From IMG/VR virus record IMGVR_UViG_3300021400_000072: DNA of 64,000 nucleotides. One strand, written 5' to 3'. The stretch comes from a virus. The translations under genes were made by a program, and so were the position numbers. Below, piece after piece: positions 1-64,000 of this stretch; the first letter of the stretch is position 1; every line of letters starts with the position of its first letter. Below the pieces are notes generated by a model. The model was not told where the DNA came from and did no database searches. It saw nothing but the letters and a program-made list of their open reading frames with translations.

Positions 1-73
1 GCTCAGAACTAGACTTGAACTAGTAACGCGAGGATCTTCAGTCCTCCGCTCTACCCATTAAAACTATCTGAGC
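1..73 (-). tRNA. tRNA-Phe(GAA); 3' end at window edge
   Basis: Minus-sense cloverleaf: acceptor GCTCAGA/TCTGAGC, anticodon arm GAGGA-CTGAAGA-TCCTC, T-arm ACTAG-TTCAAGT-CTAGT. Confidence 0.7.
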
Positions 74-151
74 ATAACAAGACATATAATTTGTAAATAA
101 TGACTGTTTTTCAGACAGTTGTCTTAACCATTTGACTACATAAGCTAACGT

Positions 152-286
152 GCTTGTGACAGGATTCGAACCTGTAAACTTACAAAAGTAAGAAATTGCT
201 GTATATGTCTTTCATTTTATATTTATGTTGTGGATTCTTGATTTTATTTGATGTTGGTGCCTTATTCGCCTAAATCCACATAAGCC
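152..286 (-). ncRNA. tRNA-like element (T-arm ACAGG-TTCGAAT-CCTGT plus CTTAC-TTTT-GTAAG tetraloop hairpin); 5' end unresolved
   Basis: Canonical T-arm and 3' acceptor-like strand CACAAGC, but no canonical D or anticodon arm. Best 5' partner GCTTATG (280-286) leaves one mismatch and implies a ~60-nt insertion. Confidence 0.3.
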
Positions 287-291
287 AACAG

Positions 292-373
292 TAATTCTGG
301 TGGGATTCGAACCCACATGCCTTCTGACCACAGGGTTTGAGCCTGTTGCGTATACCAATTCCGCCACAGAATT
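292..373 (-). tRNA. tRNA-Leu(CAA), type II
   Basis: Acceptor AATTCTG/CAGAATT, anticodon stem ACAGG/CCTGT with loop CTCAAAC, 13-nt variable arm, T-arm GTGGG-TTCGAAT-CCCAC. Confidence 0.75.
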
Positions 374-401
374 ATATCCTGCTTACGCAGGAATTAAGAA
401 G

Positions 402-792
402 TAGAAGCGAAGGGATTCGAACCCTCAATCCTTGCGGTAACGGATTTTCTTACTACTCTATGTCACCATAGCCATCTTAAAGATGTTGTAGTCTGGACTA
501 TGTCTTTGCCATATTATTTCTAACTTAGGCAGATGGTATATAGTCTCTACACATTTATAAATAAAAAGGCTGTTTATCAAAATCCATTTAACTACAGCGT
601 TATACGAACTCGCCACTATCAAATTGGCTTCCTCAGTCTGTCGTAGCACCCTTTTATTTAATTTAGCTCGGCGTTCTCTTAGCTATTCGCCGAATTAGCC
701 ATCTCCACTTATATCATTTCTGATATAAGGCTCTCCTTTTATGTTTACTAAGAAAAAAGTCCGTCGTGTATACCAGTTCCACCACGCTTCCA
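402..792 (-). tRNA. tRNA-Leu(UAA) interrupted by a ~310-nt group I-like intron in the anticodon loop
   Basis: 5' exon GGAAGCG..ACGGA-CTT (785-757), 3' exon AAAA-TCCGT + long variable arm + T-arm GAGGG-TTCGAAT-CCCTT + CGCTTCT (441-402). The acceptor pairs with two wobbles. Spliced loop CTTAAAA gives anticodon UAA. Intron lies between U34 and A35, ends in G, and has P7-like AGACTA...TAGTC. Confidence 0.6.
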
Positions 793-885
793 TATAAATT
801 TAAACGGTTGTAAAGATAAAAATTTATTATTTTTCTATTTTAACAGGGAAAAATAATAAAAGCCTGCCTAACAACTTAATAATGA

Positions 886-1254
886 TTACTGCTCACGAGA
901 AGCAATAAACGCATCATACTCGTCCTTGAAGCACCAAGCAAATCCATAAGCCTTATGGGTCTTAGTTCTTCCATTCAAAGCATCACCGATGCCTGACTTG
1001 CCTTCTTGTCCAATTGCGGCAAGTGCTTCCTTCTGTGTTGCAAACTCTGCAATAACTGCATAAGTTTCGGGGTCAAGCTGAAGAACACCTGACTTATTCG
1101 GACTCTTACGCTTACGAGCGGCGGCCGCCTCATCTTCCTCAACACGAGCAAGTGCTTCTCTCAAGGTATCCAGAAGCTGCTCTCTGATACCTTCATTTAC
1201 ATCTGTTGCATTTTCAAAATAGAAAATCAAACCTTCAATCTGTTTCTTATCCAT
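886..1254 (-). CDS. hypothetical protein (122 aa)
   Basis: ORF with RBS AAAGGAG upstream of the ATG; minus-strand promoter TTGACA-N17-TATAAT at 1281-1325. Confidence 0.7.
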   Translation of the reverse strand: MDKKQIEGLIFYFENATDVNEGIREQLLDTLREALARVEEDEAAAARKRKSPNKSGVLQLDPETYAVIAEFATQKEALAAIGQEGKSGIGDALNGRTKTHKAYGFAWCFKDEYDAFIASREQ

Positions 1255-1280
1255 ATTTACTCCTTTTTACTCTTGTTTTT

Positions 1281-1325
1281 TAATTTCTATAAATATATTA
1301 TACTAAAAATTTTTTATTTTGTCAA
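1281..1325 (-). promoter_or_regulatory. sigma70-type promoter (TTGACA-N17-TATAAT) for gene 886..1254
   Basis: Minus-sense TTGACAaaataaaaaatttttagTATAAT. Confidence 0.6.
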
Positions 1326-1969
1326 CAATTGAATAACTTAATTATATCTATGAATAACACCCCTTCGGGTTGCTGGCAATAACCTTCTCTTATATTCGAC
1401 CACCAAGGAGACATACCTGAGCGGTTAGGAGCGACCTAAACGCTATATGCCCCATCTGTCTAAGACAGACAAATCTTGTAGAGGATTTTGCATACCTCTA
1501 ACTTTCAGCTACCTTTCAGAAAAGTATAAATAAGATTTACCATATCTTGTTTATCCAAATTTGTCTACGCACTTTTAGCCTACTCGTACCTTGACCCAAT
1601 CTTATACACGACTTCCGTCGCTTCATGTGCGCTAACCCCTTATGGAAATTCCAAGGTTTGCAAAGTTTTCCACGCTTCACCTAACTTGGATTAGTGCTCT
1701 CGTTAAAGAACCCTATATTATGGAGCCGATTGGAACAGTGTCTTTAAAAGCGATTACCCCAGTGCTATTGACTAAACCATTTCTTTAGACCTGGCGTTTT
1801 ATACGTCACCGCATAAAAACTTTTCTCCTAAGAAAGTATCCTTTCTTATTCTGGTTATTCGTAAAGCCAATACCTCAGCGTCATGGAATTGACGTTTATC
1901 ACTGAGTTGCTTCATAAATATAACTAAATTATTCAATTGTCAATGTTCTTTTGTTGGTAATCCAACGAA

Positions 1970-2042
1970 GGTCTTAGGTAAGGAATCGAACCTTACTTAT
2001 TCATCTCTTTTGAGAATCACATTACCTATATGTTACTAAGAC
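1970..2042 (-). ncRNA. tRNA-like gene with atypical anticodon arm (TCTC-AAAA-GAGA tetraloop)
   Basis: Perfect acceptor GTCTTAG/CTAAGAC, D-arm ACAT-ATAGGTA-ATGT, T-arm GTAAGG-TTCGATT-CCTTAC; 73 nt with no 7-nt anticodon loop. Confidence 0.45.
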
Positions 2043-2253
2043 GCCTATCTATGTATATCATCAGAAAGGAAGTGAATATAAAAAGGGATAAACCCATTTA
2101 TAACAATGCAAAGGGGAGTAGCGTGTAGCACTATCATCTAATGTTCTCCCTAGTTTTTGTTTTGGAATTTCGCCAAAAGGACTTATTTGATATATTGGAA
2201 AGTGCTTAATCTCGTAATCCATCACAGGGCTTATATGGTAGCCTGAACCTCGT

Positions 2254-2325
2254 AGCGGAGGTGGGATTCGAACCCACGTGATACGGCGTATGAGACCGCG
2301 CTGGTACCTCTCCAGTCCACTCCGC
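2254..2325 (-). tRNA. tRNA-Met(CAT) (Met, fMet or Ile2 type not distinguishable)
   Basis: Anticodon stem GCGGT/GCCGT with loop CTCATAC; T-arm GTGGG-TTCGAAT-CCCAC; acceptor GCGGAGT/CCTCCGC with a U-C mismatch at 7-66. Confidence 0.55.
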
Positions 2326-2418
2326 AATATTAATCAAGACAGTTTAAAATATAGCCTATTTAATCCCAAATTTAAATGCTTGTATTTTTTCTTTTGTTGC
2401 TGTTTCTGTCTTTCACTT

Positions 2419-2457
2419 TCTATAAATATTATAACAAAAAATTTTTTAAAAATCAAA
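2419..2457 (-). promoter_or_regulatory. conserved promoter repeat TTGATT-N17-TTATAAT upstream of tRNA-Met
   Basis: Plus strand ctataaatattataacaaaaaattttttaaaaatcaaat; its reverse complement is a sigma70-like -35/-10. Confidence 0.55.
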
Positions 2458-2649
2458 TACGGTATATGCATCTACCGTATTGGTCTATGAGGGCTACCAC
2501 TCCGCTTGCTATATCGTTTTTATCCTTCAGCTAGTTCTAGGGGCCAAGACATTTGTTCTCTTTTTGCAACAATAGCTTTCCGAACCTTAAAAAGTCAACC
2601 TACTTATATTAATATCATTGCCTAAGGTTATATTAATACTTTCAGTAAA

Positions 2650-2706
2650 TGCTCTATGTAGGAGTCGAACCTACACTCACAAAAGTAAGTTCCATCATAA
2701 TAGAGC
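2650..2706 (-). ncRNA. 57-nt tRNA-like mini-element (acceptor + T-arm + tetraloop hairpin, no D or anticodon arm)
   Basis: GCTCTAT / TATGATGGAA / CTTAC-TTTT-GTGAG / T / GTAGG-TTCGACT-CCTAC / ATAGAGC. Confidence 0.45.
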
Positions 2707-2785
2707 AGTCTCCTTTTATCTCTCTTATATTTTAAAAGAGCCAAAAAATAATGCTCTGAAAAGAGGAAAGATGATACGTATCAAG

Positions 2786-2859
2786 TAGCCCCTGGGGGAA
2801 TTGAACCCACCATCTTGACCTTGAAAGGGTCATATCCTGTCCTTTTAGAAGAAGGAGCC
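2786..2859 (-). tRNA. tRNA-Glu(TTC)
   Basis: Anticodon stem TGACC/GGTCA with loop CTTTCAA; T-arm GTGGG-TTCAATT-CCCCC; acceptor GGCTCCT/AGGGGCT with two G-U pairs. Confidence 0.55.
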
Positions 2860-2868
2860 ATATTTCTT

Positions 2869-2912
2869 TCACTTTCTATAAATATTATAATAAAAATTTT
2901 TTAAAAATGCAA
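2869..2912 (-). promoter_or_regulatory. promoter repeat TTGCAT-N17-TTATAAT
   Basis: ctataaatattataataaaaattttttaaaaatgcaaat. Confidence 0.55.
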
Positions 2913-3311
2913 ATAAAAATGGGAACTTATATTAACACTGTATCCCCTGATAGGTTTGCGCTAGCCTTATCTTACAGCGGGTTTTCCTAAGTCCAGTTTT
3001 CCTTGTCATTCCCATGCATTTATATACCGAGCGAGAACAGACGCGGTTATTGCGGCAATAAAAATTTTTTAAAAATGCAAACTTTTATCTTTATAACGTA
3101 TGACACTGCACCTAAAGTCATATTGACATACTTTATGTTAGGATTCTAAAAAATTTAGTATACATTAATTAATTAGCTATGGACGCATGTTTTCCTACCC
3201 TATTATAAAGATAAGTTGCGGGCTGGCGCCTTGCCCTAAACGGTTTTACGACCTCACCGTCTTAACGTCTACGTTTTGTCCATCAGGAGCGACCTGCTTT
3301 GCAGTAGCCAA

Positions 3312-3392
3312 TAGGGGACACGGGATTCGAACCCGCACGCACAAGGCACTAGATCCTAAGTCTAGGGTGGCTACCAGTTACACCAATCCCCC
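3312..3392 (-). tRNA. tRNA-Leu(TAG), type II
   Basis: Anticodon stem CTAGA/TCTAG with loop CTTAGGA; long variable arm; T-arm GCGGG-TTCGAAT-CCCGT; acceptor GGGGGAT/GTCCCCT. Confidence 0.65.
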
Positions 3393-3791
3393 ATATAAGA
3401 TAGATGCTTGCCAACGCTTTAGCCCCAGCTCGGGTATCTATCATACCCTACTCCCACAAACTTGGGATGCAGTAAGAGTTTCACCTGTATAACTCTGTAA
3501 AGATACTGTATCTTCTACGGCGTACAGTTCACTCACATTACCGGATTCTTTTAATCACTCCTAAAGAATCTAACTGGCTACATTTTAGCAGCTTAGATTT
3601 ACATTGGCGGAAGGTAAATCAACTTCCTCTTTTACTCAAATTTTGAAAATTTGAGATAGGTTGATCCTACACCTAAAGGACTTTTTCCAGTAACACCCCA
3701 AAAAGCAAAGCGGCTATCCTATCAACAGCTTAGATTTACACATTCAACCGAGTAGATTTACATATTAATAGGAAGGTAAATCAACTTCCTA

Positions 3792-3864
3792 ACGACCTAG
3801 TGGGGAATTGAACCCCAGTCTCTCGGGCGACAACCGAGTGTAATTACCTTTATACGACAAGGCC
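3792..3864 (-). tRNA. tRNA-Asp(GTC)
   Basis: Anticodon stem CTCGG/CCGAG with loop TTGTCGC; T-arm TGGGG-TTCAATT-CCCCA; acceptor has one mismatch. Confidence 0.55.
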
Positions 3865-4049
3865 AAACATTAAATAGCTTAGTCCATTTCTTAGGCTCCC
3901 TTCTCACTATAGCCTGAATTCCACAGGTCATGACTCCTGTTATTCTAGGTAGTTCACTATGGTCTCGCTCTCCCGACCGCCGTGATTTGGTGGACTCTCT
4001 TGATGTTTATGCGCACTATTAAATCAAGTCACCATTGCTATTTATGTAG

Positions 4050-4122
4050 CGGCCCCAGAAGGGTTCGAACCTTCGACATAACGGTTAACAGCCGTTCGCT
4101 CTGCCAACTGAGCTATAGGGCC
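4050..4122 (-). tRNA. tRNA-Asn(GTT)
   Basis: GGCCCTA-TA-GCTC-AGTTGGCA-GAGC-G-AACGG-CTGTTAA-CCGTT-ATGTC-GAAGG-TTCGAAC-CCTTC-TGGGGCC-G; clean cloverleaf. Confidence 0.85.
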
Positions 4123-4224
4123 AAATATGAGGGTTACTTTGCGTCTTTATATACCGTTTTCCACTAAAGCCACATATCTTATGCCGGTGGTAGTTTACCC
4201 TCAAAATCCATGATAACGGTTTAA

Positions 4225-4299
4225 TCATCCCTACAGGCTTTGAACCTGTGTTTCAAAATTGAGAATTTTGTGTCCTGAACCGAACTAGACGAAGGGACG
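4225..4299 (-). tRNA. tRNA-Glu(CTC)
   Basis: Anticodon stem CAAAA/TTTTG with loop TTCTCAA; T-arm ACAGG-TTCAAAG-CCTGT; acceptor CGTCCCT/AGGGATG. Confidence 0.6.
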
Positions 4300-4377
4300 A
4301 CAGTGCTTTTTCTGGCGTCACACTTTCCGCCTTGAGCCTGAGAACTTTTTAAAGGGAGTTTCTGAACTCATGCCGTT

Positions 4378-4557
4378 TTAACCCTCGTCCGCACGGACAT
4401 AATTTTCTGTTACTTCATAATGAAATCCAATCCAACCAAATCTATCTTCCAAAAATCTCACAGCAGAGAAGCCTTCAACAAACGTAATATGCTTCTGATT
4501 TACATCGTCAAGATACTCAACCATGTAGATAACAGCAGTTCTCTCATTCTTTCTCAT
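4378..4557 (-). CDS. small hypothetical protein (59 aa)
   Basis: ATG at 4557 with RBS AGGGGG 8 nt upstream; TAA at 4378; promoter repeat at 4612-4652 immediately upstream. Confidence 0.5.
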   Translation of the reverse strand: MRKNERTAVIYMVEYLDDVNQKHITFVEGFSAVRFLEDRFGWIGFHYEVTENYVRADEG

Positions 4558-4611
4558 AATAAAGACCCCCTGAAATGATATTTTTTAGTTTGTTTTTGTT
4601 TCTTTTTCTTA

Positions 4612-4652
4612 CGATATAAATATTATAACAAAAAATTTTTAAAAATTCAAAT
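4612..4652 (-). promoter_or_regulatory. promoter repeat TTGAAT-N17-TTATAAT
   Basis: acgatataaatattataacaaaaaatttttaaaaattcaaat. Confidence 0.55.
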
Positions 4653-4782
4653 AATATGCAGTGTGCTGTTACGCCAAAGGGAAGTCAGCCCTTACCAGTT
4701 ACGGGGTGGCCTTCTACTTCTATCATACGATAGTCCCACTCTTTAAAAGATGGATGCTTTTAATCCCACTTTCTACATATAA

Positions 4783-4853
4783 AGCCCCTCCCCGGATTTG
4801 AACCGAGATACAGTGATTACAAATCACTAGTGTTACCGTTACACCAAAGGGGC
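4783..4853 (-). tRNA. tRNA-Thr(TGT)
   Basis: D-stem GTGT/ACAC; anticodon stem AGTGA/TCACT with loop TTTGTAA; T-arm CTCGG-TTCAAAT-CCGGG; acceptor GCCCCTT/GAGGGGC. Confidence 0.7.
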
Positions 4854-5029
4854 ACGCGTACCGCCGCAGTGATTATAGAGATGCTTCGCGGTTTTCCTGG
4901 GTTTCATTCTCTTTTTTGTTAATTAACTTTATAAGCTATAGGTTGCTACCCCAGTCTAACGATGACCGACGACCTGTGAATTAAAGGTTTTAACAGGTTT
5001 TACTTACCTAATTATGCTACGAAAGCATA

Positions 5030-5103
5030 TGGACCACTAGGGATTTGAACCCTAATCTGACAGATTAAGAGTCTGCTATGTTAACCGTTAACACCAGTAA
5101 TCC
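5030..5103 (-). tRNA. tRNA-Lys(CTT)
   Basis: Anticodon stem GCAGA/TCTGT with loop CTCTTAA; T-arm TAGGG-TTCAAAT-CCCTA; acceptor GGATTAC/GTGGTCC with two G-U pairs. Confidence 0.55.
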
Positions 5104-5213
5104 AGGCTTATACAGCTACATACCTACTATATCAGGACATTACTCTGATTTTCTAAGTTTTTCTTAGTATGTTATGATTTTACATTATATAGTGTTATGG
5201 ACCCTGTATAACG

Positions 5214-5285
5214 TGCGTCCGGTGGGAGTTGAACCCACGATATACAGGTTAAAAGCCTGTTGCCATACCGCTTGGCTACGGACGC
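5214..5285 (-). tRNA. tRNA-Lys(TTT)
   Basis: GCGTCCG-TA-GCCA-AGCGGTA-TGGC-A-ACAGG-CTTTTAA-CCTGT-ATATC-GTGGG-TTCAACT-CCCAC-CGGACGC-A. Confidence 0.85.
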
Positions 5286-5346
5286 TTATTAAATTTTTAT
5301 AAATGCCCGTAGGCTTGCGTTTTCGTTTCATTTTTTATTCCCTCAC

Positions 5347-5392
5347 TTTGTATAAATATTATAACAAAAATTTTTTAAAAATTCAAATAAAA
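5347..5392 (-). promoter_or_regulatory. promoter repeat TTGAAT-N17-TTATAAT
   Basis: gtataaatattataacaaaaattttttaaaaattcaaat. Confidence 0.55.
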
Positions 5393-5508
5393 TTTGAAGG
5401 GTTGCATCGAAGATTCTTAGGTAGTCTTACAACGGATTGATTACCGACGCCCATGACGTGTCTCTCGTCCGTGTCCCATTTTTATTCTCTTCACAAATCT
5501 TATTTGAG

Positions 5509-5580
5509 AGCAGACAATGGGAATCGAACCCACATTTTTAGCTTGGCAAGCTAACATATTAACCGTTATATTATGCCTGC
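5509..5580 (-). tRNA. tRNA-Gly(GCC)
   Basis: Anticodon stem TTAGC/GCTAA with loop TTGCCAA; T-arm GTGGG-TTCGATT-CCCAT; acceptor GCAGGCA/TGTCTGC. Confidence 0.7.
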
Positions 5581-5810
5581 TTGAACTAGGATATATGGCC
5601 AACTTACCTAGATATATTTTAGCACCTTACCAGGCCGCCCTCATTTTAGTTACCATAAGCAATTGGCCGCGTGCTCACCAAGCCGCCGGATTGGGTTAAG
5701 TACCCAATAACTCCTTATTTTTCTTTCGTGAAATAAAGCAACCCGACTACGTTCTTTAACCTCTCGTAATAAAGAAGACCACCTCTTTCTAGCATCCTGT
5801 GGTCAGGGAC

Positions 5811-5882
5811 AGCCCCATGTGGGAATCGAACCCACCTATCTAGCTTGGAAGGCTAGCATTTTAGCCGATAAATCAATGGGAC
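5811..5882 (-). tRNA. tRNA-Gly(TCC)
   Basis: Anticodon stem CTAGC/GCTAG with loop CTTCCAA; D-stem ATTT/AAAT; T-arm GTGGG-TTCGATT-CCCAC; acceptor GTCCCAT/ATGGGGC. Confidence 0.7.
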
Positions 5883-5887
5883 AGATA

Positions 5888-5950
5888 TAAAAACTATTAA
5901 AGGTACGCTTTATGGGTGGAAGCGGCGCGTACTTGATTTTAATAGTTTTT
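5888..5950 (-). other. long leader hairpin between promoter 5953-5995 and tRNA-Gly(TCC)
   Basis: AAAACTATTAAA...TTTAATAGTTTT outer stem with inner GTACGC/GCGTAC stem. Confidence 0.4.
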
Positions 5951-5952
5951 AT

Positions 5953-5995
5953 TTGTTATGATAATATTATATCAAAAATTTTTGAATATTTCAAA
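5953..5995 (-). promoter_or_regulatory. promoter TTGAAA-N17-TATAAT
   Basis: Minus-sense TTGAAAtattcaaaaatttttgaTATAAT. Confidence 0.5.
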
Positions 5996-6008
5996 TTATT
6001 TTTGACCT

Positions 6009-6308
6009 TTATTTAGAAAAATAATATCTTCGCCAATACTTATAAAAATCTTTTAATGTAGGATAATCTTCTTGCCAAACAATACCATACATATTAGGAT
6101 GAAAATATTCAAATTTAGCATCTTTCCATGTCCATCTACTAATATAGTCATGTATATGCTATGTTTCAAAGACTTTTTTATAAGCATTTCCATTAGGAAG
6201 AATAATTTTACTACGTCTTATTCTTTTATTTGCTTGTCTTTTGTTTCGTTTAGGAATAGGCGTACGCCCATCTGTATAAACAGGATTCTTTTTATATGAA
6301 CGTGACAT
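6009..6308 (-). CDS. basic hypothetical protein (~99 aa) with one in-frame TAG
   Basis: ATG at 6308 with RBS AAAGGAG; ORF runs to TAA at 6009 through one TAG (absent from the ORF track for that reason). Likely cotranscribed with tRNA-Ile and the tRNA-Gln-like gene. Confidence 0.45.
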
Positions 6309-6323
6309 ATTTTTCTCCTTTGA

Positions 6324-6395
6324 TTGCGAGGGTAGGATTCGAACCTACAATCACCGGGTCAAAAACCGGCCGCTTTACCGTTAGCGTACCTCGCT
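6324..6395 (-). tRNA. tRNA-Gln(TTG)-like with 8-nt anticodon loop (TTTTTGAC) and unpaired A1:A72
   Basis: D-arm CGCT-AACGGTAA-AGCG; anticodon stem (G)CCGG/CCGG(T) enclosing 8 nt; T-arm GTAGG-TTCGAAT-CCTAC. Arm sequences resemble E. coli tRNA-Gln1 except for the loss of the position-39 nucleotide. Confidence 0.45.
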
Positions 6396-6517
6396 TACTT
6401 ATCATACCTTTTTATCTGTCTGAGAGTAGCTACCTCTCCCCATCTACTTACCACAATCCTTGATAATATTCTTTGATAAGCATAATACATGTTATATGAC
6501 GTCATTTTATGTATTAG

Positions 6518-6591
6518 TAGGGGACCTGGGACTCGAACCCAGGACACGCACCTTATAAGGATGCTGCTCTCACCTACTGAGCTAGTCCCCT
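6518..6591 (-). tRNA. tRNA-Ile(TAT)
   Basis: AGGGGAC-TA-GCTC-AGTAGGTGA-GAGC-A-GCATC-CTTATAA-GGTGC-GTGTC-CTGGG-TTCGAGT-CCCAG-GTCCCCT-A. Confidence 0.8.
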
Positions 6592-6616
6592 AAACGGGAT
6601 ATTTTTTATCCCTTAA

Positions 6617-6660
6617 CTTTATAATAATATTATAACAAAAAATTTTTAAAAATGCAAATT
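6617..6660 (-). promoter_or_regulatory. promoter repeat TTGCAT-N17-TTATAAT (for tRNA-Ile operon)
   Basis: tataataatattataacaaaaaatttttaaaaatgcaaat. Confidence 0.55.
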
Positions 6661-6665
6661 AATTT

Positions 6666-6953
6666 TTAACAAATCATAAATTTTCTATTGCGGGCTTCCC
6701 GATTAATCCATAACGTAAATCTATGACAATCGTTATAACTCCATTTCCACAAGAGTAGATTAGAATCTTTAAAATAATGAAAATCAAAAGCATGATAATC
6801 ATTTTTAAGTATTATTATATAATCAGTTAAACTGATATTAAGCATACGTGCGGGAAGCCACCAATAATTGCTACCGTGAGCCAAATCAGAAACATCTCCA
6901 GAATACCATTTTCCATTAGATTCCCACTCAGTATATTTCATAATATGGCTCAT
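6666..6953 (-). CDS. hypothetical protein (95 aa)
   Basis: ORF in a compact minus-strand series. Confidence 0.5.
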   Translation of the reverse strand: MSHIMKYTEWESNGKWYSGDVSDLAHGSNYWWLPARMLNISLTDYIIILKNDYHAFDFHYFKDSNLLLWKWSYNDCHRFTLWINREARNRKFMIC

Positions 6954-6962
6954 AATAACTCC

Positions 6963-7274
6963 TTATAGATTTAGGGCGGCAATTAAATCTGCAACATTCT
7001 GCTTCTCTTCTTCAGTTACTTCCGCAGGATTAACAGTTCTTTCTGTCGGGGTACCGAAAGCTGATGGAGCGGCCGCAGGTCCAAAAGCACTCTTTAATTC
7101 ACCTGAACCCATATTAGATTTTGCCGCAGTCAAAGTAACTTTAATTTCTACAACTCCACTACCTTCACTCATCGGAATACGAAGAATTTTACCTTCATCT
7201 TCCCAAAAAGCATCGGGATAAACACGTTTCAATTCCGCAAAAATTAAATTCTTACTCTCTGTGCCTTTTGCCAT
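6963..7274 (-). CDS. hypothetical protein (103 aa)
   Basis: ORF with RBS AAAGGAG; promoter-like TTGAAA..TATAAA at 7283-7330. Confidence 0.6.
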   Translation of the reverse strand: MAKGTESKNLIFAELKRVYPDAFWEDEGKILRIPMSEGSGVVEIKVTLTAAKSNMGSGELKSAFGPAAAPSAFGTPTERTVNPAEVTEEEKQNVADLIAALNL

Positions 7275-7355
7275 TTCATTTCTCCTTTATTTTATAAATA
7301 TATTTTACTAAAAATTTTCAATTTTTTCAAATCGGATATTTTTTTGATTTAATGA

Positions 7356-7928
7356 CTAACTTAATTCAATTATATTATCACAAATTTTACAAGAAGTAGG
7401 TTCTATCAAACATCTTCTACTACATCTTGACCGATATTCTCCAAATTGAGGAAGAATTGTACTATTAATTTCTTCTCCATCATAATTATAAATTATATCT
7501 TTTAATTTCCCATCCCATTTATGTTCTATTCCATAAATTTCATATAAAGTATTATACGCTTTATTTCCATTAATATCCACGAATTCAAACGTATCTATGA
7601 ATTGAGCATAATATGGTATATCTTCTGGACGAATAAAGAAATTTCTTATAGTGTCTATACTATCCCATTTTTTCTCACAATAATTGCAAAAACATCTTAG
7701 GCGGATTCCCTTTTTCTTAGTAAAATCCCTTGTAATTTTCATCATAAAAGCTAAATTTCCGCCAATTCTAATGTCTGTTACATTTAAAGAACAAAATCCA
7801 AGCAGATTTTCCCAATCACAGCAAATATATTGATAATAATGAGGAATGTTTAATGAATTGAATTTTTCTTCTATTTCTTTATTATAAATGACACTTCGTA
7901 CCGATATATTTGAATATATTTCCGCCAA
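7356..7928 (-). CDS. Cys-rich hypothetical protein (190 aa)
   Basis: ORF with multiple CxxC pairs. Confidence 0.5.
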   Translation of the reverse strand: MAEIYSNISVRSVIYNKEIEEKFNSLNIPHYYQYICCDWENLLGFCSLNVTDIRIGGNLAFMMKITRDFTKKKGIRLRCFCNYCEKKWDSIDTIRNFFIRPEDIPYYAQFIDTFEFVDINGNKAYNTLYEIYGIEHKWDGKLKDIIYNYDGEEINSTILPQFGEYRSRCSRRCLIEPTSCKICDNIIELS

Positions 7929-8130
7929 TGCACCTAAAATTGTAAAATCTTTTTCATCTAAAGGTACTGTTGTAATAATATTAATACGATAATCTTTATA
8001 TTCAGAAAGAAAATCATATAATTCTTTTATTTTAGGTTTATATATAATATTAATTTCTATTTTATCTTTATCGAAATATTTAAAGTTTCTATAAAATGGT
8101 ATCTAAAATTTCATTCTAATCCTATCCTCT

Positions 8131-8769
8131 CTACTCTCGGAATCCTGAAAAATCAATAATAATAGGATGACCATTTTTATATCCTACATTATCATAAGTT
8201 AAATCATCATTCCATTTAAGTTTTTTAATTAAAGTAAGAAACTCTTTAAACTTTTTTGGCCCATAATATTTTAATAAATCTATACACCAATCACTATTTA
8301 AATCATACCAACAATTAATTTTATGTAAAAAGGAATCCATTAATTCTCTTTTTTCTTTTGTTTTGTTATATGAGTTATTAAAAGGGGTACATTTTTCTTG
8401 AAGATAAATAGGATAATCATTAGCATAGCCAATAAAAATAGTTTCTGCAAAGCAATCTTTAAAAGGGGTAGAATAAATATTTTCATATCGTTCTACTTCT
8501 ACATTACAGTAATCCCATTCAAGTTCAGAGTTTGCACCAATAAAATTACAAAAACAATCTTCATAATATCCCTGGAAAGGAATTTTTATAACATAATCTT
8601 TATTACGTGGCATAATTACAAGTTTTGTTGCACCAAAATCATAATTAAAAATATACCCTTTATCAAAAAGATATAAAGTTAATTCATCTACTCTTGTATC
8701 ATCAAAAGTAGGATTAAAAAAATTAAAACCTTCAAACATATTAAGAATTTCATCTTCATTAAATGTCAT
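8131..8769 (-). CDS. hypothetical protein (212 aa)
   Basis: ORF; hairpin + T-run terminator at 8827-8868 upstream of the next unit. Confidence 0.55.
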   Translation of the reverse strand: MTFNEDEILNMFEGFNFFNPTFDDTRVDELTLYLFDKGYIFNYDFGATKLVIMPRNKDYVIKIPFQGYYEDCFCNFIGANSELEWDYCNVEVERYENIYSTPFKDCFAETIFIGYANDYPIYLQEKCTPFNNSYNKTKEKRELMDSFLHKINCWYDLNSDWCIDLLKYYGPKKFKEFLTLIKKLKWNDDLTYDNVGYKNGHPIIIDFSGFRE

Positions 8770-8868
8770 GTGTTATAATATTCTCCTTTTATTTTATATT
8801 TTTATTATAACAAAAAAAATAAAAAAAATCAAAGAGACCCCATAAAGGTATCTCTTTGATTTTTATAA

Positions 8869-9729
8869 TTAAATTTTAACAGCTTTACAACGGTTAAGAA
8901 CAGTTTGTTTTACACCATTATAAATCTGATGTTTCTTTACAGTTCCGGTAAGAAGAATAGTATCTCCTTTTTCAATGTCTTCATCAAGACCTGCGCCAGA
9001 GCAAAACCATGTAAGTACATTTTCACCCATTTTGAAAGTATACAGAATAGAAGTTCCATAATAACTTTCAACTGTGCGGGAACCTACAAGAGTAACATGA
9101 AGGTCTCTAAGACGTTCTTTCTCTTCTCCGATATATTCAGAGTTAGATTTTGGCATACATGCTTCTTTGGCGGCATCTGCTATTTCTTTAGCTTCATCCT
9201 TAATAAAGGCTTTCTTAATACGCCATTTCCAGTCAAAAACTTCATCAAAAGGAATAGAAGTCATTTTATATCCTGCGGGAACTTCTACGGGATGGGAAGC
9301 ATACCAGCCAAGATGAGGCTCAAAACGGCAACCAGCTTCTTTAAGAACATCCTTAATAGCATAAGTATCTCCAAGAATAAGCCAAACAAGAGGATTCTCT
9401 ACATCATAACCATTTTCCGCAAGGTAAATCCGCTTATTCTCCTCACTTGCAGCCTCCAGGCCAAGCATTTCTGCGGCTTTCTTTTCTGCTTTCCTCGTTT
9501 TTGCTTTTTCCTGATTAGCAACATACTTCTCATACTCCTCAGGAGTATAAGCCTTTACCCACTGACCCAGGCGGCCGCTACCATTACAACGGAAGCATGT
9601 ACCAAACCATGCGTAGACACCAGTCCCGCCACATCTATCACAAACTTCCTCAATATATGCTTTATGAGTGTTCTCATCTACCTTTTTAATAGTTGCATGC
9701 GCGTAAGAAGGGGCTACCATCCAAGTCAT
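8869..9729 (-). CDS. hypothetical protein with N-terminal zinc ribbon (286 aa)
   Basis: CDRCGGTG...CFRCNGSG motif. Confidence 0.55.
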   Translation of the reverse strand: MTWMVAPSYAHATIKKVDENTHKAYIEEVCDRCGGTGVYAWFGTCFRCNGSGRLGQWVKAYTPEEYEKYVANQEKAKTRKAEKKAAEMLGLEAASEENKRIYLAENGYDVENPLVWLILGDTYAIKDVLKEAGCRFEPHLGWYASHPVEVPAGYKMTSIPFDEVFDWKWRIKKAFIKDEAKEIADAAKEACMPKSNSEYIGEEKERLRDLHVTLVGSRTVESYYGTSILYTFKMGENVLTWFCSGAGLDEDIEKGDTILLTGTVKKHQIYNGVKQTVLNRCKAVKI

Positions 9730-9749
9730 ATTCTTTCTCCTTTTTCTGA

Positions 9750-9995
9750 TTAAACTCTGCGTTCTACTTCTCGTTTAATTCTTGCTTTGTCTTTTGCGGA
9801 AAGAGTGTCAAGATTAAGACCGTGTTTTGCGAGAATTTCCTCTTGCATATCATTAATATCATAATCTTTTCTTGCGTAAGTAACAAAATCATTAATTGCG
9901 GCATTTATCTTTGCCGTTTTAGTAGTTACCATATTATCCATTCCCGCAGATTCCATCATATAAAGACCATAAGGTGTACCAAACATTTTTTTCAT
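9750..9995 (-). CDS. hypothetical protein (81 aa)
   Basis: ORF preceded by an AT-rich promoter-like repeat at 10020-10050. Confidence 0.5.
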   Translation of the reverse strand: MKKMFGTPYGLYMMESAGMDNMVTTKTAKINAAINDFVTYARKDYDINDMQEEILAKHGLNLDTLSAKDKARIKREVERRV

Positions 9996-10048
9996 TTCCT
10001 TTCTTTCCTTATCTTTATATATATTATATAAAAAATTTTAAAAAAAAT

Positions 10049-10075
10049 AAAGGGGATGTATTACATCCCCTAAAT
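10049..10075 (-). terminator. intrinsic terminator after lysin gene
   Basis: GGGGATGTA-at-TACATCCCC stem followed (minus sense) by T8. Confidence 0.6.
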
Positions 10076-10076
10076 A

Positions 10077-11825
10077 TTATTTATGAAAAGTCTTATTTAA
10101 ATTATTTTTTGAACAGCTGATTATCATATTGTCTGGATAACAATCAACATAACATTCTCCATTTTCGTATGCCATCATAACAATAGCACCTTTATCAGTA
10201 AAGACTTTATAAGTTAATTTGCGGCCTCCGCTTGATTTACTATGATGATAATTAGATAATCCAACTTTAGGTGAACAAGCATTAATTTGAATTATCTTAA
10301 TACCGTTTCTGTCAGAGTGCCATTGTAATTTAAATACATCACATTTTAATTGATTCTTTTTCTATGCTACTAAAGCATCAATAGCCTAATAAGAGAGGTC
10401 CCCAGCAGTGAAGAATTTCCATCCGTTTAAATTAAACATTAATGCAACAGACATCATATTTACAAAATGATGGTCATCAGTTTGTTTTAATTTAGAACGT
10501 TTTACTTGCCAAGACCAATCTAGTTTAATATTACCTGCGGACCAAGTAAAACCGTTAGATATGTATTTATAATTAATTCTCTTATCTTTAGCTATTGTTC
10601 CGATACTTTTTAAAGTAGAAATAGCTTTTTTCGCGGCTTTTACAGATTCCATTTCTTTATAATCTGATATAAAAATATTCTCTACTGTAAAAGTCTGGCA
10701 AATAGATTTTAAAATACTTAAATTTGCATGATCCCCGTGTCCGTGAGAAATAAATATAGCGTTTATTTTTGGCGGATTAATCTTTTTTAGCTTTTTAATT
10801 GTATCTCCCCCGCCAGGACCCGTATCTATTAAAACACAATTTTTAATTGTTTTATTATCATCTGCATACTCGGTGATAAGATAACTGTCACCATATAAAT
10901 TACTATTAGATTCAGACGTCCAAATTTGATGTATTCTTATTTTATTTTTTTTTGATGAAGGGGCTTGAGTTAATATTTCATTAACCTTCTTTTGTACTTT
11001 AGTTGTATCATATCCACAGAATTTTAATAATAATACTCTTATTTCACCTTTATCAAATTTATTTGCTATTACACATTGGGCGGCCGCCTATACAGTTTTA
11101 CCTTTTAGAGCATATATTTCATTAATATGAGTTTGAACTTTGTTAGCCCATGAAGATAAACGTTTTGTTCGATAGTCATTTTTACCCATGTATCCTGCAA
11201 TTGTAGCAATAGCAAGAGCATGAACAGTATTAGATTGATTTGAAACAATCTAATTTACTTTATTTTGTATTGCTTTTGCGTTCTATGTGCCAAAAGCGGC
11301 AAGCATAGCAGTTCTATTAGTACCAGATCCATAAGTGCCAAGAATTACCTAAGCCGCGCAAATAGTCGTTTGAAGATTATTCATTATAGGCATAGCATTA
11401 TATTTAGGTCTAATGTATCCTAAAACAAATCTACCTTTATATGTTCTACGACTACAACCACCATTATAATTTCCTGAAATAGTTCTGTTATATCCTACAC
11501 AGAATTCGGTATGATTAGGCTTTTTATTACTGTCACAATAGATGATAATATCTCCAGGGCGGACGCCTGAAGTTCCATTATGCCAAATTCCTAATTTCTT
11601 TGCTTTTGATATAGCATCACCAGAAATTTGAGAATATCCTCCTATTGTATCTATTCCGCCTGCATCCTATAAAGCTGCCATAATTGTCATTGTACCCCAA
11701 GCCGCAGACATTTTAGCACTATGATTATGTTTTTTTAATGTGTTTACAACATCCTAATGTGCGGTCTTACTACCGTCATATTTATTATAGGCTGTTAAAA
11801 CATCCCAAACTGTACATTTTCCCAT
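10077..11825 (-). CDS. putative lysin: N-terminal CHAP/NlpC-P60-like Cys-His hydrolase fused to C-terminal metallo-beta-lactamase-fold domain; TAG-recoded
   Basis: ATG at 11825 with RBS AAGGAGG. Reading frame continuous to TAA at 10077 through about 8 in-frame TAG codons. Motifs ...GDIIIYCDSN...HTEFCVGY... and ...ISHGHGDH.... Confidence 0.6.
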
Positions 11826-11837
11826 TTATTGTCCTCC

Positions 11838-12593
11838 TTATAAATTAACATCACTTGAAATGTAATATCCTGTCATTTTATAAGTTTTACAGAATTTTTG
11901 AATACGTGCTTTAAGATTTGCGGAAGTTGTATATTCTAATAAAAATGTTTGCATTTTATGACGAAGAATTCGTTTCATGTGACTTTTATACCATGAGTGC
12001 ATATCTTTTTTCTGCTAACCGAATTTTCCCTTTCCGCTATAGCTTTTAATTAAACTATAAACTTCCTCTTGTGTAACACCATCTATAAATGTGATTGTTT
12101 TATGAGAAGAATCTTTATCCATAAGTTTATCTAAAAACTAACTTCCGCCATTTATCATTATATATTTAGTTTTATCTATTGCCCGTATTCTTTTTAAGAG
12201 AGTAATAATACCATTATACATTTCTGTACTTTTGTGATATTCATATACATCTAGGTTATCTAGCCACCAACCTTGAAATCCGCGGTTTTTTAGTTCTCTT
12301 GCTCTATATACAATAAAATCTCTAACTGCGGGTTTCCTTAAATCGAGATAATATTCATGGGGCCAGTCCTATAATTTACTAAGCCGATAGGGTTTTAATT
12401 GTTTATAATAACTTCTCTAATTAGAAATAGAGCCGGCAGATAAATACCCTAAAAGGGTATAACCCGCGGCTCTTAAATCCTAAATCTATTTATTTGTATA
12501 ATCCTATGGCTAAATAACTAAAATAGTTTTAGTTTTTGCTTTTCCTAATTTCTTAGGAGTAGCTTTTGTTGTTAACATAACAATATAATTCAT
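11838..12593 (-). CDS. glycoside hydrolase-like TIM-barrel (GH114-like); TAG-recoded
   Basis: Continuous frame from ATG 12593 to TAA 11838 with about 9 in-frame TAGs; motifs RGFQGWWLDNLDV and MINGG. Confidence 0.45.
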
Positions 12594-12598
12594 TTATA

Positions 12599-13051
12599 TT
12601 ACCATTGCCAATCTATTTGACCATAAGGGTAGTATGGCATCCCTTCTTCTGTTCGCCATCGGCCTCTTCGTTTAATTTGCCGAAGATGAAGTTTTGTATT
12701 ATATCTTTGAGTTTTATGAGTTCCAGGGATATAAATATAACGAATTGAGCCATTTCTATGACGAATATCTAAATAGTGGCTATCCTTTCTTTGCATTTTT
12801 CCGTTATGTTTAAAATAATAGAATTTACCATTGATTACTTTAATACAATCTTTTGCAAGTTCTCCACGTTTATGAAGAGCGGAAGTAGATTGATAGCGGT
12901 AATACCAGTCGCCGCCAGATTTAAAAAGACCATATTTATTTGATGAATGAGTTTTTGCTTCTACTTTAACGGCAGATATTGCTATTTCCGCCAAAATTAC
13001 AAGAATAATTATGATGAATGTAAGAATAATAGTTTTATTCTTTTTTTGCAT
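12599..13051 (-). CDS. membrane-anchored protein with cell-wall-binding-like YG repeats (150 aa)
   Basis: N-terminal TM helix; GDWYYRY / GKFYYFKHNGKM repeats; adjacent to lysin genes. Confidence 0.5.
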   Translation of the reverse strand: MQKKNKTIILTFIIIILVILAEIAISAVKVEAKTHSSNKYGLFKSGGDWYYRYQSTSALHKRGELAKDCIKVINGKFYYFKHNGKMQRKDSHYLDIRHRNGSIRYIYIPGTHKTQRYNTKLHLRQIKRRGRWRTEEGMPYYPYGQIDWQW

Positions 13052-13094
13052 TATATTTTCTCCTTTATAATATTATAAAAAAAGACATACTAAA

Positions 13095-13457
13095 TTAAGG
13101 AAAGATGTCCTTACTTTCTTTCCAAAATTTTTCATATTCTTTTCGTTCGTTAGAGGCATTTTGCTTGCGGACAAAATCTATCCATCGAGAACGAATTTTT
13201 TCAATAGCAGGCATTAAATAACATTTATCTATAGTTTCTGGGTCAGAATGATAGAAAATTTCTTTAGGGATAGACACTTCTTCTGTAATTCTACCTTTTG
13301 ATACAGGTGAAAAATCTGTTAATTTAATGTGAATATTTCCATCAGAAAGTAAATTAAATTCCATGCTAAGATTTTGACTGAGGTATTTAAATAAAACGGT
13401 ATTCATTTTAATCCTTTCTTTTACCAGTTTTGAGTTACAATGAGGCGGCCACCGCAT
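13095..13457 (-). CDS. hypothetical protein (120 aa)
   Basis: ORF. Confidence 0.5.
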   Translation of the reverse strand: MRWPPHCNSKLVKERIKMNTVLFKYLSQNLSMEFNLLSDGNIHIKLTDFSPVSKGRITEEVSIPKEIFYHSDPETIDKCYLMPAIEKIRSRWIDFVRKQNASNERKEYEKFWKESKDIFP

Positions 13458-13915
13458 TTACAAGTATATCTTTCGGGATATTTTACCACTTTACCTGCTC
13501 TATGATAATAACCAACAATTTCTCCACAAGAGGAACAAGTAACAATGTATTTATATGTATCTGGAGAATATGCGGCGACCTTGGTTTTTGTGGTATTAAA
13601 GGTACAATTAATGCGGGCACACATTTCTTTAAATACTTTATCGTGACCATGGTCCTCATGGGTTTCTACGATAACGAGATAGTGCGCGCATTCGTGTTTG
13701 ATTACATCATCTATTGTTGCGGGGTTGCCTTCTTCAAGTAATTTGTAACTAAATTCCATACTTTCAGGGGTAACATATCCGCCACAAGAGAAGAAAAGGA
13801 CTCTACCAAGAGTTCTGGTAAGTCTTTTGTTAATTTTTACAGGAATTGTAAAATTATAACCTGCGGATTTGCAAATTTCTGTACAACGAGCGGTAAGGTC
13901 CTTTTCTGTCATCAT
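13421..13915 (-). CDS. SprT-like zinc metalloprotease domain protein
   Basis: HECAHYLV...HEDHGHD motif followed by Zn-ribbon CSSCG...CKCGG. Confidence 0.6.
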   Translation of the reverse strand: MMTEKDLTARCTEICKSAGYNFTIPVKINKRLTRTLGRVLFFSCGGYVTPESMEFSYKLLEEGNPATIDDVIKHECAHYLVIVETHEDHGHDKVFKEMCARINCTFNTTKTKVAAYSPDTYKYIVTCSSCGEIVGYYHRAGKVVKYPERYTCKCGGRLIVTQNW

Positions 13916-13938
13916 AATGATTTCCTTTCTTTTGTTAT

Positions 13939-14475
13939 TTATTCGTTAATAACTTCAATACAACAAGATTTCATTACTTCAAGAGCAGCTTTATGCTTTT
14001 CGGGGGTGGTTCCCGCACAACAAGAGGCATCTACAATAATTGGAATATTTGGATACATTGCTCTAAGAATAAGTGCATTAGAAATAACACAAATATCTGT
14101 ACATACTCCTACTATTTGAATTGAAGAATCTTCATTATCTTCCATACGATAAGAAATCCATTTAGTTATTCCAAAAGTTTCCTTTTGTATTGCACCTATA
14201 GAGTATGGAAAAAGTTCATTTATAATACACCATCCAGGAGTACCTGTTATACAATGTTTAGGAACTTTCTGTTCTTCTATTAAAAAATTATCATTTCCAT
14301 AATTTATAGAATGAGAATCTTGAGTAAAAATAATATTAGTTTTTTGTTTACAACTTAATTTTTTATAAGATTCTATTTTATTTTTAATATTAGGTACAAT
14401 TGCGCGGGCTTCAGGTGTTCCGAGAGGACCAGTTACAAAATCGTTTTGCATATCAATTACAATAAGTGCTTTCAT
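13939..14475 (-). CDS. isochorismatase-family cysteine hydrolase (nicotinamidase/YcaC-like)
   Basis: N-terminal KALIVIDMQNDF hallmark and later ...GVCTDICV... catalytic Cys context. Confidence 0.65.
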   Translation of the reverse strand: MKALIVIDMQNDFVTGPLGTPEARAIVPNIKNKIESYKKLSCKQKTNIIFTQDSHSINYGNDNFLIEEQKVPKHCITGTPGWCIINELFPYSIGAIQKETFGITKWISYRMEDNEDSSIQIVGVCTDICVISNALILRAMYPNIPIIVDASCCAGTTPEKHKAALEVMKSCCIEVINE

Positions 14476-14530
14476 TTAAATTCCTTTCTTGCGGAGGCTA
14501 GGTTATGTCAGGATTAAGCTACTTCCCGCA

Positions 14531-14983
14531 TTAATTATCAAACCAATAAAGAACATATACATCAGAAGGATAATAATATTCATAACCAGCAAATCTAATA
14601 TAATATTCTATTTGTTCGATAAAAAATTTAATGGGGTTAGTTGTTTCAACTATTTCATCACCGCAGTTATCATAATCAGTAATAGTAGGATTACACATTA
14701 AATAATTTTTTAAATCTGCAAAATTAACTTCTTTAAAATTGAAATACCCCATGGTATTTTGTATTTCTTGAATTTCTTTAGCAAAAGAAGGCTCAAGAAA
14801 AGTAGTGTGTAACTGATTCCAGGGAATATCATTTTCTAAAAGTTCAAATAATTCGTGATTACGTTTATTATAAGGTTTAATAGAAATGTATTTATCTTTT
14901 TCCTTGCTGAAAATTTCTATTTTATCGTAGAATCCTGTTTCAGTATTTCTTATAGCAACAGCTGTGTGAATATCTTTTCCCAT
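14531..14983 (-). CDS. hypothetical protein (150 aa)
   Basis: ORF. Confidence 0.5.
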   Translation of the reverse strand: MGKDIHTAVAIRNTETGFYDKIEIFSKEKDKYISIKPYNKRNHELFELLENDIPWNQLHTTFLEPSFAKEIQEIQNTMGYFNFKEVNFADLKNYLMCNPTITDYDNCGDEIVETTNPIKFFIEQIEYYIRFAGYEYYYPSDVYVLYWFDN

Positions 14984-15059
14984 TGTATCTCCTTTCTATG
15001 CGGGCGGTAGGTTATGTCAGGATTGAAGGTGCCGCCGCATCTTTTATTAGTTTATAAAT

Positions 15060-15290
15060 TTAATGAGGAAAAATGCGCATACAAAATTCTCGAATATCAG
15101 AATCCGAAATTGAGAAATATGCGATTGGATTTACAATAGTAAGAGAAGCTAATTCCAAAGCAGAAATGCTTGGAAATTTATTATCCCAATAGAGAATTCG
15201 ATTTTCAAGAGAAAAAGAATCCTGTGAAGCATTGCGAGCTTCCAAGTAATTTGATACTAGATTAAATGCGCGGGTTTGCTTAAAATCCAT
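15060..15290 (-). CDS. hypothetical protein (76 aa)
   Basis: ORF; minus promoter TTGCTA-N17-TATAAT at 15300-15345. Confidence 0.45.
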   Translation of the reverse strand: MDFKQTRAFNLVSNYLEARNASQDSFSLENRILYWDNKFPSISALELASLTIVNPIAYFSISDSDIREFCMRIFPH

Positions 15291-15299
15291 GTTATTACT

Positions 15300-15395
15300 T
15301 CCTTTCTATTGTTTCATTTTCTAAATATATTATATAATAAATTTTTAAAATTAGCAACTTGATTTTATAGAGATTTTTTGTTATAATATAATAAG
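15300..15395. promoter_or_regulatory. divergent promoter pair at the strand-switch point
   Basis: Minus TTGCTA-N17-TATAAT (15300-15345) and plus TTGATT-N17-TATAAT (15359-15393), back to back. Confidence 0.5.
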
Positions 15396-15416
15396 AAAAT
15401 AAAAGGAGATTAGATA

Positions 15417-15554
15417 TGAATGTAGTATTATTTATTATTTGTGTTATAATAGCGGGATCGGCAATGCTTCGCATTGCCGAGTTGAGTGTTAATTCAGCAA
15501 ATTTGCACTTCGTGCAAATTCTGCTAAATTCCACTCAACCAATTATTATATAGG
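15417..15554 (+). CDS. small hydrophobic peptide (45 aa)
   Basis: RBS AAAGGAG + ATG; predicted TM helix; overlaps strong hairpins. The antisense 79-aa minus ORF 15295..15534 runs through promoter DNA and is the less likely call. Confidence 0.3.
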
Positions 15555-15733
15555 ATAAAAATAGGGGGTAGTAGTATGACAATAGTATGTGATTGTACAG
15601 CTTGCTCTTATAATAGAGGCCGCTTTTGTAGAAATAGGTTAATTAAAATTACTAAATAGGGTATTTGTAAAAGATTAACTATGCGAAATTGGCGGGAGCC
15701 AGTTTAGTAGAGATTTATGGAGGGTTATAGAAA

Positions 15734-16204
15734 GTGTTAGTAGGAATCACAGGACATAGACCAGAAAGACTAGGCACCAATTGGCCTGTAGTAGAAAGAT
15801 GGATAGCTGGAAAGTTAGAAGAATATAAAGCAAGAGAAGAAAGAGTCAGTTTAATTACTGGCATGGCGCGAGGTGTTGACCAGATTGCGGCTACAACTGC
15901 AATTGATGCGGGGGTAGGTGTAAGATGTTATTACCCTTTCCCGCATAAAATGAGTAATTTAGAAGATTATGTTACAACTCATGCGGAAGTTGTTAGGTAT
16001 GAGGCAAATGAATATATGCCCAATGCGTATTTTATCAGGGACCGCCGCATTGTTGATGATTGTGATGTGCTTTTGGTTGTGTGGGATGGTATAAAATATG
16101 GGGGTACTTATTATACTTATAAGTATGCTCTTGAAAAGGGTAAGAAGGTTGAAGTTTTTAAGATACCTGTGCGAGGTGCAGAGATAAATAAGAGGCCTAT
16201 ATAA
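15734..16204 (+). CDS. SLOG-superfamily Rossmann protein (DprA/Smf-like or YpsA-like)
   Basis: GTG start with GGAGGG RBS; ...GMARGVDQIAATTAIDAGVGV...YYPFPH...RDRRIVDDCDVLLVVWDG... pattern; no TAG. Confidence 0.5.
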   Translation: MLVGITGHRPERLGTNWPVVERWIAGKLEEYKAREERVSLITGMARGVDQIAATTAIDAGVGVRCYYPFPHKMSNLEDYVTTHAEVVRYEANEYMPNAYFIRDRRIVDDCDVLLVVWDGIKYGGTYYTYKYALEKGKKVEVFKIPVRGAEINKRPI

Positions 16205-16239
16205 TGTAGGTTTAATCTGGAAAAAGGAGGGGCCGCCGC

Positions 16240-16593
16240 ATGATTGTTGGAGTTTGGTTTAAAGATAGGGATTGGTGTGAGAAATGGTTTGCGGATTTTT
16301 TAAGTAAGATTAATTATGATGTGGTTGATAGAGTGATTAGATCTAAGATATAGCCGCCTAGGATAATAATGAAGAATGGTAGTTATATTAAAGGTATTCC
16401 TGCAACAGATAATTCCCGGGGTCATAAGATGCATGTAGCTTATTTAGAACCGGGGATAAGAGATTCAGATATTTTTGATTATGTAATTTAGCCTACTGTT
16501 GTTATTTTTGATTTTAGAGATAACAGATATAAAAAAGGGGAGATTTATGAAGGTCTTTATGGGGGGTAGGTTAAATTGGACTAGGTTCCTTGA
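16240..16593 (+). CDS. hypothetical protein (117 aa), TAG-recoded
   Basis: RBS AAAAGGAGG + ATG; frame open to TGA at 16591 through 4 in-frame TAGs. Confidence 0.5.
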
Positions 16594-16684
16594 AATTGGG
16601 GGTAGAGTAATGAGTGATTAAGGTGCGGATCCCGCGCAGGGGAACCTTTTTGCATTTTTTGATTGAAGAATTTTTGGTTATGAA

Positions 16685-16740
16685 AGTTTCTTAAATTTGT
16701 ATTTCCACTATATATATAAGAGAAATACAAATTTAAGAAA
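16685..16740. repeat. perfect 19-bp inverted repeat (GTTTCTTAAATTTGTATTTC...GAAATACAAATTTAAGAAA)
   Basis: In the 230-nt non-coding gap before the recoded gene 16833; a second hairpin GAAAGTGAAAGG-TCACTTTC follows. Confidence 0.5.
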
Positions 16741-16832
16741 GTTACTATTTTATGAAAGTGAAAGGTCACTTTCGTAAAATATATAATTTTTTATTTTTAT
16801 ATAGAGTATAAAAATAAAAGGAGGATTCCAAA

Positions 16833-17552
16833 ATGGAATTAAAAAAAGATACTTTATATAGTATAGGCTAGATAGCTCAATGGTTTGGGTTAAAAGGTAA
16901 AAAATTTAGTAATGATAGTCAGAAGAATAAAAAATTATAGTAGTTAAAACTTTTTGCAAGTTATGAATTAAGAGGGAATAAAATAAAGAAGGTATTTATA
17001 AAATAGGTTTATTAGCCTGTATATAGTAAGCAAGGGAGTAAGAGTTATCAGATTATTAAAGATAATTATTAGAAATATTGGCAGGATAATGGAAAGGGGC
17101 TTGATACTATTGAAAGAGTTGGAGAAGAAATTTATAAAAATGGATTAGTTCCTGTCGCGAAAAATACTACTATTGCTTATGTGGGGAGAAGTAAAAGAGA
17201 AGAGTATGGAAAGAATTATAGTGCAGGAGGAGCAAAAGGATATAGTATATACTCTTGGGGAAAAAAGGTTCAACAAGGTAATTAGATTATATTAGTACCT
17301 TTAAATAAAGAAGAAGAAGAAATTAAGAATAAGTTAATTAAAAAATATTTTGGTAATACTACAGAAAAGCAGATTTTTGTACAAGGAATGGTTGATAATG
17401 GGTAGATTACTAAAGAATAGGCATGGAGTTTGTTGGAAGAGTTAACTGATATGAAAAATAGTTTTGGTGCTTTTAAGGCAGAATTTGAAACGCTTATTAA
17501 TAGTCCTATTGGTAGAGGAACTTATTTAATAGAGATGAAAGGAGCTTTTTAA
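16833..17552 (+). CDS. hypothetical protein (~239 aa), heavily TAG-recoded
   Basis: RBS AAAGGAGG; frame continuous from ATG 16833 to TAA 17550 through 13 in-frame TAGs. Confidence 0.55.
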
Positions 17553-17553
17553 T

Positions 17554-17877
17554 ATGGGATTTCGTTATTTTTTAGCACAGGATTTTTTAGAAGATTATGA
17601 AGATATATGCTTATTATTGTTAGATGAAGAAGGAAAAGAGATTTATCAAATTATTGCGAGGATTTTAAATATAAGTCAGTATGATTCTGATTTAATAAAA
17701 GAGTTTGAAGATAAGTATATTAAATTTTTTGAAAAAGAAATTTAGTGGATAGATGAAGAACATTTTTCTTTTCCTAAAGAGGTAGCTTGGGATTTGAAAG
17801 ATTGTCTAGATGAAAATGGAAGGATAGTAGATAACTTTGAAGGTGTTTTAGTAAGAGATATTAGGTTTAAAGAATGA
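17554..17877 (+). CDS. hypothetical protein (~107 aa), one in-frame TAG
   Basis: Extends the ORF-track ORF 17554..17745 through TAG to TGA at 17875. Confidence 0.45.
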
Positions 17878-18061
17878 TGTAAATTATGTAAAATTGAAGT
17901 AAATTGGGGATGTGTGGTGGCCGACCTACCTACTTCCTATATCTCATTAGAGTATGGATAACGAATATTAACGGGAAAAATTTTTTTTTATAAAAAAAAT
18001 TCTCCCCCATTATAATTATAATAAAAAATTATAAAGAAATCAAATCCATAAAACATTAAAC

Positions 18062-18090
18062 GAGGCTCACTTCGGTGAGCCTTTTTTTTA
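18062..18090 (+). terminator. intrinsic terminator ending the plus-strand block
   Basis: GAGGCTCAC-ttcg-GTGAGCCTC followed by T8. Confidence 0.7.
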
Positions 18091-18345
18091 TATTATCTCA
18101 TATTTTTTTAATAAAGTCAAGTGCGGTCTCGGCGGCAAGGCCATATGCCTCGGTCTGAACCTAAGGGCCATATAATGCGGGAAGCAGGTGATACTGCACA
18201 TGAGTCCATCTCCGCCTGACGGATTCACATAGGTGAATTCAGTTATGTGGATAGGTTCACCTTTGTGGATTGTGCATTTTGCACAAAAATTTCGGGATTT
18301 TTAAGATGATTTTTGTGCAACTTTTTTTGAAAAAAATATTGACAT

Positions 18346-18405
18346 TGGGTAGGTTTTGTGGTATAATCGGCGCGGGTCAGAGACCGCGCGCCGCTGATTG
18401 TTAAA
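18346..18405 (+). promoter_or_regulatory. plus-strand consensus promoter TTGACA-N17-TATAAT followed by GC hairpin (first intergenic module)
   Basis: TTGACAttgggtaggttttgtggTATAAT then GCGCGG-gtcagaga-CCGCGC. Confidence 0.5.
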
Positions 18406-18429
18406 ATTTTAACAGTATGTAGATATAAA

Positions 18430-18465
18430 AAAAAACAGGCGTTACCGCCTGTTTAAATCTATTAA
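18430..18465. terminator. bidirectional terminator at the left end of the early minus-strand block
   Basis: A9 ACAGGCG-ttac-CGCCTGT TTTAAAT. Confidence 0.6.
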
Positions 18466-18614
18466 AGAAAAATCAAAACCCATAATGAAAGCAAGAATTG
18501 CATCTGCTATAAGAATGAGAGGCCAAAGGGGTGTAGGTTCACGAAAGTAGAATGTAGAGACCGTACATAAAACAAAAAACCATACAACGCATCTAATCAT
18601 GGAAAGAAACATTT

Positions 18615-18803
18615 TTAAATCTCCTTTAAAATGTGAATATAGCCGAATCGGAAAAGGACTTTATAAAAGTCCCATCCGATTCTAATTTTATCTTTTTCTT
18701 TTGTTGGTAGTTTAATTATTTTCATCATTTTTAAATATCCATTCATTATAAATATTATCGGAAGAAGCAAGTATGTCGCAATATTTGGAAAAAGGACAGT
18801 CAC
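18615..18803 (-). CDS. small hypothetical protein (62 aa)
   Basis: ORF. Confidence 0.35.
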   Translation of the reverse strand: MTVLFPNIATYLLLPIIFIMNGYLKMMKIIKLPTKEKDKIRIGWDFYKVLFRFGYIHILKEI

Positions 18804-18872
18804 AGCAAAAATCTGTTTCTTGACATGCTTCTTTTATAATTTCCATACCTTTTTTCATTTTATCAATCCAAT

Positions 18873-19091
18873 TCATCTGCTTTTCTCCCTTGCAATATCA
18901 CTAAACTTGTACCAGATACCGCCGTCATCTTCCCAATACTTCTGCAATTCATCATAAGGAATAAACTTCTGTGCAAACATGATAACACCAAAAGCCTGTG
19001 CACGACAGTTCATAACCATATCAGCAGAAGAACATCCTTTTGCCTGAATAAGCATCTTTTCTACAAATTCTCTAACATCATTCATTGTCAT
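18873..19091 (-). CDS. small hypothetical protein (72 aa)
   Basis: ORF. Confidence 0.45.
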   Translation of the reverse strand: MTMNDVREFVEKMLIQAKGCSSADMVMNCRAQAFGVIMFAQKFIPYDELQKYWEDDGGIWYKFSDIAREKSR

Positions 19092-19093
19092 AA

Positions 19094-19309
19094 TTATAAC
19101 CCCCTGTTGATTGTGAGTCTGGCGAACAGTTTACAAATGTAAACCCATTCCTTATCATCAAGGGCAAAAAATTCAAAATCATCTTCATAAGGAGAATCAG
19201 GAATACCTGTAAGAATCCATGCTCCATAGATAGATTCATCTCCCAGATTGATTATATAATTATGCATACCTTTAAGAAGTTCTACTCTTGTTTTTTGAAG
19301 TTCTGTCAT
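19094..19309 (-). CDS. small hypothetical protein (71 aa)
   Basis: ORF, translationally coupled to 18873..19091. Confidence 0.45.
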   Translation of the reverse strand: MTELQKTRVELLKGMHNYIINLGDESIYGAWILTGIPDSPYEDDFEFFALDDKEWVYICKLFARLTINRGL

Positions 19310-19490
19310 GTTATTTCCTTTCTGTGCTTTCCTCTTGACAATTATTATTATATCAGATTATCGGGAAAATACAATAGGTAATGTTGTACAAAAATGCGGA
19401 TTGATTTTTGTTGAATACTACGTATTGACAAAAATTCGGCGCTGACACAATGGTCAGCGCCCCGACCATTTTCTGGAAGGGGCGTTGCTA

Positions 19491-19709
19491 TTAATCCTCA
19501 AGTAGTTTTTTTGTTACGAGTTCTCTTACACGGTTTTCCATTTCATTAATCTCTTTTTCATTATAGTAAAAGAAATCATCAGCTTTATCAAGTCCTTCAA
19601 AACAGTCACAGATAGCATTATTGCAATCTTCCGCAATAATTTCAAGAACTTCATTAACAATTTCATCAATGTCAATATTAATATCAATAGAACTAATCTT
19701 AAATACCAT
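19491..19709 (-). CDS. small acidic hypothetical protein (72 aa)
   Basis: ORF. Confidence 0.45.
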   Translation of the reverse strand: MVFKISSIDINIDIDEIVNEVLEIIAEDCNNAICDCFEGLDKADDFFYYNEKEINEMENRVRELVTKKLLED

Positions 19710-19720
19710 ATTTACCCCCT

Positions 19721-19924
19721 TTAGAACTCTTTAAAAATTTCTTTCTGACAATCAGGACATAAACCAGAGATAAAACGCTCACGGTCAGTAGGCGACATGT
19801 GCGGAAAAGCATCCTGTACAAGTTCGCCAGACTGATAGCTAAGATATTGTTTCATTTCAACAGTAAGCATGTGGTATTCACCACACATGGGACATTTAAA
19901 ACCGATAGAGATAGGAAATTTCAT
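19721..19924 (-). CDS. small zinc-ribbon protein (67 aa)
   Basis: CPMCGEYH...CPDCQ. Confidence 0.5.
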   Translation of the reverse strand: MKFPISIGFKCPMCGEYHMLTVEMKQYLSYQSGELVQDAFPHMSPTDRERFISGLCPDCQKEIFKEF

Positions 19925-19936
19925 ATTTACCCCCTT

Positions 19937-20233
19937 TTAAATAAAACTAAAGTCACTGAAGTCATCAAGTTCATAAGGCTGTTTGTAATATTCTGAAGCA
20001 TCGACCATTTCAGGGTCAATGTCATATTTAATTCTGATATGTGCTTTACGAAGTTCTTTGTATGCTTCCTCAAAAGCATCAATCAGTTTCTGTCGTTTAA
20101 TATCTTCTCTTTTATCCTTTTCTCTTTCGAGTGTGTGAATAGCGGAAGTTAGTTCCGCAATGCTAATATCAATATCAGCATCATCCTGTTTACATACTTC
20201 ATTGATAAAAGTAAGAAGTGCTTTGTTTTCCAT
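19937..20233 (-). CDS. hypothetical protein (~98 aa)
   Basis: Likely start is the internal ATG (MENKALL) with RBS GGAGAAC; the ORF-track start at 20272 overextends. Confidence 0.45.
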   Translation of the reverse strand: MENKALLTFINEVCKQDDADIDISIAELTSAIHTLEREKDKREDIKRQKLIDAFEEAYKELRKAHIRIKYDIDPEMVDASEYYKQPYELDDFSDFSFI

Positions 20234-20905
20234 ATTGTTCTCCTTTAAAAGAATATAAAATAGCAGATACAAACAATGCCTACTTTAACTGTAAGAGACT
20301 GAAAAATTTTATCCAACCAATCAAAGTCAGAATCAAGAATAGAATATGTTTTACTGATAAAAGACATTTCCATAGCAACCGAAAAAATAATAAACATAAT
20401 CATTCTCATATCCATTTTGTTTTCTCCTTTCTTGTTGATAATATAAGTATATCAGATTATAGGAAAAATACAATGTACAGATTGCACAAAAAATCAAATG
20501 AAAATTTGTTGATTATGTCTATTGACTTGAATTTTGGCGCGGCTGGGTTGTAGCCGCGCCAGCCATAGATTGACTGACGCTTTTATTTACCTCTCACTCC
20601 ATGCCATAACAAATGCCGCAAGAACTACACAAAAAATTACAAGAGTACCAATGTGAGGTTCAGAACCAGGAAGAGTATAATACATCATTTTTTATCCTCT
20701 CTTTCATCTTCATACTGATTACAAGCAAAAACGCACATATCACCAGAATCGCAAATATCACAATCACTACATTTGTTTTTAATATCTTTTTTCTTGCAAG
20801 TGTAGCAAAGACAGTTTTCAAAGTATGAACCACATTTACACATTTTTTTATTTCCTTTCTTTTGATAATATCATTTTATCAAATTTTTTATTTTTTGTCA
20901 ATACT

Positions 20906-21199
20906 TTATTCTGAAGTATCGACACCGCAAAGTCTCATAGTCATAGCGATACAAGTAAAAGCGAAAACTCCCATATCATTAGGAATAGCGTTATAAACAT
21001 TAGGGTAAAGTCTTTTAATTCCAGTGAGAAACATTCCACCCCAGTTTCCGCCACATGCTGAGCAATGGTCAAGAAAAGCCTTTGTATTTCCATTAAAAGG
21101 ATTAACAGTAAAAGCGGCTTCAATAACTTTTTTGCCATCTTCTCCCCAATTTTCAACAAGATAGTTCTGTGCTTCAATAATCATATCGTATGTAATCAT
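20906..21199 (-). CDS. hypothetical protein (97 aa)
   Basis: ORF. Confidence 0.45.
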   Translation of the reverse strand: MITYDMIIEAQNYLVENWGEDGKKVIEAAFTVNPFNGNTKAFLDHCSACGGNWGGMFLTGIKRLYPNVYNAIPNDMGVFAFTCIAMTMRLCGVDTSE

Positions 21200-21546
21200 G
21201 CTTTATTCTCCTGTTCGTTAATAGCATCTGACAAATGATAACAAGATTCATAGGGATTAGTTTCAATAGCTTTTATCATAGAATCCATATCCCATTCAAT
21301 TGAAATAATATTTTGAAGGGGATACATAATTCCTGCATCGTCTTTTATGTAACCATTCTTTTTAATAAAAAGCATAAGATATTCAGGAATAGAACAAGTA
21401 ATACTATCGGGATTTATATGAGAAAAATAAGAATATTTATGCTTTTCATTATCAATAGTAGTAAAAGATACAGTATAATGAATAGCTGTTACAATATTTT
21501 TTTCTCCATAAATCTTTTTGTATAACCATTTATTAATATTAAACAT
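21196..21546 (-). CDS. hypothetical protein (116 aa)
   Basis: RBS AGGAAAGGAGAT before ATG; extended -10 TGATATAAT upstream. Confidence 0.5.
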   Translation of the reverse strand: MFNINKWLYKKIYGEKNIVTAIHYTVSFTTIDNEKHKYSYFSHINPDSITCSIPEYLMLFIKKNGYIKDDAGIMYPLQNIISIEWDMDSMIKAIETNPYESCYHLSDAINEQENKA

Positions 21547-21729
21547 TTTTTATCTCCTTTCCTCTTGACAATTATTATTATATCAGATTATAGGAATAAA
21601 ACAATAGGCAAAATATACAAAAAATGGATGAAAAATTTGTTAAAAGTGATGTATTGACAAAAAAATGGCGCGCGTGGGTTGTACGCGCGCCAAAAAAGGC
21701 TACCACCTTTTACAGTGGTAGCCTGTGTG

Positions 21730-22128
21730 TTACTCTGCTTCATCGTCCGCAGGTTCAGCATCAGGGGCAACAAACTCGACCCCCTTAACAGCGTACAGAG
21801 TGCGCTTCTTGTAAACGTGTCTCTGTGCCTTGTCAGCCTTAATCAGCTGACCCAGGAGCGCACCCATCTTCTGCGGAGACAGGTCTGCCAGACGCTCGTC
21901 TGCCATAATATCTGCCATAGGCATGAACTCCTCTGCTTCCGCAAGAATCTCAAGGATGATACCCTTCAGAGTCTCGTTAACCTTCTGAGTCTTAGTCATG
22001 CCACCCTTGCTACTTCTCTTTGCAAGCTGTGCGGTCAGGGCGTTCAGACGCTCAACTGCTTCTGCGTTAGTGTCACCAATAGCGGTGATTGCGATTGCCA
22101 GTGCCTGTGCGTAAGTCATGTTAGTCAT
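21730..22128 (-). CDS. hypothetical protein (132 aa), paralog of 24880..25284
   Basis: Similar over the whole length to the product of 24880..25284; own promoter TTGACA-N17-TATAAT at 22160-22205 and tandem terminators at 21666-21725. Confidence 0.6.
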   Translation of the reverse strand: MTNMTYAQALAIAITAIGDTNAEAVERLNALTAQLAKRSSKGGMTKTQKVNETLKGIILEILAEAEEFMPMADIMADERLADLSPQKMGALLGQLIKADKAQRHVYKKRTLYAVKGVEFVAPDAEPADDEAE

Positions 22129-22697
22129 AGTGTACTTCCTTTCTTTGAATGAATGTTTTGTTTTATCTTATGTATTTATTATAGCAAAGTTTTTTTTGTT
22201 TGTCAATAGTTTTTTTATTTTTTTCATTTTTTTCGGGGAGAAGAAGCGGTGACGTCAATCCGCTTCCGTTTACCCCTGCCCGTATTTATGTCATAGCGGA
22301 CGGGCTTCCGCTTAGCTACAAAATCGCATTCACTTAATATCCTTTCCTGACCTGTTTTCTAAATATATTGTAGCATAGATGTTGTTCCGTGTCAAGCCTT
22401 TTTTAGTAATTTTTTTTAGGTTTCGCTTTGCGGTCGTTCCATGGCACTAACGGCAAAGGTACTTTTCGGGGCTGTGCTGACCGTCTTGACTGTCGGCCCT
22501 CTCCCTCTCTCATTTTGTAATTAAATTATATCAGAAATTTTTTAATTTTGCAAGTACGAATATCGGGAAATTTTTTATCGTAAATTTGTTTAAAAAAATG
22601 CTTGACAAAAAGGCTCGGAGTGTGGTATAATTGAATTTTTGGCGCGCATCGACCGATGCGCGCCCGACCAGTTTTTTATACCAGTCGGGCGTATTTT

Positions 22698-22892
22698 TTA
22701 TTCTTCTATTTTAAGAGAATCTAAAATATAATTATATAAATGAATATAATCATTATTATCCATAACAGAAAGAGCTTTTTCTCCAAAAAATTTTGCCATA
22801 GCACAATAAATAGCATCTGATGCTTCATTGATAAGACTGTTAGAATTAAAACCAACTGAAAAGATATTTTTTTCTGCCTCATAATTAAACAT
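22698..22892 (-). CDS. small hypothetical protein (64 aa)
   Basis: ORF. Confidence 0.4.
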   Translation of the reverse strand: MFNYEAEKNIFSVGFNSNSLINEASDAIYCAMAKFFGEKALSVMDNNDYIHLYNYILDSLKIEE

Positions 22893-22896
22893 TTTT

Positions 22897-23118
22897 TTAT
22901 TTCCTTTCCTCTACTAAAACTAATATGTAATCAGTAATATCTTTAATAAGATTATTATAATCTTTAATTACAGTAGAATGGTCTGCAATATCTAATTCAT
23001 CAATTTCTAATCCTTCACGAATATCATTTTCAATAACATTAAGGGCATTTTCTGCGATTACCTGAATATCAAGAACAGACTCTCTAACAACAGTAACAGT
23101 GGTAACTCTCGGTTTCAT
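22897..23118 (-). CDS. small acidic hypothetical protein (73 aa)
   Basis: ORF. Confidence 0.45.
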   Translation of the reverse strand: MKPRVTTVTVVRESVLDIQVIAENALNVIENDIREGLEIDELDIADHSTVIKDYNNLIKDITDYILVLVEERK

Positions 23119-23348
23119 TTATTTTTTCTCCTCTCTTGTTGATAATATAAGTATATCAGATTATAGGAATAATACAATAGGCAAAATAACCAAAAATTGA
23201 AATGAAAAATTATGCAATATTCCGATATTGACAAAAAACGCCGCGCGACAAAGGAGCGCGGGCCGCCCATTATATCACTTCCCGCTCAGGCTGTCAAGAG
23301 GTAATTTTTCACAAAAATAGCAGGTTGCTTTTGTGCAACCTGCTGATT

Positions 23349-23738
23349 TTACTTTTTCGGGGGACGATGCTTGACAAGTTTCACCGTGTACGAATTACCG
23401 TTAAAAGTGAACGAAAATTCCGCTTCGTTCTTGACACTGGAAACGATACCGCCGAACGCTTCAACCGCTGTTTTAATGGCAGTCAGTAGACCGCCTTTTT
23501 CCGCATCGACCTTGCGTTCTCTGACGACCTTTTTGCGTTCCTTATCCGACTTTTCGTAGCGTCTGCCGACCTCTTTAGCTTTTTTAGTCATGGCTTCCGC
23601 TTCCTCGTTTTCTGTGTAGTCATGGTCATCCAACCAGACTTCAATGGCTTCCTCTTTGGGAATGTCAAGGCTGACCATAAGTTTTTTAATATCCCCATCG
23701 GGGATATTAATATCTTTACCGTTGAAATTATATTTCAT
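23349..23738 (-). CDS. hypothetical protein (129 aa)
   Basis: ORF. Confidence 0.5.
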   Translation of the reverse strand: MKYNFNGKDINIPDGDIKKLMVSLDIPKEEAIEVWLDDHDYTENEEAEAMTKKAKEVGRRYEKSDKERKKVVRERKVDAEKGGLLTAIKTAVEAFGGIVSSVKNEAEFSFTFNGNSYTVKLVKHRPPKK

Positions 23739-23793
23739 GGCGTACCCCTTTCTTTATTTTCTAAAAAAATTTTATCATAAAATTTTTTATTTG

Positions 23794-24489
23794 TCAAGTA
23801 GTAAACAACCGATATTCCATTTTTTTATGCTGTTTAAAGCAATGCACCATAATTTTAGTTTCAATTAAAACGTCCTCAAGTCCAGTATGGGATTCATCAA
23901 ATGTGTTATCGCCTGAAATATACCTAAAAAGGATTTCAGCGGTCAACCGAACTTGTGGAACTCTATGTTTTGTCATGTATCCATTCTTTTCACAAAACCG
24001 TCTATAACTTTTCTGTTTTCCGATTGTCTGGCGTGCCATCTTCAAAGTGTCCCAAATTTCCATATTATAAGGGAAAAAGAAACGCTTTTTTGATTTATAT
24101 ACCCAACGAATAGTGTTAGTTAAGGCTCTCCAATCAAAATGTGCATTGTGGGCGAAAATTGCCTTTACACCATATTCTTTTAAATCTTCCCAAAAGGCAT
24201 TATACATAGTCTGGAATCTAACCAGTTTCCGCTGTCCGCTTTTAACCTGTTCCCAATACATAGGGATTTTATCAGCATAATAGGCGGATACCATAACGTC
24301 TTTCATGGCTACAAAAACCTCATAAATCAAGAAAGAACGTTCTTTATAAATGTTACCTCTTTTGTCAGTAATAACCCAACCAATGTCATAAACAAGTGAC
24401 TGTGATAAATCCAATTTATCCCCGTCAAGAATAATGCCGTTGCAAGTTTCAGTGTCAAGACCCATAAGGTATTTAATTCTTTTATCCAT
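23794..24489 (-). CDS. DEDDh-family 3'-5' exonuclease (DnaQ/RNase T-like)
   Basis: Exo I GLDTET, Exo II FAHNAHFDWRAL, Exo III ESHTGLEDV. True start MDKRIKY with RBS AGGAGATAGA; the ORF-track start at 24561 runs through the promoter. Confidence 0.7.
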   Translation of the reverse strand: MDKRIKYLMGLDTETCNGIILDGDKLDLSQSLVYDIGWVITDKRGNIYKERSFLIYEVFVAMKDVMVSAYYADKIPMYWEQVKSGQRKLVRFQTMYNAFWEDLKEYGVKAIFAHNAHFDWRALTNTIRWVYKSKKRFFFPYNMEIWDTLKMARQTIGKQKSYRRFCEKNGYMTKHRVPQVRLTAEILFRYISGDNTFDESHTGLEDVLIETKIMVHCFKQHKKMEYRLFTT

Positions 24490-24532
24490 TCTATCTCCTC
24501 TTGTGTGCTGTTCCTTGTTCCTTACAAGTATT

Positions 24533-24693
24533 ATTATAAGGGATAGCAAGCGGAAATGCAAGCAAATTTTTTAAAAAATCTGCACAAAATTCGGGATTTT
24601 AAATGATGAAACTTTGTGCAATTTTCCTATTGACAAAAAGCTGGCGGTATGGTATAATGGAAAATTCGCCGCGGCCCGAAGGACCGCGGCGCA
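24533..24693. promoter_or_regulatory. intergenic module (representative copy)
   Basis: Reading left to right: minus -10 TATAAT 24533-38, minus -35 TTGCAT 24556-61, inverted repeat TGCACAAAA(24581)..TTTGTGCA(24620), plus -35 TTGACA 24630-35, plus -10 TATAAT 24653-58, GC hairpin CGCCGCGG-cccgaagga-CCGCGGCG 24668-93, then an A-run. Confidence 0.55.
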
Positions 24694-24764
24694 GGCAAAA
24701 AAAATAGGGCCTGGAATATTCCAGGCCCACACACAGAAAGGAGGACAAATAAAAGTCAGTCAAG

Positions 24765-24837
24765 TGTGCCCGAAGGGACTTGAACCCTCGACCCTTTGAT
24801 TAAAAGTCAAATGCTCTACCAACTGAGCTACGGGCAC
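24765..24837 (-). tRNA. tRNA-Lys(TTT), second copy
   Basis: GTGCCCG-TA-GCTC-AGTTGGTA-GAGC-A-TTTGA-CTTTTAA-TCAAA-GGGTC-GAGGG-TTCAAGT-CCCTT-CGGGCAC-A. Confidence 0.85.
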
Positions 24838-24879
24838 ATAAGCGGTTTTGATAAGGGAGACCGCAAACTCCCCGACAGA

Positions 24880-25284
24880 TTAGGCGTCCTCGCCCTCTGC
24901 TACCTCGGCATCAGGAGCAACAAACTCTGTACCTGCGATAGCGTACAGAGTACGCTTTTTATAGACGTGGCGAACAACCTTATCAGCCTTTACAAGCTGA
25001 CCGAGCAGAGCACCCATTTTCTGAACAGACATACCCTCGGGCAGACGGTCATCCGCAAGCAGGTCTGCCATAGGGACGAAGTCCTCGAACTCTCCCAGAA
25101 TATCAAGGATAACTGCCTTGATTTCCTCGTTGGCTTTCTGGGTCTTAGTCATCCCGCCCTTAGTACCACGCTTTGCAAGCTGTACAGTGAGAGCGTTAAG
25201 ACGCTCAACAGCTTCAGGATTTGTATCACCGAGAGCCTTGATTGCGATTTCGATTGCAGTTGCATAAGTCATCTGATTTGCCAT
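24880..25284 (-). CDS. hypothetical protein (134 aa), paralog of 21730..22128
   Basis: Similar over the whole length to the product of 21730..22128. Confidence 0.6.
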   Translation of the reverse strand: MANQMTYATAIEIAIKALGDTNPEAVERLNALTVQLAKRGTKGGMTKTQKANEEIKAVILDILGEFEDFVPMADLLADDRLPEGMSVQKMGALLGQLVKADKVVRHVYKKRTLYAIAGTEFVAPDAEVAEGEDA

Positions 25285-25856
25285 AGTATTTTTCTCCTTT
25301 TTGATGAATGAATTTGTTTTCTTTACTTTATGTATTTATTATATCATAAAGTTTTTTCTTTGTCAAGGCTTTTTTAAAAGTTTTTTTTAAATGATTGACC
25401 AGAGCCTTACCCCGTAGCCGTAACCATTTATTTTCTTTTCCTTACCTTGTAAAGATATTATATCAAAAATTCTTGTCTTTGTCAAGAACTTTTTATTTTT
25501 TTCGTAAGCATGGCGCCGATGCTTACTACCTTTTATCTCTTTTAACGCCAAAGAGAATGGACAGGTAATCCTTGAAACGCCATTTAGTCTATTTCCTTTT
25601 CCTTTTAAAGGTGGCTCTCAAATGGTAATCTGCCGAAACAAGGAGATATTCTTTTAATTCCTCTCTCCCTTGGAACAATTATATTATACTAAAATTTTTT
25701 AAAAAACACAATATCGGAATATTGCACAAATTATGGGATCTGTATTGATGTAAGTTTGTGCAGATTTCCACTTGACAAAATCTCCAGTGTGTGTTATAAT
25801 GGAATTTTCGCCGCGGCCTGAAGGACCGCGGCGCGAGCAAAAAAGGAGAGCCTTAC

Positions 25857-26033
25857 AGCTCCCCCCAGTTAACAGAATTTTTAATAACACGTTTATCTTG
25901 TCTACGTGCGGAACGTTTAAACTGTTTACACAGTTTACGGTATTCCGCACGAGTATAAAGAATACCTACTTCTTTAACGTCCAGACCCCAAACAGACCAA
26001 TTTTTCGCAGTACCCTTTTTAAAATAATCCATA
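25857..26033 (-). CDS. small basic protein (58 aa)
   Basis: ATG at 26033, TAA at 25857 overlapping a hairpin + T6 terminator. Confidence 0.4.
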
Positions 26034-26043
26034 TTTTTCTCCT

Positions 26044-26493
26044 TTATGCAATCAGAGCCGACAGAGCCGGAATAATATTTTTATTAGCGTTGATAGTGTC
26101 TCCCAGTGTCCAGCCCTTGCGAACCTTCTCATTGTCATCTACAAGAATCTGAAAACCGCCATGCTTACGAGTGCAGTTCGCTTTAGTTGTTCCATATTTT
26201 ACAATATGGATTTCATCATAGGGGAAATCATAGCGGTGAAGCCAATCAATTTTTGCCTGCCTGACTTTAGCATCATATTCGGGAGAAGATTCTTTAGAAA
26301 GCCACGAGGTCACAGCGATTCTCCAACCGTCATTTTTAAGTACCCACAAGATAGCTGTCAATAACACCATGTCATAAAGGGGAGTAGCTTTTTCATACGG
26401 TGTGGGGTCTTCCGCCCTAAGCATCTGAAGCCATCCATTCACCCCATAAGTGTTAGCAAGAGTACCATCCATATCAAATACAAGTGTTTTCAT
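26044..26493 (-). CDS. HAD-superfamily hydrolase (phosphatase/nucleotidase-like)
   Basis: Motif I FDMDGTL near the N-terminus, later LVDDN. Confidence 0.6.
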   Translation of the reverse strand: MKTLVFDMDGTLANTYGVNGWLQMLRAEDPTPYEKATPLYDMVLLTAILWVLKNDGWRIAVTSWLSKESSPEYDAKVRQAKIDWLHRYDFPYDEIHIVKYGTTKANCTRKHGGFQILVDDNEKVRKGWTLGDTINANKNIIPALSALIA

Positions 26494-26561
26494 TTTGTTA
26501 TTTCCTTTCTTTTTGATGATTATATATTATCACACTTCGTGGAATTTGTCAATATATTTTT

Positions 26562-26807
26562 TTAAAAATTTTTAATTTTATGAATGTAATTATCACATTT
26601 TTCTTTATTAAATGGTTCAAACCTATTCCAGAATTCTCTCTCTGTAAAATAATTGCAAACATGGGCCTCCTGATTGGAGTCAACAAAAACATGCCAACAA
26701 CCACCGCAAAAATCAGAAGTACAAAACCAGAATGTCTGTCCTGTCGTAGATTCAGTTACTCTTGTCATAGCATTGCCATATTTATTAATTAAAGTCAGCA
26801 TATTCAT
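26562..26807 (-). CDS. Cys/His-rich small protein (82 aa)
   Basis: Start MNMLTL at 26807; the ORF-track 169-aa version runs through the promoter module. Confidence 0.45.
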   Translation of the reverse strand: MNMLTLINKYGNAMTRVTESTTGQTFWFCTSDFCGGCWHVFVDSNQEAHVCNYFTEREFWNRFEPFNKEKCDNYIHKIKNF

Positions 26808-27009
26808 TTCCTTTCTGTTGCTTTCCTCTTGACAATTATTATTATAAGCGATAGAGAACCAATTTTCAAGTTGGAATACTGCACAAATTTCGGGATCCAA
26901 AGAATTGAAAGTTTGTATAAAATACCTATTGACTTTTTTCTGGCGGTGTGATATAATGGAAATTTCGCCGCGACCCTGCGGACCGCGGCGCAGGCAAAAA
27001 ACAGAGGGT

Positions 27010-27192
27010 TTACACCCTCTGTCCGCCCTGGCGGATGAAACAGCCGGAGCACTCATAAGAGCCCTCTCCAACTGCCTTGATACCGTTCAGGTCAAGGATA
27101 TAGAGACCTGTAGCCTCGATTGCCTTGCGGATGACTGCGACCTTGTTAGAGGAAGCGTTAACAGTGACGATATAAGATGCAAAATTCATCAT
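27010..27192 (-). CDS. small hypothetical protein (60 aa)
   Basis: ORF. Confidence 0.4.
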   Translation of the reverse strand: MMNFASYIVTVNASSNKVAVIRKAIEATGLYILDLNGIKAVGEGSYECSGCFIRQGGQRV

Positions 27193-28008
27193 AGTGATAT
27201 TCTCCTTTTCTGATGGTAATTATTAATTGAAATGTGTCCATCCTACCAGCCTAGGGGTTCCAGACACTCCCCGTATGTTGCCTCATCTCACATTTATATA
27301 CCGCAAAGTAGGACTTCGGCTTGCGGTGGTGGGTCTTTGTTAGGAAGACTTACTGCGACAACTAGGCGTCTTGGGTTCTTTTCCCTTGCTTCCATCCCTC
27401 ATCTTATGTATTTATTATAGCACCTTTTGGTAACTATGTCAATACTTTTTTTAAAATTTTTTCAATCTTTGTGGTCCTGACCCGTGAGGTAGATTGAAAA
27501 CCCAGAGCGGTTTATGTCGTGTCCTCGTCGCCATAGCACGGCTTTTTGTTTATTGAGGAGTTTGCTCTCCTCATTTGATGATTATATTTTATCATCTTTT
27601 TTAATATTTGTCAAGGGGTTTTTCCTTTATTTTTGATTTTTTTATGAGCGTTCCGACCTCTATGAGGTAACTGTTGGTTTAAGCTCTCCCCTTGACAATT
27701 ATTATTATAAGCGATAACCATTAAAAATGCAATAGGTAATAATGCACAAATTACGGGATCAAAAAAGATTATTATTTGTATAATTTTCCTATTGACAAAA
27801 AGCTGACGGGTGTGATATAATGATTTTTCCGCGCGCCCCGGAGGAACGCGCGGCGAGCAAAAAAGGACAGCTAAACTGTCCTTAAAATTTTGGCGGTTAG
27901 GATGCGCTCCCGTTTTTATCTAACCTTTAATCATCTTCGTTAGTGACGCTCCTATGAACAATTTCTAAACATAGGGTCTTCTAACTTGCATCCAGTGGAA
28001 CCAATTTT

Positions 28009-28197
28009 TTAAATTGCCTTAGGACGTTTCCGAGGATGAATCCGTCCCGATTTGATGGCTTCCGCCATAAACTTCTCTTTAGCTTCAACTTCATCTGGCG
28101 GAGTAATCTCTACCAGTTTAACAAATCTCTCAGGAGCAGGCAGGTCCTTAATATCGTTGAAGCAAAAAAGTCCATTTCCATAAACAACTTTTCTCAT
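28009..28197 (-). CDS. small hypothetical protein (63 aa)
   Basis: Start MRKVVYG at 28197. Confidence 0.4.
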   Translation of the reverse strand: MRKVVYGNGLFCFNDIKDLPAPERFVKLVEITPPDEVEAKEKFMAEAIKSGRIHPRKRPKAI

Positions 28198-28264
28198 AGT
28201 ATTTTCTCCTTTTGTGTAATGTTTTCTCTTGATGATTATTATTATATCACAGTTTAGGAAAAAG

Positions 28265-28447
28265 TCAATACATAATGTAAAGTTTTTTCCCATCTTTTGA
28301 TTTCCACATTTCCAGACCTTTGTTATTAAAGCCGAGGAAGATAACAGGGATATTCAAGACGTAAAGAGGCTCAACTTTAATATCAGGATTAAGACCAAAT
28401 TTTTTAATGACAGTTTTCAGTTCTTTATCAGACATAAGTTTTCTCAT
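28265..28447 (-). CDS. small hypothetical protein (61 aa)
   Basis: Start MRKLMSDK at 28447. Confidence 0.4.
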   Translation of the reverse strand: MRKLMSDKELKTVIKKFGLNPDIKVEPLYVLNIPVIFLGFNNKGLEMWKSKDGKKLYIMY

Positions 28448-28731
28448 TTTTATCACCTCTCGTTCTATTTCTATTCGCCGTATGGGGAGCACCACTGGTT
28501 CATGTAGGTGGCAGATACCTGAGCCTCATCTTGGCTCGCTCCCCTTGACAATTATTATTATAAGGGATACGCCTAAAAAACGCAATAGGCAAAATGTACA
28601 AAATTCGGGATGGATCTTTGTGCAGTTTTTTCAAAAAAACGCTTGACAAAAATGGCGGCGGTATGGTATAATGGAACTTCGGGCCGCGGCGGGGAGAAGC
28701 AGTCCGCCGCGGCCCGACCAAAAGATGAGGA

Positions 28732-28935
28732 TTATTCATCCTCATCTTCATAATCATAATCCCCCTCAAAAGCCTTGACGATAAGTTTGGTGCGTTCAGT
28801 AATATCTGCATATGGATTTTTTTCAATCTCTTTACAAAACCAGATAACGCTTGGATGTTCCAACCCGAATGTCTGCATCATAAGGTCCATAGCACGTTCG
28901 TTCAGTTTCTTCTGTCTGTCCATTTCTTTTGTCAT
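28732..28935 (-). CDS. small acidic hypothetical protein (67 aa)
   Basis: ORF; terminator hairpin overlaps the stop. Confidence 0.45.
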   Translation of the reverse strand: MTKEMDRQKKLNERAMDLMMQTFGLEHPSVIWFCKEIEKNPYADITERTKLIVKAFEGDYDYEDEDE

Positions 28936-29414
28936 TTTTTTTATCCCCTTTCTTTTGATGATTTAATTATATCAAAATTTTTCTTTTTTGTCAACCGTCA
29001 GAAATCAATTTTTTTATATTTCTGACGGTTATAATCCTTTTTAGATTTATGTGTGCGGATTCCTGTATTAAAGGGGACAAGTACACGTTTCTGAGCGTTT
29101 TTTGCTTTCCGCACTTTTTTATTTTCGTTTGTCATTTTATCACCCCTTTTTTTCTTTTTTAACTATAAATTCTACAAAATAATCCTTCTTGATTAAACTC
29201 AAAACTAATGTTTTCTCCAGACATAGGATTTTCATATTCTAAATTATATTCATCCTCGTAAACAAGTTGCTGTCCTGTAATTTCCATCATATTTTTAATT
29301 TGTTCTTTTGTCATATTTTTTATTTTCCTTCCATTCGATTGATTATTTGTTTTCCTTTAACTGTATTTATTATATCAAAGAGGTTGAATTTTGTCAACCC
29401 CTTTTTTATTTTTT

Positions 29415-29645
29415 TTACTGAAGCATCCAGTTTTTACCCCAGTTGACTTTTGTTGCATCCTGTTTGCAACCTGCCATTTCCCAAACCTCAGGAGTACGGA
29501 TTGTATGAACTGTAGTTTCAAGAGTCCAGTTCCAACCTCTTTTCAGGCCTTTATTCAGTTTCTCTAAAGCCTGAGCCTCGTTATTATAATAATCAACAAC
29601 AGTGCCTTTTGCATTGAGGATAGTGTAAGTAGTGTAAGTTTTCAT
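29415..29645 (-). CDS. small hypothetical protein (76 aa)
   Basis: ORF. Confidence 0.45.
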   Translation of the reverse strand: MKTYTTYTILNAKGTVVDYYNNEAQALEKLNKGLKRGWNWTLETTVHTIRTPEVWEMAGCKQDATKVNWGKNWMLQ

Positions 29646-29737
29646 TTTGAACCTCTTTTCTCGATCGGTGCTTTCCTTTAACTGTATTTATTATATCAAA
29701 GGGCTCGACTTTTGTCAAGCCCTTTTTTTGAAATTTT

Positions 29738-30037
29738 TTAAATTTTATTATATCCTGCTCTCATGTGCTCAATAGCAAGATTGATAATGTTCTGCGGGGC
29801 TTCGCCCTCTGCGTAGTACCGTCTAATCTGATTCGGTCTTGCAATAAGGATTGTAATCATGATGCCTGTCCGCTTGTTATAGATTACTACCAATCCGGTT
29901 GTGGTAATCTTATGGATTTCAGGCCCGTTCTTATGACCACGGTCTACAGTGACTTCCTTTATAACCTGCCCCATTCCGATCTGGGCGATAATCTGGCTAC
30001 GTCTCTGGCGGTCGGCTCTCCAATGCTTGCTGTTCAT
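29738..30037 (-). CDS. hypothetical protein (99 aa)
   Basis: ORF. Confidence 0.45.
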   Translation of the reverse strand: MNSKHWRADRQRRSQIIAQIGMGQVIKEVTVDRGHKNGPEIHKITTTGLVVIYNKRTGIMITILIARPNQIRRYYAEGEAPQNIINLAIEHMRAGYNKI

Positions 30038-30439
30038 GTCGTATCTCCTTTCCTTTATCTTATGTATACATTATACACCATGAGAGCGGCCATGTCAAGT
30101 AAAATATTGCACAAAATTATAGGAATTTTGTGCCCAATCTTTGTGCACATTTCCGATATTGATTTTTCTCGGTGGCTATGGTATAATGATTCTCGGCACG
30201 CGGCTGGCAAGGAACGGCCAGCCGCGTGCCGCGCAAAAAGGACGAGGATTAATCCTCGTCCTCGCCATTGAACTCCTCAGGAGTGACACCGCATTCCGCA
30301 AGCAGTTCGTTAAGAGTTGCACCACAGTTCATCATTTCGTTAATAGCCATTTTGTACCACCTTTCTTTTGTATGTTTGTTTTCCTTTGATGATTATATTA
30401 TATCTTAAAGGGGCTGTTTTGTCAACCCCTTTTTTAAGA

Positions 30440-30637
30440 TTAGGAAAGAAATTTTTCCCAAATCTCCCAGTTGTCAGACTGAAAATCCATATAATCTTCG
30501 AAATCCATATCTCCTTCACGATAGGCTTTCCAAACTCTAACAAGAGTTTTATCAGACTCAATTGCCTGATTGTAAAGGCGTGCGGTTTTCTCGGTGAGGG
30601 TGACAGTTACGAAAGAGTTAATAGCGATAGTAGTCAT
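30440..30637 (-). CDS. small hypothetical protein (65 aa)
   Basis: ORF. Confidence 0.4.
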   Translation of the reverse strand: MTTIAINSFVTVTLTEKTARLYNQAIESDKTLVRVWKAYREGDMDFEDYMDFQSDNWEIWEKFLS

Positions 30638-30732
30638 TTTTAATCTCCTTTTTGATCGGTGCTTTTGTTTTCCTTTGATGATTATATTATATCAGGGGGT
30701 TGAGGTTTTGTCAACCCCCTTTTTTTATTTTT

Positions 30733-30954
30733 TTAAAAGATTTTAATCTTTTCATCGGTGAAAAATCTTTCGTTCAGGAAGCATCCGCCTTTTGCATAGA
30801 ATTCATAGCGTGTCTCCCCATTTTTAATAACTGCTCTATAGATTCCGCAGTGTGCTTCTGTCGCAAGTGCTTTTGCTTCTTTCCATTCCTGACCAAAAGC
30901 CTCAGTTGTGTAAAGTTCAGTTCCGTTTACCATGTAGATGAATTCTGTAGTCAT
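30733..30954 (-). CDS. small hypothetical protein (73 aa)
   Basis: ORF. Confidence 0.4.
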   Translation of the reverse strand: MTTEFIYMVNGTELYTTEAFGQEWKEAKALATEAHCGIYRAVIKNGETRYEFYAKGGCFLNERFFTDEKIKIF

Positions 30955-31198
30955 TTTATTTATCTCCTTTTGTGTTGTTTGTTTTCCTTTGATGATATTA
31001 TTATAACATACTATAGATTAAAGTCAATAGATTTTTAAAAAAAATATATACAAAAACGGGATCAGTATAGCTTTAATATTTGTGCATTTTTACATCTTGA
31101 CAACTGGCTGACGCATGTGATATAATTTTTCGGCCCGCAGGGGCCGCCTGCGGAAACTTAAATAAAAAGCCTTGCTGTTTTTAGCAAGGCTTTTTTTA

Positions 31199-31585
31199 TT
31201 AATTTTCTTCAATGAATTTTTTCTTCCATGCAATGGCTTTCTGGAGTTTTTCAATTTCCTTTTCAAATTCAGCGATTTCTTTTGCATATCTTTTCTTTTT
31301 TGCCTGAAGTTTTTTATATGCTCTGTATTCCTCTACAGTCATACCGTTTTCATCGGCTCTTCTTTTTTCATTTTCAATTCTTCTCTGTTTAGTTCTTTCT
31401 TCCTTTTCCTTTTCCGCTTTCTTTTCAGCAAGGGTTTCATCACAAAATGCTTTAAACTCTGCATCGGTCTGAGGAGCACCGCCAGCACCTACAAAAGCCC
31501 TAATCTGAATGGAAAAAGCAATGATTTTCTGTTCTTCTTCAGTGTAGTTAGCAAGGATTTCGTTTACATGGATTTCGTTTGTCAT
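31199..31585 (-). CDS. coiled-coil K/E-rich protein (128 aa)
   Basis: ORF; bidirectional terminator at 31165-31200. Confidence 0.5.
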   Translation of the reverse strand: MTNEIHVNEILANYTEEEQKIIAFSIQIRAFVGAGGAPQTDAEFKAFCDETLAEKKAEKEKEERTKQRRIENEKRRADENGMTVEEYRAYKKLQAKKKRYAKEIAEFEKEIEKLQKAIAWKKKFIEEN

Positions 31586-31769
31586 TTTAGACCCCTTTCT
31601 TGATCGGTTGTTTGTTTTCCTTTGATGATTATATTATAGCATACTCTGAAATAAAGTCAATAGTTTTTTCAAAAAAAATAAAAAATTTTTTTTGAAAAAA
31701 ATTTCATTTTTCCTCTTGACAACTGGCTATCACGTGTGGTATAATATTTCGGCTTGCAGCGACTGTAAA

Positions 31770-32900
<1,131 letters not shown>

Positions 32901-33254
32901 TTCAGATTTGTGGATTCAGAAATCTGGATACGTGCTGTTGCACTAAAACTCGGCGCGCATTGGCCTGCGCGCGCCGAGCAAAAATACGTAAATACAAAAA
33001 GACCGCCCTAAATAAAATCATACGATTTTTAGGGCGGTCTATTCTACGCAGCGTTTATATTTAGTTTTTTGTCTCTACACAGCATTCCCAAAACTTTTCT
33101 CTCGGTATTAACGGGGGGTGGGTTTTTGGGAAAAAATTTTTTTGATTTTTAAAATTGATTATGGTCTCGACAATCCCTGCACCAAAAATTTTTAAAATTC
33201 TAAATAACGGGAAAATATAAAAACCATTATCGACAATCCCTGCACCAAAAATTT

Positions 33255-33746
33255 TTAAAAATTCAAATAATAATCAAAAGCATCTGCTTTTTCCATAAAA
33301 AAATGAATCCCAGGAGCGCATATTAACAGTCTATCATCACAAAAATCTTTTACAGAAACTTCTTCTCCAACCTTATAAACAAAAGTAGGATTATATATAG
33401 AATGAGCCTCTTTCAATTCTCCAGCAAAATTTCTTATTTCTAATACCTTGGCTTTATCACATCTACATTTTTGACTGTATAATCCGCTAGTTCTTTTAGC
33501 ATCTTCAGGAATTTCTAGTTTTATCAAAACACAATGATTTGATTCATCAACAGCACATTTCCAACCAATAAAACTTCCAGTTGCGGGGCAGGCTAAAGGC
33601 GGATATGGATTTTCTGCTTCTTTCTTTTCTTCTTTCGAACCAAAGAAATAACAACATAAATGATAAAGCACCGCTATCATATATAAAGCAAAAAAACTTA
33701 AAATAATAATTCCTATAATTAAACCAATAGTCTTAATTATTGTCAT
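33255..33746 (-). CDS. membrane protein (163 aa, N-terminal TM helix)
   Basis: Hydrophobic N-terminus IIKTIGLIIGIIILSFFALYMIAVLY. Confidence 0.5.
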   Translation of the reverse strand: MTIIKTIGLIIGIIILSFFALYMIAVLYHLCCYFFGSKEEKKEAENPYPPLACPATGSFIGWKCAVDESNHCVLIKLEIPEDAKRTSGLYSQKCRCDKAKVLEIRNFAGELKEAHSIYNPTFVYKVGEEVSVKDFCDDRLLICAPGIHFFMEKADAFDYYLNF

Positions 33747-34039
33747 ATATTAACCTTCCTATCGTAAAACCTATCGCAAAACCGCTTAAAAATATTGAAC
33801 TTATTATAAAATAATCCATTTTTTACACCATAGAAATAGCATACAAAGCAATTGCCGCAACAAAAGCAACCAAAACAATCTTTAATGCACAAAGACCGAT
33901 TCCAATCATACTCTCACCTTCTGCTTACAATGCTTGCAGGAGGTATCCCCCTCCCGCAAGATTGCTTCACAACTAGGACAACAATACACCGGCCGCCATA
34001 CCTTAGCCTTCTTAGGAAGCCGCTTTAAAATCTTCTTAA

Positions 34040-34975
34040 TCATTGTCCATTCCTCATATCAACAATAGGAGTTGCATCACTCTGAATCTGTGGAACAGTA
34101 CCATTCCACTTCTCAATTTTCTGTTTTTCAATAAGTTCAGGAGTAAGTGACCCCGCAACCTTTTTATTAGCTTCCGCTTCAGCCTCTGCGGCGATTCTCT
34201 TAGCTTCTGCATCACCTTCCGCCTTAATCTTTGCCTTTTCTGCATTAATCTTAGCGGTCTCCTTCTCTTTTTCAGCCTGAATAAGAGCAACTTCTTTTTC
34301 TTTATTAGCCTCAACTTTAGCCTGTTCCGCAGTCACCTTGGCAGTCTCAAGTTCCTCTTGCGCCTTAATTTTTTTCTTAATAGCTTTATCGGTATCTTCA
34401 TCAGGGCGGACGTCAGTCAAAGAAACGCTATCAATAATAATACCATATTTATCAAATCTCTCTTTCATTTCCTCAGAGATTGCGGTATTTACAGTTCCTC
34501 TTTCCTTACTGACAATTTCAATCATACCATAACGAGGAGTAATTTCCTTTATCCAACCTTGCATATTTGGTTTAATGAAACTGTCAAGAATTTCTTTACC
34601 GTCCTGCCCTCTAAATCTATTAAATGTTTCAGGCAAACGATTAATATCAAAAGTATAACCAAAAGCGACGTCTACTTCAAGAGATGCGCCTTCTTTAGTA
34701 GGAATCTCAAAACTCTCATCTTCCTCAGAGTCTCCGCGCGAATCCTTTGACATGTATGATTGTTCTCTTGCAATAGTATACTTAGTTACAGTTTTAGTGG
34801 GTGATAGGAAAGTCCAACCTTGAGTTAACACCTTTTCTTCAAGACCACCATTCATATTATAAACAATACCTGCATAACCTGCGGGAATCTTGGTCGTAAA
34901 CAACATTAGACCTAGAATCCCCAATACCAAAACAACACCAATAGCAATTCCGCCTACTTTTCCATTTTTTCTCAT
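34040..34975 (-). CDS. SPFH/band-7 (prohibitin/HflK-like) domain protein with C-terminal coiled coil
   Basis: N-terminal TM, SPFH core, long EAK-rich coiled-coil C-terminus. Confidence 0.6.
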   Translation of the reverse strand: MRKNGKVGGIAIGVVLVLGILGLMLFTTKIPAGYAGIVYNMNGGLEEKVLTQGWTFLSPTKTVTKYTIAREQSYMSKDSRGDSEEDESFEIPTKEGASLEVDVAFGYTFDINRLPETFNRFRGQDGKEILDSFIKPNMQGWIKEITPRYGMIEIVSKERGTVNTAISEEMKERFDKYGIIIDSVSLTDVRPDEDTDKAIKKKIKAQEELETAKVTAEQAKVEANKEKEVALIQAEKEKETAKINAEKAKIKAEGDAEAKRIAAEAEAEANKKVAGSLTPELIEKQKIEKWNGTVPQIQSDATPIVDMRNGQ

Positions 34976-35161
34976 AAAATTTTTTTACTCCTCTTCTTCT
35001 TCTTTATTTAAATTTCTTTTTATATCTTCCTTCATATCATTTATAACGCTGCCAATAAAAGGGAAGAAAATATTAAGCGCGCACCATAATAAAAATGCAC
35101 AAATAATAATTACTACTATAAACATTGGATTTAATACTACCATTTTATTTTATTCTTTCCT

Positions 35162-35380
35162 CTAAAACCAGTTCCCTTGTGAATCCTGCATTATATCTTT
35201 CCCGCAGTATTTACATGTTGACGTAAAACTGCATCCGTCCCATCCTTGCGAATCTGTTGGCATATGCCACTCCATAACATCGTGATAGAATTGCTTGCCA
35301 AATCCAGTTAACAGATATAAAACAGCACCACATAAGAAAATCACTATACTTATTACAAAAATTTCTAATACTACTACCAT
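35162..35380 (-). CDS. small membrane protein (72 aa)
   Basis: TM helix and CxxC. Confidence 0.4.
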   Translation of the reverse strand: MVVVLEIFVISIVIFLCGAVLYLLTGFGKQFYHDVMEWHMPTDSQGWDGCSFTSTCKYCGKDIMQDSQGNWF

Positions 35381-35541
35381 GCTTTCTTACTCCTCTTCAA
35401 AATCCGAAAAGTCACCGTTTGACACATGAACGAGTTGATAATATTTATCAAGGTTCATATAGTCCTTTTCCTCAAGAATTGCCTCTGCAAGTAATTGTAG
35501 GACTGCCTCGGTCTTTTTGTCCATCCTGCTCACTCCTTCCC

Positions 35542-35751
35542 TTATAGTACAACTGTGTGGTCGCCCGCCATTATACTTTCAAAAGATTCTTTAACCCAAA
35601 TTCTTTCTTGTTCTTTCCCGCAAAAATAATCAATAACAGTTGTATTTTCATCTTGAACTTCAAAAAGTCGAATTATACATTCAATTGGAATAGCTCTTTT
35701 TTCCGAATTAATAACGGTTACCACTAAAAATTTGCGCCCTTGTACATACAT
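35542..35751 (-). CDS. small hypothetical protein (69 aa)
   Basis: ORF. Confidence 0.4.
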   Translation of the reverse strand: MYVQGRKFLVVTVINSEKRAIPIECIIRLFEVQDENTTVIDYFCGKEQERIWVKESFESIMAGDHTVVL

Positions 35752-35779
35752 TTAATTAAACTCTCCTTTGTAAACTTAT

Positions 35780-36073
35780 TTATTCTTTTCTTCTGCCATA
35801 ACTACAAAAGTCATTATCTTGTGGCATAAACCATGCAGAAGCGAGCCCGCTAATGTTCTGTACAAACTTTGTGCAATAACCATCTTTACGTCTTTTGCGG
35901 CAGTTCTTACAAAATACCACAGGAGCAACATCAGCGGGCGATATTTGCTCAACCACCATCGCCATTGCTCTTGCCCCCTGCGCATATAGAATATCGTAAT
36001 TTTGTTCAAAACCATCGGCCTTTATCCATATTTTATCAACTGCATCCTGCTTGCGGATATATTCATCAGTCAT
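35780..36073 (-). CDS. hypothetical protein (~98 aa)
   Basis: Start MTDEYIRKQ with RBS GGAGGAAGACA; overlaps the next gene by 8 nt. Confidence 0.4.
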   Translation of the reverse strand: MTDEYIRKQDAVDKIWIKADGFEQNYDILYAQGARAMAMVVEQISPADVAPVVFCKNCRKRRKDGYCTKFVQNISGLASAWFMPQDNDFCSYGRRKE

Positions 36074-36302
36074 TGTCTTCCTCCGATTCATTCTCCGTAT
36101 GGTGTACTTTCCTGCGATCATCAATAGTCTCCATGATAGCGTTGTAGCAATCTGGACACATGTCAGTAAATTCAAGAAGCGGCTCTTCTTTTATTTCCAC
36201 TCTTGTATCATAGCGGTTATAACGATTTATAAATATACCAATGTATTTACTGTTGTAATCAAAATATGCTCCGCAAATATCACATTTCAATGCTCGACTC
36301 AT
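36066..36302 (-). CDS. small zinc-ribbon protein (78 aa)
   Basis: CDICGAYF...CPDCYNAIME. Confidence 0.5.
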   Translation of the reverse strand: MSRALKCDICGAYFDYNSKYIGIFINRYNRYDTRVEIKEEPLLEFTDMCPDCYNAIMETIDDRRKVHHTENESEEDND

Positions 36303-36362
36303 ACTTCTTCCTCAGCTCTTTTGTTCAACCATTTAATCAACCTATCTTTATATAATTTTCTC

Positions 36363-36560
36363 TTACCAAGAGATTAGTGTCATACAACCGTCATCAGATA
36401 AAATAGTTGGCTGTACTTTTACTGAATAACCTTGTCTTTGCAGATTTTTCTTTGTTTCTTTAGACACACGCTCATAAATAGTAACATTTGTCTTACCTGC
36501 GTTAACAGCTTTTTTAACTTCATTCTGCATCATTTTAAACTCATTTTCTGTGTTCTTCAT
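36363..36560 (-). CDS. small hypothetical protein (65 aa)
   Basis: ORF. Confidence 0.4.
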   Translation of the reverse strand: MKNTENEFKMMQNEVKKAVNAGKTNVTIYERVSKETKKNLQRQGYSVKVQPTILSDDGCMTLISW

Positions 36561-36614
36561 TTTTATTTGTTATAATCTCCTTTATTAAAATTTTTATTTA
36601 ATTAATTAAGAATA

Positions 36615-36893
36615 CTATTGATTATCATTTTTATTTTCCTCAAAATATTTATTCCACCATTTAATAGCCTTTTTCAAACTGTTAAAGCGATGCTCCTCTA
36701 TATCTTTATATTCATCTTCAAGACATTCACCGATATTAATTTGATACCATGCATTATCACGGGCGGGTTCCGCGCAGAAATTCAAATTAATTTCCATATC
36801 TTTTCCTTCTCTTGTAAATTCTTCAAAAGAAAGAAGAATTTCTCTAACTCCAAATTCACTAAAATCTTCTATTTTTAACATTACATTAAACAC
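36615..36893 (-). CDS. small hypothetical protein (92 aa)
   Basis: ORF. Confidence 0.45.
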   Translation of the reverse strand: MFNVMLKIEDFSEFGVREILLSFEEFTREGKDMEINLNFCAEPARDNAWYQINIGECLEDEYKDIEEHRFNSLKKAIKWWNKYFEENKNDNQ

Positions 36894-36931
36894 TCCTTAG
36901 ATTCCTAAAGTTCATCATGGTACGTTTGGGT

Positions 36932-37555
36932 CTAGCCTTTTTTGTCTAAAAACATAGCTTTAACTGCTTTTGAGTCTGAATTATCAAGGCGGATTACTTG
37001 ATTAGCAGTAATATCGCCAGTTACATCACCAAAAATTACAACAACAGATTTTTCTCCATTTGCGGAAATGTCTCCCGTATGATTACCGTAAATAACAATA
37101 TTATCTGCTGTTACATCACCTGTTCTATCATTATTTACTTTAATTGTAGCAGGTTTCTTATCGGAATCATCGTTATAACTTCCGCATTTTCTCCACCATA
37201 TAGATTCAGAAGGAGGAGTAGATCCATTTAAGTTATCTGCGTCACATATGTAGACATAACCTTTATATCTAACTTTATCATATTTAGTATAAAGTTTATC
37301 TTTTTCCCAGTCTTTTATAAAAATATCATCTTTTTCATAATGTTCCACTCTTTTCCATTTAAGAGTAGCCCCTATGGGATAATAATTTGCATTAAAGTCA
37401 ATTAAAGATTTAAAAATCATTCCATCATATTCAACATAATCATCTTTGTTATAAATCTGATAATAATTATAAGGATAAACAACATGACCCTTATATGTTA
37501 ATACATTAGCCCCTTTAATCATTTCCATTTTTTCTTCCTTCCTTTTGCTTTTCAT
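36932..37555 (-). CDS. hypothetical protein with C-terminal beta-helical (bactofilin-like) repeats
   Basis: Repeats GDVTADNIVIYGNHTGDISANGEKSVVVIFGDVTGDITANQVIRL. Confidence 0.4.
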   Translation of the reverse strand: MKSKRKEEKMEMIKGANVLTYKGHVVYPYNYYQIYNKDDYVEYDGMIFKSLIDFNANYYPIGATLKWKRVEHYEKDDIFIKDWEKDKLYTKYDKVRYKGYVYICDADNLNGSTPPSESIWWRKCGSYNDDSDKKPATIKVNNDRTGDVTADNIVIYGNHTGDISANGEKSVVVIFGDVTGDITANQVIRLDNSDSKAVKAMFLDKKG

Positions 37556-37681
37556 TTTCTAAATATATTATATCAAAAAAATTTTAGAAAAACAAGTTAA
37601 TTTGTTATTTAAGCTACTTTGACTTATACAAAAAATTTTGATATACTAAAAATATAAGGTCAAGAAAGGAGAATCTTATAA

Positions 37682-38794
37682 ATGGAAGATTCAAAAAATT
37701 TAAAGTTAGATTATACTATTTAGTCTCCATAGGCGCGAACTGCCTTAGTTCAACAAATAATAGATTCTCTACCTCCTGAAAAAATAACAAAAAAATATTT
37801 AGAAGTAATGGCTGATTATATTATATTTGCTATGACAAAGCAAGAGAAAAAAGATAAATTAATAAATACAAGCAATAGAATGATTACGGTAAATAAAAGA
37901 GAAAAATCTTTTTAGGGGTTAGTGAGTAAATTTTAGAACGGAGAGGACGGAATATATAATTTAATAACAAATGATAAAAATATTATTTTTACGCCTAAAA
38001 TATCTATTACGGCAGAAGATATTGAAACTATTCCTGGTCTTAAACAGTTACAGTAGGCTATTGCGGAAACCGAAGCCCGCGAGAAAAAGGCTAAAGGAAA
38101 AAATCGTTTTATATTAAAGCAACAATTAATTCAATTACGTCAAGATCAATATGTTTTAAAAAACTCTTATAAACAACCTATTAATTGTTTAAATGGTATT
38201 AAAAATTTTTATTCTCTTAATTTTGATGATAATATAACAATAAAGAATGGAAAAATAGAAGATAAAAGTTTAATATCATTTATGAATCCTAAACATGTTT
38301 CTGCTCTTTTGTGTAATTATTCTCGATTAAAAGAAAGCTGTTATGGTAAATTTTATACAGATGGTTATTTTCTTATGGAAGCATTAGATAAAATAGTAGA
38401 CCAAACCTTTGAAAAAGATTTTCCTCTTTATTACAGTCTTTTGATTTATAAAATAGATGGAAAGACAAATCTTTAGATTCAATCTCTTTTATAGCAATAG
38501 CATGATGCTCATTATTCTATATAGTATATATCTTCTCTTTGGCGAAATAAAATTCCTAAAATGATTGCGGAAACTGCTACGAAAAATTATCTCTTATGGT
38601 ATTATACTAATAAAGAAAAAGGCGAATGGAAACGCTGTTCAAGATGTGGATAGATTAAACTAGCTCATAATATTTTTTATTCTAAAAATACCTCCAGTAA
38701 AGATGGTTTTTATTCTATATGTAAAGACTGTCGTAATAAAAAGAAAAATAAGGTAGTAAAGATAGTAAAAAGAATACCGTATAAAGGAGATTAA
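37682..38794 (+). CDS. hypothetical late protein (~370 aa), TAG-recoded
   Basis: Frame continuous from ATG 37682 to TAA 38792 through more than 10 in-frame TAGs. Confidence 0.5.
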
Positions 38795-38795
38795 T

Positions 38796-39200
38796 ATGAT
38801 TAAAATGACATGTCCAAAATGCGGACGCACAATGGAAGAAATTAAATTTTTCTTTTACAGAGATGATAGGAAAAAGAAATATCCTATTTGTAAAGATTGT
38901 ATTAAAATGTATATAGATGACTATAATCCAGATACTTTTGTAAAATATATAAAAGAATTTAATGACCCTTGGTCACCTACTTTATGGAACAAGATGTTAG
39001 AAAAAGAAGAGATTCGAAGAAAAGAACAAAAAGGTCTTTATAAATATCTAACAAATACTCCGTCTATTATAGGAAAATATTTAGCTTATGTAAGACTAAA
39101 AGGCTTTCAAGCTTTTACATGGGAAAGAAGTGACTAGTTTGAAAAAGGACAGTCACGTTTACATCATTTAAGCAATCTTTCTTCTAAAGAGGAGGGGTAA
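38796..39200 (+). CDS. zinc-ribbon protein, paralog of 39204; one in-frame TAG
   Basis: MIKMTCPKCGRTMEE...; frame continues past the TAG at 39135 to TAA 39198. Confidence 0.5.
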
Positions 39201-39203
39201 AAT

Positions 39204-40406
39204 ATGGCAAAAATAACATGTTAGAAATGCGGTCGTACCATGTAGGAAGTTAAATTCTTTTCTTATCGAACGGGTGAAAAATTTTAGATATGTAAAGAAT
39301 GTATAACTTTACACGTTGATAATTTTGATGAAAGTACTTTTTTATGGATAATATAGAAGGCAGATGCTCCTTGGGTTCCTATTTTTTGGAATAGAATTAG
39401 AGATAAAGAGTATGCGAAGCACGGTGGAAAATTAAAAGGGACATCTGTTATTGGTAAATATTTATCCTATGTAAAATTAAAACAATATAAGAAATATACT
39501 TGGGCAACAAGTTAGGAATTACAAAAGTAGGTTTCTCAAAAAGAAGGTGTAGATAAAGAGGCATAGGAAGTCCGCCAAGAAAAATTAAAAGAACAACTTG
39601 AAAAAGGTGAAATTAGTTAGGCACAGTATAGAACTTTATCAAGTTCAGAATTTCAAAAGTAGAATGAATATATAATGATGCCTAAAATACCTTAGCAAGA
39701 TGCTATCGGTAAAGATAATGCTTTTAATGAAAATGATTTTTTCCCATAGGAAGAGTTGCCTGATTTGGCGGCCGACCTTACGTTAGAAGATAAGAAATAT
39801 CTTGTTATGAAATGGGGCCGCACTTATAAAATGAATCAATTAATTGAACTTTAGAAAAAATATGTTTAGATGACGAATTCGTTTGATATACAAGATGCAG
39901 ATAGTAAAAATTCTTTGATTCTTATTTGTAAGACTTATTTAAAAATGAATTAGGCTTTAGACTGCGGAGATGTAGAAGGATATGGTAAATATAGTAGAAC
40001 CTATGATATGTTAAGGAAGTCCGCAAAGTTTACCGCAGCACAAAATAAAGAAGAAAAGGGTGATGCCGTTGATTCAGTTGGTGAATTAGTTGCCTTTTGT
40101 TAGAAAAATGGTGGGCGAATACCTAGATTTTAGATTAAACAACCTGATGCTATTGATAAAATTATTGATGATTTAAAAGCATATAATAGAAGTCTTATTT
40201 ATGAAGATGCTGCTCTCGCAAGACAAGTTTAGGATTATTTGAAACAAGCAAGAGCGCAACAAATGAAGAAAGAAGATACTAAAATAGCTAAAGAACAAGG
40301 CTTTGATGTACCTCAATTAACAGAAGAAGATACATTAGCTTATAAAGAATTTTTAAGACAATAGGCTGATGAAACTGAAAAAATAACAGGGGGGCATCAA
40401 GAATGA
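39204..40406 (+). CDS. zinc-ribbon N-terminal domain protein (~400 aa), TAG-recoded; paralogous N-terminus to 38796
   Basis: MAKITC-x-KCGRTM... aligns with the 38796 product; about 20 in-frame TAGs; TGA stop overlapping the next ATG (ATGA). Confidence 0.5.
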
Positions 40407-41335
40407 GTTTACAAACATTATTAGATAATTCTCTTGCTTATGAAGGTAAAAAACAAGGTATATCTGAATAGAGATTACTTTAGCATATAGATGATATAAG
40501 AGATAAAATTGCTTTTTTTAGATAGTATCCTGATTTATTTATTGATTTTATACAAGGTCCAGAGGGTACTTTTAAATTTCTTTATTACCAGCGGATCTTT
40601 TTGCGAATTGTTATGCGGCATCGGTATGTTTATGCAACGTTCCCGCGTGCGTATTCAAAATCCTTTTTATCAATGATGGCGTTGATGATTAGATGCGTTC
40701 TTTATCCTGGTGCCGATTTATTTGTAACTACGGGTGGTAAGGAACAGGCTGCTTCAATTACTGTAGCGAAAATTGAGGAAATTTGCCGTTTAATTCCCGC
40801 GCTTGCAAATTAGATAAACTGGGATAGAGGTAAAACTAAAAAGTCAAGAGATGATGTAAACTATGTATTTAAAAACGGTTCAAGAATAAGTATTCTTGCC
40901 GCAAAAGAATCTTCAAGAGGACAAAGAAGAACAGGCGGAATTATGGAAGAATGTGTTCTTATTGACCAAACAATGTTAAATGAAGTTATTATTCCTACTA
41001 CTAACGTTAATAGACAACTTGCGGACGGCACTCGTGATAGCAAAGAAGTGGTTAATAAGTCACAAATATATATTACTACCGCAGGATGGAAGAATTCGTT
41101 CGCTTATGATAAACTTATTTAGCTATTGATACGTAGTTTAATTTAGCCAGATGAAGTTATGATAATGGGCGGAACTTATGAAACGCCTATATTAGAGGGG
41201 TTGTTAGATGAAGATTTTGTATAGCAATTAAAATTATCTGGTACTTTTAATGAGGATTCTTTTGATAGATAGTATAAAAGATTTTGTACTATTAAAATTA
41301 TTGAGAATTGCTGGAACACCCTTAGAGCCATATAA
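40403..41335 (+). CDS. terL: terminase large subunit, N-terminal ATPase part (upstream exon or split gene)
   Basis: ...RYVYATFPRAYSKSF... P-loop-like, ...LFVTTGGKEQ..., ...IYITTAGW...; TAG-recoded; ends at TAA 41333 just before intron-like RNA. Confidence 0.55.
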
Positions 41336-42255
41336 ACTACAACATAGAAATGAAAGATATTCAAGTGTGAATGTTTAAAAATTATATGGATTGGGAAATC
41401 AGCAGCCGAGCCTTGAACAGAGGAAGGTTCAACGACTAAGTACTTTACAATGCGTAAAGCAGTACAATACAGAATACAAAAGAAAGGTTATTATTATGAA
41501 ACAAATTATTATTGATAATATTAGTACCTCTTATTTTATTACTGAAGATGGAAAATGTTATAATTCTAAAACAGGTAAATATTTACAAGGACAATAGAAT
41601 TATAAAAACCATTATTTTTCTTATATGTTAACTATGCCAGACGGATCTAAAAAAAGACGTTATGCGCATAGATTGGTAGCTATGGCATTTTTACCTTAGC
41701 CATAGAATAAAAATAAAACAGAAATAAATCATAAAGATGGAAATAAATTAAATAATTACATTGATAATTTATAGTGGGTAACTCCTCAAGAAAATGCTCA
41801 ACATGCATTAAAAAATAATTTAAGAAAATTTGAGCATGTTTTTTGTTTCAATAAAGATCAACAATTAGTTGCAGAATATAAAACTGTAAAATAGGCAGCT
41901 AAAGCTGTCAAAATTAATGAATCTTTAATATATCAAGAATTACAAAAAGAAATAAAAACTCTTTCTGGGGGTTTTTATTGGTCGAAAGAAAAAAAATTAA
42001 AAAAAATAAAGAATTATCCAAATTTAGGAAAATCAAAAGAGGTTTTTCAATACGATTTAAATGGACGTTTTATTAATAAATACAATTCTACAGGAGAGGC
42101 TGCTAGAAGTTTAGGAGTTTCTTCTAATTCACATATAGGAGAATGTTGCAGAGGTAAAATAAAAACATATAAAGGTTTTATATGGAGATATTCTGAAGAT
42201 ATAGTCTCGCCTTCAGAGAAATCTGAAGAGAGTGATTGCGGTCACTCGTAAGATA
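41336..42255 (+). mobile_element. probable group I intron carrying an HNH homing endonuclease ORF, inserted in terL
   Basis: Non-coding flanks have GGGAAATCAGCAG (P4-like) and CAACGACTAAGT (P7-like); ORF 41496..42251 has NHKDGNKLNNYIDNL-x-WVTPQEN (HNH) and a NUMOD-like ...GEAARSLGVSSNSHIGECCRGK. Confidence 0.5.
41496..42251 (+). CDS. HNH homing endonuclease with C-terminal NUMOD-like HTH
   Basis: See the intron entry; 5 in-frame TAGs. Confidence 0.65.
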
Positions 42256-43125
42256 AGTGAGATCGTTATGGAGCGGAGACGCTTAGAATGCATTTTTCTC
42301 ATCTTAGGTTTTTGATAAACATAGAGTATTGCGGCAGCCGGAAGGAGAGTATAGCGGCAGGTCTAGTAGATCAGCCTATTATGTACTAGGAGTTGACGTT
42401 GGCCGTATAGGATGTACGTCGGAAGTAGCTGTTTTTAAGTGCACCCCGCAACCGCAAGGAGCAGCAATTAAATCTTTAGTTAATCTTTATACTTTTGAAG
42501 AGTAGCATTTTGAACAACAAGCAATACATATAAAGAAAATATATTATAAATATAAAGCTAGAAAGATTGCATTAGATACAAATGGTTTAGGAATCGGTCT
42601 TTTAGACTTTATGGTACTAGCACAGGAAACAGATGACGGTGACTACCTTCCGCCATTTGGTGTTTAGAATGATGAAGAAGGTGTTTATAAAAAAATTTTT
42701 AAAGGAATATCTTAGTATTAGAAAGATGCTATATTCCAAATAAAAGCTAACGCTCCAATTAATACATAGGCTTATTCTTATGCTCAAACACAAATGTCAA
42801 GTGGAAAAATTAAATTTTTAATTGATTAGGCTTAGGCTAAAGCAAAATTAATGTAGACAAGAACAGGTCAAAATATGACTCCAGATAAAAGAAATGAATA
42901 TCTTCGTCCTTTTGTTTTAACTACAGTATTAAGATAGCAAATGTTAAATTTAGTATAGGATAACGAAGGTGTAAATATTATTTTAAAACAAGATAGTCGC
43001 GGAATAAAAAAAGATAAATTTTCTGCTTTTGTCTATGGATTATATTTTATTAAACAAGAAGAGTAGCGGAGTCGTAAAAGAAAAAAGAGAGATTTAAGTA
43101 AAATGTGTTTATTTACACCTTATTA
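42256..43125 (+). CDS. terL: terminase large subunit, C-terminal RNaseH-like nuclease part
   Basis: ...EYSGRSSRSAYYVLGVDVGRIGCTSEVAVFKC..., ...KIALDTNGLGIGL...; frame opens right after the HNH stop; exact 3' splice site not determined. Confidence 0.55.
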
Positions 43126-43213
43126 ATTTTTATAAAATAATGGACAAAATTTAACAAAAAGATTTTTTTATTTTTAATATTATTATAGTTAAAGAAAGGA
43201 GAATATATTTTAT

Positions 43214-43573
43214 ATGAAGTCTTCTCGTGCAGAAATAAAAATATGTTAGATTTTATAGCAGGCAGGTCTAGATTTTCAGGAAGAATATAGTTTTCCTGAT
43301 TTAATAGGTCGTGGCGGCCATGCTTTACGTTTTGATTTTGCTGTTTTTGATGATGATGGAGAATTATGGTTTTTAATTTAGTATCAAGGTATTCAACATT
43401 ATAAAGCAAAAAGTGTTTTTGGCGGAATGTCAGGGCTAAATCAACAACAGTACTATGATATGCAGAAACGTTAGTATTGTAAAAAGCATGGTATAAAACT
43501 TTTAATAATCCCGTATTGGGATGAATATCAGATAAGTTATGATTATATTATGAACTTAGCTGATGTCTATTGA
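43214..43573 (+). CDS. PD-(D/E)xK-like nuclease fold protein (~119 aa)
   Basis: ...LRFDFAVFDDDGELWFLI-x-YQGIQHY...; 5 in-frame TAGs. Confidence 0.4.
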
Positions 43574-45260
43574 AGGCGGTGATTTTTTGGTAAATAGAAA
43601 AGAAGAGATAAAGAAAAAAGGTTTTAGAATGAGACCTTCTTTACAAGATACCAATGAAACATACTCCCCCGCATTAGACTTTTCAAAAATAAAAGTAGGT
43701 GTAAAAACTCTTGAAGATGCTGTTGTATCTTTGGGAGAATTTAAAAGAATTAATCCTAGACTTGGTGATAAGCAATAGGTGCTTAAAGCTATCAATAATG
43801 GGAATAAAGCTATGATGATAGAAATATCTAATTTCTTTTATCGTACCAGCGGTATTTATGCAAGATTATGTAGATATATGGCATACTTGTATAAATATGA
43901 TTGGTTTATTACTCCTTTTGTAAAAGGATGTTAGGGCTTATTAGACCCTGATAGCGGATTAGGTAGTATATAGACAAGTGAATAGGATAAAGAAAAGAAA
44001 AAACAATTTCAAAATTTCTTTAAAGTATTAAAATTCTTTTAGGCTTTTGAAGTAAAACGCTTTTGTGGTGAGGTTGCTTTAAAAGTAATAAGAAACGGTA
44101 GTTATTATGGATATTTATTACCTCAAGGCAATAAGGTTGTAGTGCAATAGTTACCAGTAAAATATTGTAGATCTAGGTTTAAGATTTCAAATCGGCCAGT
44201 AGTAGAATTTAATATGAAATATTTTAGAGATGCGTATCCTGATGAAACACAGCGTTATCGTATATTAAAACTTTTTCCTAAAGATTTTCAAAAAGGCTAC
44301 AAATTATATATTGGCGGAAAGCTAAAACCTGATTTCCCTGGAGACGAGTCAGGATGGTATGTATTAGATCCAAAAAGTACCGTAAAATTTAATATTAATG
44401 AAGAAGATTTCCCTCCTTTTATTTCTGTTATTCCCGCTATAATCGACCTGGATGCCGCACAATAGTTAGATAGAAAAAAGATGGCACAGAAACTTTTAAA
44501 AATCATTATTCAAAAAATGCCATTGGATAAAAATGGTGATTTAATTTTTGATGTTGATGAAGCACAAGAATTACATAATAATGCTGTTCAAATGGTTAGT
44601 CGTGCTATTGGTGTTGATATTTTAACTACTTTTGCGGATGTTTAGGTTGCAGATATGTCTGACAGAGGAACAACAACAACCATTGATGATTTATAGAAAG
44701 TATAGAGAACGGTTTATAATGAAGCTGGTGTTTCACAATTACAATTTAATAGTGATGGTAATATAGCATTAAATAATTCTATTGCTAATGATGAAGCATC
44801 TATGTATAATTTATTAACTCAGTTTGAATCTTTCTTAAATCTATTGTTAGAACCTTTTAATAAATCACCAAAAAGATGTTATTATCAGGCGCAATTCTTA
44901 CCTACAACTATTTATAATTATAAAGATTTGGCTAAGTTATATAAAGAACATGCGCAAATGGGTTATACGAAAATGCTTCCTCCCGTTGCGTTAGGTCAAA
45001 CACAGAGTTCGGTATTAGCAAATGCGTTCTTTGAAAATGATATTCTTGATCTTGTTAGGGTCTTTGTTCCTCCGCTTACTTCTAATGTTATGAATGCAGA
45101 GGCTTTACAGCAAAGATCTGCGGTAAATAGAAGTGGTGAAAACGGACAATCTGGTGGTGGAAAAGAACCTTCTGGTAGTAAACCGGAAGGTGCTGGCCGC
45201 CCGGAAAAACAAGATAATGAGAAAACAGAGAAAACAATAATGAATAAATAGAGTATGTAA
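43563..45260 (+). CDS. portal protein (~565 aa), TAG-recoded
   Basis: Size, position after terL, acidic C-terminus; frame verified from ATG 43563 to TAA 45258. Confidence 0.55.
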
Positions 45261-45271
45261 GGAGAAAGATA

Positions 45272-46618
45272 ATGGCATTAGCACATCAAAGTATTGCTAC
45301 TATTAAATCTCCTGAATTTATAAACTTACAAACCTTAGATATAAATCCTCTAATGTCCTCTTGTGAGATTAAAGTTTTTTATTTAGGAGAAAATCGTAAC
45401 GGTAGTTTTATATCAAAATAGGTTGCTACGGAAATGGCTAAAACTTTACGTGGCGCGCCTATTGTTGGATATTATAAAAAAGATAAAGAAGATTTCGCAG
45501 ACCATGGCGATCAAGTCATCTTAGACGATGAAGGTTTTCATTTTAATTGTTTAACTAAACCATATGGTTTTGTGTCTCCTGATGCAAAAGTGTGGTTTCA
45601 AGATTTTGAAGATACAGATGAGTTTAATAATAATGTTATTAGAACTTATTTAATGACAACAGGTTATCTATGGACAGGACAATTTGAATAGGCTAAACAA
45701 GTCTTTGATGACGGCGGAAAGCCTCAGTCTATGGAATTAGATGAAAAAAGTTTACAAGGTCATTGGGCAAAAAATTCAAAAAGTAATATGGAATTTTTTA
45801 TTATAAATGACGCAATATTTTCAAAGTTATGTATTTTAGGTGACAATGTATAGCCTTGTTTTGAAGGCGCATCTGTAACCTCTAATACATTTAAGTTAGA
45901 TAAAGATTTTTCAAATACTTTATTTAGTATGATGAAAGATCTAAAATATGCCTTAGAAAAAGGAGGACAACCAGAAATGGCAAAACTTGAAAATCAAGCT
46001 CCTGAAGAAGTAAAGGACACTTTTGTTGAAACTTCTTTTGAGAAAAAAGAAGAAGAAAAGAAAGAAGAAAAATCTGATTCTCAAGGAGAAGGTACAACAG
46101 AAGATAAAGAAGAAGAAGATAAGAAAAAGAAAGAATATACCGCAAAAGACGATAAAGAAAAGAAGGATTAGGAAAAAGAAGATTCTTCTGACGATAAAGA
46201 GGATTCTGCGGAAGAAGAAAAAGAAGATGAAGATAAGAAGAAAAAGTTTACAGCTTTACAGGCTGATTACGAAATCTTATCTCAAAAATATTCTGATTTA
46301 GAAAAAGAAATTGCTTCTTTAAGAGAATTTAAACAAAACATTGAAGATAAAGAAAAGGATGCCTTAATTAATCAATTTTTTATGTTAACAGATGAAGATA
46401 AGAAGGATGTTATTTAGAATAAGTCTAAGTATACTCTTGAAGAAATCAAATCAAAATTAGCAGTAATTTGTTTTGATAAAAAGGTCAATTTTAATTTAGA
46501 AGAAGATTCTGAAAATGAAAAAGATTAGAAGGGTATTATTACTTTCAATGTTGTAGAAACAGAAGATCCAGACCCTGAATGGGTAAAGGCTGTTAAAGCC
46601 AATATGGTTAATTTTTAA
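45272..46618 (+). CDS. scaffolding-like protein with long acidic K/E/D low-complexity region
   Basis: Between portal and capsid; EEEKKEEK... region; coiled-coil C-terminus. Confidence 0.5.
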
Positions 46619-46635
46619 TTAGGAGGAATGTTAAT

Positions 46636-47229
46636 ATGGCTGTTGATAAAACAAGAAAAGGCTTCGGACAAGTTGAACCGAACCATCTTTCAGCTAGATA
46701 TACTGGACAAATTTACGCTCAGTTACCTGCAAAAGATTCAGAAGGCAATGCTATTAAACAGCTTGAAAATGGTCAATTTCTAAAATATGACTATGCGGCA
46801 GGCTGTGCTAGCGATAATAATGCTTCTGCAGGGGAGTGGATGTTAGTATTTAATGAGGAAAAACTATATGATGAGCGTTATCAGAATCACAGATATTTTG
46901 CTCTGAAAAATACAGATTTTACTGATAAACTTATTTATCCTCGTCTTTTAAAGACAAATATTGGTGATATTTTCACAACTAATACTTTTAAATCAACTGA
47001 TGAAACACCTAAAACAGTAACTACTGGAGATTAGGTTATTAATTTACCTACTCTTGCAGTTGGTGCTACTGTTGTAGTTGGTGATGATGGTTGGTTAAAA
47101 GCAGGAACTCCTAGCGCAGGACAAATGGCTTTTAAGGTAGTTCCGCATTTTACACAAATTGGAACAACTGGTGTTGATTATACTCTTGGAGATATGCAGT
47201 ACGCTGTTAAGCTTCAGAGAGTGCAATAA
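46636..47229 (+). CDS. minor capsid / decoration-like protein (197 aa)
   Basis: Immediately upstream of the capsid gene; one TAG. Confidence 0.4.
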
Positions 47230-47249
47230 TAAGATAGGAGGATATAGAT

Positions 47250-48323
47250 ATGGCTTTAGATAGAAAACAACTACAAGCATTAGCTAAGGCTACTGCTAAG
47301 GCTTCATTAAATCCTTCTACTACTTTTGCTTTTAATAATACAAATTTAACTTTTGAAGCATTAAATGAAACCTTTAGAGATGAAATGAATAAACTTGCGG
47401 GTACTTATGCTGAGTATCGTGAGAATAAGAATCTTATTTTCAATTTAATCGAAATTGGCTTAGATGAGATTCTTCCTGCAAAAGTTATGCAGAATTATGG
47501 CCAGTTTGCTGACGTTAAAACTTATGCGCAGGGTGACAAGCCTGTATTCCGTGTAAGAATTAGTGAAGCTTCTAAGAAACGTGCTAAGAGTTTCGTAACA
47601 AGAGTTGGTCTTGCTGGTAGATATGAAGTCTTCAAGCTAGATGGATACACACTTGAAGTTCCTACAGCAGCATACGGCGGAGCAGCTTCTATCGGATTCG
47701 AAGAGTTCCTTGATGGACATATCACAATGAGTGATGTTTATGATTTAGTTCTTGAAGGACTTGACGAAGCTGTTTATCGTGAGATTGCTAAGGCTCTTGT
47801 TGCTATGGCAGAAGATACAGATTTTAATCCTTATAATAAGGCTACTGGTGCAGGATTCGACGAAGCAGAATTTGATCGTCTACTTGCTACTGCTGATGCA
47901 TATGGTCAAAGTACAATCTATTGTACATTTGAATTTGCGGCAACTATGCTTCCCGCAGATGCTAATTGGATTTCAGAAAGCATGAAGAATGAAAAGTGGA
48001 ATAATGGATATTTCACTCGTTATAAGAGACATGGTGTAATTGTTCTTCCTCAAAGTTTTGAAGATGCAACAAATAGCACAAAAGTTATTGATCCTAGTTA
48101 CGCGTGGATTATTCCTAGTGGTGCTGAAAAACCTGTAAAGGTGGCTTTTGAAGGTCAAACAGCTGTCCGCGAACATGAAAATGCTGACTGGTCAAGATAG
48201 ATTCAGACTTATAAGAAACTTGGTATTGCGGTTTATAATGTGAATCCTGGCATTTGCTTCTATAAGAATACTGCTCTTGAAAAGGCAAATATAGTTCCTG
48301 TGATCCCAGACCCAAACCCGTAA
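47250..48323 (+). CDS. major capsid protein (HK97-fold-like, ~357 aa)
   Basis: Position, size and strong terminator after it; ORF-track ORF extends through one TAG to TAA 48321. Confidence 0.55.
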
Positions 48324-48392
48324 TCCCTGACGGCGGAAAAACAAGTAATGTTGTCGGTCAGGGCCAAGTAGGCTTTATGAAGATTTAAGAAA

Positions 48393-48437
48393 ATGCCACT
48401 AATAAAGATATTTTTTATTAGTGGCATTTTTTTTATA
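48393..48437 (+). terminator. strong intrinsic terminator after capsid gene
   Basis: AATGCCACTAATAAA-gatattt-TTTATTAGTGGCATT + T8. Confidence 0.75.
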
Positions 48438-48462
48438 AAAGGAGATAAAAGGAGATAAAAAA

Positions 48463-49002
48463 ATGGAACGTACAACTAGAATTAAAGTTTTAAATAGAGA
48501 TAATGGATCCGTAATATATTCTATTCCTGAAATGAATGGACTTCGGAGGGTTTTTCAGGCTGGAGAAACAAAAGAAGTTACCTTTGAAGAATTAGAAAAA
48601 TTATCTTATATACCTGGCGGACTTAGATTATTAAGAGATAGTTTAATTATTAAAGACGAAGAAGCCATTAAATTATTATTAGGACAGGTTTAGCCTGAAT
48701 ATTCTTATACTGAAAAAGATATTATTAAATTAATGCAAGAAGGGACTTTAGATGAGTTTTTAGATTGCTTAGATTTTGCTCCATAGGGAGTAAAAGAACT
48801 TATTAAAAGATTATCTGTAAGTTTACCATTAAATGATGTAGCTAAACGAAAGGCTATTTTAGATAAAATTGGTTTTAATGTAGATAATGCAATTAGAATT
48901 AAGCAAGAATCTTCTGAACCAACTGAAGAAAAACCTATTGTAAAAAGAAGAGTTCAAAAAACTTAGGAAAATAAAACACCTGTTCGTCGTGTTGTAAAAT
49001 AA
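48463..49002 (+). CDS. hypothetical structural protein (~179 aa)
   Basis: Frame continuous through 3 TAGs to TAA 49000. Confidence 0.45.
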
Positions 49003-49019
49003 AGAAAGGAGGTGTAACA

Positions 49020-49562
49020 ATGTCAGAGAATTATACACCCTTTTCAGATGTTTATAATAGTTTTTTATCTAAAATCACGGATGATATGTATATGGAACTT
49101 ACCGTAGAAGATACTTATAAAATACTGTATGAGTTAGTGGTTGCCGCACTTCCTAAATTTTAGTTTCCTCGACAAGATTTATCTTATCAACAAATTTTTG
49201 TTGAAGGATAGGATGAAGATGATGAAGGAGATTTAATTTGGGCTTTTGTAAATAAATTAACTCCATAGTAGATAAATATAATTTCTACTTATATGATTGT
49301 AGAGTGGGTTGGACAACAATTAGCTTCTATTGAAAATACCCGTATGAAATATAGCGGAAGTGATTTTAAATTTACGTCACAGGCTAATCATATGCAAAAA
49401 TTATTACAATTAAAAAAGGATTATGAGCGGGAAGGTTTTCATTTACAACGTTTATATAAAAGAAGAAAAAAGGATGATACTGGAGTATATAGATCTACTT
49501 TTGGAACAATAATGCAGAATCATCCAGAAGGAGGGGCATCAGTATGGCACAATTATTTTTAA
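49020..49562 (+). CDS. head-tail connector/adaptor-like protein (~180 aa)
   Basis: Position; 5 in-frame TAGs. Confidence 0.35.
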
Positions 49563-49859
49563 AATACGGTGTCTCTATAGATAAAGAAAGTTTTTCTATA
49601 AATATAAAAAGAATTATAAATCAATTATATAAAATACTTCCTATGAGGGAAGAGGGAAAAGATTGGCAAAAACCGTTAGAGACTTTAATTGAATAGTTAT
49701 GTGGAATGAAAAGATTGTTATATAATCAAGACAGCCTTTTCTTTACTTTAATATGTAAAATGGAGGGACTATTTGATTTAACTGATGACGAGAAAGATAT
49801 GCCATTATATAGGCGAACAATTTTTGAATGTCTTAGTTTATTAAATAGTTTAAATTATA

Positions 49860-51161
49860 ATGATTTTGAATCTTGATAGTTTAAGAAACAGAGCTACGTT
49901 TAAAGATGATAATGAGCATTTCCTTTAGGAAAAGAACTTTGGTCTTAATACTTTACAATCAAGATTGAATATAAGAGGTGGACATGACCAATGGACAAGA
50001 ATGAGATAGGATAAACTACGAAGTTTATATAGTGCTTTATTCTCATCTTATCAACGGGCAATTGTTCAAAAATATGATGTTAAAAAAGATAGTTTAGCAA
50101 AAAATATTATTTCAATAATTACTATATTACAAGATAAAGGATAGTTATCAGATAGCCAAAATCAATTTTTAAATAAAATTGAAAGTTAGTATAATTTTTT
50201 AAATGCGGAAAGAGATACGGTACAGTATATAAAACAATTATAGCGTATTGTAGATTCTTTGGTTGATAGTGAACCTTTATTTAGATGTTTAATTAATCAT
50301 GATAAATTAAAGGTAGATTATTAGGATAAAATTATATCTATTCCGTTTATGTAGCCTCCTATTGGAGAAGATGAATCTATTGAAACTGATTTTCATAATG
50401 GAACTGTTTTTAAATGGGTACATGGGAATAAATAGGAATGGACTCCTGATACATATTGGATTGTATATATGCAATACTCAGAAGAAACAGCTTACTTTAG
50501 AGCAGAGATTCGAAAAGCAGATGAAGAAATTGAAATTATAACAATAGATGATGAAGGTAATGAAAATACAGTTACTTATCACGGTTGGATGACAGGACCT
50601 AATGAAACAACAGCTTTATGGAATACTAAAAAAGGTGTTGTTTGGAATGATATGAATTATACTAAACTATTATATATAACAAAAGATGAAGATACATTAG
50701 CGTTTTTTCAGCGTTTTGATAGAATTATAATTAATGGAAAACCTTGGTAGGTGCAAGCATATAATGAAAGTTATAGCACTAATAAACGCGGAGATGCGGA
50801 AACCGGTATAATTAGAGTGGCACTAAAAGAAACCTATACGAATACTCCTCAATTTGTAAAGGAAACGATATAGGATTTAGATAAACAACAAGCTGATAAA
50901 TAGGTTTATGACGCTACTCATACATAGGGATATATTGATGGACCTGCAGTTGCCGCACCTTATGATAGGTTGGTTTATACTGCAAAGAACCTGGATCCCG
51001 CAGAGTGGTCTATATCAGATTCTACTCTTGCTAAAATAGTTTCAATATCTGAAGATGGAAAAACTGTTAAAGTAGATATATTAACGGGTTTTTCAAATAA
51101 AGAAGGTTTTGAAATTAGTTATGGTGATTTAAAACTGAAAGTTCCTATTGTATCATTATGA
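49860..51161 (+). CDS. virion structural protein (~433 aa), TAG-recoded
   Basis: Frame traced from ATG 49860 through more than 20 TAGs to TGA 51159. Confidence 0.45.
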
Positions 51162-51180
51162 GGAAAAAGGAGAGTATTGC

Positions 51181-51813
51181 ATGAGAAAAGATTTAATATC
51201 TTTAAAACCTATTTATTCAACGTTTTTATCATGCGATAAAGATATATAGAAGATTTTAAAAGTACTTTTTGTTTAGAGTCGCCCACATAGTGATATGCTT
51301 AAAAGACTTTTGATTATAAATTCAAAAGATTGTTTAGAAAATAATGCGGAATATCAACGTGTTATTGATAATTTTTCTTTAAAGGATTTAATTGATAAAG
51401 GTTATATTAGATTAAATCCTAAAATTTCAAGGGGCACTCATTAGGAAGTAAAAAGTTATATTCTTATTTCTTTAGATAATTTTTCTCCTAATTTTAGGAA
51501 TCCATAGTATCGAGATTATATAATTAATTTTGACATAGTATGTTATAATGATACTTGGGTATTAAATAATTATAAAATTAGACCTTTAGCAATTTGTGGT
51601 TATATAGAAGGAATATTACGAAGTTTAACTTCTTCTACATCAAAAGATAAAAAATCTTATGATGCAGATATAAAATTAACAGGTATTGGAAAATATGAAT
51701 TAATAGGCTGTAAACAAGTAGTTTTAAATGAAGATTTATCTATGTATACATTATCTTTTAGAGGGATGCATTTTACAGAAGATATAGGACAGATAAAAAT
51801 AAATGGAGAATGA
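51181..51813 (+). CDS. hypothetical structural protein (~210 aa)
   Basis: 5 in-frame TAGs; TGA stop. Confidence 0.45.
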
Positions 51814-52546
51814 ACTTTTATATTTATCGGGAAACGATATTCCTTTTGAATAGGCAAGATTAATTTTACATCAACCTACTATAAAAGAAATTGCTTACAT
51901 AGGAGAAAAGAACTTTTTTACAGGATGTTAGTTTTTAATATTTTCAAAAGAAAAAAATTTATAGGATAAGGACAAAATTCTTTTAGAAGATTCTAATGAT
52001 TTTAAAATATTAATGACAATGATAAGACAAGATAATGTAATAGCTAAGAATTATAAAATTTGTATGCATATGGTTCTAACATTAATATTTCCTTAGTATA
52101 AAATAGATTTTTTACCTTTAAGTATTAGATTACTAAAAGATAAAGAATCTTTTTTTATAGATGAAAATAATTTTGATAAATTTAAAGAAATTATTTAGAA
52201 AATGTTTTGTTTAGGTGCAGGTTAGAATTCGTCAAGGTACAATCCTGGCGGACCACAGGCTGCCGCACTTGTTAAAAAATTTCAAGAGCGAGCAAGGAAA
52301 TTAGCTAAATTAAAAGGTCAATCGGAAGATTAGATAAATATTTTTTCTTAGTATATTTCTATTTTGGCGGTTGGTCAACAAAAAAATATGAATTAGTTAT
52401 TACAATATACCGTTTATCAATTATAGAATGAAATGCGCCGTTTTAGAATGAAAATGGGATATGATATATATATTCAAGCTAGAATGGCAGGCGCACAAAA
52501 TTTATAGGAAGTTAAAAATTGGATGGAAAAAATTTCCACCGATTAA
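51803..52546 (+). CDS. hypothetical structural protein (~247 aa)
   Basis: About 12 in-frame TAGs; TAA stop. Confidence 0.45.
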
Positions 52547-52566
52547 ATTTTTAAGGAGGAAAAAAC

Positions 52567-53634
52567 ATGAAGTTTGGTGTACGCGAATGTGCAAATATTG
52601 TTTTCCGTGCAAAACAAGAGACTGTTATTGGAACTTCAAGATTCCATGTTGGTCAACCAGTACTTTATATTGATACAGCAACTACATCTGCAATGGAGCA
52701 GGCTAGTTCAACTGTGTACGCACAGGGTGGTCCTGGTAATTCTAGATTAATTGCTTGGGAAGGTGATAAAACTCTTACATTTACTGTTACTGATGCGCTT
52801 ATCTCTCCTGTTTCTCTTGCTATGCTATCAGGAGCGGGTCTTATTAAAGAAGCAGGTAAAAGAGTTCATGTACATGCAACAACAGCTGCAACAATGACAG
52901 TTGCAAATTCTGGCACTACTGCTACTGGTACTATTGATTTAACAGATGCTCTTACAGAGTTTGGTACAATTAGTCCTACTACTACAGGAGATAATATTAA
53001 AGGTGTTACTGTTGACGCAGGAACAGACGCTCCTTTATTTATTATAAAGACAGAAGATGATGGTTCTATTACAGGTGATATTGTAACTTCTGGAGAAAAT
53101 ATTACCTATACAGTACAAACAACTGGTTCTGGTGCTAGTTTAAAAGTTACAAAAGCTATTTTAACTATTACAAATCCTACATGGAATAATGATGATAATA
53201 AGAAAATTACTTCATCTGTAAATGTATTAGTTGATTATTATGTTGTTAAGAATGCAGAAAATGTATCTGAAATTCAGATTACACCTGCGGACTTTGCTGG
53301 TTACTACTATGTTGAAGCTGATACTCTATTTAGAGCACAGGCTACTGGTATTGATATGCCTGCTAACTTAACATTCCCTAATGTTAAAGTTCAGTCTGGA
53401 TTTACAATTACCATGGCAGGTACAGGTGATCCTTCTACATTTGACTTTACAATGGATGCTTTCCCTGGATATACTTATTTTGATAAGTCTAAACAGGTTC
53501 TTTGTGTAATTCAAGTTGTTGAAGATAGTTTAGCTGCTACTTCTGTTGGACATAGCGTAATGCTTGAAAACGATGCTAGAGAGCATAGTGATATTTTAAC
53601 TGGTGATAGTGATTTATCTGAACCACAGGGTTGA
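52567..53634 (+). CDS. major tail (tube) protein with Ig-like domain; no TAG codons
   Basis: T/S/G-rich beta-rich 355-aa protein upstream of chaperone + tape measure; followed by a strong terminator. Confidence 0.55.
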   Translation: MKFGVRECANIVFRAKQETVIGTSRFHVGQPVLYIDTATTSAMEQASSTVYAQGGPGNSRLIAWEGDKTLTFTVTDALISPVSLAMLSGAGLIKEAGKRVHVHATTAATMTVANSGTTATGTIDLTDALTEFGTISPTTTGDNIKGVTVDAGTDAPLFIIKTEDDGSITGDIVTSGENITYTVQTTGSGASLKVTKAILTITNPTWNNDDNKKITSSVNVLVDYYVVKNAENVSEIQITPADFAGYYYVEADTLFRAQATGIDMPANLTFPNVKVQSGFTITMAGTGDPSTFDFTMDAFPGYTYFDKSKQVLCVIQVVEDSLAATSVGHSVMLENDAREHSDILTGDSDLSEPQG

Positions 53635-53643
53635 TGATTAATT

Positions 53644-53690
53644 ATGGGAAAGGATGATTAAAAGTTATCCTTTCCCATTTTTTTTATTTT
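53644..53690 (+). terminator. intrinsic terminator
   Basis: ATGGGAAAGGAT-gattaaaagtt-ATCCTTTCCCAT + T8. Confidence 0.7.
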
Positions 53691-53703
53691 ATGGGAGAAA
53701 GTA

Positions 53704-54747
53704 ATGGGAGATTTTGATATTGCTACAGAAAGTTTTAAATAGCGTCTTTTAAAAGGAATTAATGATAAACAAGGTAAAAAACAAAAAGAATATATAAAAA
53801 GATTATAGAATTGTTTAGAGAAAATAAAAAAAACAAGTGAAATAAAAGAAAAGGCACAAAATAATAGAATTAAATGGAGTCAGTTAATGGGAGTTTCTTA
53901 TAGTATAATAAATTTAAAAGATATTGATAAAGCAGAAGAAAATTTAACAGGAGCAATTATAGAAGCATATCAAGAAGTTTTAAATATATTATCAGAATTA
54001 CAGATAATTGACAAAGTTAATTTTTCTATTACATATATTTCTGATACATATGAATATGCTCGTTTAGATGGAGATTTATCTTTAAAAAATTTTTCTTTAC
54101 AACGTACTTCTTCCAAAAAAGGTAATAAATTTGCAATTCGTATAAAAGAGTCTTCTTTACGTGAACAAATTGAAAATGCAAAAAGAAAAGAAAATTTTTA
54201 GAAATTAAATAGACATTTTAAAAATTATATTCAAATGTTTATAGACCGTGAAAATGAAGCAGCTGAACCTGGAGGCACAAATTGGAAAATTAATAAAGGT
54301 GTTTTAGCAGAAGTTTTTGAAAGGCACTTGGAAAATCAAAGTAATTAGATTTTTGATGATAGCGATTTTGAAAGTAGAGGAAGAAGATGGACGATGTATC
54401 GTCAGAGTTCTGGTTCAGATCCTTTCTGGACAGGGCCGGATACGAAATACGCTCAAGTAAAAACTACAAAAGCATCTTTAATAAGTAATGTAGATACAGT
54501 ATTAAACGCTGTATATGGAATGATTTATATGATAAAAAATCCAGATTAGTCAGATGAATAGATTTTAGATAATATTTTTAAACAAAAAAATGTATCAAAT
54601 GAAATTGATTCGGAGATATGGGAAACTTTAGAAGAGAAGGCTCAAGAAGAATTAAAAGAATAGCTTTCAGATTTAGGATTCACAGAACTTGCTCTTGTTA
54701 AGAAACAAGGAAGAAGACGGAAAAATACTTATATTCAATTAAATTGA
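53704..54747 (+). CDS. hypothetical protein (~347 aa), TAG-recoded
   Basis: Single frame through 8 TAGs to TGA 54745. Confidence 0.45.
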
Positions 54748-54813
54748 CAAAATAAAAAATTTTTGTTATACTATAAAAAATGAATTAATTTAAATTCAAA
54801 AGGAGATAAAAGG

Positions 54814-55356
54814 ATGAATTATAAAGATTTAAATTTACATACTGATAACGATATGTATTTTATTGAAGTATAGGGGAAGAAAATTAATATAAAAAAATAT
54901 CTTCCTATTAACGATAAAAAGGATTTAATTGAAATTACTCTACAAAAAGCAGAATAGGCGGACGGTACTTATAATGAAATTCTAATTGATATGTATTTTA
55001 ATTTACATCTTGTTTATCTTTATACCGATATAGTTTTTACTGATGAAGATAGAGAAGATGAAATGAAACTTTATGATGAATTAGAAAGTAGTGGATTGCT
55101 TGAAAGAATTCTTGATAAGATTCCAGATGAAGAATATAATACTTTAATGGATTATCTAAAAGCAATGCGTAAAGAAATTAGTTCTTATAAACATAGTGCG
55201 GCAGCTATGGTACAGAAATTGATCGTAGATTTGCCGAAGAATGCAGAAGCCGCCGCAAAGATTGTATAGAATTTTAATCCTGAAAAATATAAAGAAGTTG
55301 TTGATTTTGCTCAACATGCAAATGGTGATAGGCCAATTCCTTTAAATAATAAATAA
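54814..55356 (+). CDS. tail assembly chaperone-like protein
   Basis: Acidic small protein directly upstream of the tape measure gene; terminator-like hairpin at 55378-55425. Confidence 0.4.
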
Positions 55357-55454
55357 TAGGGCTAAATAATTTAATTTTGATCGCTCTCTTTGTATAAATA
55401 TACAAAGAGAGCGATTTTTTTATTTTATTTGAAATATAAAGGAGGAGATAATTA

Positions 55455-58400
55455 ATGGCTCAACAAGGAGGAAGAATAGATTTTCAAATAGGTTTTAAAA
55501 CCGATAAATCTGGAATATAGGATTTAAAGAAATCTTTACAATAGATACAAAAGATTAAACCTGCGAATTTCGATGGCACAAATCAAGATTTGCAAGAAGT
55601 TAAATCTACTGCTAAAGAAGTTGAGGCAGCGTTATCTAAGGCTTTTAATCCTAATATTAATTCTATAAATTTAAAAACATTTGATAATCAATTAAAAGCG
55701 TCAGGTAAAACTATAAATGATATATATACAAGTTTTTCTAAAGCTGGCGCACAAGGCTAGGTCGCATTTAGTCAAATGGCTAGGTCTGTACTTACCACAA
55801 ATCAGCAATTAAAAGAAACACATAGTATTATTAATTAGATGGGTACAACATTTGTTAATACTATTAAATGGGGTGTTGCATCTAGTATAATGAATACTTT
55901 TACAGCAAGTGTTCAAGGTGCTTTCACATATGTTGAAAGTTTAGAGAAATCTTTAACAAATATTAGAATTGTTACTGGTGATTCCCAAGAGAAGATGGAG
56001 CAATTTGCGGATTCTGCTAACCGTGCCGCTCAAGAATTGGGCCGTAGCACTATGGATTATAGTAAGGCCGCACTTACTTTCTATCAACAGGGTTTAGGAG
56101 AAGAAGATGTTCAGGCTAGAACTGAAGCCGTTTTAAAAGCATAGAATATTACTGGCGCGGGCTCATAGATGGCAGATTACTTAACCGCAGTGTGGAATGG
56201 TTATAAAGTCGCTAATGAATAGGCGTAGGTTTATGTCGATAAGCTCGCCGCAGTTGCAGATAGAAGTGCTTCTGACATGAGTTAGTTAGCTATTGGTATG
56301 TCTAAAGTTGCGTCTACTGCTAATACAATGGGTGTAAATGTAGATCAATTAAATGCTCAATTGGCTACTGTTATTGCTACAACAAGACAGGCGCCAGAAG
56401 CTGTCGGTACAGCATTTAAGACTATATATACTCGTTTGAATGATATTAAAACTGGCGCGGATGGTGCTTAGGTAAGTTTAGGAAACTATTCTGGTAAGAT
56501 GGCAGCATTAGGTTTTAATGTTCTTGATGCTACAGGTCATCTTAGAGATACAGGATAGGTTATGTAGGAAATAGGTGCCCGCTGGGAAGACTTAACAAGA
56601 GAACAACAAGTTTATTTGGCTACTACAATGGGTGGTCAAAGACAGGTTAACCAGTTAATGGCTCTATTTGACAACTGGACTACATATAGTGAATTATTAA
56701 ATACATCCCTTGAATCTGAAGGTACTCTTGCACAGAAAAACTCTGTTTATTTAGAGTCTCTTGGTGCTAAGATGGAACAATTAGGAGCAGCAGGAGAACG
56801 TGTAAAAGCTAGTTTAATTGATAATGAGAGTTTTGGTAATGTTATTGAATTATTAACAACTGGAACTAATTTATTAGGCAGTTTCATTTAGGCTATCGGC
56901 GGCGGTGGCACTGCTTTACTTGGATTAGGCGGTATCGCTACGCAAGTTTTTAGTGGCGTTATTTCTAAAGAAATTAATAATGCTATTGTTAATTTTCAAA
57001 ATATGAAATTTAATGCTTAGCAAACTGCAAAAGAATTATAGCTTACTCAACAGTTTGGAGAAAGAAATAATTTTGATCAATCTAAAGTTATTGATTAGAT
57101 GTTAAAAGCTAAACAATAGATGCAAGGATATTACTCTGTAATGTCTACTGAATAGAGAAATGCTTATAATGAATTAGTCAATGCTTTAGGTGTTGCTAAA
57201 GAGCAAGTTATTACAGAAGAAGATAAAATAAAAAAAGCTGAATAGTACAATAAAGCTTTACAAGCAGTTGCTGATGAATATTAGATAGATCTTTAGGCTC
57301 AACGGTTAGGAGTTGTAGAATATACTGATAGCATTACTAATTTATTAAATAATTTAAAAAAGGGATCAGGAGATAAATCTACTCTTTTTGCAGATTTAAA
57401 TTTACAAATTGAAGAATTAGAAACTAATTTAGGAACAATGTCTCCTAAATTAAAATCTATGTTTGAATAGCTTAAATCTCTACAAGGAGAAAAGGAAGAT
57501 AAAGATAGAATTTTAGCAGCTTTTTTCCCAAATGGAGATAAAGGACTTTAGCAATAGTCTTAGGCATTAAGAAGAAAAATTACAAATTTAATAAATTAGA
57601 TTAATAATGAAGTAAAAAATTTAACAGATTTAAGTATAGATATTGATGTTCATACTAAAGGATTAAAAGAAGCTAAAGAAGATTTGGCAAAAGCAGAAGA
57701 AGCTGTTAAGAATTATCAAAAAACAATGTCTCAAGCTTTAGATGTAAAGAATATAGTTTCAGGCATTGGAGAAATAGGTCGAATGTCATCTGCTTTTATG
57801 GCATTAGGAAATAGTATAAAAACAGCATTCGATTCTAACATATCTCCTTCTGAAAAATTTTTTAAAATTTTAATGAGTGCTTCTTACTCTATTCCTACGA
57901 TAGTAACTAGTTTTGAAAGATTAAAAACTTATACTAAATCTTTATCTGATGCTATAAAGGCGGCTAACATTGTAAAATAGGCATAGAATAAAATAGATAC
58001 TGCTAAAGCAGCGATTCAAGAAAAAGAAATTGCTAATAATGCAATAGAAAGTGGACAGAGAATAGCAGAGGCCACAGAAGAAGGTATAGTTACAACAGCT
58101 AAAGGTGCAGAAACAGTTGCTACTAATTTATTAGCAGCAGCTTAGGAAAGATTAGCAGCCGCAAGAGCAACAAATCCTTTAGGTTTAACTTTATTGGTAA
58201 TTGCTGGCGCAGTTTTAGCTATAAAAGGTCTTACTGCGGCATATGATGCTGTTACTATGTCTACTGAATAGGCAGGTTAGGCTATTGATAAATTTAATCA
58301 AAAAGCAGAACAAACTAAAAATACAATCAAATAGTATAATACTAATATTAGTAATTTAGATGCTGCTAAGGAAGAGTGGGAAGAGCTAGCTGATCGTGCT

Positions 58401-61400
58401 GGAAGTTATAATACAACTATTGATAACTTAACAGAAGACGAAAAGGCACGTTATTTTGAATTAAGCAATTTAATTGCTCAATATAATGAAGGTGCTGTTC
58501 AAGGATATGATGAACAAGGCAATGCAATTATTGCAAATAATGACGCTTTAAAAGAAACTATTTAGTTATTAAAACAAAAACGTCAAGAAGAAATTAATGA
58601 CACTTATTCAGGTGAAGATTTTTAGTAGGCTCAAAAAGGTCGTCAAGCCTATGCTAAAGACGCAAATAAACAAGGTAAAAAATTTACTAATATTGCAGAA
58701 GGCTCTGCTAATGAGATTTTAGATTATCTAAATTCATATGGAAATGATTTAGATGATGGATTAACAGGGTTTAGAGATAGACTTGCTGAGATTACTGCTA
58801 AAGGCGAAAAAGGTATATTAGAACATCAGGAAGAACTTATTCAAATTTTTGAAAAGTTAATGGAAAGTGGAAAATTACCTGACGCTTATATGTCACAACC
58901 CATTTTAGATACTTTAAAAGATTATAGTGATAAATATACTGATGATATAAAGGGAGCCTTAGATGGTTTTAACGAAGATGTAATTGGTGTACTTCAAGTT
59001 TCTACAGATAACGAAGGTTCTAATTTTACTAAAGCAGAATAGGCTGGCTTAACAAATATGAGAGGAATCGTTTCTTCTTATATAGAAGGAATGGATAAAT
59101 ATAACCCAGACGGAACTTTAAAAACACCTTAGGAAATTGCTAAACAAGTTTAGAAAGAAATTGTAACTCCTATTTATGAAAGTCTTGGTCAAATTGATCC
59201 TTAGACAGAAGAAAGTTTATATCAAAAATTAATTAAAAGTATTACAGAAGACGATAAATTACAAAATAATGATTTTAGCAGTTTAGAAGAAAAAAATAAT
59301 TATATCGTTCAAAAAATAGAAGATTTTATCCAATCTAATATTGAAGCATTTGAAAATTTAACTCCTGATGCTAAAAAAGCATTAGAAGATTTGTTTGCTA
59401 ATTTATATAATTTAGATAGTTTAAAAATTAATTTTAAAACTGGAAAAGTAGAATAGTCTGTAGATAAAGCATTAGATAGATTAGCAAAAAGGATTAACAA
59501 AGATTGGGATGAGCTTGATGCAAAAACTCAAGATAAAAAGAGAAACGCTTTAACCTCAATATTAAAATCTGATATAGATGAAAAAGAATTAGATTATATT
59601 ACATAGCATATAGAAAAAGCTATAAAAATATATGGTAATGAAGTTGAAGCAATAAAAGCATTACAGGAATAGGCTTCTAAATTAGGTAATTTAGATGATA
59701 ATTTAAACACTATGAGTTTGTTAGACAAACAAGCTAGTGGAGAAAAATTAGGTCAAAAAGAACAATAGTCTTTATAGTCTGGATTAAATACTTTAAAAGA
59801 TAGTTATCCTGATTTAATCAAGCAAGTTTAGATTCTTCAAACATAGTGGATGCAAGGTACTTCCGCCTATGAATAGGCTTTAAGAAAAGTAAAAATGGCT
59901 TTAATAGATACATTAGGAGAATCTTTAAATAAAGCTTTACTTTAGGCAGAAGATAGTGTTTTATAGCAAGAAAAAGCATTATAGGATTATAATAATAAAA
60001 TTTTAGATTTAACAAGAACTACTGAAGATTATCAAACAATTTTACGATTAAGCAAAGTAACAGATTAGACTAAACAACAAAGTTTAATTAAAATTGCAAC
60101 AAGCTACGAAAGTTGTAGAGATTAGTTAGAAAAATATTATAAAACAATACAAGAACATCCTGACGATTTATAGGCACAAGAACCCGAAAGATTTGCGCTA
60201 GAGCGTTCTACCAGAGCAGCAGAAAATGGAGAGCAGTTTGGTATTGATCCAGAACGTATTCAAACTTTAGCGGCACAATATTCTGAATTAGCAGACCAAG
60301 AAGCAGCAGGATATGAAGGTTTAAATTAGAATGCAGAATTAGCAGCAGACGCCGCCACTCGTTATATTAGACTTAATGATGCTATTGCTGATTTACAACA
60401 AAATTATGATAAAGTAACATCTGTTTTGTCTGATTTACGAACTTTAGGACTAGAAGAAATTGCGGCAAATAAAGATTTATCTGATACTTTTCAACAGATA
60501 AAAAAAGATGTTGCAGGAATAGTGGATACGTCAGAAGATTTAATTGGAGATGACTGGATAAAAGATCATGCTGGTTAGATTCAAGCTGCTTTAGAAGGTG
60601 ATCAATAGGCCATAGATAGTTTACGAGAAGCTGCTCAAGAAGAAATTTTAACTAATGTAGGTATCGATTTTGAAGGTTTTGATGAACAAAAAGCAGGATT
60701 TTTATCTCGCTTAAATGAATTAGAAGATGGTGCTGATATAACAGCAGAAATGTCTTTAGATGATGTAGCTTTTCTTCAAAATCTTGTTTCTGCTATGTAG
60801 CAAGCTGGCATGGCGCAAGCAGATATTGAAAATGCTTTAAGCGGACTTGGAATAGATGTTGATTTAGCTCCTTATGAAGAAGGATTAAATTCTGCCATTG
60901 ATCAAGCTGCAGAAGCGGGAATGCTTTCTTCTGATGCTTTTGCAGGCAATGCAGGTGTAAATTCTACTATAACTACTTCTACGGATACTGCCCAAGATAC
61001 AGTATAGGCTCCTGGTTATGATGTGACTCCAACAGACGTTCCTTTTAGCATTTCTTTACCTGTAGTTGCACCTGCAATGTATCCAGGAGTAGCAATTCCT
61101 ACTTTTACAGGAGGAATTGCTACTGCACCAGGCTCTTATCCCTCAATTGAAGTTACTCCTAAAACAGAGTCTGTTGAAGCTACCAAAGAAACAACTGGAA
61201 CGGGTTTATAGGTAGTAGGTGCGAGAAAATCTTCTGGTGGTAAAGTTAGTCATAAAAATGCATCAGGTGGTAATAAAAAATCTTCTGGTGGTAAAGGTAA
61301 AGGCGGTAAAGGTAAAAAAGGAGGAGGTAAAAAAGGCTCAACTAAAACTCCTAAAGTTTAGAAACCTATTACAGATAAACCTGACCGTTACCATGATGTA

Positions 61401-64000
61401 AATCTTAAATTAAAAGATATTGATAATGATTTAGGCAAACTTCAGAAAAAATAGCAAAAATTAACTGGCAAAGATTTACTTAAAAATCTTAATGAGCAAT
61501 TAAAACTTCTTGAAAAACAAGTAGCTACTTATAAAGAAAAAATTTAGTTAGAAAAACAATAGGCTGATTAGATTCGTAATCGTTTAAAGAAATAGGGCGC
61601 TACATTTGGTCCTGACGGTAATATATCTAATTATAATAAAGTTCTTTCTGATGCTTTAAATGAATATAATGCAACTATCGCTAAATATAATAAAATGAGT
61701 GCGGAAGAGCAATAGAAAAATAAAGATATGCTCGAAAAGGCTAAATAGAAATATGAAAATCTCAAGAAAGATATTTAGCGTTACGATAAAATTATATCTG
61801 AAGAAATTCCTGGATTAGAGAAAGCTGTACAAGAAGCAATAGATAAACAAACTTAGATTAACATTCAAAAATTTAAAGTTAAAGTAGATTTAGAGATGGA
61901 TATGTCTGAAGCATAGCGTGAATTTAATTAGTTTGTTAAGAAAGTAAAAAAACAACTAAGAGATGACGATGTTCTTGGAAATGCTCAGGCATATTTAAAA
62001 GATTATTCTTCTTATTATAAAGGCGGGTATGATGTAATTCAAGCGTTAACGGATCAAATCCGTAATACTAGAAATTAGATTAATAATATTGATAAACAAG
62101 GTTCTTCTTCGGTATACGGAAAAGATAGGGCGGCCGCAATTAAAGATTTACAAGAATATACTAAAGAGTTAATGAGCAATCTTTCAGATATAGAAGATGT
62201 TGTTGCAAATATTAAAAATACTATCTTTGATGCTATTGATAAGGCTCAAGATGCTTTTGATGAACAAAAGAAAGAGTATGAATATATTGCAGATTTAATT
62301 GAACATAATCAAAAGGTTGTATAGTTATTATATGGTGAAGATGCTTATAATCAATTATAGGAATATTATAAATTACAATAGAAGAATAATAATAATCAAT
62401 TAGATTTTTTAAGACGGCAAAAAGAAATGTGGTATTCTCGTATGGAAGCAGAGCGGAAGAGGATGAATAATCTTACTGAAGGTACAAACGCCTGGAAAGA
62501 AGCTAACGACCGCTTTGAAGAATATAAGAGACATTGGATGGATTCTTTGGATGAAATTAATGGTTAGATTTAGAACTCTATTGAGAATTTAATTGATAAA
62601 TATACTAATGCTGTTGATAAAATCTTTTTAGCTTTTGAGAATAATATTACTGGCGGAAAAGGCTTAGAAAATATTTCTGAGGAATGGTAGTTAATCGGCA
62701 AGCAAGCGGATCAATATTTAGATAAAGTAAATTCTATGTATGAGATTGATAAACTTGAAAATGCTTATAGGGATGCTATTGATGATAATGACGGTAATTT
62801 AAAAGCACAACAATCTTTAAATAATTTAATGAATGAACAATTAAAATATTTAAAGGATAAAGATAAATTAACTCAATATGATGTTGATAGAGCAAATGCT
62901 TTATTACAAATTGAAATTAAACGTTTAGCTTTAGAGCAAGCTCGTCAAAGTAAAACTAAATTACGTTTAAGAAGAGACTCGCAAGGTAATTATACTTATC
63001 AATATACTGCGGATGAAGATGCTACAAGACAGGCTCAACAAGAACTCGCGGATGCTGAAAACAGTCTATATAATTTAACGAAATAGTCATATAAAAATAA
63101 TTTAGATGATTATTATGATACTACGGAAGAAATGAATGAAAAGATAAGGGATGTATATAAGGATACAACTTTATCTGCAGAAGAGCAAAATCAAAAAATT
63201 GCTATGATTTATGAATATTATGGTGATATTATAAATGGTTTAACATAGCAAAATGAAGATTTAAAGAGATTTATGATGGAAGATACATTTAATGAAATGG
63301 CTAAAATGTATGATACCAACGTATAGAACTTTAAAAATATGACAGATGAAGAAAAAGATATTTTTATGAATGATATGGTTCCTTATTGGAAATCAAGTAT
63401 TCAAGATATGGCTGATACTTTTGCGGGCGCAGGTGGTTTTGGTCCTATAACGTAGGATCTATTTAAAGATTTAATAGATAATTCTAAAGATTATCAAGAT
63501 TCATTAGATGAAATAGGTAAAGTTGCAAATGTTAGTTTAGAATAGATTAAAAATGCTACAGATATAAATATTCAAAGAGCAGAATCATTATTAGAAAAAA
63601 ATGATGAATTAATTAATTCTTATAATAAAGAAATGACAAAAGTACAAGAGGTTATTAATCAAGTAAATGCATTAACTAATGCTTATCAAAAGGCTAAAAA
63701 TGAAGCAATTGCCGCGACATAGGCCGCTTATAATTTTAATCAACAAGATAATGCTAAGACAGTAAGTTCTTTAATAAACAATAAAAAGACTGCGGGAGAT
63801 GCTCAATATAGAAAAGCGGCATCTTTCGATACCGGAGGATATACTGGAGATTGGGGTGATATGGGAAAAGCAGCAATCTTACATGAAAAAGAGATTGTAT
63901 TAAATTCTTATGACACAACTAACCTTTTATCGGCGGTTAAAATTACAAGAACATTAGATAATATTATATCTAATTTTGCAATGAAGCCTTTCACTCTTGG
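55455..64000 (+). CDS. tail tape measure protein (partial, >2840 aa), heavily TAG-recoded
   Basis: One continuous frame from ATG 55455 (RBS GGAGGAG) to the window end; frame continuity checked across several ORF-track fragments. K/G-rich linker at 61230-61370 and coiled-coil segments. Confidence 0.6.

What the first reader, a model, noticed from the sequence alone, without database searches (positions are those of the whole stretch)
10077..64000. TAG is a sense codon in late-gene blocks on both strands; early genes and tRNAs use the standard code
Genes at 16240-17877 and 37682-64000 (plus strand) and 10077-12593 (minus strand, lysis cassette) keep a single frame through many TAG triplets. Examples: 13 in gene 16833; dozens in the tape measure gene; terL, portal and capsid are all affected. 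Frame continuity was checked across ORF-track fragments, for example 55455 to 55839 to 56616. These genes end at TAA or TGA. All minus-strand genes in 6.6-10 kb and 12.6-37.5 kb have no in-frame TAG. The tail tube gene 52567..53634 (355 aa) has none and the capsid gene has one, consistent with TAG avoidance in the most highly expressed genes. Paralog alignment (38796 vs 39204: CPKCGRTMEE vs C-TAG-KCGRTM-TAG-E) puts TAG opposite P and E, compatible with Gln, but identity is unproven.
Basis: seen in the sequence. Interest (0 to 1): 0.85.

Follow-up and report, generated by a model that had tools for sequence, protein, structure and literature searches.

The report
Phage reads TAG stop as glutamate
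This gut-phage genome piece writes its late (virion, packaging, lysis) genes with the stop codon TAG used as an ordinary codon, a known phage trick, but the comparisons here say TAG means glutamate rather than the glutamine everyone assumes, read by a phage-made suppressor tRNA built on a glutamate-tRNA body.

Summary
With TAG as sense, coding density rises from 0.37 to 0.97 in 37.6-64 kb and from 0.17 to 0.995 in the minus-strand lysis cassette. TGA-sense and TAA-sense do not rescue these regions. Recoded translations give full-length portal, TerL, sigma-like and endolysin profile matches.

The amino acid is not glutamine. Opposite the window's TAG codons, relatives carry E 59%, D 11%, Q 6.5%. 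That is the profile of the window's genuine Glu codons (E 61%, D 11.5%). Of 46 TAG sites conserved in TAG-free relatives, 37 are Glu and 2 are Gln.

A contig identical to window 1-11254 continues the tRNA array. It carries a tRNA(CUA) 1.05 kb beyond the window's left edge. The body of this tRNA is a Firmicutes-type tRNA-Glu: all 115 cellular tRNAs sharing its 5' signature are Glu, and the nearest are Glu(CUC), one anticodon base away.

Relatives in the same phage family use TAG as Glu, TGA as Trp, or the standard code.

Stop-codon recoding of late genes is known. A TAG-to-Glu assignment in phages was not found in the searchable literature, and one key preprint says only Gln and Trp are seen. 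No proteomic proof exists. The rest of the genome was not searched for release factors or synthetases.

The parts
37682..64000 (+). Late block written with TAG as a sense codon. It holds the sigma-like factor, two phrog_3314 paralogues, split terL, a homing endonuclease, portal, a scaffold-like protein, the capsid-position protein, head and tail proteins, and the tape measure (cut by the window end).
   Evidence: Coding density 0.365 under the standard code and 0.967 with TAG sense. There are 22 tiled genes, all ending in TAA or TGA, 21 of them with 1-84 in-frame TAG and one (52567-53634) with none. PHROG matches are full length.
10077..12593 (-). Lysis cassette with TAG as sense. Gene 10077-11825 is endolysin-like (2 CW_7 repeats plus a metallo-beta-lactamase fold, 8 TAG). 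Gene 11838-12593 is a GH114-family glycoside hydrolase (8 TAG).
   Evidence: Density 0.17 rising to 0.995. Pfam CW_7 76 bits and GH114 67.5 bits. PHROG endolysin 80 bits. The cassette sits 6 nt downstream of the TAG-free gene 12599-13051 on the same strand.
15576..17877 (+). Small plus-strand block of genes of unknown function with in-frame TAG: 15576-15854 (10), 16240-16593 (4), 16833-17552 (9) and 17554-17877 (1). Gene 15863-16204 has none.
   Evidence: No Pfam or PHROG match.
12599..15474 (-). Minus-strand genes readable with the standard code (SprT-like, isochorismatase-like and others).
   Evidence: No internal TAG. Pfam matches.
18712..37555 (-). Minus-strand block of mostly small genes readable with the standard code (SPFH/Band 7, DUF5758, exonuclease-like). 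A few ORFs meet a TAG only near their 3' end.
1..6591 (-). tRNA gene array (at least 17 tRNAs in the window) that continues beyond the left edge. No CUA anticodon lies inside the window. The amber suppressor tRNA(CUA) lies 1050-1122 nt beyond window position 1, at L081 12304-12376.
   Evidence: ARAGORN and Rfam. L081 is 100% identical to window 1-11254. tRNA(CUA) in L081 and L082 scores 55.6 bits against the Rfam tRNA model.
4224..4300 (-). Ordinary phage tRNA-Glu(CUC). Its body differs from that of the suppressor.
2786..2859 (-). Ordinary phage tRNA-Glu(UUC), found by Rfam only.
37682..38794 (+). Sigma-factor-like protein at the head of the late block. It carries 10 in-frame TAG, so its own synthesis would need suppression.
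   Evidence: phrog_5767 'sigma factor', 170.8 bits with TAG=E and 166.9 with TAG=Q.
40403..43126 (+). Large terminase gene. Exon 1 is 40403-41275 and exon 2 is 42260-43126. A 984-nt insertion (41276-42259) carries an HNH/NUMOD1 endonuclease ORF (41496-42251). TAG is used in both exons and in the endonuclease.
   Evidence: Relatives L003, L008 and L036 have the uninterrupted junction FDR#Y|RSLW. Pfam HNH_3 and NUMOD1.
43563..45260 (+). Portal protein with 11 in-frame TAG.
   Evidence: phrog_2739 portal, 247.5 bits (E) and 244.7 (Q). At sites 196, 381 and 563, 31-32 of 32 TAG-free relatives have E.
47250..48323 (+). Capsid-position protein, TAG-poor (1 TAG against 27 GAA/GAG). Its identity as major capsid protein is not confirmed.
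   Evidence: phrog_4088, function unnamed. No PDB sequence match.
52567..53634 (+). Tube-position virion protein with no TAG (0 of 15 Glu-type codons).
   Evidence: phrog_2729 'virion structural protein'. Only a weak PDB hint to a tail tube protein, E=0.29.
55455..64000 (+). Tape-measure-size ORF, open to the window end, with 84 in-frame TAG and no TAA or TGA.

Best explanation
The window is part of a large (about 130-140 kb) gut phage of a family whose contigs appear to come from ruminant-gut metagenomes. It probably infects a standard-code Firmicute.

Its late genes use TAG as a codon for glutamate. These are the sigma-like factor, packaging, head, tail and lysis genes. TAG makes up about 2.5% of their codons and 27% of their Glu-type codons.

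The codon is read by a phage-encoded amber suppressor tRNA(CUA). This tRNA sits in the phage's own array of at least 31 tRNA genes, 1.05 kb beyond the window's left edge. Its body is a Firmicutes/Clostridia-type tRNA-Glu, and its anticodon differs from tRNA-Glu(CUC) by C36 to A.

Inferred steps:
- The host glutamyl-tRNA synthetase still charges this tRNA, because it keeps the Glu-type D-arm, the 4-nt variable loop, U35 and A37.
- The tRNA lacks the acceptor-stem features used by GlnRS and by the GatCAB amidotransferase, so Glu is delivered.
- Genes without internal TAG can be translated from the start of infection. TAG-containing genes, including the lysis cassette embedded among TAG-free genes on the same strand, yield full-length protein only once the suppressor has accumulated. 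This gives a translational timer for late and lytic functions, as proposed for other recoded phages.
For: Shown:
1. TAG is sense in the late blocks.
2. In HSPs of 45-90% identity to 80 related loci, residues opposite the window's TAG are E 59.2%, D 11.4%, Q 6.5% (n=3573). This is almost the profile of genuine GAA/GAG codons in the same alignments (E 61.2%, D 11.5%). Log-likelihoods are E -5827, D -9231, Q -10090.
3. Using only relatives with no in-frame TAG, 95 sites are covered. The majority residue is E at 52, D at 8 and Q at 7. Of 46 sites at least 80% conserved, 37 are E and 2 are Q. In the controls, true E codons give 97 of 105 E and true Q codons give 48 of 54 Q.
4. Reciprocal test: in-frame TAGs of relatives lie opposite window E 47%, D 12%, Q 9%, plus 473 opposite window TAG. 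In-frame TGAs of other relatives lie opposite W 68%, which is a method control.
5. An independent genome region beyond the window also gives E as the best fit.
6. PHROG scores are higher with TAG=E than with TAG=Q for 9 of 10 late proteins, +37 bits in total. Pfam HNH_3, NUMOD1 and DUF2726 are also slightly higher with E.
7. A tRNA(CUA) lies on a contig 100% identical to window 1-11254. The same tRNA sits at the same place in an 82%-identity relative.
8. All 115 cellular tRNAs with its 5' acceptor/D-arm signature are tRNA-Glu (102 UUC, 13 CUC), and all are from Firmicutes.
9. In nearest-neighbour typing with the anticodon masked, the top isotype is Glu at 85.5 and the next is Cys at 70. Gln is not among the six best-scoring isotypes, the sixth scoring 56.
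10. The best phage-database hits are annotated tRNA-Glu.
11. Other Glu-type tRNA(CUA) genes occur in further viral contigs whose IMG sample numbers recur among this phage family's contigs.

Inferred from established knowledge (my own, not tested here): the identity elements of tRNA-Glu, GlnRS and GatCAB, and the timing model (Borges et al. preprint).
Against: - There is no protein-level evidence. E and Q differ by 0.98 Da and only mass spectrometry can settle the residue.
- The suppressor tRNA is not inside the window. The link rests on a 100% identical 11.25-kb overlap with another assembly.
- How a GluRS would accept A36 is unknown.
- From memory, engineered E. coli tRNA-Glu(CUA) suppressors insert a mixture of Glu and Gln, so partial Gln insertion cannot be excluded.
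- Nine of the 46 conserved sites are not E in relatives (D 3, Q 2, K 2, R 1, F 1).
- The gains in profile score with E are small per protein.
- The 'early' and 'late' labels rest on gene content and orientation, not on expression data.
- About 60 kb of the genome could not be examined for RF2, GluRS or other code-change genes.
Confidence: 0.85

Rival explanations
1. Ordinary 'code 15' recoding. TAG is read as glutamine, as assumed for crAss-like, Lak, phAss-1 and other TAG-recoded phages and as gene callers translate it.
For: This is the default in the literature. Q is the third most frequent residue opposite TAG at 6.5%. Two conserved sites are Q in relatives. One small protein scores 1.4 bits better with Q. 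CUA resembles the Gln anticodon CUG, and amber suppressors are often glutaminylated in E. coli (statement in the Borges preprint).
Against: Sites of genuine CAA/CAG codons are Q in 57% of aligned cells, but TAG sites are Q in 6.5% and E in 59%. Among conserved sites, 37 are E against 2 Q. The synonymous route CAG to TAG should dominate if TAG were Gln, yet relatives show GAA/GAG at those positions. The suppressor body is Glu-type, not Gln-type.
Confidence: 0.04
2. Ambiguous decoding. The suppressor is charged partly with Glu and partly with Gln, through GlnRS mischarging or GatCAB transamidation, so TAG positions carry a mixture. Selection tolerates this at sites where Glu is ancestral.
For: From memory, engineered tRNA-Glu amber suppressors in E. 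coli are only partly specific. The 1:72 pair of the suppressor is a weak G-U. TAG is depleted in the most abundant virion proteins, as expected if decoding is costly or imprecise.
Against: The substitution profile at TAG sites is indistinguishable from that of true Glu codons, including strictly invariant Glu positions. This argues that Glu is what functions there. Depletion in abundant proteins is equally explained by limited suppressor supply.
Confidence: 0.09
3. Not recoding. The fragments are pseudogenes, a decaying prophage or an assembly or sequencing artefact, or they reflect occasional read-through by host tRNAs.
For: Under the standard code the late region looks like a field of short ORFs.
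Against: Only TAG interrupts the frames, never TAA or TGA, over 26 kb. The same TAG positions recur in independent assemblies. Read-through products are full-length homologues of portal, TerL and others. A dedicated tRNA(CUA) is encoded. Many relatives share the trait.
Confidence: 0.01
4. TAG encodes pyrrolysine or another non-standard residue. ARAGORN labels the tRNA 'tRNA-Pyl'.
For: The ARAGORN label for any CUA anticodon.
Against: The tRNA has an ordinary Glu-type cloverleaf with a large D-loop, unlike tRNA-Pyl as I recall it. No pyl genes appeared among the proteins scanned. TAG sites behave as Glu.
Confidence: 0.01

Closest known systems
TAG-recoded ('genetic code 15', TAG to Gln) phages: crAss-like, Lak and the gemstone clades of Borges et al., especially 'Agate' (about 127-154 kb, cattle/pig gut, codes 11, 4 and 15 within one clade; preprint 10.1101/2021.08.26.457843)
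   Same: In-frame TAG is concentrated in structural, packaging and lysis genes. Early-type genes are compatible with the standard code. The phage encodes a tRNA(CUA) within a large tRNA array. Late modules are scattered on both strands. Close relatives use different codes: TAG, TGA or none. The proposed role is translational timing of late and lytic genes.
   Different: The amino acid. Here TAG behaves as Glu and the suppressor has a tRNA-Glu body. That preprint states that only TAG to Gln and TGA to Trp were observed in phages whose code differs from the host's. Membership of the Agate clade itself could not be tested because no Agate sequence was available.
TGA to Trp (code 4) recoded phages
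   Same: Same logic of late-gene stop-codon recoding. Sister lineages of this very family use it: TGA lies opposite W in 68% of cells.
   Different: A different stop codon, amino acid and suppressor.
Peritrich ciliate nuclear code (NCBI table 30, TAA/TAG to Glu)
   Same: It is the only standard-table precedent I know of for a stop codon read as glutamate.
   Different: It is a eukaryotic nuclear code that reassigns both TAA and TAG across the whole genome. Here TAA remains the main stop codon, only TAG is reassigned, and only in part of a viral genome.
Laboratory amber suppressors built from tRNA-Glu (E. coli synthetic suppressor sets of about 1990; recalled from memory, not checked here)
   Same: A tRNA-Glu body with a CUA anticodon can insert Glu at UAG.
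   Different: Those constructs are artificial and, as I recall, only partly specific (some Gln). The phage tRNA is natural, is of Firmicutes type and is apparently good enough to support about 250 TAG codons in 26 kb of essential genes.
phAss-1 / proposed Phassvirus (PMC10607447)
   Same: A phage of about 136 kb with 36 tRNA genes and TAG in TerL, portal and tape measure.
   Different: It was reported as TAG to Gln with Gln-type suppressors. No nucleotide similarity to this window was found in the phage collection.

Membership tests
Stop-codon-recoded phage (late-gene TAG reassignment) | Conserved genes are interrupted only by TAG and become full-length homologues when TAG is read through. | tested here: met
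Stop-codon-recoded phage (late-gene TAG reassignment) | Recoding is concentrated in structural and lysis genes, and early-type genes are readable with the standard code. | tested here: met
   The early and late labels are inferred from gene content.
Stop-codon-recoded phage (late-gene TAG reassignment) | A phage-encoded suppressor tRNA with anticodon CUA. | tested here: met
   It is not in the window. It is present 1.05 kb beyond the left edge on a contig 100% identical over 11,254 nt.
Stop-codon-recoded phage (late-gene TAG reassignment) | Accessory code-change genes (RF2, an aminoacyl-tRNA synthetase). These are seen in a minority of such phages. | tested here: inconclusive
   None among the larger proteins scanned from the window, nor among those of about 17 kb beyond its left edge. 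About 60 kb of the genome was unreadable with these tools.
Genetic code 15 (TAG = Gln) | TAG positions correspond to glutamine in homologues. | tested here: not met
   E 59% against Q 6.5%. Among conserved sites, 37 are E against 2 Q.
Genetic code 15 (TAG = Gln) | The suppressor tRNA has a Gln-type body or identity. | tested here: not met
   The body is Glu-type.
'Agate' clade of Borges et al. | Terminase phylogeny places the phage within the clade. Genome size is about 127-154 kb, the source is cattle or pig gut, and codes are mixed. | not testable with these tools
Pyrrolysine system | tRNA-Pyl architecture plus pylS/pylBCD genes. | tested here: not met
   An ordinary Glu-type cloverleaf. No pyl domains among the scanned proteins. 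The scan covered only part of the genome.
NCBI table 30 (TAA/TAG = Glu) | Both TAA and TAG are sense codons. | tested here: not met
   TAA ends 19 of the 28 late genes whose stop codon lies in the window, and 34 of 41 early genes.

The most novel reading that the evidence does not exclude
TAG to Glu is a natural genetic-code variant of bacteriophages that has not been described. It is created by a one-base anticodon change (CUC to CUA) in a Firmicutes-type tRNA-Glu. It is shared by a whole clade of phages of about 110-140 kb, apparently from ruminant guts, whose sister lineages use TGA to Trp or the standard code. The amino acid given to a recoded stop codon in phages would then not be limited to Gln and Trp, and current pipelines that translate every recoded TAG as Q would mistranslate these phages.
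Probability: 0.6. Interest if true: 0.85.

Novelty: new variant of a known kind. Interest (0 to 1): 0.78.

Why it matters
Late-gene stop-codon recoding in phages is established, but the field works with two assignments: TAG to Gln and TGA to Trp. It explains them by the readiness of host GlnRS and TrpRS to charge suppressor tRNAs. A clade that reads TAG as glutamate through a tRNA-Glu-derived suppressor has four consequences.

- The repertoire is wider than thought, and a third synthetase (GluRS) can be co-opted.
- There is a concrete, testable tRNA with which to study how GluRS tolerates an A36 anticodon and how GatCAB and GlnRS are avoided.
- Gene callers such as prodigal-gv, Pharokka-gv or any 'table 15' annotation put a neutral Gln where an acidic Glu belongs. 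This affects about 2.5% of late-protein positions (about 250 in this window). It degrades homology searches, structure prediction and metaproteomic peptide matching.
- The tRNA is a natural amber-suppressing tRNA-Glu that may interest genetic-code engineering.

The family also holds three codes side by side (TAG as Glu, TGA as Trp, standard), which makes it a good system for studying how recoding starts.

Tried and rejected
- one viral-collection scan was wasted on a pattern that was one N too long. One search repeated it correctly.
A search for RF2 or GluRS over the remaining ~60 kb was therefore not possible.
- a quick control on DUF2828-anchored loci used all ORFs of 100 aa or more and gave a 'Q/K/N/H' signal. 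I traced it to antisense ORFs of conserved genes, where sense Leu CTA against TTG/CTG/CTT reads on the other strand as TAG against CAA/CAG/AAG. After restricting to tiled genes, the window's own clade again gives E. The distant lineages with Trp-like or other tRNA(CUA) bodies give a noisy Q > K signal that I do not rely on.
- I tested the idea that early genes carry a deliberate 'backup' TAA/TGA shortly after a TAG stop. The distances of 2-17 codons are what a 33% G+C sequence gives by chance, at about 0.057 TAA/TGA per codon. I drop the idea.
- the base after TAG is not distributed differently from the base after GAA/GAG (P=0.11).
- bulk codon and amino-acid composition is compatible with either E or Q and does not decide the question.
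- the GH114 Pfam score is the same with E and Q (67.5 and 67.1).
- a PDB sequence search did not identify the capsid-position protein and gave only a weak tail-tube hint.
- Rfam found no group I intron model in the terL insertion.
- six literature searches found no report of TAG to Glu in phages. Ivanova et al. 2014 could not be read.


Full report
**1. The observation**

The window is 33% G+C. I listed ORFs bounded only by TAA or TGA and counted in-frame TAG. The plus strand from 37682 to the window end is then tiled without gaps by 22 genes, 21 of which carry between 1 and 84 in-frame TAG and one (52567-53634) none.
- The last ORF, 55455-64000, has 84 TAG and no TAA or TGA in 2847 codons. 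Its two other frames hold 344 TAA and 175 TGA.
- The same holds for two minus-strand genes, 10077-11825 and 11838-12593, with 8 TAG each.
- It also holds for a small plus-strand group at 15576-17877.

Greedy tiling gives these coding densities under the standard code and with TAG as sense:
- 37.6-64 kb: 0.365 and 0.967.
- 10077-12593: 0.17 and 0.995.
- 15.5-17.9 kb: 0.285 and 0.88.

Making TGA or TAA sense does not rescue these regions. The minus-strand blocks at 12.6-15.5 kb and 17.9-37.6 kb are already dense (0.93 and 0.67) and change little.

The read-through proteins are real. PHROG profiles for portal, the N- and C-terminal halves of TerL, a sigma-like factor and others are matched end to end across TAG positions. 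The lysis genes match CW_7/endolysin and GH114 families.

- Gene 16833-17552 has 9 TAG, not 13.
- Gene 15576-15854, with 10 TAG, belongs to the recoded set.
- Several minus-strand ORFs meet a TAG only within their last 2-17 codons. This is what is expected if TAG is their stop codon under the standard code. The short distance to the next TAA or TGA is no more than chance in this A+T-rich DNA.

**2. Which amino acid**

I fetched 80 loci encoding relatives of the portal from the viral collection. I then compared the window's TAG-containing proteins with them by tblastn, with X written at TAG so that nothing was presupposed.
- Close relatives (90% identity or more) keep TAG at 261 of 273 positions.
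- In alignments of 45-90% identity, the residues opposite TAG are E 59.2%, D 11.4%, Q 6.5%, S 4.3%, K 4.1% (n=3573).
- In the same alignments the window's genuine Glu codons see E 61.2% and D 11.5%. Its genuine Gln codons see Q 56.7%, K 10.1% and E 8.0%.
- The log-likelihood of the TAG column counts is -5827 under the Glu profile, -9231 under Asp and -10090 under Gln.

To avoid counting related sequences many times, I repeated the test per site, using only the 32 loci with no in-frame TAG.
- 95 TAG sites are covered by at least 8 such witnesses.
- The majority residue is E at 52 sites, D at 8 and Q at 7.
- Of 46 sites at least 80% conserved, 37 are E, 3 D, 2 Q, 2 K, 1 R and 1 F.
- In the controls, true E codons give 97 of 105 E and true Q codons give 48 of 54 Q.
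- Examples are portal residues 196, 381 and 563 (31-32 of 32 E), TerL residues 23, 137 and 290 (24-26 of 24-26 E), and the single TAG of the capsid-position protein (18 of 18 E).

The reciprocal test agrees. In-frame TAGs of relatives lie opposite window E (47%), D (12%) and Q (9%), plus 473 opposite window TAG. In-frame TGAs of other relatives lie opposite W (68%), so the method recovers the expected answer for a known reassignment.

Genes beyond the window's left edge, in contigs of the same clade, also give E as the best fit.

Profile scores from an independent library are higher with TAG=E than with TAG=Q for 9 of 10 late proteins, +37 bits in total. Pfam HNH_3, NUMOD1 and DUF2726 also score slightly higher with E. 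If TAG were Gln, the synonymous route CAG to TAG should make TAG sites look like Gln sites. They do not.

**3. The decoder**

No tRNA in the window has a CUA anticodon. The tRNA array on the minus strand, however, runs off the left edge.

The protein of window 886-1254 is encoded on several public contigs. One of them, L081 (ENA ERZ28612966), is 100% identical to window 1-11254 and continues for 9 kb. It holds 31 tRNA genes, including a tRNA(CUA) at L081 12304-12376. That is 1050-1122 nt beyond window position 1, on the same strand as the array. The same tRNA lies between tRNA-Val and tRNA-Ser in L082, and in an 82%-identity relative of 133 kb.

Evidence on its body:
- Its D-arm is GUCA/AGAC with a large D-loop, its variable loop is 4 nt, and its anticodon loop is CU-CUA-AA.
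- I scanned one genome per prokaryotic species for its 5' signature, allowing two degenerate positions and one optional base. All 115 tRNAs recovered are tRNA-Glu (102 UUC, 13 CUC).
- The nearest are Clostridia-type tRNA-Glu(CUC) with anticodon loop CU-CUC-AC. The suppressor anticodon is therefore one base away (C36 to A).
- I masked the anticodon and compared it with about 1000 phage and cellular tRNAs. The best isotype is Glu at 85.5 and the next is Cys at 70. Gln is not among the six best-scoring isotypes, the sixth scoring 56. The reference set is enriched in Glu tRNAs, because the loci were chosen with the Glu signature. It still holds more than 900 other tRNAs.
- In the phage collection, three of its five hits are annotated tRNA-Glu and the other two lie under no annotated feature.
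- Other Glu-type tRNA(CUA) genes exist in further viral contigs.

The phage also keeps ordinary tRNA-Glu(UUC) and tRNA-Glu(CUC) genes in the window, with different bodies.

**4. How it most likely works**

Shown: TAG is a sense codon with the evolutionary behaviour of Glu, and a Glu-type tRNA(CUA) is encoded next to the window.

Inferred from textbook identity rules, which I did not test:
- The suppressor keeps the D-arm, the missing nucleotide 47, U35 and A37 that GluRS uses.
- Firmicute GluRS enzymes that also charge tRNA-Gln already tolerate variation at position 36.
- The G1-U72 pair, A73 and the enlarged D-loop are not what GlnRS or GatCAB recognise.
- Together these would mean that Glu is delivered.

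Inferred from the arrangement:
- The lysis cassette, with 16 TAG, sits 6 nt downstream of a TAG-free gene on the same strand.
- The sigma-like factor that heads the late block carries 10 TAG.
- TAG is 27% of Glu-type codons overall. It is depleted in the capsid-position protein (1 of 28, P=0.0016), the scaffold-like protein (6 of 62, P=0.0007) and the tube-position protein (0 of 15, P=0.009).

This fits the published idea that recoding holds back late and lytic proteins until the suppressor is available, with suppressor supply limiting for the most abundant proteins. No expression data exist. No release factor or synthetase gene was found among the larger proteins scanned in the window, or among those of about 17 kb to its left. 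The rest of the genome could not be read.

**5. Comparison with what is known**

The phenomenon (late-gene TAG recoding plus a phage suppressor tRNA) is that described for crAss-like, Lak and the 'gemstone' clades. The description of the Agate clade fits this family: 154 +/- 27 kb, cattle and pig gut, codes 11, 4 and 15 within one clade, and late modules scattered over the genome. The portal relatives here come from contigs of about 110-142 kb and fall into three groups:
- TAG-recoded lineages, such as L001-L027.
- TGA-recoded lineages, such as L044 and L053-L058.
- Unrecoded lineages, such as L029-L037.

I could not test clade membership because I had no Agate sequences.

What differs is the amino acid. 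[quoted passage not shown] Later papers and tools translate recoded TAG as Gln by default. Six full-text searches found no report of TAG to Glu in a phage. The library holds open-access papers only, and Ivanova et al. 2014 could not be read. My novelty judgement is therefore 'not found', not 'proven absent'. The defining feature of code 15 (Gln) was tested and not met, so I file this as a new variant of a known kind.

**6. Verdict**

My confidences are:
- About 0.98 that TAG is sense in these genes.
- About 0.85-0.9 that it stands for Glu.
- About 0.8 that the neighbouring Glu-type tRNA(CUA) is the decoder.
- About 0.5 for the timing role.

The decisive missing evidence is peptide mass spectrometry across TAG sites and aminoacylation of the suppressor.

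Noticed in passing
window 1338-1930 (-): A full-length ROOL RNA (Rfam RF03087, 280.6 bits against a gathering score of 99.1) sits inside the phage tRNA array, between tRNA genes.
   Followed up: no
window 41276-42259 (+), within terL 40403-43126: A 984-nt insertion splits the large terminase gene exactly at FDR#Y|RSLW. Relatives L003, L008 and L036 are uninterrupted there. The insertion encodes an HNH_3/NUMOD1 endonuclease (41496-42251) that itself uses 5 TAG codons, and it is probably a self-splicing intron, although Rfam found no intron model. Relatives L014 and L069 have insertions at other terL positions. A free-standing homing-endonuclease-like gene (43214-43573) follows terL.
   Followed up: partly
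window 6324-6395 (-); also L081 15647-15720: This tRNA has an 8-nt anticodon loop (UUUUUGAC; ARAGORN reports anticodon 'tttg'; Rfam tRNA 51.3 bits) and its isotype is unclear. A second 8-nt-loop tRNA ('gcat') outside the window has the body of the phage tRNA-Ala(UGC) of a relative. They may be quadruplet or frameshift decoders, or damaged copies.
   Followed up: partly
window 81-202 (-); L081 16294-17799: A degenerate tRNA-like element (Rfam tRNA 34.8 bits, apparently without a T-arm) overlaps a sub-threshold YrlA (Y-RNA-like) hit (E=0.88). A DUF2828/DUF7788/VWA protein is encoded about 5 kb beyond the window start. This might be a Ro60/Y-RNA-like module.
   Followed up: no
loci L001-L080 (relatives of the portal 43563-45260): One phage family holds three codes side by side. 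Some lineages are TAG-recoded, with TAG opposite E. Some are TGA-recoded, with TGA opposite W in 68% of cells (for example L044, L053-L058, L070). Some are unrecoded (for example L029-L037, L069).
   Followed up: partly
loci L218, L237, L238 (Trp-like); L229-L233, L240 (unclear); L212 (UCA): More distant phages that share the DUF2828 gene carry tRNA(CUA) genes with other bodies, several closest to cellular tRNA-Trp(CCA). One carries a tRNA(UCA). Residues opposite their TAG codons look more like Q/K than E, but this signal is noisy and was partly an antisense-ORF artefact.
   Followed up: partly
window 24764-24837 (-): A lone second tRNA-Lys(UUU) gene (Rfam 77.1 bits) lies in the middle of the early-type gene block, far from the array.
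   Followed up: no
window 36881-37555, 36606-36881, 35150-35380, 7305-8198, 8080-8772 (all -): These early-type genes appear to end at TAG under the standard code. Once the suppressor is active they would gain C-terminal extensions of 2-17 residues. In 7305-8198 a TAG is followed directly by TAA.
   Followed up: partly
L208 8115-11978 (-), outside the window: In a 97%-identity relative, a 1287-aa protein with a collagen-repeat match just below Pfam's cut-off and a calcineurin-like phosphoesterase domain, probably a fibre, has no in-frame TAG. Not every virion-type gene of this clade is recoded.
   Followed up: no

What the first reader, a model, noticed from the sequence alone, without database searches (positions are those of the whole stretch)
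10077..13051. Recoded lysis cassette on the minus strand: CHAP-like + metallo-beta-lactamase-fold fusion, GH114-like hydrolase, and a YG-repeat membrane protein
The two hydrolase genes contain in-frame TAGs, although they sit among standard-code minus-strand genes. That ties their expression to the late (suppressor-dependent) program. The upstream membrane protein 12599..13051 has no TAG. A peptidase-like N-terminus (Cys...His-x-E-F-C) fused to an HxHxDH MBL fold is an unusual lysin architecture.
Basis: partly seen in the sequence, partly recalled or inferred. Interest (0 to 1): 0.55.

Follow-up and report, generated by a model that had tools for sequence, protein, structure and literature searches.

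The report
Glu-recoded phage wall-degrading operon
A gut phage carries a three-gene operon of cell-wall-targeting proteins whose two enzymes can only be made once the stop codon TAG is read as an amino acid, and the evidence says that amino acid is glutamate, not the glutamine assumed for all such phages so far.

Summary
Three tightly packed minus-strand genes lie at 10077-13051. The two enzyme genes hold 16 in-frame TAGs in 833 codons; seven flanking genes hold none in 1129 (p = 1e-6).

The domain calls need correcting. Gene A is an NlpC/P60-fold domain, then three CW_7 repeats, then an intact metallo-beta-lactamase-fold phosphodiesterase. Gene B is a GH114-superfamily glycosidase with its catalytic Asp and Glu present. 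Gene C is more likely a secreted choline-binding-repeat-like protein than a holin.

In standard-code relatives the A/B pair, sometimes fused, sits beside a canonical holin and a GH25 or amidase endolysin. It therefore looks like an accessory lysis module, probably acting on secondary wall polymers of Lachnospiraceae.

The main surprise is the code. TAG columns in genes A and B, the portal and the large terminase behave like Glu codons (E 0.42-0.74, Q 0.07 or less). The CUA suppressor tRNAs of close relatives share acceptor stems with the phage tRNA-Glu genes. Table-15 (Gln) translations are therefore probably wrong here.

The parts
12599..13051 (-). Gene C, 150 aa, no TAG. It has a hydrophobic N-terminus (about residues 1-32, window 12956-13051) ending in V-E-A|K, followed by a basic mature domain with two choline-binding-type repeats (about residues 44-90, window 12782-12922).
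   Evidence: Translation. Pfam Choline_bind_3 and Choline_bind_1 score below their cut-offs (E 5e-4, 3.5e-3). In 16 homologues the N-terminus varies but the (V/A)-x-(A)|K site and the mature part are nearly invariant. A profile search finds about 35 small homologous clusters plus multi-repeat proteins that Pfam confirms as choline-binding-repeat proteins. The AlphaFold2 model is poor (pLDDT 53).
11838..12593 (-). Gene B, 251 aa, 8 TAG: a GH114-superfamily (beta/alpha)8 glycosidase. The putative nucleophile Asp112 (12258-12260) and acid/base Glu177 (12063-12065) are encoded by ordinary codons.
   Evidence: Pfam PF03537, E 1.7e-18, 67 bits against a cut-off of 27. The family profile matches 9ep5, Ega3 6oj1, PelA 5tcb and TM1410 at 1e-11 to 1e-7. 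D112, N113, D115, T174, Q175 and E177 are invariant in 35 homologues. Catalytic pairs of the solved enzymes are from PMC12054363.
11382..11825 (-). Gene A N-terminal domain (residues 1-148): NlpC/P60/CHAP-type papain fold. The nucleophile position is Gly44 (11694-11696). His105 (11511-11513), Glu107 and Asn119 are kept.
   Evidence: AlphaFold2 pLDDT 91.8. Foldseek against PDB finds MepS, Acd24020, CwlO, LytE and PlyPy (E about 1e-4, TM 0.52-0.63). Weak Pfam CHAP and NLPC_P60 hits occur in 11 and 8 of 32 homologues. The column is Cys 91, Gly 2, Gln 1. Of 41 highly conserved columns, only this one and one other deviate.
10962..11369 (-). Gene A central module (residues about 153-288): three CW_7 (Cpl-7-type) peptidoglycan-binding repeats.
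   Evidence: Pfam CW_7, E 5e-20. It aligns over residues 153-285 to the Cpl-7 wall-binding module 5i8l. PHROG endolysin families match.
10077..10940 (-). Gene A C-terminal domain (residues 296-582, plus the stop codon): binuclear metallo-beta-lactamase-fold phosphodiesterase of the Pce/ComEC-CTD group. Ligand positions are H361-x-H363-x-D365-H366 (10728-10745), N456, D476 and H503.
   Evidence: The family profile matches Pce/CbpE (12qj, 1wra, 2bib) at E 1.6e-22 to 1.9e-21, then the ComEC MBL domains at 2e-17 to 1e-12. The ligand columns are invariant in 23 homologues. The window protein keeps all 26 highly conserved columns.
10051..10071 (-). Intrinsic-terminator-like hairpin (9 bp, 5 GC pairs) followed by TTATTTTTTT, directly after the gene A stop codon.
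   Evidence: sequence
10362..12512 (-). Span of the 16 in-frame TAG codons. Gene A residues 24, 53, 159, 181, 192, 246, 480, 488; gene B residues 28, 30, 36, 38, 59, 75, 152, 193. Most lie at positions where homologues have Glu.
   Evidence: Coordinates. Column contents. Gene B residue 28 is Glu in 90 of 90 distant homologues.

Best explanation
Genes C, B and A probably form one operon in a large (about 140 kb) siphophage of Lachnospiraceae-type Clostridia. The operon encodes cell-envelope-targeting proteins that act at the lysis stage.

Gene C has no TAG. It can be translated as soon as the mRNA exists, and it is exported as a small basic wall-binding protein.

Genes B and A stop at codons 28 and 24 unless a phage CUA suppressor tRNA is present. 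That tRNA lies about 2 kb beyond the window start in near-identical genomes. It is derived from tRNA-Glu and inserts glutamate, so TAG acts here as a third Glu codon.

Once made, B and A have no signal peptides and would reach the wall through holin lesions. B is a GH114-type endo-glycosidase that would cut a GalN/GalNAc-type wall or matrix polysaccharide. A is anchored to peptidoglycan by its CW_7 repeats, and its Pce-like binuclear phosphodiesterase domain would cut phosphodiester-linked wall decorations or polymers (teichoic-acid type). Its NlpC/P60 domain has lost the Cys nucleophile in this lineage and probably only binds.

The pair is accessory to a canonical peptidoglycan hydrolase encoded elsewhere in the genome.

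Shown: gene structure, TAG distribution, domain identities, active-site residue status, synteny in relatives, Glu-like behaviour of TAG. Inferred: substrates, timing, export route, co-transcription.
For: Gene structure and TAG contrast. TAG takes 47% of Glu positions in A+B, 25.5% in the late block (p = 0.009) and 0 of 89 in the flanks (p = 5e-11).

Domains.

Functional link of A and B:
- Single polypeptides fuse GH114 + NTD + CW_7 + MBL (P0023-26, P0047, P0057) or SPOR + NTD + MBL + GH114 (P0085).
- Many GH114 homologues carry SPOR.

Lysis-cassette context in standard-code phages:
- L005/L006: GH114, NTD-CW7-MBL, a 131-aa gene, holin_6_1, GH25, integrase.
- L002: the fusion lies next to a GH25-ELLD-CW_7 lysin and TM proteins.
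- L004: amidase-SPOR, the fusion, integrase.

No hydrophobic segment was found in A or B.

Host: homologues occur in Lachnospiraceae and Eubacteriales MAGs.

TAG = Glu:
- Genes A and B: E 0.42 of weighted column content, with Q absent from the top six. True Gln codons give Q 0.40; true Glu codons give E 0.52.
- Gene B residue 28 is E in 90 of 90 distant homologues.
- Portal: TAG columns give E 0.56 and Q 0.07, matching GAG (E 0.57) and not CAG (Q 0.58).
- Large terminase: E 0.74 and no Q-plurality column.
- Suppressor acceptor stems match the phage tRNA-Glu(CUC) or tRNA-Glu(UUC) and no other of about 70 tRNAs.
- CW_7 scores 76.0 bits with E and 71.4 with Q.
Against: No experiment exists for any step. 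The window holds no holin, no canonical endolysin and no suppressor tRNA. It ends inside the tape-measure gene, before the usual lysis locus.

The operon lies about 25 kb from the structural block, on the other strand, among early-type genes. The promoter-like sites are not above chance.

The MBL domain also resembles ComEC nucleases, so DNA cannot be excluded as substrate. A PHROG 'tail protein' family contains the same MBL domain.

Global similarity of the suppressors to the phage tRNAs is not clearly Glu-like; top matches include Lys and Gln. Only the acceptor stems point to Glu.

Column statistics show which residue selection tolerates at TAG sites, not directly what the ribosome inserts. 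A Glu/Gln mixture is not excluded.
Confidence: 0.55

Rival explanations
1. The pair is the phage's primary endolysin system. B cuts the glycan and A cuts the rest of the wall, so no other peptidoglycan hydrolase is needed.
For: The EAD-CW_7-EAD layout is that of modular Gram-positive endolysins. PHROG endolysin families hit gene A. No other lysin was found among the window ORFs scanned.
Against: All three standard-code relatives examined keep a GH25 or Amidase_2-type endolysin directly beside the pair. The only peptidoglycan-cleaving-type domain (NlpC/P60) lacks its nucleophile here. The solved and characterised relatives of the GH114 family reviewed here act on galactosamine polymers, not peptidoglycan. 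The window does not cover the usual lysis locus downstream of the tail genes.
Confidence: 0.13
2. The enzymes are virion-associated depolymerases used at adsorption or entry to strip wall polysaccharide or teichoic acid. They are recoded simply because they are structural late proteins.
For: In L002 the fusion gene follows tail-fibre-like genes. A PHROG tail-protein family carries the same MBL domain (E 2.9e-8). Structural genes in this window are also TAG-rich.
Against: In the window the operon is separated from the structural block and lies on the opposite strand. Peptidoglycan-binding CW_7 or SPOR modules and positions next to holin and endolysin genes are typical of from-within lysins. No virion-attachment domain was detected.
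Confidence: 0.12
3. The pair degrades an extracellular biofilm matrix rather than the wall. B would be a PelA/Ega3-like hydrolase for a cationic GalN/GalNAc exopolysaccharide, and the MBL domain a ComEC-like nuclease for the DNA bound to it, freeing progeny from the matrix.
For: Gene B's closest solved relatives are Pel/GAG hydrolases. The MBL profile also matches ComEC nuclease domains at 2e-17 to 1e-12, and NCBIfam ComEC_Rec2 at 1.5e-13 for P0049.
Against: Pce scores higher than every ComEC domain (83 against 66 bits). Both enzymes are repeatedly fused to peptidoglycan-binding modules (CW_7, SPOR) and to an NlpC/P60 domain, which points to the wall itself.
Confidence: 0.1
4. TAG is read as glutamine, as in table 15. 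The Glu-rich TAG columns only reflect frequent, tolerated Glu-to-Gln replacements.
For: Gln is the only reassignment validated for phage TAG (crAss-like phages). Every paper on TAG-recoded phages read here treats TAG as Gln/table 15 or leaves the residue unassigned. Glu to Gln is a conservative change.
Against: Real Gln codons in the same alignments sit in Q-rich columns (Q 0.40-0.58, E 0.06-0.08). TAG columns match the GAG profile almost exactly in four protein families. Several columns contain only GAA, GAG and TAG across 60-80 sequences. The suppressor acceptor stems match tRNA-Glu, not tRNA-Gln.
Confidence: 0.06
5. The MBL domain is an Apyc1-like anti-defence nuclease that degrades cyclic-nucleotide immune signals, and the cassette is not about lysis.
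For: Precomputed PF23023 (Anti-Pycsar_Apyc1) hits are listed for many homologues. The PDB profile search lists Apyc1 7u2r at 1e-5.
Against: The direct Pfam score is 16 bits against a cut-off of 50 and covers only the HxHxDH region. Fusion to wall-binding and wall-hydrolase domains, and the position in lysis cassettes, do not fit a cytoplasmic signal-degrading enzyme.
Confidence: 0.02

Closest known systems
Pce / CbpE, teichoic-acid phosphorylcholine esterase of Streptococcus pneumoniae (PDB 1wra, 2bib, 12qj)
   Same: It is the best solved match of the gene A C-terminal domain (profile E 1.6e-22). It shares the binuclear MBL fold and the HxHxDH, Asn, Asp and His ligand columns. It is likewise joined to a cell-wall-binding repeat module, and it acts on a wall polymer rather than on a beta-lactam.
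   Different: Pce is a secreted bacterial enzyme with choline-binding repeats. Gene A has no signal peptide, uses CW_7 repeats, carries an extra NlpC/P60 domain and is phage-encoded. Substrate specificity was not tested, and the match covers about 200 of 287 residues.
Modular two-catalytic-domain Gram-positive endolysins with central Cpl-7/CW_7 repeats (for example the streptococcal lambdaSa2 lysin, recalled from memory), and Cpl-7 itself (PDB 5i8l)
   Same: Catalytic domain, CW_7 repeats, catalytic domain. The CW_7 module aligns to Cpl-7. The protein lacks a signal peptide and lies in a lysis-cassette context in relatives.
   Different: The second catalytic domain is an MBL phosphodiesterase instead of a glucosaminidase, amidase or muramidase. 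Two recent large endolysin surveys in the library list no Lactamase_B or GH114 domains. The first domain lacks its nucleophile here.
GH114 / GH166 / GH191 endo-alpha-1,4-galactosaminidases (Ega3, PelA hydrolase domain, TM1410)
   Same: Pfam PF03537 scores above its cut-off. The N-terminal half, including the nucleophile Asp motif, aligns. An invariant Glu lies 62-65 residues downstream, within the 58-69 spacing of the solved enzymes.
   Different: The phage family forms its own clade. It is often fused to SPOR, or to the NlpC/P60-MBL protein. Identity to the solved enzymes is low and alignable over only about 90-100 residues. The substrate is unknown.
Stop-codon-recoded late and lysis genes of gut phages (Borges et al.; table 15 TAG = Gln, table 4 TGA = Trp)
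   Same: In-frame stop codons are concentrated in structural and lysis genes and absent from neighbouring early-type genes. The phage encodes a CUA suppressor tRNA. The lysis enzymes are the most heavily recoded genes.
   Different: Here the reassigned codon behaves as Glu and the suppressors look tRNA-Glu-derived. The secreted or membrane protein of the cassette is the one gene without TAG, the reverse of the Agate example.
Non-catalytic NlpC/P60 domains such as RipD of Mycobacterium tuberculosis (PDB 4jxb, 4lj1)
   Same: An NlpC/P60 fold without the catalytic Cys. RipD appears among the fold matches.
   Different: In gene A only the Cys and one other conserved position have changed. The loss is confined to this phage and its near-identical cluster, so it is recent rather than a long-established binding domain.
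Ciliate nuclear codes with UAG (and UAA) = Glu
   Same: The same codon-to-amino-acid reassignment.
   Different: Those are eukaryotic nuclear genomes with genome-wide reassignment. Here a virus imposes the reading on a standard-code bacterial host and uses it in only part of its genes.

Membership tests
NlpC/P60 / CHAP papain-fold cell-wall peptidases | Papain-like alpha+beta fold | tested here: met
   AlphaFold2 pLDDT 91.8. The top 30 Foldseek PDB hits are NlpC/P60 or CHAP enzymes.
NlpC/P60 / CHAP papain-fold cell-wall peptidases | Nucleophile Cys at the N-terminus of the core helix | tested here: not met
   Position 44, at the start of helix 43-54, is Gly. The column is Cys in 91 of 94 homologues.
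NlpC/P60 / CHAP papain-fold cell-wall peptidases | Catalytic His on a beta-strand plus a third polar residue | tested here: met
   His105 (94/94), Glu107 (92/94) and Asn119 (93/94) are conserved and lie in strands 103-111 and 114-120.
NlpC/P60 / CHAP papain-fold cell-wall peptidases | Sequence-family membership (Pfam CHAP or NLPC_P60 above cut-off) | tested here: not met
   The window domain has no Pfam hit. Only weak hits (best E 0.006) occur in 11 and 8 of 32 homologues.
Metallo-beta-lactamase fold, Pce/ComEC-CTD phosphodiesterase group | HxHxDH motif and the downstream Asn/Asp/His metal ligands | tested here: met
   H361, H363, D365, H366, N456, D476 and H503 are all present and invariant in the family. 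They align to the Pce motifs HTHSDH, NSNS, GGD and HHHD.
Metallo-beta-lactamase fold, Pce/ComEC-CTD phosphodiesterase group | Significant sequence similarity to characterised members | tested here: met
   Profile against PDB: Pce 1.6e-22, ComEC 2.3e-17. Pfam Lactamase_B scores 34.8 bits against a cut-off of 22.7.
Metallo-beta-lactamase fold, Pce/ComEC-CTD phosphodiesterase group | Phosphorylcholine esterase (or other phosphodiesterase) activity | not testable with these tools
   Needs an enzyme assay.
GH114 superfamily (Pfam PF03537; CAZy GH114/GH191, related GH166) | Pfam model above the gathering score | tested here: met
   67.1 bits against a cut-off of 27.
GH114 superfamily (Pfam PF03537; CAZy GH114/GH191, related GH166) | Nucleophile Asp at the end of strand 4 and acid/base Glu about 58-69 residues later | tested here: met
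   D112 aligns to the DPDNVD motif of Ega3. E177 is invariant, 65 residues later. Neither is a TAG codon. The Glu assignment rests on spacing and invariance, not on a structural overlay.
GH114 superfamily (Pfam PF03537; CAZy GH114/GH191, related GH166) | Endo-alpha-1,4-galactosaminidase activity | not testable with these tools
   Needs substrate assays.
CW_7 (Cpl-7-type) wall-binding repeats | Pfam CW_7 above cut-off, in tandem copies | tested here: met
   71-76 bits against a cut-off of 25. Three repeat units align to 5i8l.
Choline-binding (CW_binding_1) repeat proteins (gene C) | Pfam Choline_bind repeat above cut-off | tested here: not met
   20.3 and 18.0 bits against cut-offs of 27 and 20.5. 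One family member, P0246, reaches the cut-offs.
Choline-binding (CW_binding_1) repeat proteins (gene C) | Profile similarity of the repeat region to confirmed repeat proteins | tested here: met
   Residues about 43-90 of the gene C profile hit 4-21 stretches in proteins that Pfam confirms as Choline_bind_1 and Choline_bind_3 arrays.
Holins (gene C) | Small protein whose conserved transmembrane segment(s) stay in the membrane, encoded beside the endolysin | tested here: inconclusive
   There is one N-terminal hydrophobic segment and the gene lies directly upstream of the hydrolases. However, the segment is the least conserved part and ends in a conserved signal-peptidase-type site. A family member in L003 is not next to lysins. 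There is no Pfam or PHROG holin hit.
Translation table 15 phages (TAG = Gln) | TAG positions align with Gln in homologues | tested here: not met
   Q makes up 0.07 or less of TAG columns in four protein families, against 0.40-0.58 for true Gln codons.
Translation table 15 phages (TAG = Gln) | Phage-encoded CUA suppressor tRNA | tested here: met
   None lies in the window. One is present in near-identical and related genomes: L091 12359-12431, L092 13637-13713, L093 1789-1864.
Recoding-gated lysis genes (Borges et al. model) | Lysis genes more heavily recoded than other genes, with early neighbours free of the codon | tested here: met
   47% against 25.5% against 0% of Glu positions.
Recoding-gated lysis genes (Borges et al. 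model) | Delayed translation until the suppressor accumulates | not testable with these tools
   Needs time-resolved transcript, tRNA and protein data.

The most novel reading that the evidence does not exclude
This clade of large Lachnospiraceae siphophages uses a genetic code not described for any virus or bacterium in the literature I could search. TAG = glutamate, implemented by CUA suppressor tRNAs that arose from the phage's own tRNA-Glu genes. These suppressors have C1-G72 or G1-U72 where the phage's own tRNA-Gln has A1-U72, and (from memory) bacterial tRNA-Gln needs a U1-A72 pair for transamidation. They would therefore stay charged with Glu in hosts that make Gln-tRNA by transamidation. 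TAG is placed preferentially at conserved, even invariant, Glu positions of the lysis-stage enzymes. Only correct suppression would then give active protein.
Probability: 0.8. Interest if true: 0.85.

Novelty: new variant of a known kind. Interest (0 to 1): 0.75.

Why it matters
Annotation and gene calling. The phage annotation and gene-calling approaches described in the papers read here translate recoded TAG as Gln. If TAG is Glu in this clade, every late protein of these phages is mistranslated in databases at 1-5% of its residues, often at conserved acidic positions. P0001 carries Q at all eight sites. That affects structure prediction, homology searches and any attempt to express these enzymes.

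Code evolution. It would show that phage stop-codon takeover is not tied to tRNA-Gln. It also gives a testable route through tRNA-Glu duplication and the host GluRS/GatCAB system.

Enzymology. The operon points to an undescribed, widespread class of accessory lysis enzymes: a Pce-like phosphodiesterase and a GH114-like glycosidase, separate or fused, carrying CW_7 or SPOR anchors. They probably strip secondary wall polymers of gut Clostridia, and they are candidates for enzybiotics and for probing Lachnospiraceae wall chemistry.

Tried and rejected
1. blastn (distant mode) of 9000-14000 against 50,697 phage records: no match. tblastn of gene A found only CW_7 hits in two Stenotrophomonas phages. 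No cultured or annotated relative exists.

2. N-terminal domain by sequence: no credible PDB hit (best E 0.05, to RNase P protein, judged spurious). The fold search was needed.

3. I first suspected that TAG152 of gene B (NGGS-TAG-F) was the catalytic Glu, because it aligns to NRGFE of PelA. I rejected this. Counting residues puts the PelA and Ega3 acid/base 58-63 residues after the Asp, which is E177 in gene B. Fused homologues have Val at position 152.

4. AlphaFold2 of gene C: pLDDT 53, not usable, so no fold search was run.

5. Isotype of the suppressors by global similarity to the phage's tRNAs: inconclusive, with Lys, Gln and Glu mixed. Only the acceptor stems are informative.

6. Search for the suppressor inside the window with ARAGORN, Rfam and a YTCTAAR scan: none. 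Three extra Rfam tRNAs read as Glu(UUC), Phe and Phe.

7. An exact 42-mer of the window's first tRNA in IMG/VR: no hit. A protein-anchored fetch worked instead.

A single protein was used.

9. The 400-aa late protein gave only 8 loci, too few for column statistics. The large terminase was used instead.

10. The Apyc1 (anti-Pycsar) reading of the MBL domain was rejected on score.

11. Pfam scores with TAG as E, Q, K or Y barely separate for GH114 (67.5, 67.1, 65.0, 61.5). This test is weak on its own.


Full report
**What is in the sequence**

With TAG read through, the minus strand between 10077 and 13051 holds three close-packed genes:
- Gene C, 12599-13051, 150 aa, no TAG.
- Gene B, 11838-12593, 251 aa, 8 TAG.
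- Gene A, 10077-11825, 582 aa, 8 TAG.

The spacers are 5 and 12 nt. Genes C and A have AAGGAG(G) ribosome sites (read directly from the sequence). All three end in TAA. A 9-bp GC-rich hairpin with a T-run lies at 10071-10051, directly after gene A. A promoter-like site precedes gene C (13079-13050), but such sites are not above chance in this AT-rich DNA. A single operon is therefore likely but inferred.

**Is the TAG pattern real?**

Genes A and B hold 16 TAG in 833 codons. The seven flanking minus-strand genes hold none in 1129 codons (Fisher p = 1e-6). Out-of-frame TAG density is the same in both sets. No gene examined uses TAG as its stop codon.

The whole plus-strand late block (37.7-64 kb) is TAG-rich. 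It includes a sigma factor, a split large terminase, the portal, head proteins and a protein of more than 2,800 aa, probably the tape measure. Two further minus-strand genes (7305-8195 and 8080-8769) also carry 4 TAG each, so the operon is one of several recoded islands. An identical protein (P0001) and about 100 homologues of gene A exist in public metagenomes. A 145-kb relative (L001) has the same gene order.

**Gene A**

Pfam and PHROGs give CW_7 repeats in the middle and an MBL domain at the C-terminus.

*N-terminal domain.* The 148 N-terminal residues have no sequence-family hit. Their AlphaFold2 model (pLDDT 91.8) matches NlpC/P60 and CHAP wall peptidases: MepS, Acd24020, CwlO, LytE and PlyPy (Foldseek E about 1e-4, TM 0.52-0.63). 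Weak CHAP and NLPC_P60 Pfam hits appear in a third of homologues.

The family's conserved Cys lies at the start of the core helix and is Cys in 91 of 94 homologues. It is Gly44 in the window and in P0001 only (GGT at 11694-11696). His105, Glu107 and Asn119 are kept. Of 41 highly conserved columns in this domain, the window departs at only two. This is a recent, specific loss of the nucleophile, not general decay. The neighbouring Tyr53, conserved in 78 of 94 homologues, is a TAG here.

*Central module.* Residues 153-285 align to the three-repeat wall-binding module of the Cpl-7 lysozyme.

[quoted passage not shown] ComEC MBL nuclease domains follow (2e-17 to 1e-12), and generic MBL enzymes are far behind. 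H361, H363, D365, H366, N456, D476 and H503 are invariant and align with the Pce motifs. The Apyc1 label attached to many homologues is a sub-threshold hit (16 bits against a cut-off of 50).

**Gene B**

Pfam Glyco_hydro_114 scores 67 bits against a cut-off of 27. The family profile matches GH114/GH191/GH166 structures at 1e-11 to 1e-7 over the N-terminal half, including the nucleophile motif. D112, N113 and D115, and further on T174, Q175 and E177, are invariant. The D112-E177 spacing of 65 residues fits the 58-69 of the solved enzymes. Neither residue is encoded by TAG.

**Gene C**

Across 16 homologues the first 30 or so residues are hydrophobic but variable in sequence. They end in a conserved (V/A)-x-(A)|K site. 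The remaining 118 or so residues are basic and almost invariant. That is the pattern of a cleaved signal peptide rather than of a holin helix.

Residues about 44-90 resemble choline-binding repeats. They score below the Pfam cut-offs. A profile search, however, hits many repeat units in proteins that Pfam confirms as choline-binding arrays, and also defines a small family of 135-187-aa secreted proteins. One family member is not next to lysins. The structure model was too poor to use. None of the roughly 70 Glu positions across the 16 homologues shows the 'Q' that marks a TAG in these database translations. Gene C is therefore consistently free of TAG.

**Context in relatives**

The two enzymes are functionally tied. 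Some phages encode them as one polypeptide, either GH114-NTD-CW_7-MBL of about 850 aa or SPOR-NTD-MBL-GH114 of 764 aa. Many GH114 homologues carry a SPOR domain.

In standard-code temperate phages the pair lies in the lysis cassette:
- L005/L006: GH114, NTD-CW7-MBL, a 131-aa gene, holin_6_1, GH25, integrase.
- L002: tail-fibre-like genes, the fusion, a GH25-ELLD-CW_7 lysin, TM proteins, integrase.
- L004: an amidase-SPOR C-terminus, the fusion, integrase.

A canonical peptidoglycan hydrolase is always adjacent, so the pair looks accessory. Neither A nor B has a hydrophobic segment. Homologues occur in Lachnospiraceae and Eubacteriales MAGs.

The window holds no holin or canonical endolysin among the ORFs scanned. 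It ends inside the probable tape-measure gene, before the usual lysis locus.

**What TAG encodes**

Four lines of evidence agree.

1. *Genes A and B.* For the 16 TAG positions, homologues of 70% identity or less show a weighted Glu frequency of 0.42. Gln is absent from the top six residues. The log-odds for Glu is +1.68 bits per site and every other residue scores negative. True CAA/CAG positions in the same alignments give Q 0.40 and E 0.08. True GAA/GAG positions give E 0.52. Gene B residue 28 is Glu in 90 of 90 distant homologues and 'Q' (that is, TAG) in all 30 close ones. Within the close clade TAG alternates with E at many sites.

2. *Portal.* I fetched DNA for 80 portal genes and built codon-aware alignments. 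In columns with at least 4 TAGs (n = 29) the other sequences are E 0.56, D 0.19 and Q 0.07. The plurality residue is E in 18 columns, D in 7 and Q in 1. This is the same profile as the minor Glu codon GAG (E 0.57) and unlike CAG (Q 0.58, E 0.06).

3. *Large terminase.* In 75 terminase fragments, columns with at least 3 TAGs (n = 19) are E 0.74, with E the plurality in 15 and Q in none. Many columns contain only GAA, GAG and TAG.

4. *Suppressor tRNAs.* The CUA tRNA lies about 2 kb beyond the window start in a near-identical 142-kb genome (L091) and in two relatives. The first five acceptor pairs are:

| tRNA | Acceptor pairs 1-5 |
|---|---|
| Suppressor, L091 | C-G, G-U, C-G, C-G, C-G |
| Suppressor, L093 | C-G, G-U, U-A, C-G, C-G |
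| Phage tRNA-Glu(CUC) | C-G, G-U, U-A, C-G, C-G |
| Suppressor, L092 | G-U, G-C, C-G, U-G, C-G |
| Phage tRNA-Glu(UUC) | G-U, G-C, C-G, U-G, C-G |
| Phage tRNA-Gln | A-U, G-C, G-C, G-C, C-G |

None of about 70 other tRNAs shares the suppressors' opening pairs. Global tRNA similarity is uninformative.

With TAG = E, the CW_7 Pfam score rises from 71.4 to 76.0 bits. Two TAG sites align to Glu in the Cpl-7 repeats themselves.

In the searchable library, the phage recoding papers I read treat TAG as Gln/table 15 or leave the residue unassigned (Lak). Searches for UAG/TAG-to-Glu phrases returned only non-phage papers, chiefly on ciliates.

From general knowledge, not tested here: many Firmicutes charge tRNA-Gln with Glu using a non-discriminating GluRS and then amidate it with GatCAB, which needs a U1-A72 pair. 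A Glu-derived suppressor with C1-G72 or G1-U72 would stay Glu.

**How it most likely works**

The operon mRNA yields the exported wall-binding protein C at once. B and A terminate at codons 28 and 24 until the Glu-inserting suppressor is available.

TAG takes 47% of Glu positions in these two genes, 25.5% in the late block (p = 0.009) and 0 of 89 in the flanks. This agrees with the published idea that lysis enzymes are the most strongly gated genes.

After holin action, B would cut a GalN/GalNAc-type polymer. A is held on peptidoglycan by CW_7, and its Pce-like domain would cut phosphodiester-linked decorations or polymers. Its P60 domain would be reduced to a binding role.

A single target would fit all three genes, but this is inference. 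It would be a phosphocholine-decorated, GalNAc-containing teichoic acid of the pneumococcal type. In pneumococcal teichoic acid, phosphocholine sits on GalNAc (abstract of PMC6809722).

The rivals are: a sole endolysin, a virion depolymerase, a matrix (Pel plus DNA) degrader, and an Apyc1-like anti-defence enzyme. They are weighed in their own section. None is excluded by experiment.

**Verdict**

The cassette is a new variant of known things: modular Gram-positive lysis enzymes, and recoding-gated late genes. Two points make it unusual:
- A widespread, undescribed accessory lysis pair, a Pce-like MBL phosphodiesterase plus a GH114-like glycosidase.
- Strong comparative evidence that this phage clade reads TAG as glutamate.

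Noticed in passing
window 1338-1930 (-): A full-length ROOL RNA (Rfam RF03087, 280.6 bits against a gathering score of 99.1) sits inside the tRNA array.
   Followed up: no
window 6324-6395 (-); also L091 5456-5527: A tRNA with an 8-nt anticodon loop (TTTTTGAC). ARAGORN calls it '???' with anticodon tttg; Rfam scores it as a tRNA at 51 bits. It is conserved in the near-identical genome. It may be an odd tRNA-Gln or tRNA-Lys, or a quadruplet/frameshift decoder.
   Followed up: partly
window 1-6591 (-) and L091 5246-15325: A very large tRNA array: 13 ARAGORN genes in this stretch of the window plus 4 more found only by Rfam, and 28 genes in the 15-kb relative locus. It covers most amino acids and includes tRNA-Glu(CUC), tRNA-Glu(UUC), tRNA-Gln(UUG) and the CUA suppressor, which lies just outside the window.
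   Followed up: partly
window 40403-41335, 41496-42251, 42611-43126 (+): The large terminase appears split. An N-terminal fragment matches PHROG terminase, and a C-terminal ORF follows after an intervening 251-aa ORF with an HNH-like motif (INHKDGNKLNNYIDNLQW). This looks like an intron or intein-type homing-endonuclease insertion. The endonuclease ORF itself holds 5 TAG.
   Followed up: no
window 37682-38794 (+): A phage sigma-factor gene (phrog_5767, E 1.7e-48) opens the late block and itself contains 10 TAG codons. Late transcription may therefore also depend on suppression.
   Followed up: no
window 7305-8195 and 8080-8769 (-): Two overlapping genes of unknown function, with 4 TAG each, lie among TAG-free genes on the same strand as the operon. 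The standard-code ORF 8131-8769 ends at a TAG that relatives read through (229 aa in L001).
   Followed up: partly
window 33255-35380 (-): A cluster of membrane-anchored proteins, TAG-free apart from one TAG in the 76-aa ORF: DUF5758 with an N-terminal TM segment, an SPFH/Band-7 protein, and two ORFs of 52 and 76 aa with very hydrophobic N-termini. They may be membrane-remodelling or lysis-timing candidates.
   Followed up: no
window 18000-33000: A stretch with higher GC (0.34-0.40) and few long ORFs under either the standard or the TAG-recoded code. Rfam finds only a lone tRNA-Lys at 24765-24837. The content is unexplained.
   Followed up: partly
L093 2485-2739: A related phage contig encodes a tmRNA (tag peptide ANEYQMAA) next to its suppressor tRNA.
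   Followed up: no
window 52567-53634 and 47250-48323 (+): Two abundant-looking virion proteins, phrog_2729 (annotated 'virion structural protein') and phrog_4088 (annotated function unknown), carry 0 and 1 TAG, while their neighbours carry 4-12. The most highly expressed late genes may avoid TAG.
   Followed up: no

What the first reader, a model, noticed from the sequence alone, without database searches (positions are those of the whole stretch)
40403..43125. Terminase large subunit split by an HNH homing endonuclease inside a probable group I intron
ATPase part (40403-41335) and nuclease part (42256-43125) are separated by 920 nt that encodes an HNH/NUMOD endonuclease (41496-42251), flanked by non-coding sequence with P4-like GGGAAATCAGCAG and P7-like ACGACTAAGT. 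The nuclease-domain frame opens exactly after the HNH stop codon. Both exons are TAG-recoded.
Basis: partly seen in the sequence, partly recalled or inferred. Interest (0 to 1): 0.6.

Follow-up and report, generated by a model that had tools for sequence, protein, structure and literature searches.

The report
Mobile group I intron splitting terL
A phage DNA-packaging gene is interrupted by a self-splicing group I intron carrying its own HNH homing endonuclease, which is a well-known kind of selfish element; the check also showed that this phage reads the TAG stop codon as glutamate, not the glutamine usually assumed.

Summary
The large terminase gene (terL, SPbeta YonF type) is one continuous gene in close relatives. 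L125, L135 and L136 (95-97% aa) match the window up to ...GATAGATAGTAT and then run straight into exon 2. This places exon 1 at 40403-41275, a 984-nt intron at 41276-42259 and exon 2 at 42260-43126.

The intron has every group I element: P1 with a U.G pair at the 5' splice site, P10, P3-P9.1, the R and S core elements, and a terminal G. A covariance model built only from ORF-less relatives, seven of which Rfam calls Intron_gpI at 63-95 bits, hits 41297-41438 at 143 bits (E 1.5e-29). Family covariation is strong (96% of cells paired, 27 of 42 pairs compensatory).

An I-HmuI-like HNH/NUMOD endonuclease ORF (41496-42251) sits in the P8 loop. The same intron and endonuclease occupy the same site in terL genes only 35-53% identical, and P1 and P10 covary with the exons in L102. 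Introns in phage terL are already published, so this is a new member of a known kind.

Unexpected by-product: TAG aligns with Glu, not Gln (majority residue E at 56 of 77 sites, Q at 2). The same method recovers Gln for phAss-1.

The parts
40403..41275 (+). terL exon 1 (ATPase domain, 291 codons, 8 in-frame TAG). Ends ...GAT AGA TAG TAT.
   Evidence: The alignment to uninterrupted homologs puts the junction after ...FDR(TAG)Y. The nucleotide junction is fixed by L125, L135, L136 and L126. phrog_2 terminase large subunit scores 1.4e-10.
41276..42259 (+). Group I intron, 984 nt, IA-like, no P2. It begins after U41275 and ends with G42259.
41270..41291 (+). P1: exon strand UAGUAU (41270-41275, including the recoded TAG codon) pairs with the internal guide GUACUA (41286-41291). 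U41275.G41286 is the wobble pair at the 5' splice site.
   Evidence: 6 of 6 positions paired. In L102 the pair is GAGUUU/GGACUC, in L091 GAGUUU/GAACUC and in EF1 CGUGAGU/GCUCACG. The guide therefore covaries with the exon.
41280..41284 (+). P10 guide GAUUU, pairing with the first five bases of exon 2 (AGAUC, 42260-42264).
   Evidence: 5 of 5 paired. In L102 the pair is GGAUUU/GAAUCC.
41297..41438 (+). 5' catalytic domain. P3 5' strand 41299-41303; P4 41308-14/41399-405; P5 41319-21/41393-95; P5a 41328-35/41382-89; P5b 41342-45/41365-68; P6 41411-14/41420-23; R element and P7 5' strand GACUA 41434-38.
   Evidence: Model R1, built without the window, hits this span at 143.2 bits, E 1.5e-29, full length, and it is the only hit in 64 kb. 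Every helix is fully paired. The span is 83-89% identical to the ORF-less introns L078, L063 and L077.
41440..41469 (+). P7.1-type hairpin (CUUUAC 41443-48 / GUAAAG 41454-59), followed by the P3 3' strand CAAUA (41465-41469).
   Evidence: The hairpin appears in the MFE fold of the ORF-deleted intron. P3 is 5 of 5 paired, and P3 covaries in the family at 5 of 6 pairs.
41470..42195 (+). P8: CAGAAUA (41470-76) pairs with UAUUCUG (42189-95). The endonuclease ORF is looped out in L8.
   Evidence: 7 of 7 paired. ORF-less relatives have a short P8 hairpin at this position.
41496..42251 (+). HNH/NUMOD homing endonuclease ORF (251 aa, 5 in-frame TAG). A purine-rich candidate ribosome-binding site, AAAGAAAGG, ends 8 nt upstream. 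The last ~20 codons overlap P8', J8/7, P7', P9 and P9.1.
   Evidence: Pfam HNH_3, NUMOD1 and I-HmuI_NUMOD-like. phrog_59 scores 7e-37. I-HmuI (PDB 1U3E) scores E 2.2e-9. Orthologs in L102 (65% aa), L091 (59%) and L050 (76%) occupy the same intron position.
42196..42259 (+). 3' core. S element AAGAUAUAGUC with P7 3' strand UAGUC 42202-06; P9 CUUCAGA 42211-17 / UCUGAAG 42222-28 with a GAAA loop; P9.1 GAGUGA 42230-35 / UCACUC 42242-47; terminal G42259.
   Evidence: P7 is 5 of 5 paired. P9 covaries at 6 of 6 pairs in the family. The alignment is, and the sequence.
42260..43126 (+). terL exon 2 (nuclease domain, 288 codons plus TAA, 13 in-frame TAG). Starts AGA TCG TTA TGG.
   Evidence: phrog_24618 scores 6.7e-48 and phrog_5909 (terminase large subunit) 2.7e-4.

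Best explanation
terL is transcribed as a precursor carrying a 984-nt IA-like group I intron (41276-42259).

Splicing (inferred from the anatomy):
- The last six exon-1 bases (UAGUAU) pair with the internal guide GUACUA to form P1, with a U.G wobble at the cleavage site.
- A free guanosine bound at P7 attacks after U41275.
- The terminal G42259 then enters the G site, and P10 (GAUUU with AGAUC) aligns exon 2.
- The exons are ligated to ...GAT AGA TAG TAT|AGA TCG TTA TGG..., giving a 579-aa TerL with an ATPase and a nuclease domain.

Mobility (inferred):
- The P8 loop carries an I-HmuI-like HNH/NUMOD endonuclease with its own candidate ribosome-binding site.
- By analogy with I-HmuI, it nicks intron-less terL alleles of co-infecting relatives near the insertion site.
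- Recombinational repair then copies the intron, and some adjacent exon sequence, into them (homing).

What is shown and what is inferred:
- Shown computationally: the exact junction, the full ribozyme architecture with family covariation, the endonuclease family, presence/absence polymorphism, and occupancy of the same site in divergent terL genes.
- Inferred: actual splicing, endonuclease activity and its target.
For: 1. Junction.
- The intron-less relatives L125, L135 and L136 are identical to the window over the last 45 nt of exon 1 and then continue directly into exon 2.
- L126 reads TAT|AGATCATTATGG.
- L139, from another metagenome, carries the same intron start, 78 of 78 nt.

2. Ribozyme.
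- P1, P10, P3, P4, P5, P5a, P6, P7 and P8 are each 100% paired. A U precedes the 5' splice site and a G ends the intron.
- Model R1, built from 14 ORF-less relatives without the window, hits 41297-41438 at 143.2 bits, E 1.5e-29.
- Rfam Intron_gpI hits coincide with 7 of those 14 introns at 63-95 bits (L063, L077, L093, L108, L071, L047, L009). Of the others scanned, L078, L056, L069 and L076 gave no hit.
- In the 15-sequence alignment A1, 96.2% of cells pair, against 32-41% when partners are slid. 27 of 42 pairs have compensatory changes, and 0 of 500 shuffles reach this.

3. Endonuclease. Pfam HNH_3, NUMOD1 and I-HmuI_NUMOD-like; I-HmuI 1U3E at E 2e-9.

4. Mobility.
- The same intron with an orthologous HNH lies at the same codon boundary in L102 (terL 53% aa, HNH 65%) and L091 (35% / 59%). 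L050 carries the 3' end of the same intron with a 76%-identical HNH C-terminus. P1 covaries with the exon in L102 and L091, and P10 in L102.
- Against L125 there are 7 synonymous differences in the first 9 nt of exon 2 and none in the last 76 nt of exon 1. The overall difference is 116 of 1740 nt.

5. The intron is a multiple of 3 in length but has in-frame stops, and the HNH ORF is in another frame. Read-through and an intein are therefore excluded.

6. Precedent. Group I introns with HNH genes in phage terL have been shown to splice in vitro and in vivo (PMC11878797).
Against: - There is no RNA or protein evidence here.
- Rfam's general model does not hit the window itself even at E up to 10, nor at gathering threshold. 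This is expected, because a 712-nt P8 loop (41477-42188) holding the ORF splits the core.
- P2 is absent. P3 (5 bp, A/U-rich) and P6 (4 bp) are short.
- In alignment A1 the window's P3 3' strand is misaligned and had to be placed by hand.
- The ORF's 3' end overlaps P8' through P9.1, so translation could compete with folding.
- The TerL assignment rests on PHROG matches and annotated homologs only. Pfam, NCBIfam and PDB sequence searches found nothing.
Confidence: 0.9

Rival explanations
1. Split terminase. The ATPase and nuclease halves are translated as two separate polypeptides, and a free-standing HNH gene merely lies between them.
For: Under a naive gene call the region gives three ORFs. 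A GTG at 42257 could in principle start the second half. PHROGs holds separate 'unknown function' families for each half (phrog_15503, phrog_24618).
Against: The close relatives in hand encode one continuous gene or carry the same intron; others are interrupted by introns at other sites. The spacer is a complete, covarying group I core whose guide pairs exactly with both exon ends. No purine-rich ribosome-binding sequence precedes 42257. The separate PHROG families are most simply explained by deposited genomes that were annotated without splicing, such as EF1.
Confidence: 0.03
2. It is a genuine group I intron but not autonomously self-splicing. Either it needs a phage or host protein cofactor in vivo, or it is a recently inactivated copy.
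For: In Bastillevirinae several terL and polymerase introns spliced only in vivo, not in vitro (PMC11878797). Here P3 and P6 are short, P2 is missing, and the ORF overlaps the 3' core.
Against: The window keeps the residue at all 72 invariant columns of the family alignment and all core helices are intact. TerL is essential, and near-identical intron-bearing sequence turns up in a second sample (L139). Both argue against a dead copy.
Confidence: 0.12
3. A different kind of intervening element: a group II intron, an intein, or an insertion sequence.
For: None beyond the presence of an inserted endonuclease gene.
Against: There is no group II hit and no reverse transcriptase. The HNH ORF is in a different frame from the exons, and stop codons interrupt the exon frame inside the insert, which excludes an intein. 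No transposase domain was found on the HNH ORF; terminal inverted repeats were not searched for. The core is group I.
Confidence: 0.01

Closest known systems
Group I introns with HNH endonuclease genes in the DNA polymerase genes of Bacillus phages SPO1 and SP82 (I-HmuI, I-HmuII)
   Same: An IA-type phage group I intron carrying an HNH plus NUMOD-type DNA-binding endonuclease. The window ORF matches the I-HmuI structure 1U3E at E 2e-9 and Pfam I-HmuI_NUMOD-like.
   Different: The host gene is terL, not the DNA polymerase. The sequences share only the endonuclease fold and the core ribozyme elements. The endonuclease here contains 5 TAG sense codons. Placement of the SPO1 ORF in P8 is from my memory and was not checked.
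terL group I introns of Bastillevirinae (for example SIOphi and phiAGATE; PMC11878797)
   Same: Group I introns, often with a homing endonuclease in a loop that splits the ribozyme signature, interrupt phage terL, sometimes two or three per gene. Splicing has been shown experimentally. Relatives of the window's terL likewise carry introns at four or more sites.
   Different: A different terL family (SPbeta YonF type here; phrog_675 there). In that study the terL intron endonucleases were VSR-like (phrog_559); here it is a phrog_59 HNH. The window phage uses a recoded TAG.
Enterococcus phage EF1 or EF5 terL (MF001358, annotated 'HNH homing endonuclease # Phage intron')
   Same: A homologous terL (45% aa) interrupted in the same linker by an 811-nt intron. 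Its core is 75% identical to the window's over 140 nt, and it carries an HNH ORF.
   Different: Its insertion point is 2 nt upstream (GAGT|AT, against TAT| in the window). Its HNH is only 35% identical and 175 aa long. EF1 also has two further Rfam-detected introns upstream. It uses the standard genetic code.
TAG-recoded gut phages of the 'code 15 clade', such as phAss-1 (PMC10607447)
   Same: The same broad phage group (terL 42% aa). TAG is used as a sense codon in late genes, there is a large tRNA array, and the phage encodes a tRNA with a CUA anticodon.
   Different: In phAss-1, TAG aligns with Gln (agreeing with the paper). In the window's clade it aligns with Glu. The suppressor tRNAs are not homologous and differ in architecture.
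Lactobacillus delbrueckii phage LL-H terminase intron (Mikkonen and Alatossava 1995; from memory, not checked)
   Same: An early example of a self-splicing group I intron in a phage large terminase gene.
   Different: An unrelated phage and terL family. I could not verify the details with the tools.

Membership tests
Group I intron | P1 helix between the 5' exon end and an internal guide, with a U.G wobble at the 5' splice site | tested here: met
   UAGUAU (41270-75) pairs with GUACUA (41286-91), 6 of 6, with U41275.G41286. The guide covaries with the exon in L102, L091 and EF1.
Group I intron | The intron ends in G (omega G), and P10 can pair with the 3' exon | tested here: met
   G42259 precedes exon 2. 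P10 is GAUUU/AGAUC, 5 of 5, and in L102 GGAUUU/GAAUCC. No P10 was evident in L091.
Group I intron | Conserved catalytic core (P3-P8 with the P4-P6 and P3-P9 domains, and P7 formed by the R and S elements) supported by covariation | tested here: met
   All helices are paired in the window. The family alignment is 96.2% paired with 27 of 42 compensatory pairs and 0 of 500 shuffles reaching that. P4 and P7 are invariant, so they are uninformative.
Group I intron | Match to a curated or derived covariance model | tested here: inconclusive
   Rfam RF00028 gives no hit in the window at E up to 10 or at gathering threshold, because the ORF splits the core. Rfam hits coincide with 7 of the 14 ORF-less homologs used for the model at 63-95 bits. 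A model built from those 14 homologs hits the window at 143 bits, E 1.5e-29.
Group I intron | Guanosine-dependent self-splicing | not testable with these tools
   Needs an in vitro transcript with GTP and Mg2+, or RT-PCR from infected cells.
HNH homing endonuclease of the I-HmuI type | HNH (beta-beta-alpha-metal) catalytic motif plus C-terminal NUMOD or helix-turn-helix DNA-binding modules | tested here: met
   HNH_3 1.4e-11 (aa 55-102), NUMOD1 1.8e-14 and I-HmuI_NUMOD-like 9e-7. The motif ..INHKDGNKLNNYIDNL(TAG)WVTPQEN.. aligns to I-HmuI DHKDGNKDNNLSTNLRWVT.
HNH homing endonuclease of the I-HmuI type | Site-specific nicking or cleavage of the intron-less allele, promoting homing | not testable with these tools
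   Only indirect signs are available: presence/absence polymorphism among 95-97% identical phages, the same site occupied in 35-53% identical terL genes, and clustered exon-2 changes.
Large terminase subunit (TerL) | N-terminal ASCE ATPase and C-terminal RNase H-like nuclease in one polypeptide, encoded next to the portal gene | tested here: met
   phrog_2 1.4e-10 (N half) and phrog_5909 2.7e-4 (C half). 45% identity to the annotated TerL of Enterococcus phage H1. The portal gene (phrog_2739, 5e-73) follows. Walker-like SKS and MEE motifs and the VDVGR Asp motif were read from the alignment and interpreted from general knowledge. There were no Pfam, NCBIfam or PDB sequence hits, and no structure was predicted.
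Translation table 15 (TAG = Gln) phage | In-frame TAG codons align with Gln in homologs | tested here: not met
   Across 77 TAG sites in 9 ORFs the majority residue is E at 56, D at 12 and Q at 2. BLOSUM62 sums are E 213, D 107, Q 85. The same method on phAss-1 gives Q.

The most novel reading that the evidence does not exclude
This phage lineage (the window plus L125, L126, L128-L131, L133, L134, L138 and L141-L143) has reassigned TAG to glutamate. That is a different code from the TAG = Gln (table 15) assumed by the phage annotation tools and papers consulted here, and reported for its distant relative phAss-1.

Decoding would be by a Glu-class suppressor tRNA(CUA) that is not homologous to phAss-1's suppressor. 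The intron and its endonuclease are adapted to this code: the P1 exon strand contains the TAG codon, with the guide changed to match, and the HNH ORF needs five TAG read-throughs.

The alignment evidence is strong. The tRNA charging mechanism is inference. Four of my seven literature searches targeted this point and found no report of TAG = Glu in a phage, which is not proof that none exists.
Probability: 0.8. Interest if true: 0.8.

Novelty: new member of a known kind. Interest (0 to 1): 0.4.

Why it matters
For the intron itself:
- It is a clean, fully annotated example of a mobile group I intron with an HNH gene in an essential late gene of an uncultured, stop-codon-recoded gut phage.
- Naive gene calling splits terL into three "genes". 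Rfam's general model misses the ribozyme because the ORF splits the core.
- The precise splice junction allows correct TerL annotation and phylogeny. This terL family is an intron hotspot, with at least four or five sites.

The larger point is the by-product. If TAG means Glu here, automatic "code 15" re-annotation puts Gln at many conserved Glu positions across this clade (56 of 77 sampled TAG sites have Glu as the majority residue in relatives). Two related phage lineages would also have captured the same stop codon for different amino acids using unrelated suppressor tRNAs. That would make the evolution of stop-codon capture in phages directly comparable within one group.

Tried and rejected
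- Rfam scans of 40300-43300 at E up to 10, and of the whole window at gathering threshold, found no Intron_gpI. I rejected this as negative evidence, because the 712-nt P8 loop holding the ORF splits the core and a family-specific model hits strongly.
- Pfam, NCBIfam and PDB sequence searches gave nothing for either TerL half or for the fused protein. The TerL call rests on PHROGs, annotated homologs and context.
- My first reading of the 'P4-like' motif was a collapsed P4-P5 hairpin (GAUU-GGGA-AAUC).
- MAFFT misplaces the window's P7.1-P3' segment. I placed P3' (CAAUA, 41465-69) by hand and checked the complementarity.
- I first assumed that EF1's third intron sits at the identical site. Checking the sequence showed it is 2 nt upstream.
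- I looked for a CUA-anticodon tRNA in the window's tRNA array and found none. It lies just beyond the window's left end in relatives.
- I read through the translated large ORFs at 7-37 kb for a glutamyl-tRNA synthetase and none was apparent. They were not run through Pfam.
- Pairwise similarity of the suppressor tRNAs to other phage tRNAs was too weak to assign identity.
- Four literature searches for phage TAG = Glu found nothing relevant.
Full report
**1. The observation**

Under the standard code the region breaks into short ORFs. Reading TAG as sense nearly doubles coverage by ORFs of at least 100 aa across the window, from 32,190 to 61,352 nt. It also yields three long frames:
- 40403-41335
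- 41379/41496-42251
- 42257-43126

The middle ORF is an HNH endonuclease:
- Pfam HNH_3 1.4e-11, NUMOD1 1.8e-14, I-HmuI_NUMOD-like 9e-7
- phrog_59 7e-37
- I-HmuI structure 1U3E, E 2e-9

The outer ORFs are the two halves of an SPbeta YonF-type large terminase:
- phrog_2 at 1.4e-10 for the N half, and phrog_5909 at 2.7e-4 for the C half.
- A fused query finds 120 GenBank phage records, 95 of them covering at least 80% of the query in one piece. These include Enterococcus phage H1 'terminase large subunit' at 45% identity.
- The portal gene follows.
- Pfam, NCBIfam and PDB sequence searches are silent for TerL.

The R element GTTCAACGACTA and its partner S element AAGATATAGTC each occur exactly once in 64 kb.

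**2. The exact junction**

Alignment with uninterrupted homologs places the break at ...FDR(TAG)Y | RSLWSGDA. Nineteen related loci were found in IMG/VR.
- L125, L135 and L136 (95-97% aa) match the window for the last 45 nt of exon 1 (...GATAGATAGTAT) and then continue straight into exon 2.
- L126 (91%) reads TAT|AGATCATTATGG, almost the same as the window's AGATCGTTATGG.
- L139, from another sample, carries the same intron start, 78 of 78 nt.

Exon 1 is therefore 40403-41275, the intron 41276-42259 (984 nt) and exon 2 42260-43126. A one-base ambiguity (A on both sides) is resolved by the group I rule: U before the 5' splice site and G as the last intron base.

**3. The ribozyme**

All helices are fully complementary in the window:

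| Helix | Pairing | Score |
|---|---|---|
| P1 | UAGUAU / GUACUA, with the U.G wobble | 6/6 |
| P10 | GAUUU / AGAUC | 5/5 |
| P3 | | 5/5 |
| P4 | | 7/7 |
| P5 | | 3/3 |
| P5a | | 8/8 |
| P5b | | 4/4 |
| P6 | | 4/4 |
| P7 | GACUA / UAGUC | 5/5 |
| P8 | CAGAAUA / UAUUCUG | 7/7 |

P9 (7 bp with a GAAA loop) and P9.1 (6 bp) were read from the sequence. An MFE fold of the ORF-deleted intron recovers P1, P4-P6, P7.1, P8, P9 and P9.1.

Rfam's general model does not hit the window. This is because 712 nt of ORF-bearing loop in P8 separate the two halves of the core. Other evidence makes up for that:
- The 5' half is 83-89% identical to the ORF-less introns L078, L063 and L077.
- Rfam Intron_gpI hits coincide with seven of the ORF-less family members used below (L063, L077, L093, L108, L071, L047, L009) at 63-95 bits. 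L078, L056, L069 and L076 gave no hit.
- In a 15-sequence alignment (A1), RNAalifold recovers P3, P4, P5, P5a-c, P6 and P9.
- In A1, 96.2% of cells pair, against 32-41% when partners are slid by 1-3 columns. 27 of 42 pairs show compensatory changes, and no shuffle out of 500 reaches this.
- A covariance model built from 14 relatives without the window (A2, R1) hits 41297-41438 full length at 143.2 bits, E 1.5e-29. It is the only hit in the window.

The architecture is IA-like: an extended P5abc and a P7.1-type hairpin between P7 and P3', with no P2.

**4. Mobility**

An orthologous HNH sits in the same intron position at the same codon boundary in much more divergent terL genes:

| Locus | terL identity | HNH identity |
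|---|---|---|
| L102 | 53% | 65% |
| L091 | 35% | 59% |
| L050 | – | 76% (C-terminal part only) |

The guide sequences track the exons:
- In L102, P1 is GAGUUU/GGACUC and P10 is GGAUUU/GAAUCC.
- In L091, P1 is GAGUUU/GAACUC.

Enterococcus phage EF1 has a related intron with an HNH ORF 2 nt upstream. Its P1 is CGUGAGU/GCUCACG. It also has two further introns that Rfam detects.

Against the intron-less L125 there are no differences in the last 76 nt of exon 1, but 7 synonymous differences in the first 9 nt of exon 2 (AGA TCG TTA against CGT AGC CTT). The gene-wide difference is 116 of 1740 nt. This fits co-conversion from the intron donor, selection for P10 pairing, or target-site immunity, possibly in combination.

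Relatives carry introns at other terL positions as well: after about aa 113, about 198-230, 224 and about 402.

**5. Rivals**

- A split terminase with a free-standing HNH is contradicted by the continuous genes in relatives and by a guide that pairs with both exon ends.
- An intein is excluded by the frame and by in-frame stops.
- Group II is excluded because there is no reverse transcriptase and no Rfam hit.
- One possibility remains open. The intron may need a protein cofactor in vivo, as reported for some Bastillevirinae introns.

**6. What is known**

Group I introns with loop-encoded HNH genes in phage terL are published, with splicing shown in vitro and in vivo (PMC11878797). EF1's GenBank record already flags a 'Phage intron' here. 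This is therefore a new member of a known kind.

**7. TAG is not Gln here**

While checking 'TAG-recoded exons' I found that the TAG positions behave as Glu codons.
- In terL against L001 (71% identical, no TAG), TAG aligns with E at 15 of 21 positions and with Q at none. CAA/CAG Gln codons align with Q at 17 of 23.
- Over 9 ORFs in 37682-47229 (8 late genes plus the HNH ORF) and 31 related loci, window TAG aligns with E 595 times, TAG 392, D 140, K 58 and Q 53. This is the same profile as true Glu codons.
- Across 77 sites the majority residue is E at 56, D at 12 and Q at 2. BLOSUM62 sums are E 213, D 107 and Q 85.
- Relatives' TAG codons align with 7.3% of window Glu positions but only 1.7% of Gln positions.
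- As a control, the same procedure on phAss-1 recovers the published Gln, for example Q at 21 of 24 and 21 of 21 (PMC10607447).

The suppressor tRNA(CUA) lies just beyond the window's left end in the two closest genomes (L144:1605-1677 and L145:4917-4993).
- Both have a 3-bp D stem, a long D loop and a 4-nt variable loop.
- From general knowledge this is the Glu/Gln-class architecture, and the 4-nt variable loop and larger D loop are tRNA-Glu traits.
- L144's tRNA has C1-G72 rather than the U1-A72 typical of bacterial tRNA-Gln.
- phAss-1's suppressor has a 4-bp D stem, a 5-nt variable loop and U1-A72, and is not homologous.

The annotation-tool and catalogue papers I read treat phage TAG recoding as Gln. 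Four literature searches targeted at this point found no report of a TAG = Glu phage.

The intron is adapted to this code. The P1 exon strand contains the TAG codon, where relatives have GAG and a matching guide change. The HNH ORF needs five TAG read-throughs.

**8. Verdict**

The finding is confirmed and correctly interpreted, but it is ordinary as an intron. Interest is moderate because of the apparent TAG = Glu code that it exposed.

Noticed in passing
window 37682-47229 (all late genes tested, including terL 40403-43126 and the HNH ORF 41496-42251): In-frame TAG codons align with Glu, not Gln, in homologs. The majority residue is E at 56 of 77 sites and Q at 2. BLOSUM62 sums are E 213, D 107, Q 85. 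The same method gives Gln for phAss-1. This suggests a TAG = Glu code in this phage clade.
   Followed up: partly
L144:1605-1677 (-) and L145:4917-4993 (-), about 1.5-2.6 kb beyond the window's left end in the two closest genomes: A tRNA with a CUA anticodon lies next to tRNA-Ser(GCU). It has a 3-bp D stem, an 11-12-nt D loop and a 4-nt variable loop (Glu-like), and C1-G72 in L144. It is not homologous to the phAss-1 Sup-CTA tRNA (L146:19748-19821). No CUA tRNA lies inside the window itself.
   Followed up: partly
window 42260-42268: There are 7 synonymous differences in the first 9 nt of exon 2 compared with the 95%-identical intron-less L125, and none in the preceding 76 nt of exon 1. The window's version pairs with the intron's P10 guide and L125's does not.
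   Followed up: yes
window 43214-43573 (+): A small free-standing ORF (119 aa, 4 TAG) between terL and the portal gene matches homing-endonuclease families: phrog_9084 7e-27, and phrog_559 8e-26, the VSR-like type found in Bastillevirinae terL introns. This may be a second selfish nuclease beside terL.
   Followed up: partly
L138, L133, L043, L102, L091, L050, L003 (terL homologs): This terL family is an intron hotspot. Insertions lie after about aa 113/114, about 198-230 (two in EF1), 224/225, 291 (this one) and about 402. Several are detected by Rfam at 90-96 bits.
   Followed up: partly
window 1338-1930 (-): A full-length ROOL RNA (Rfam RF03087, 280.6 bits, E 3e-63) is embedded in the tRNA array.
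   Followed up: no
window 1-6591 (-) and 24764-24837 (-): There is a large tRNA array, with 14 tRNAs by ARAGORN and 18 by Rfam. One (6324-6395) has an 8-nt anticodon loop, called as the four-base anticodon UUUG. tRNA-Glu(CUC) at 4224-4300 is unusually long at 77 nt.
   Followed up: no
window 55452-64000 (+): A single TAG-containing open frame of at least 2849 codons runs off the right end of the window. Its function was not examined.
   Followed up: no
PHROGs families phrog_15503 and phrog_24618; GenBank MF001358 (L003): The two TerL halves each match a separate PHROG family of 'unknown function' (4.6e-59 and 6.7e-48). EF1's terL is deposited as separate hypothetical proteins. Intron-split terL genes therefore seem to be routinely mis-annotated as several genes.
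   Followed up: no
L063 (portal-like gene), L078 (helicase/primase-like region), L077 (terminase-like gene): The closest ORF-less relatives of this intron (83-89% identical cores) appear to sit in other phage genes, to judge from reading the flanking translations. The ribozyme lineage seems to move between genes.
   Followed up: no
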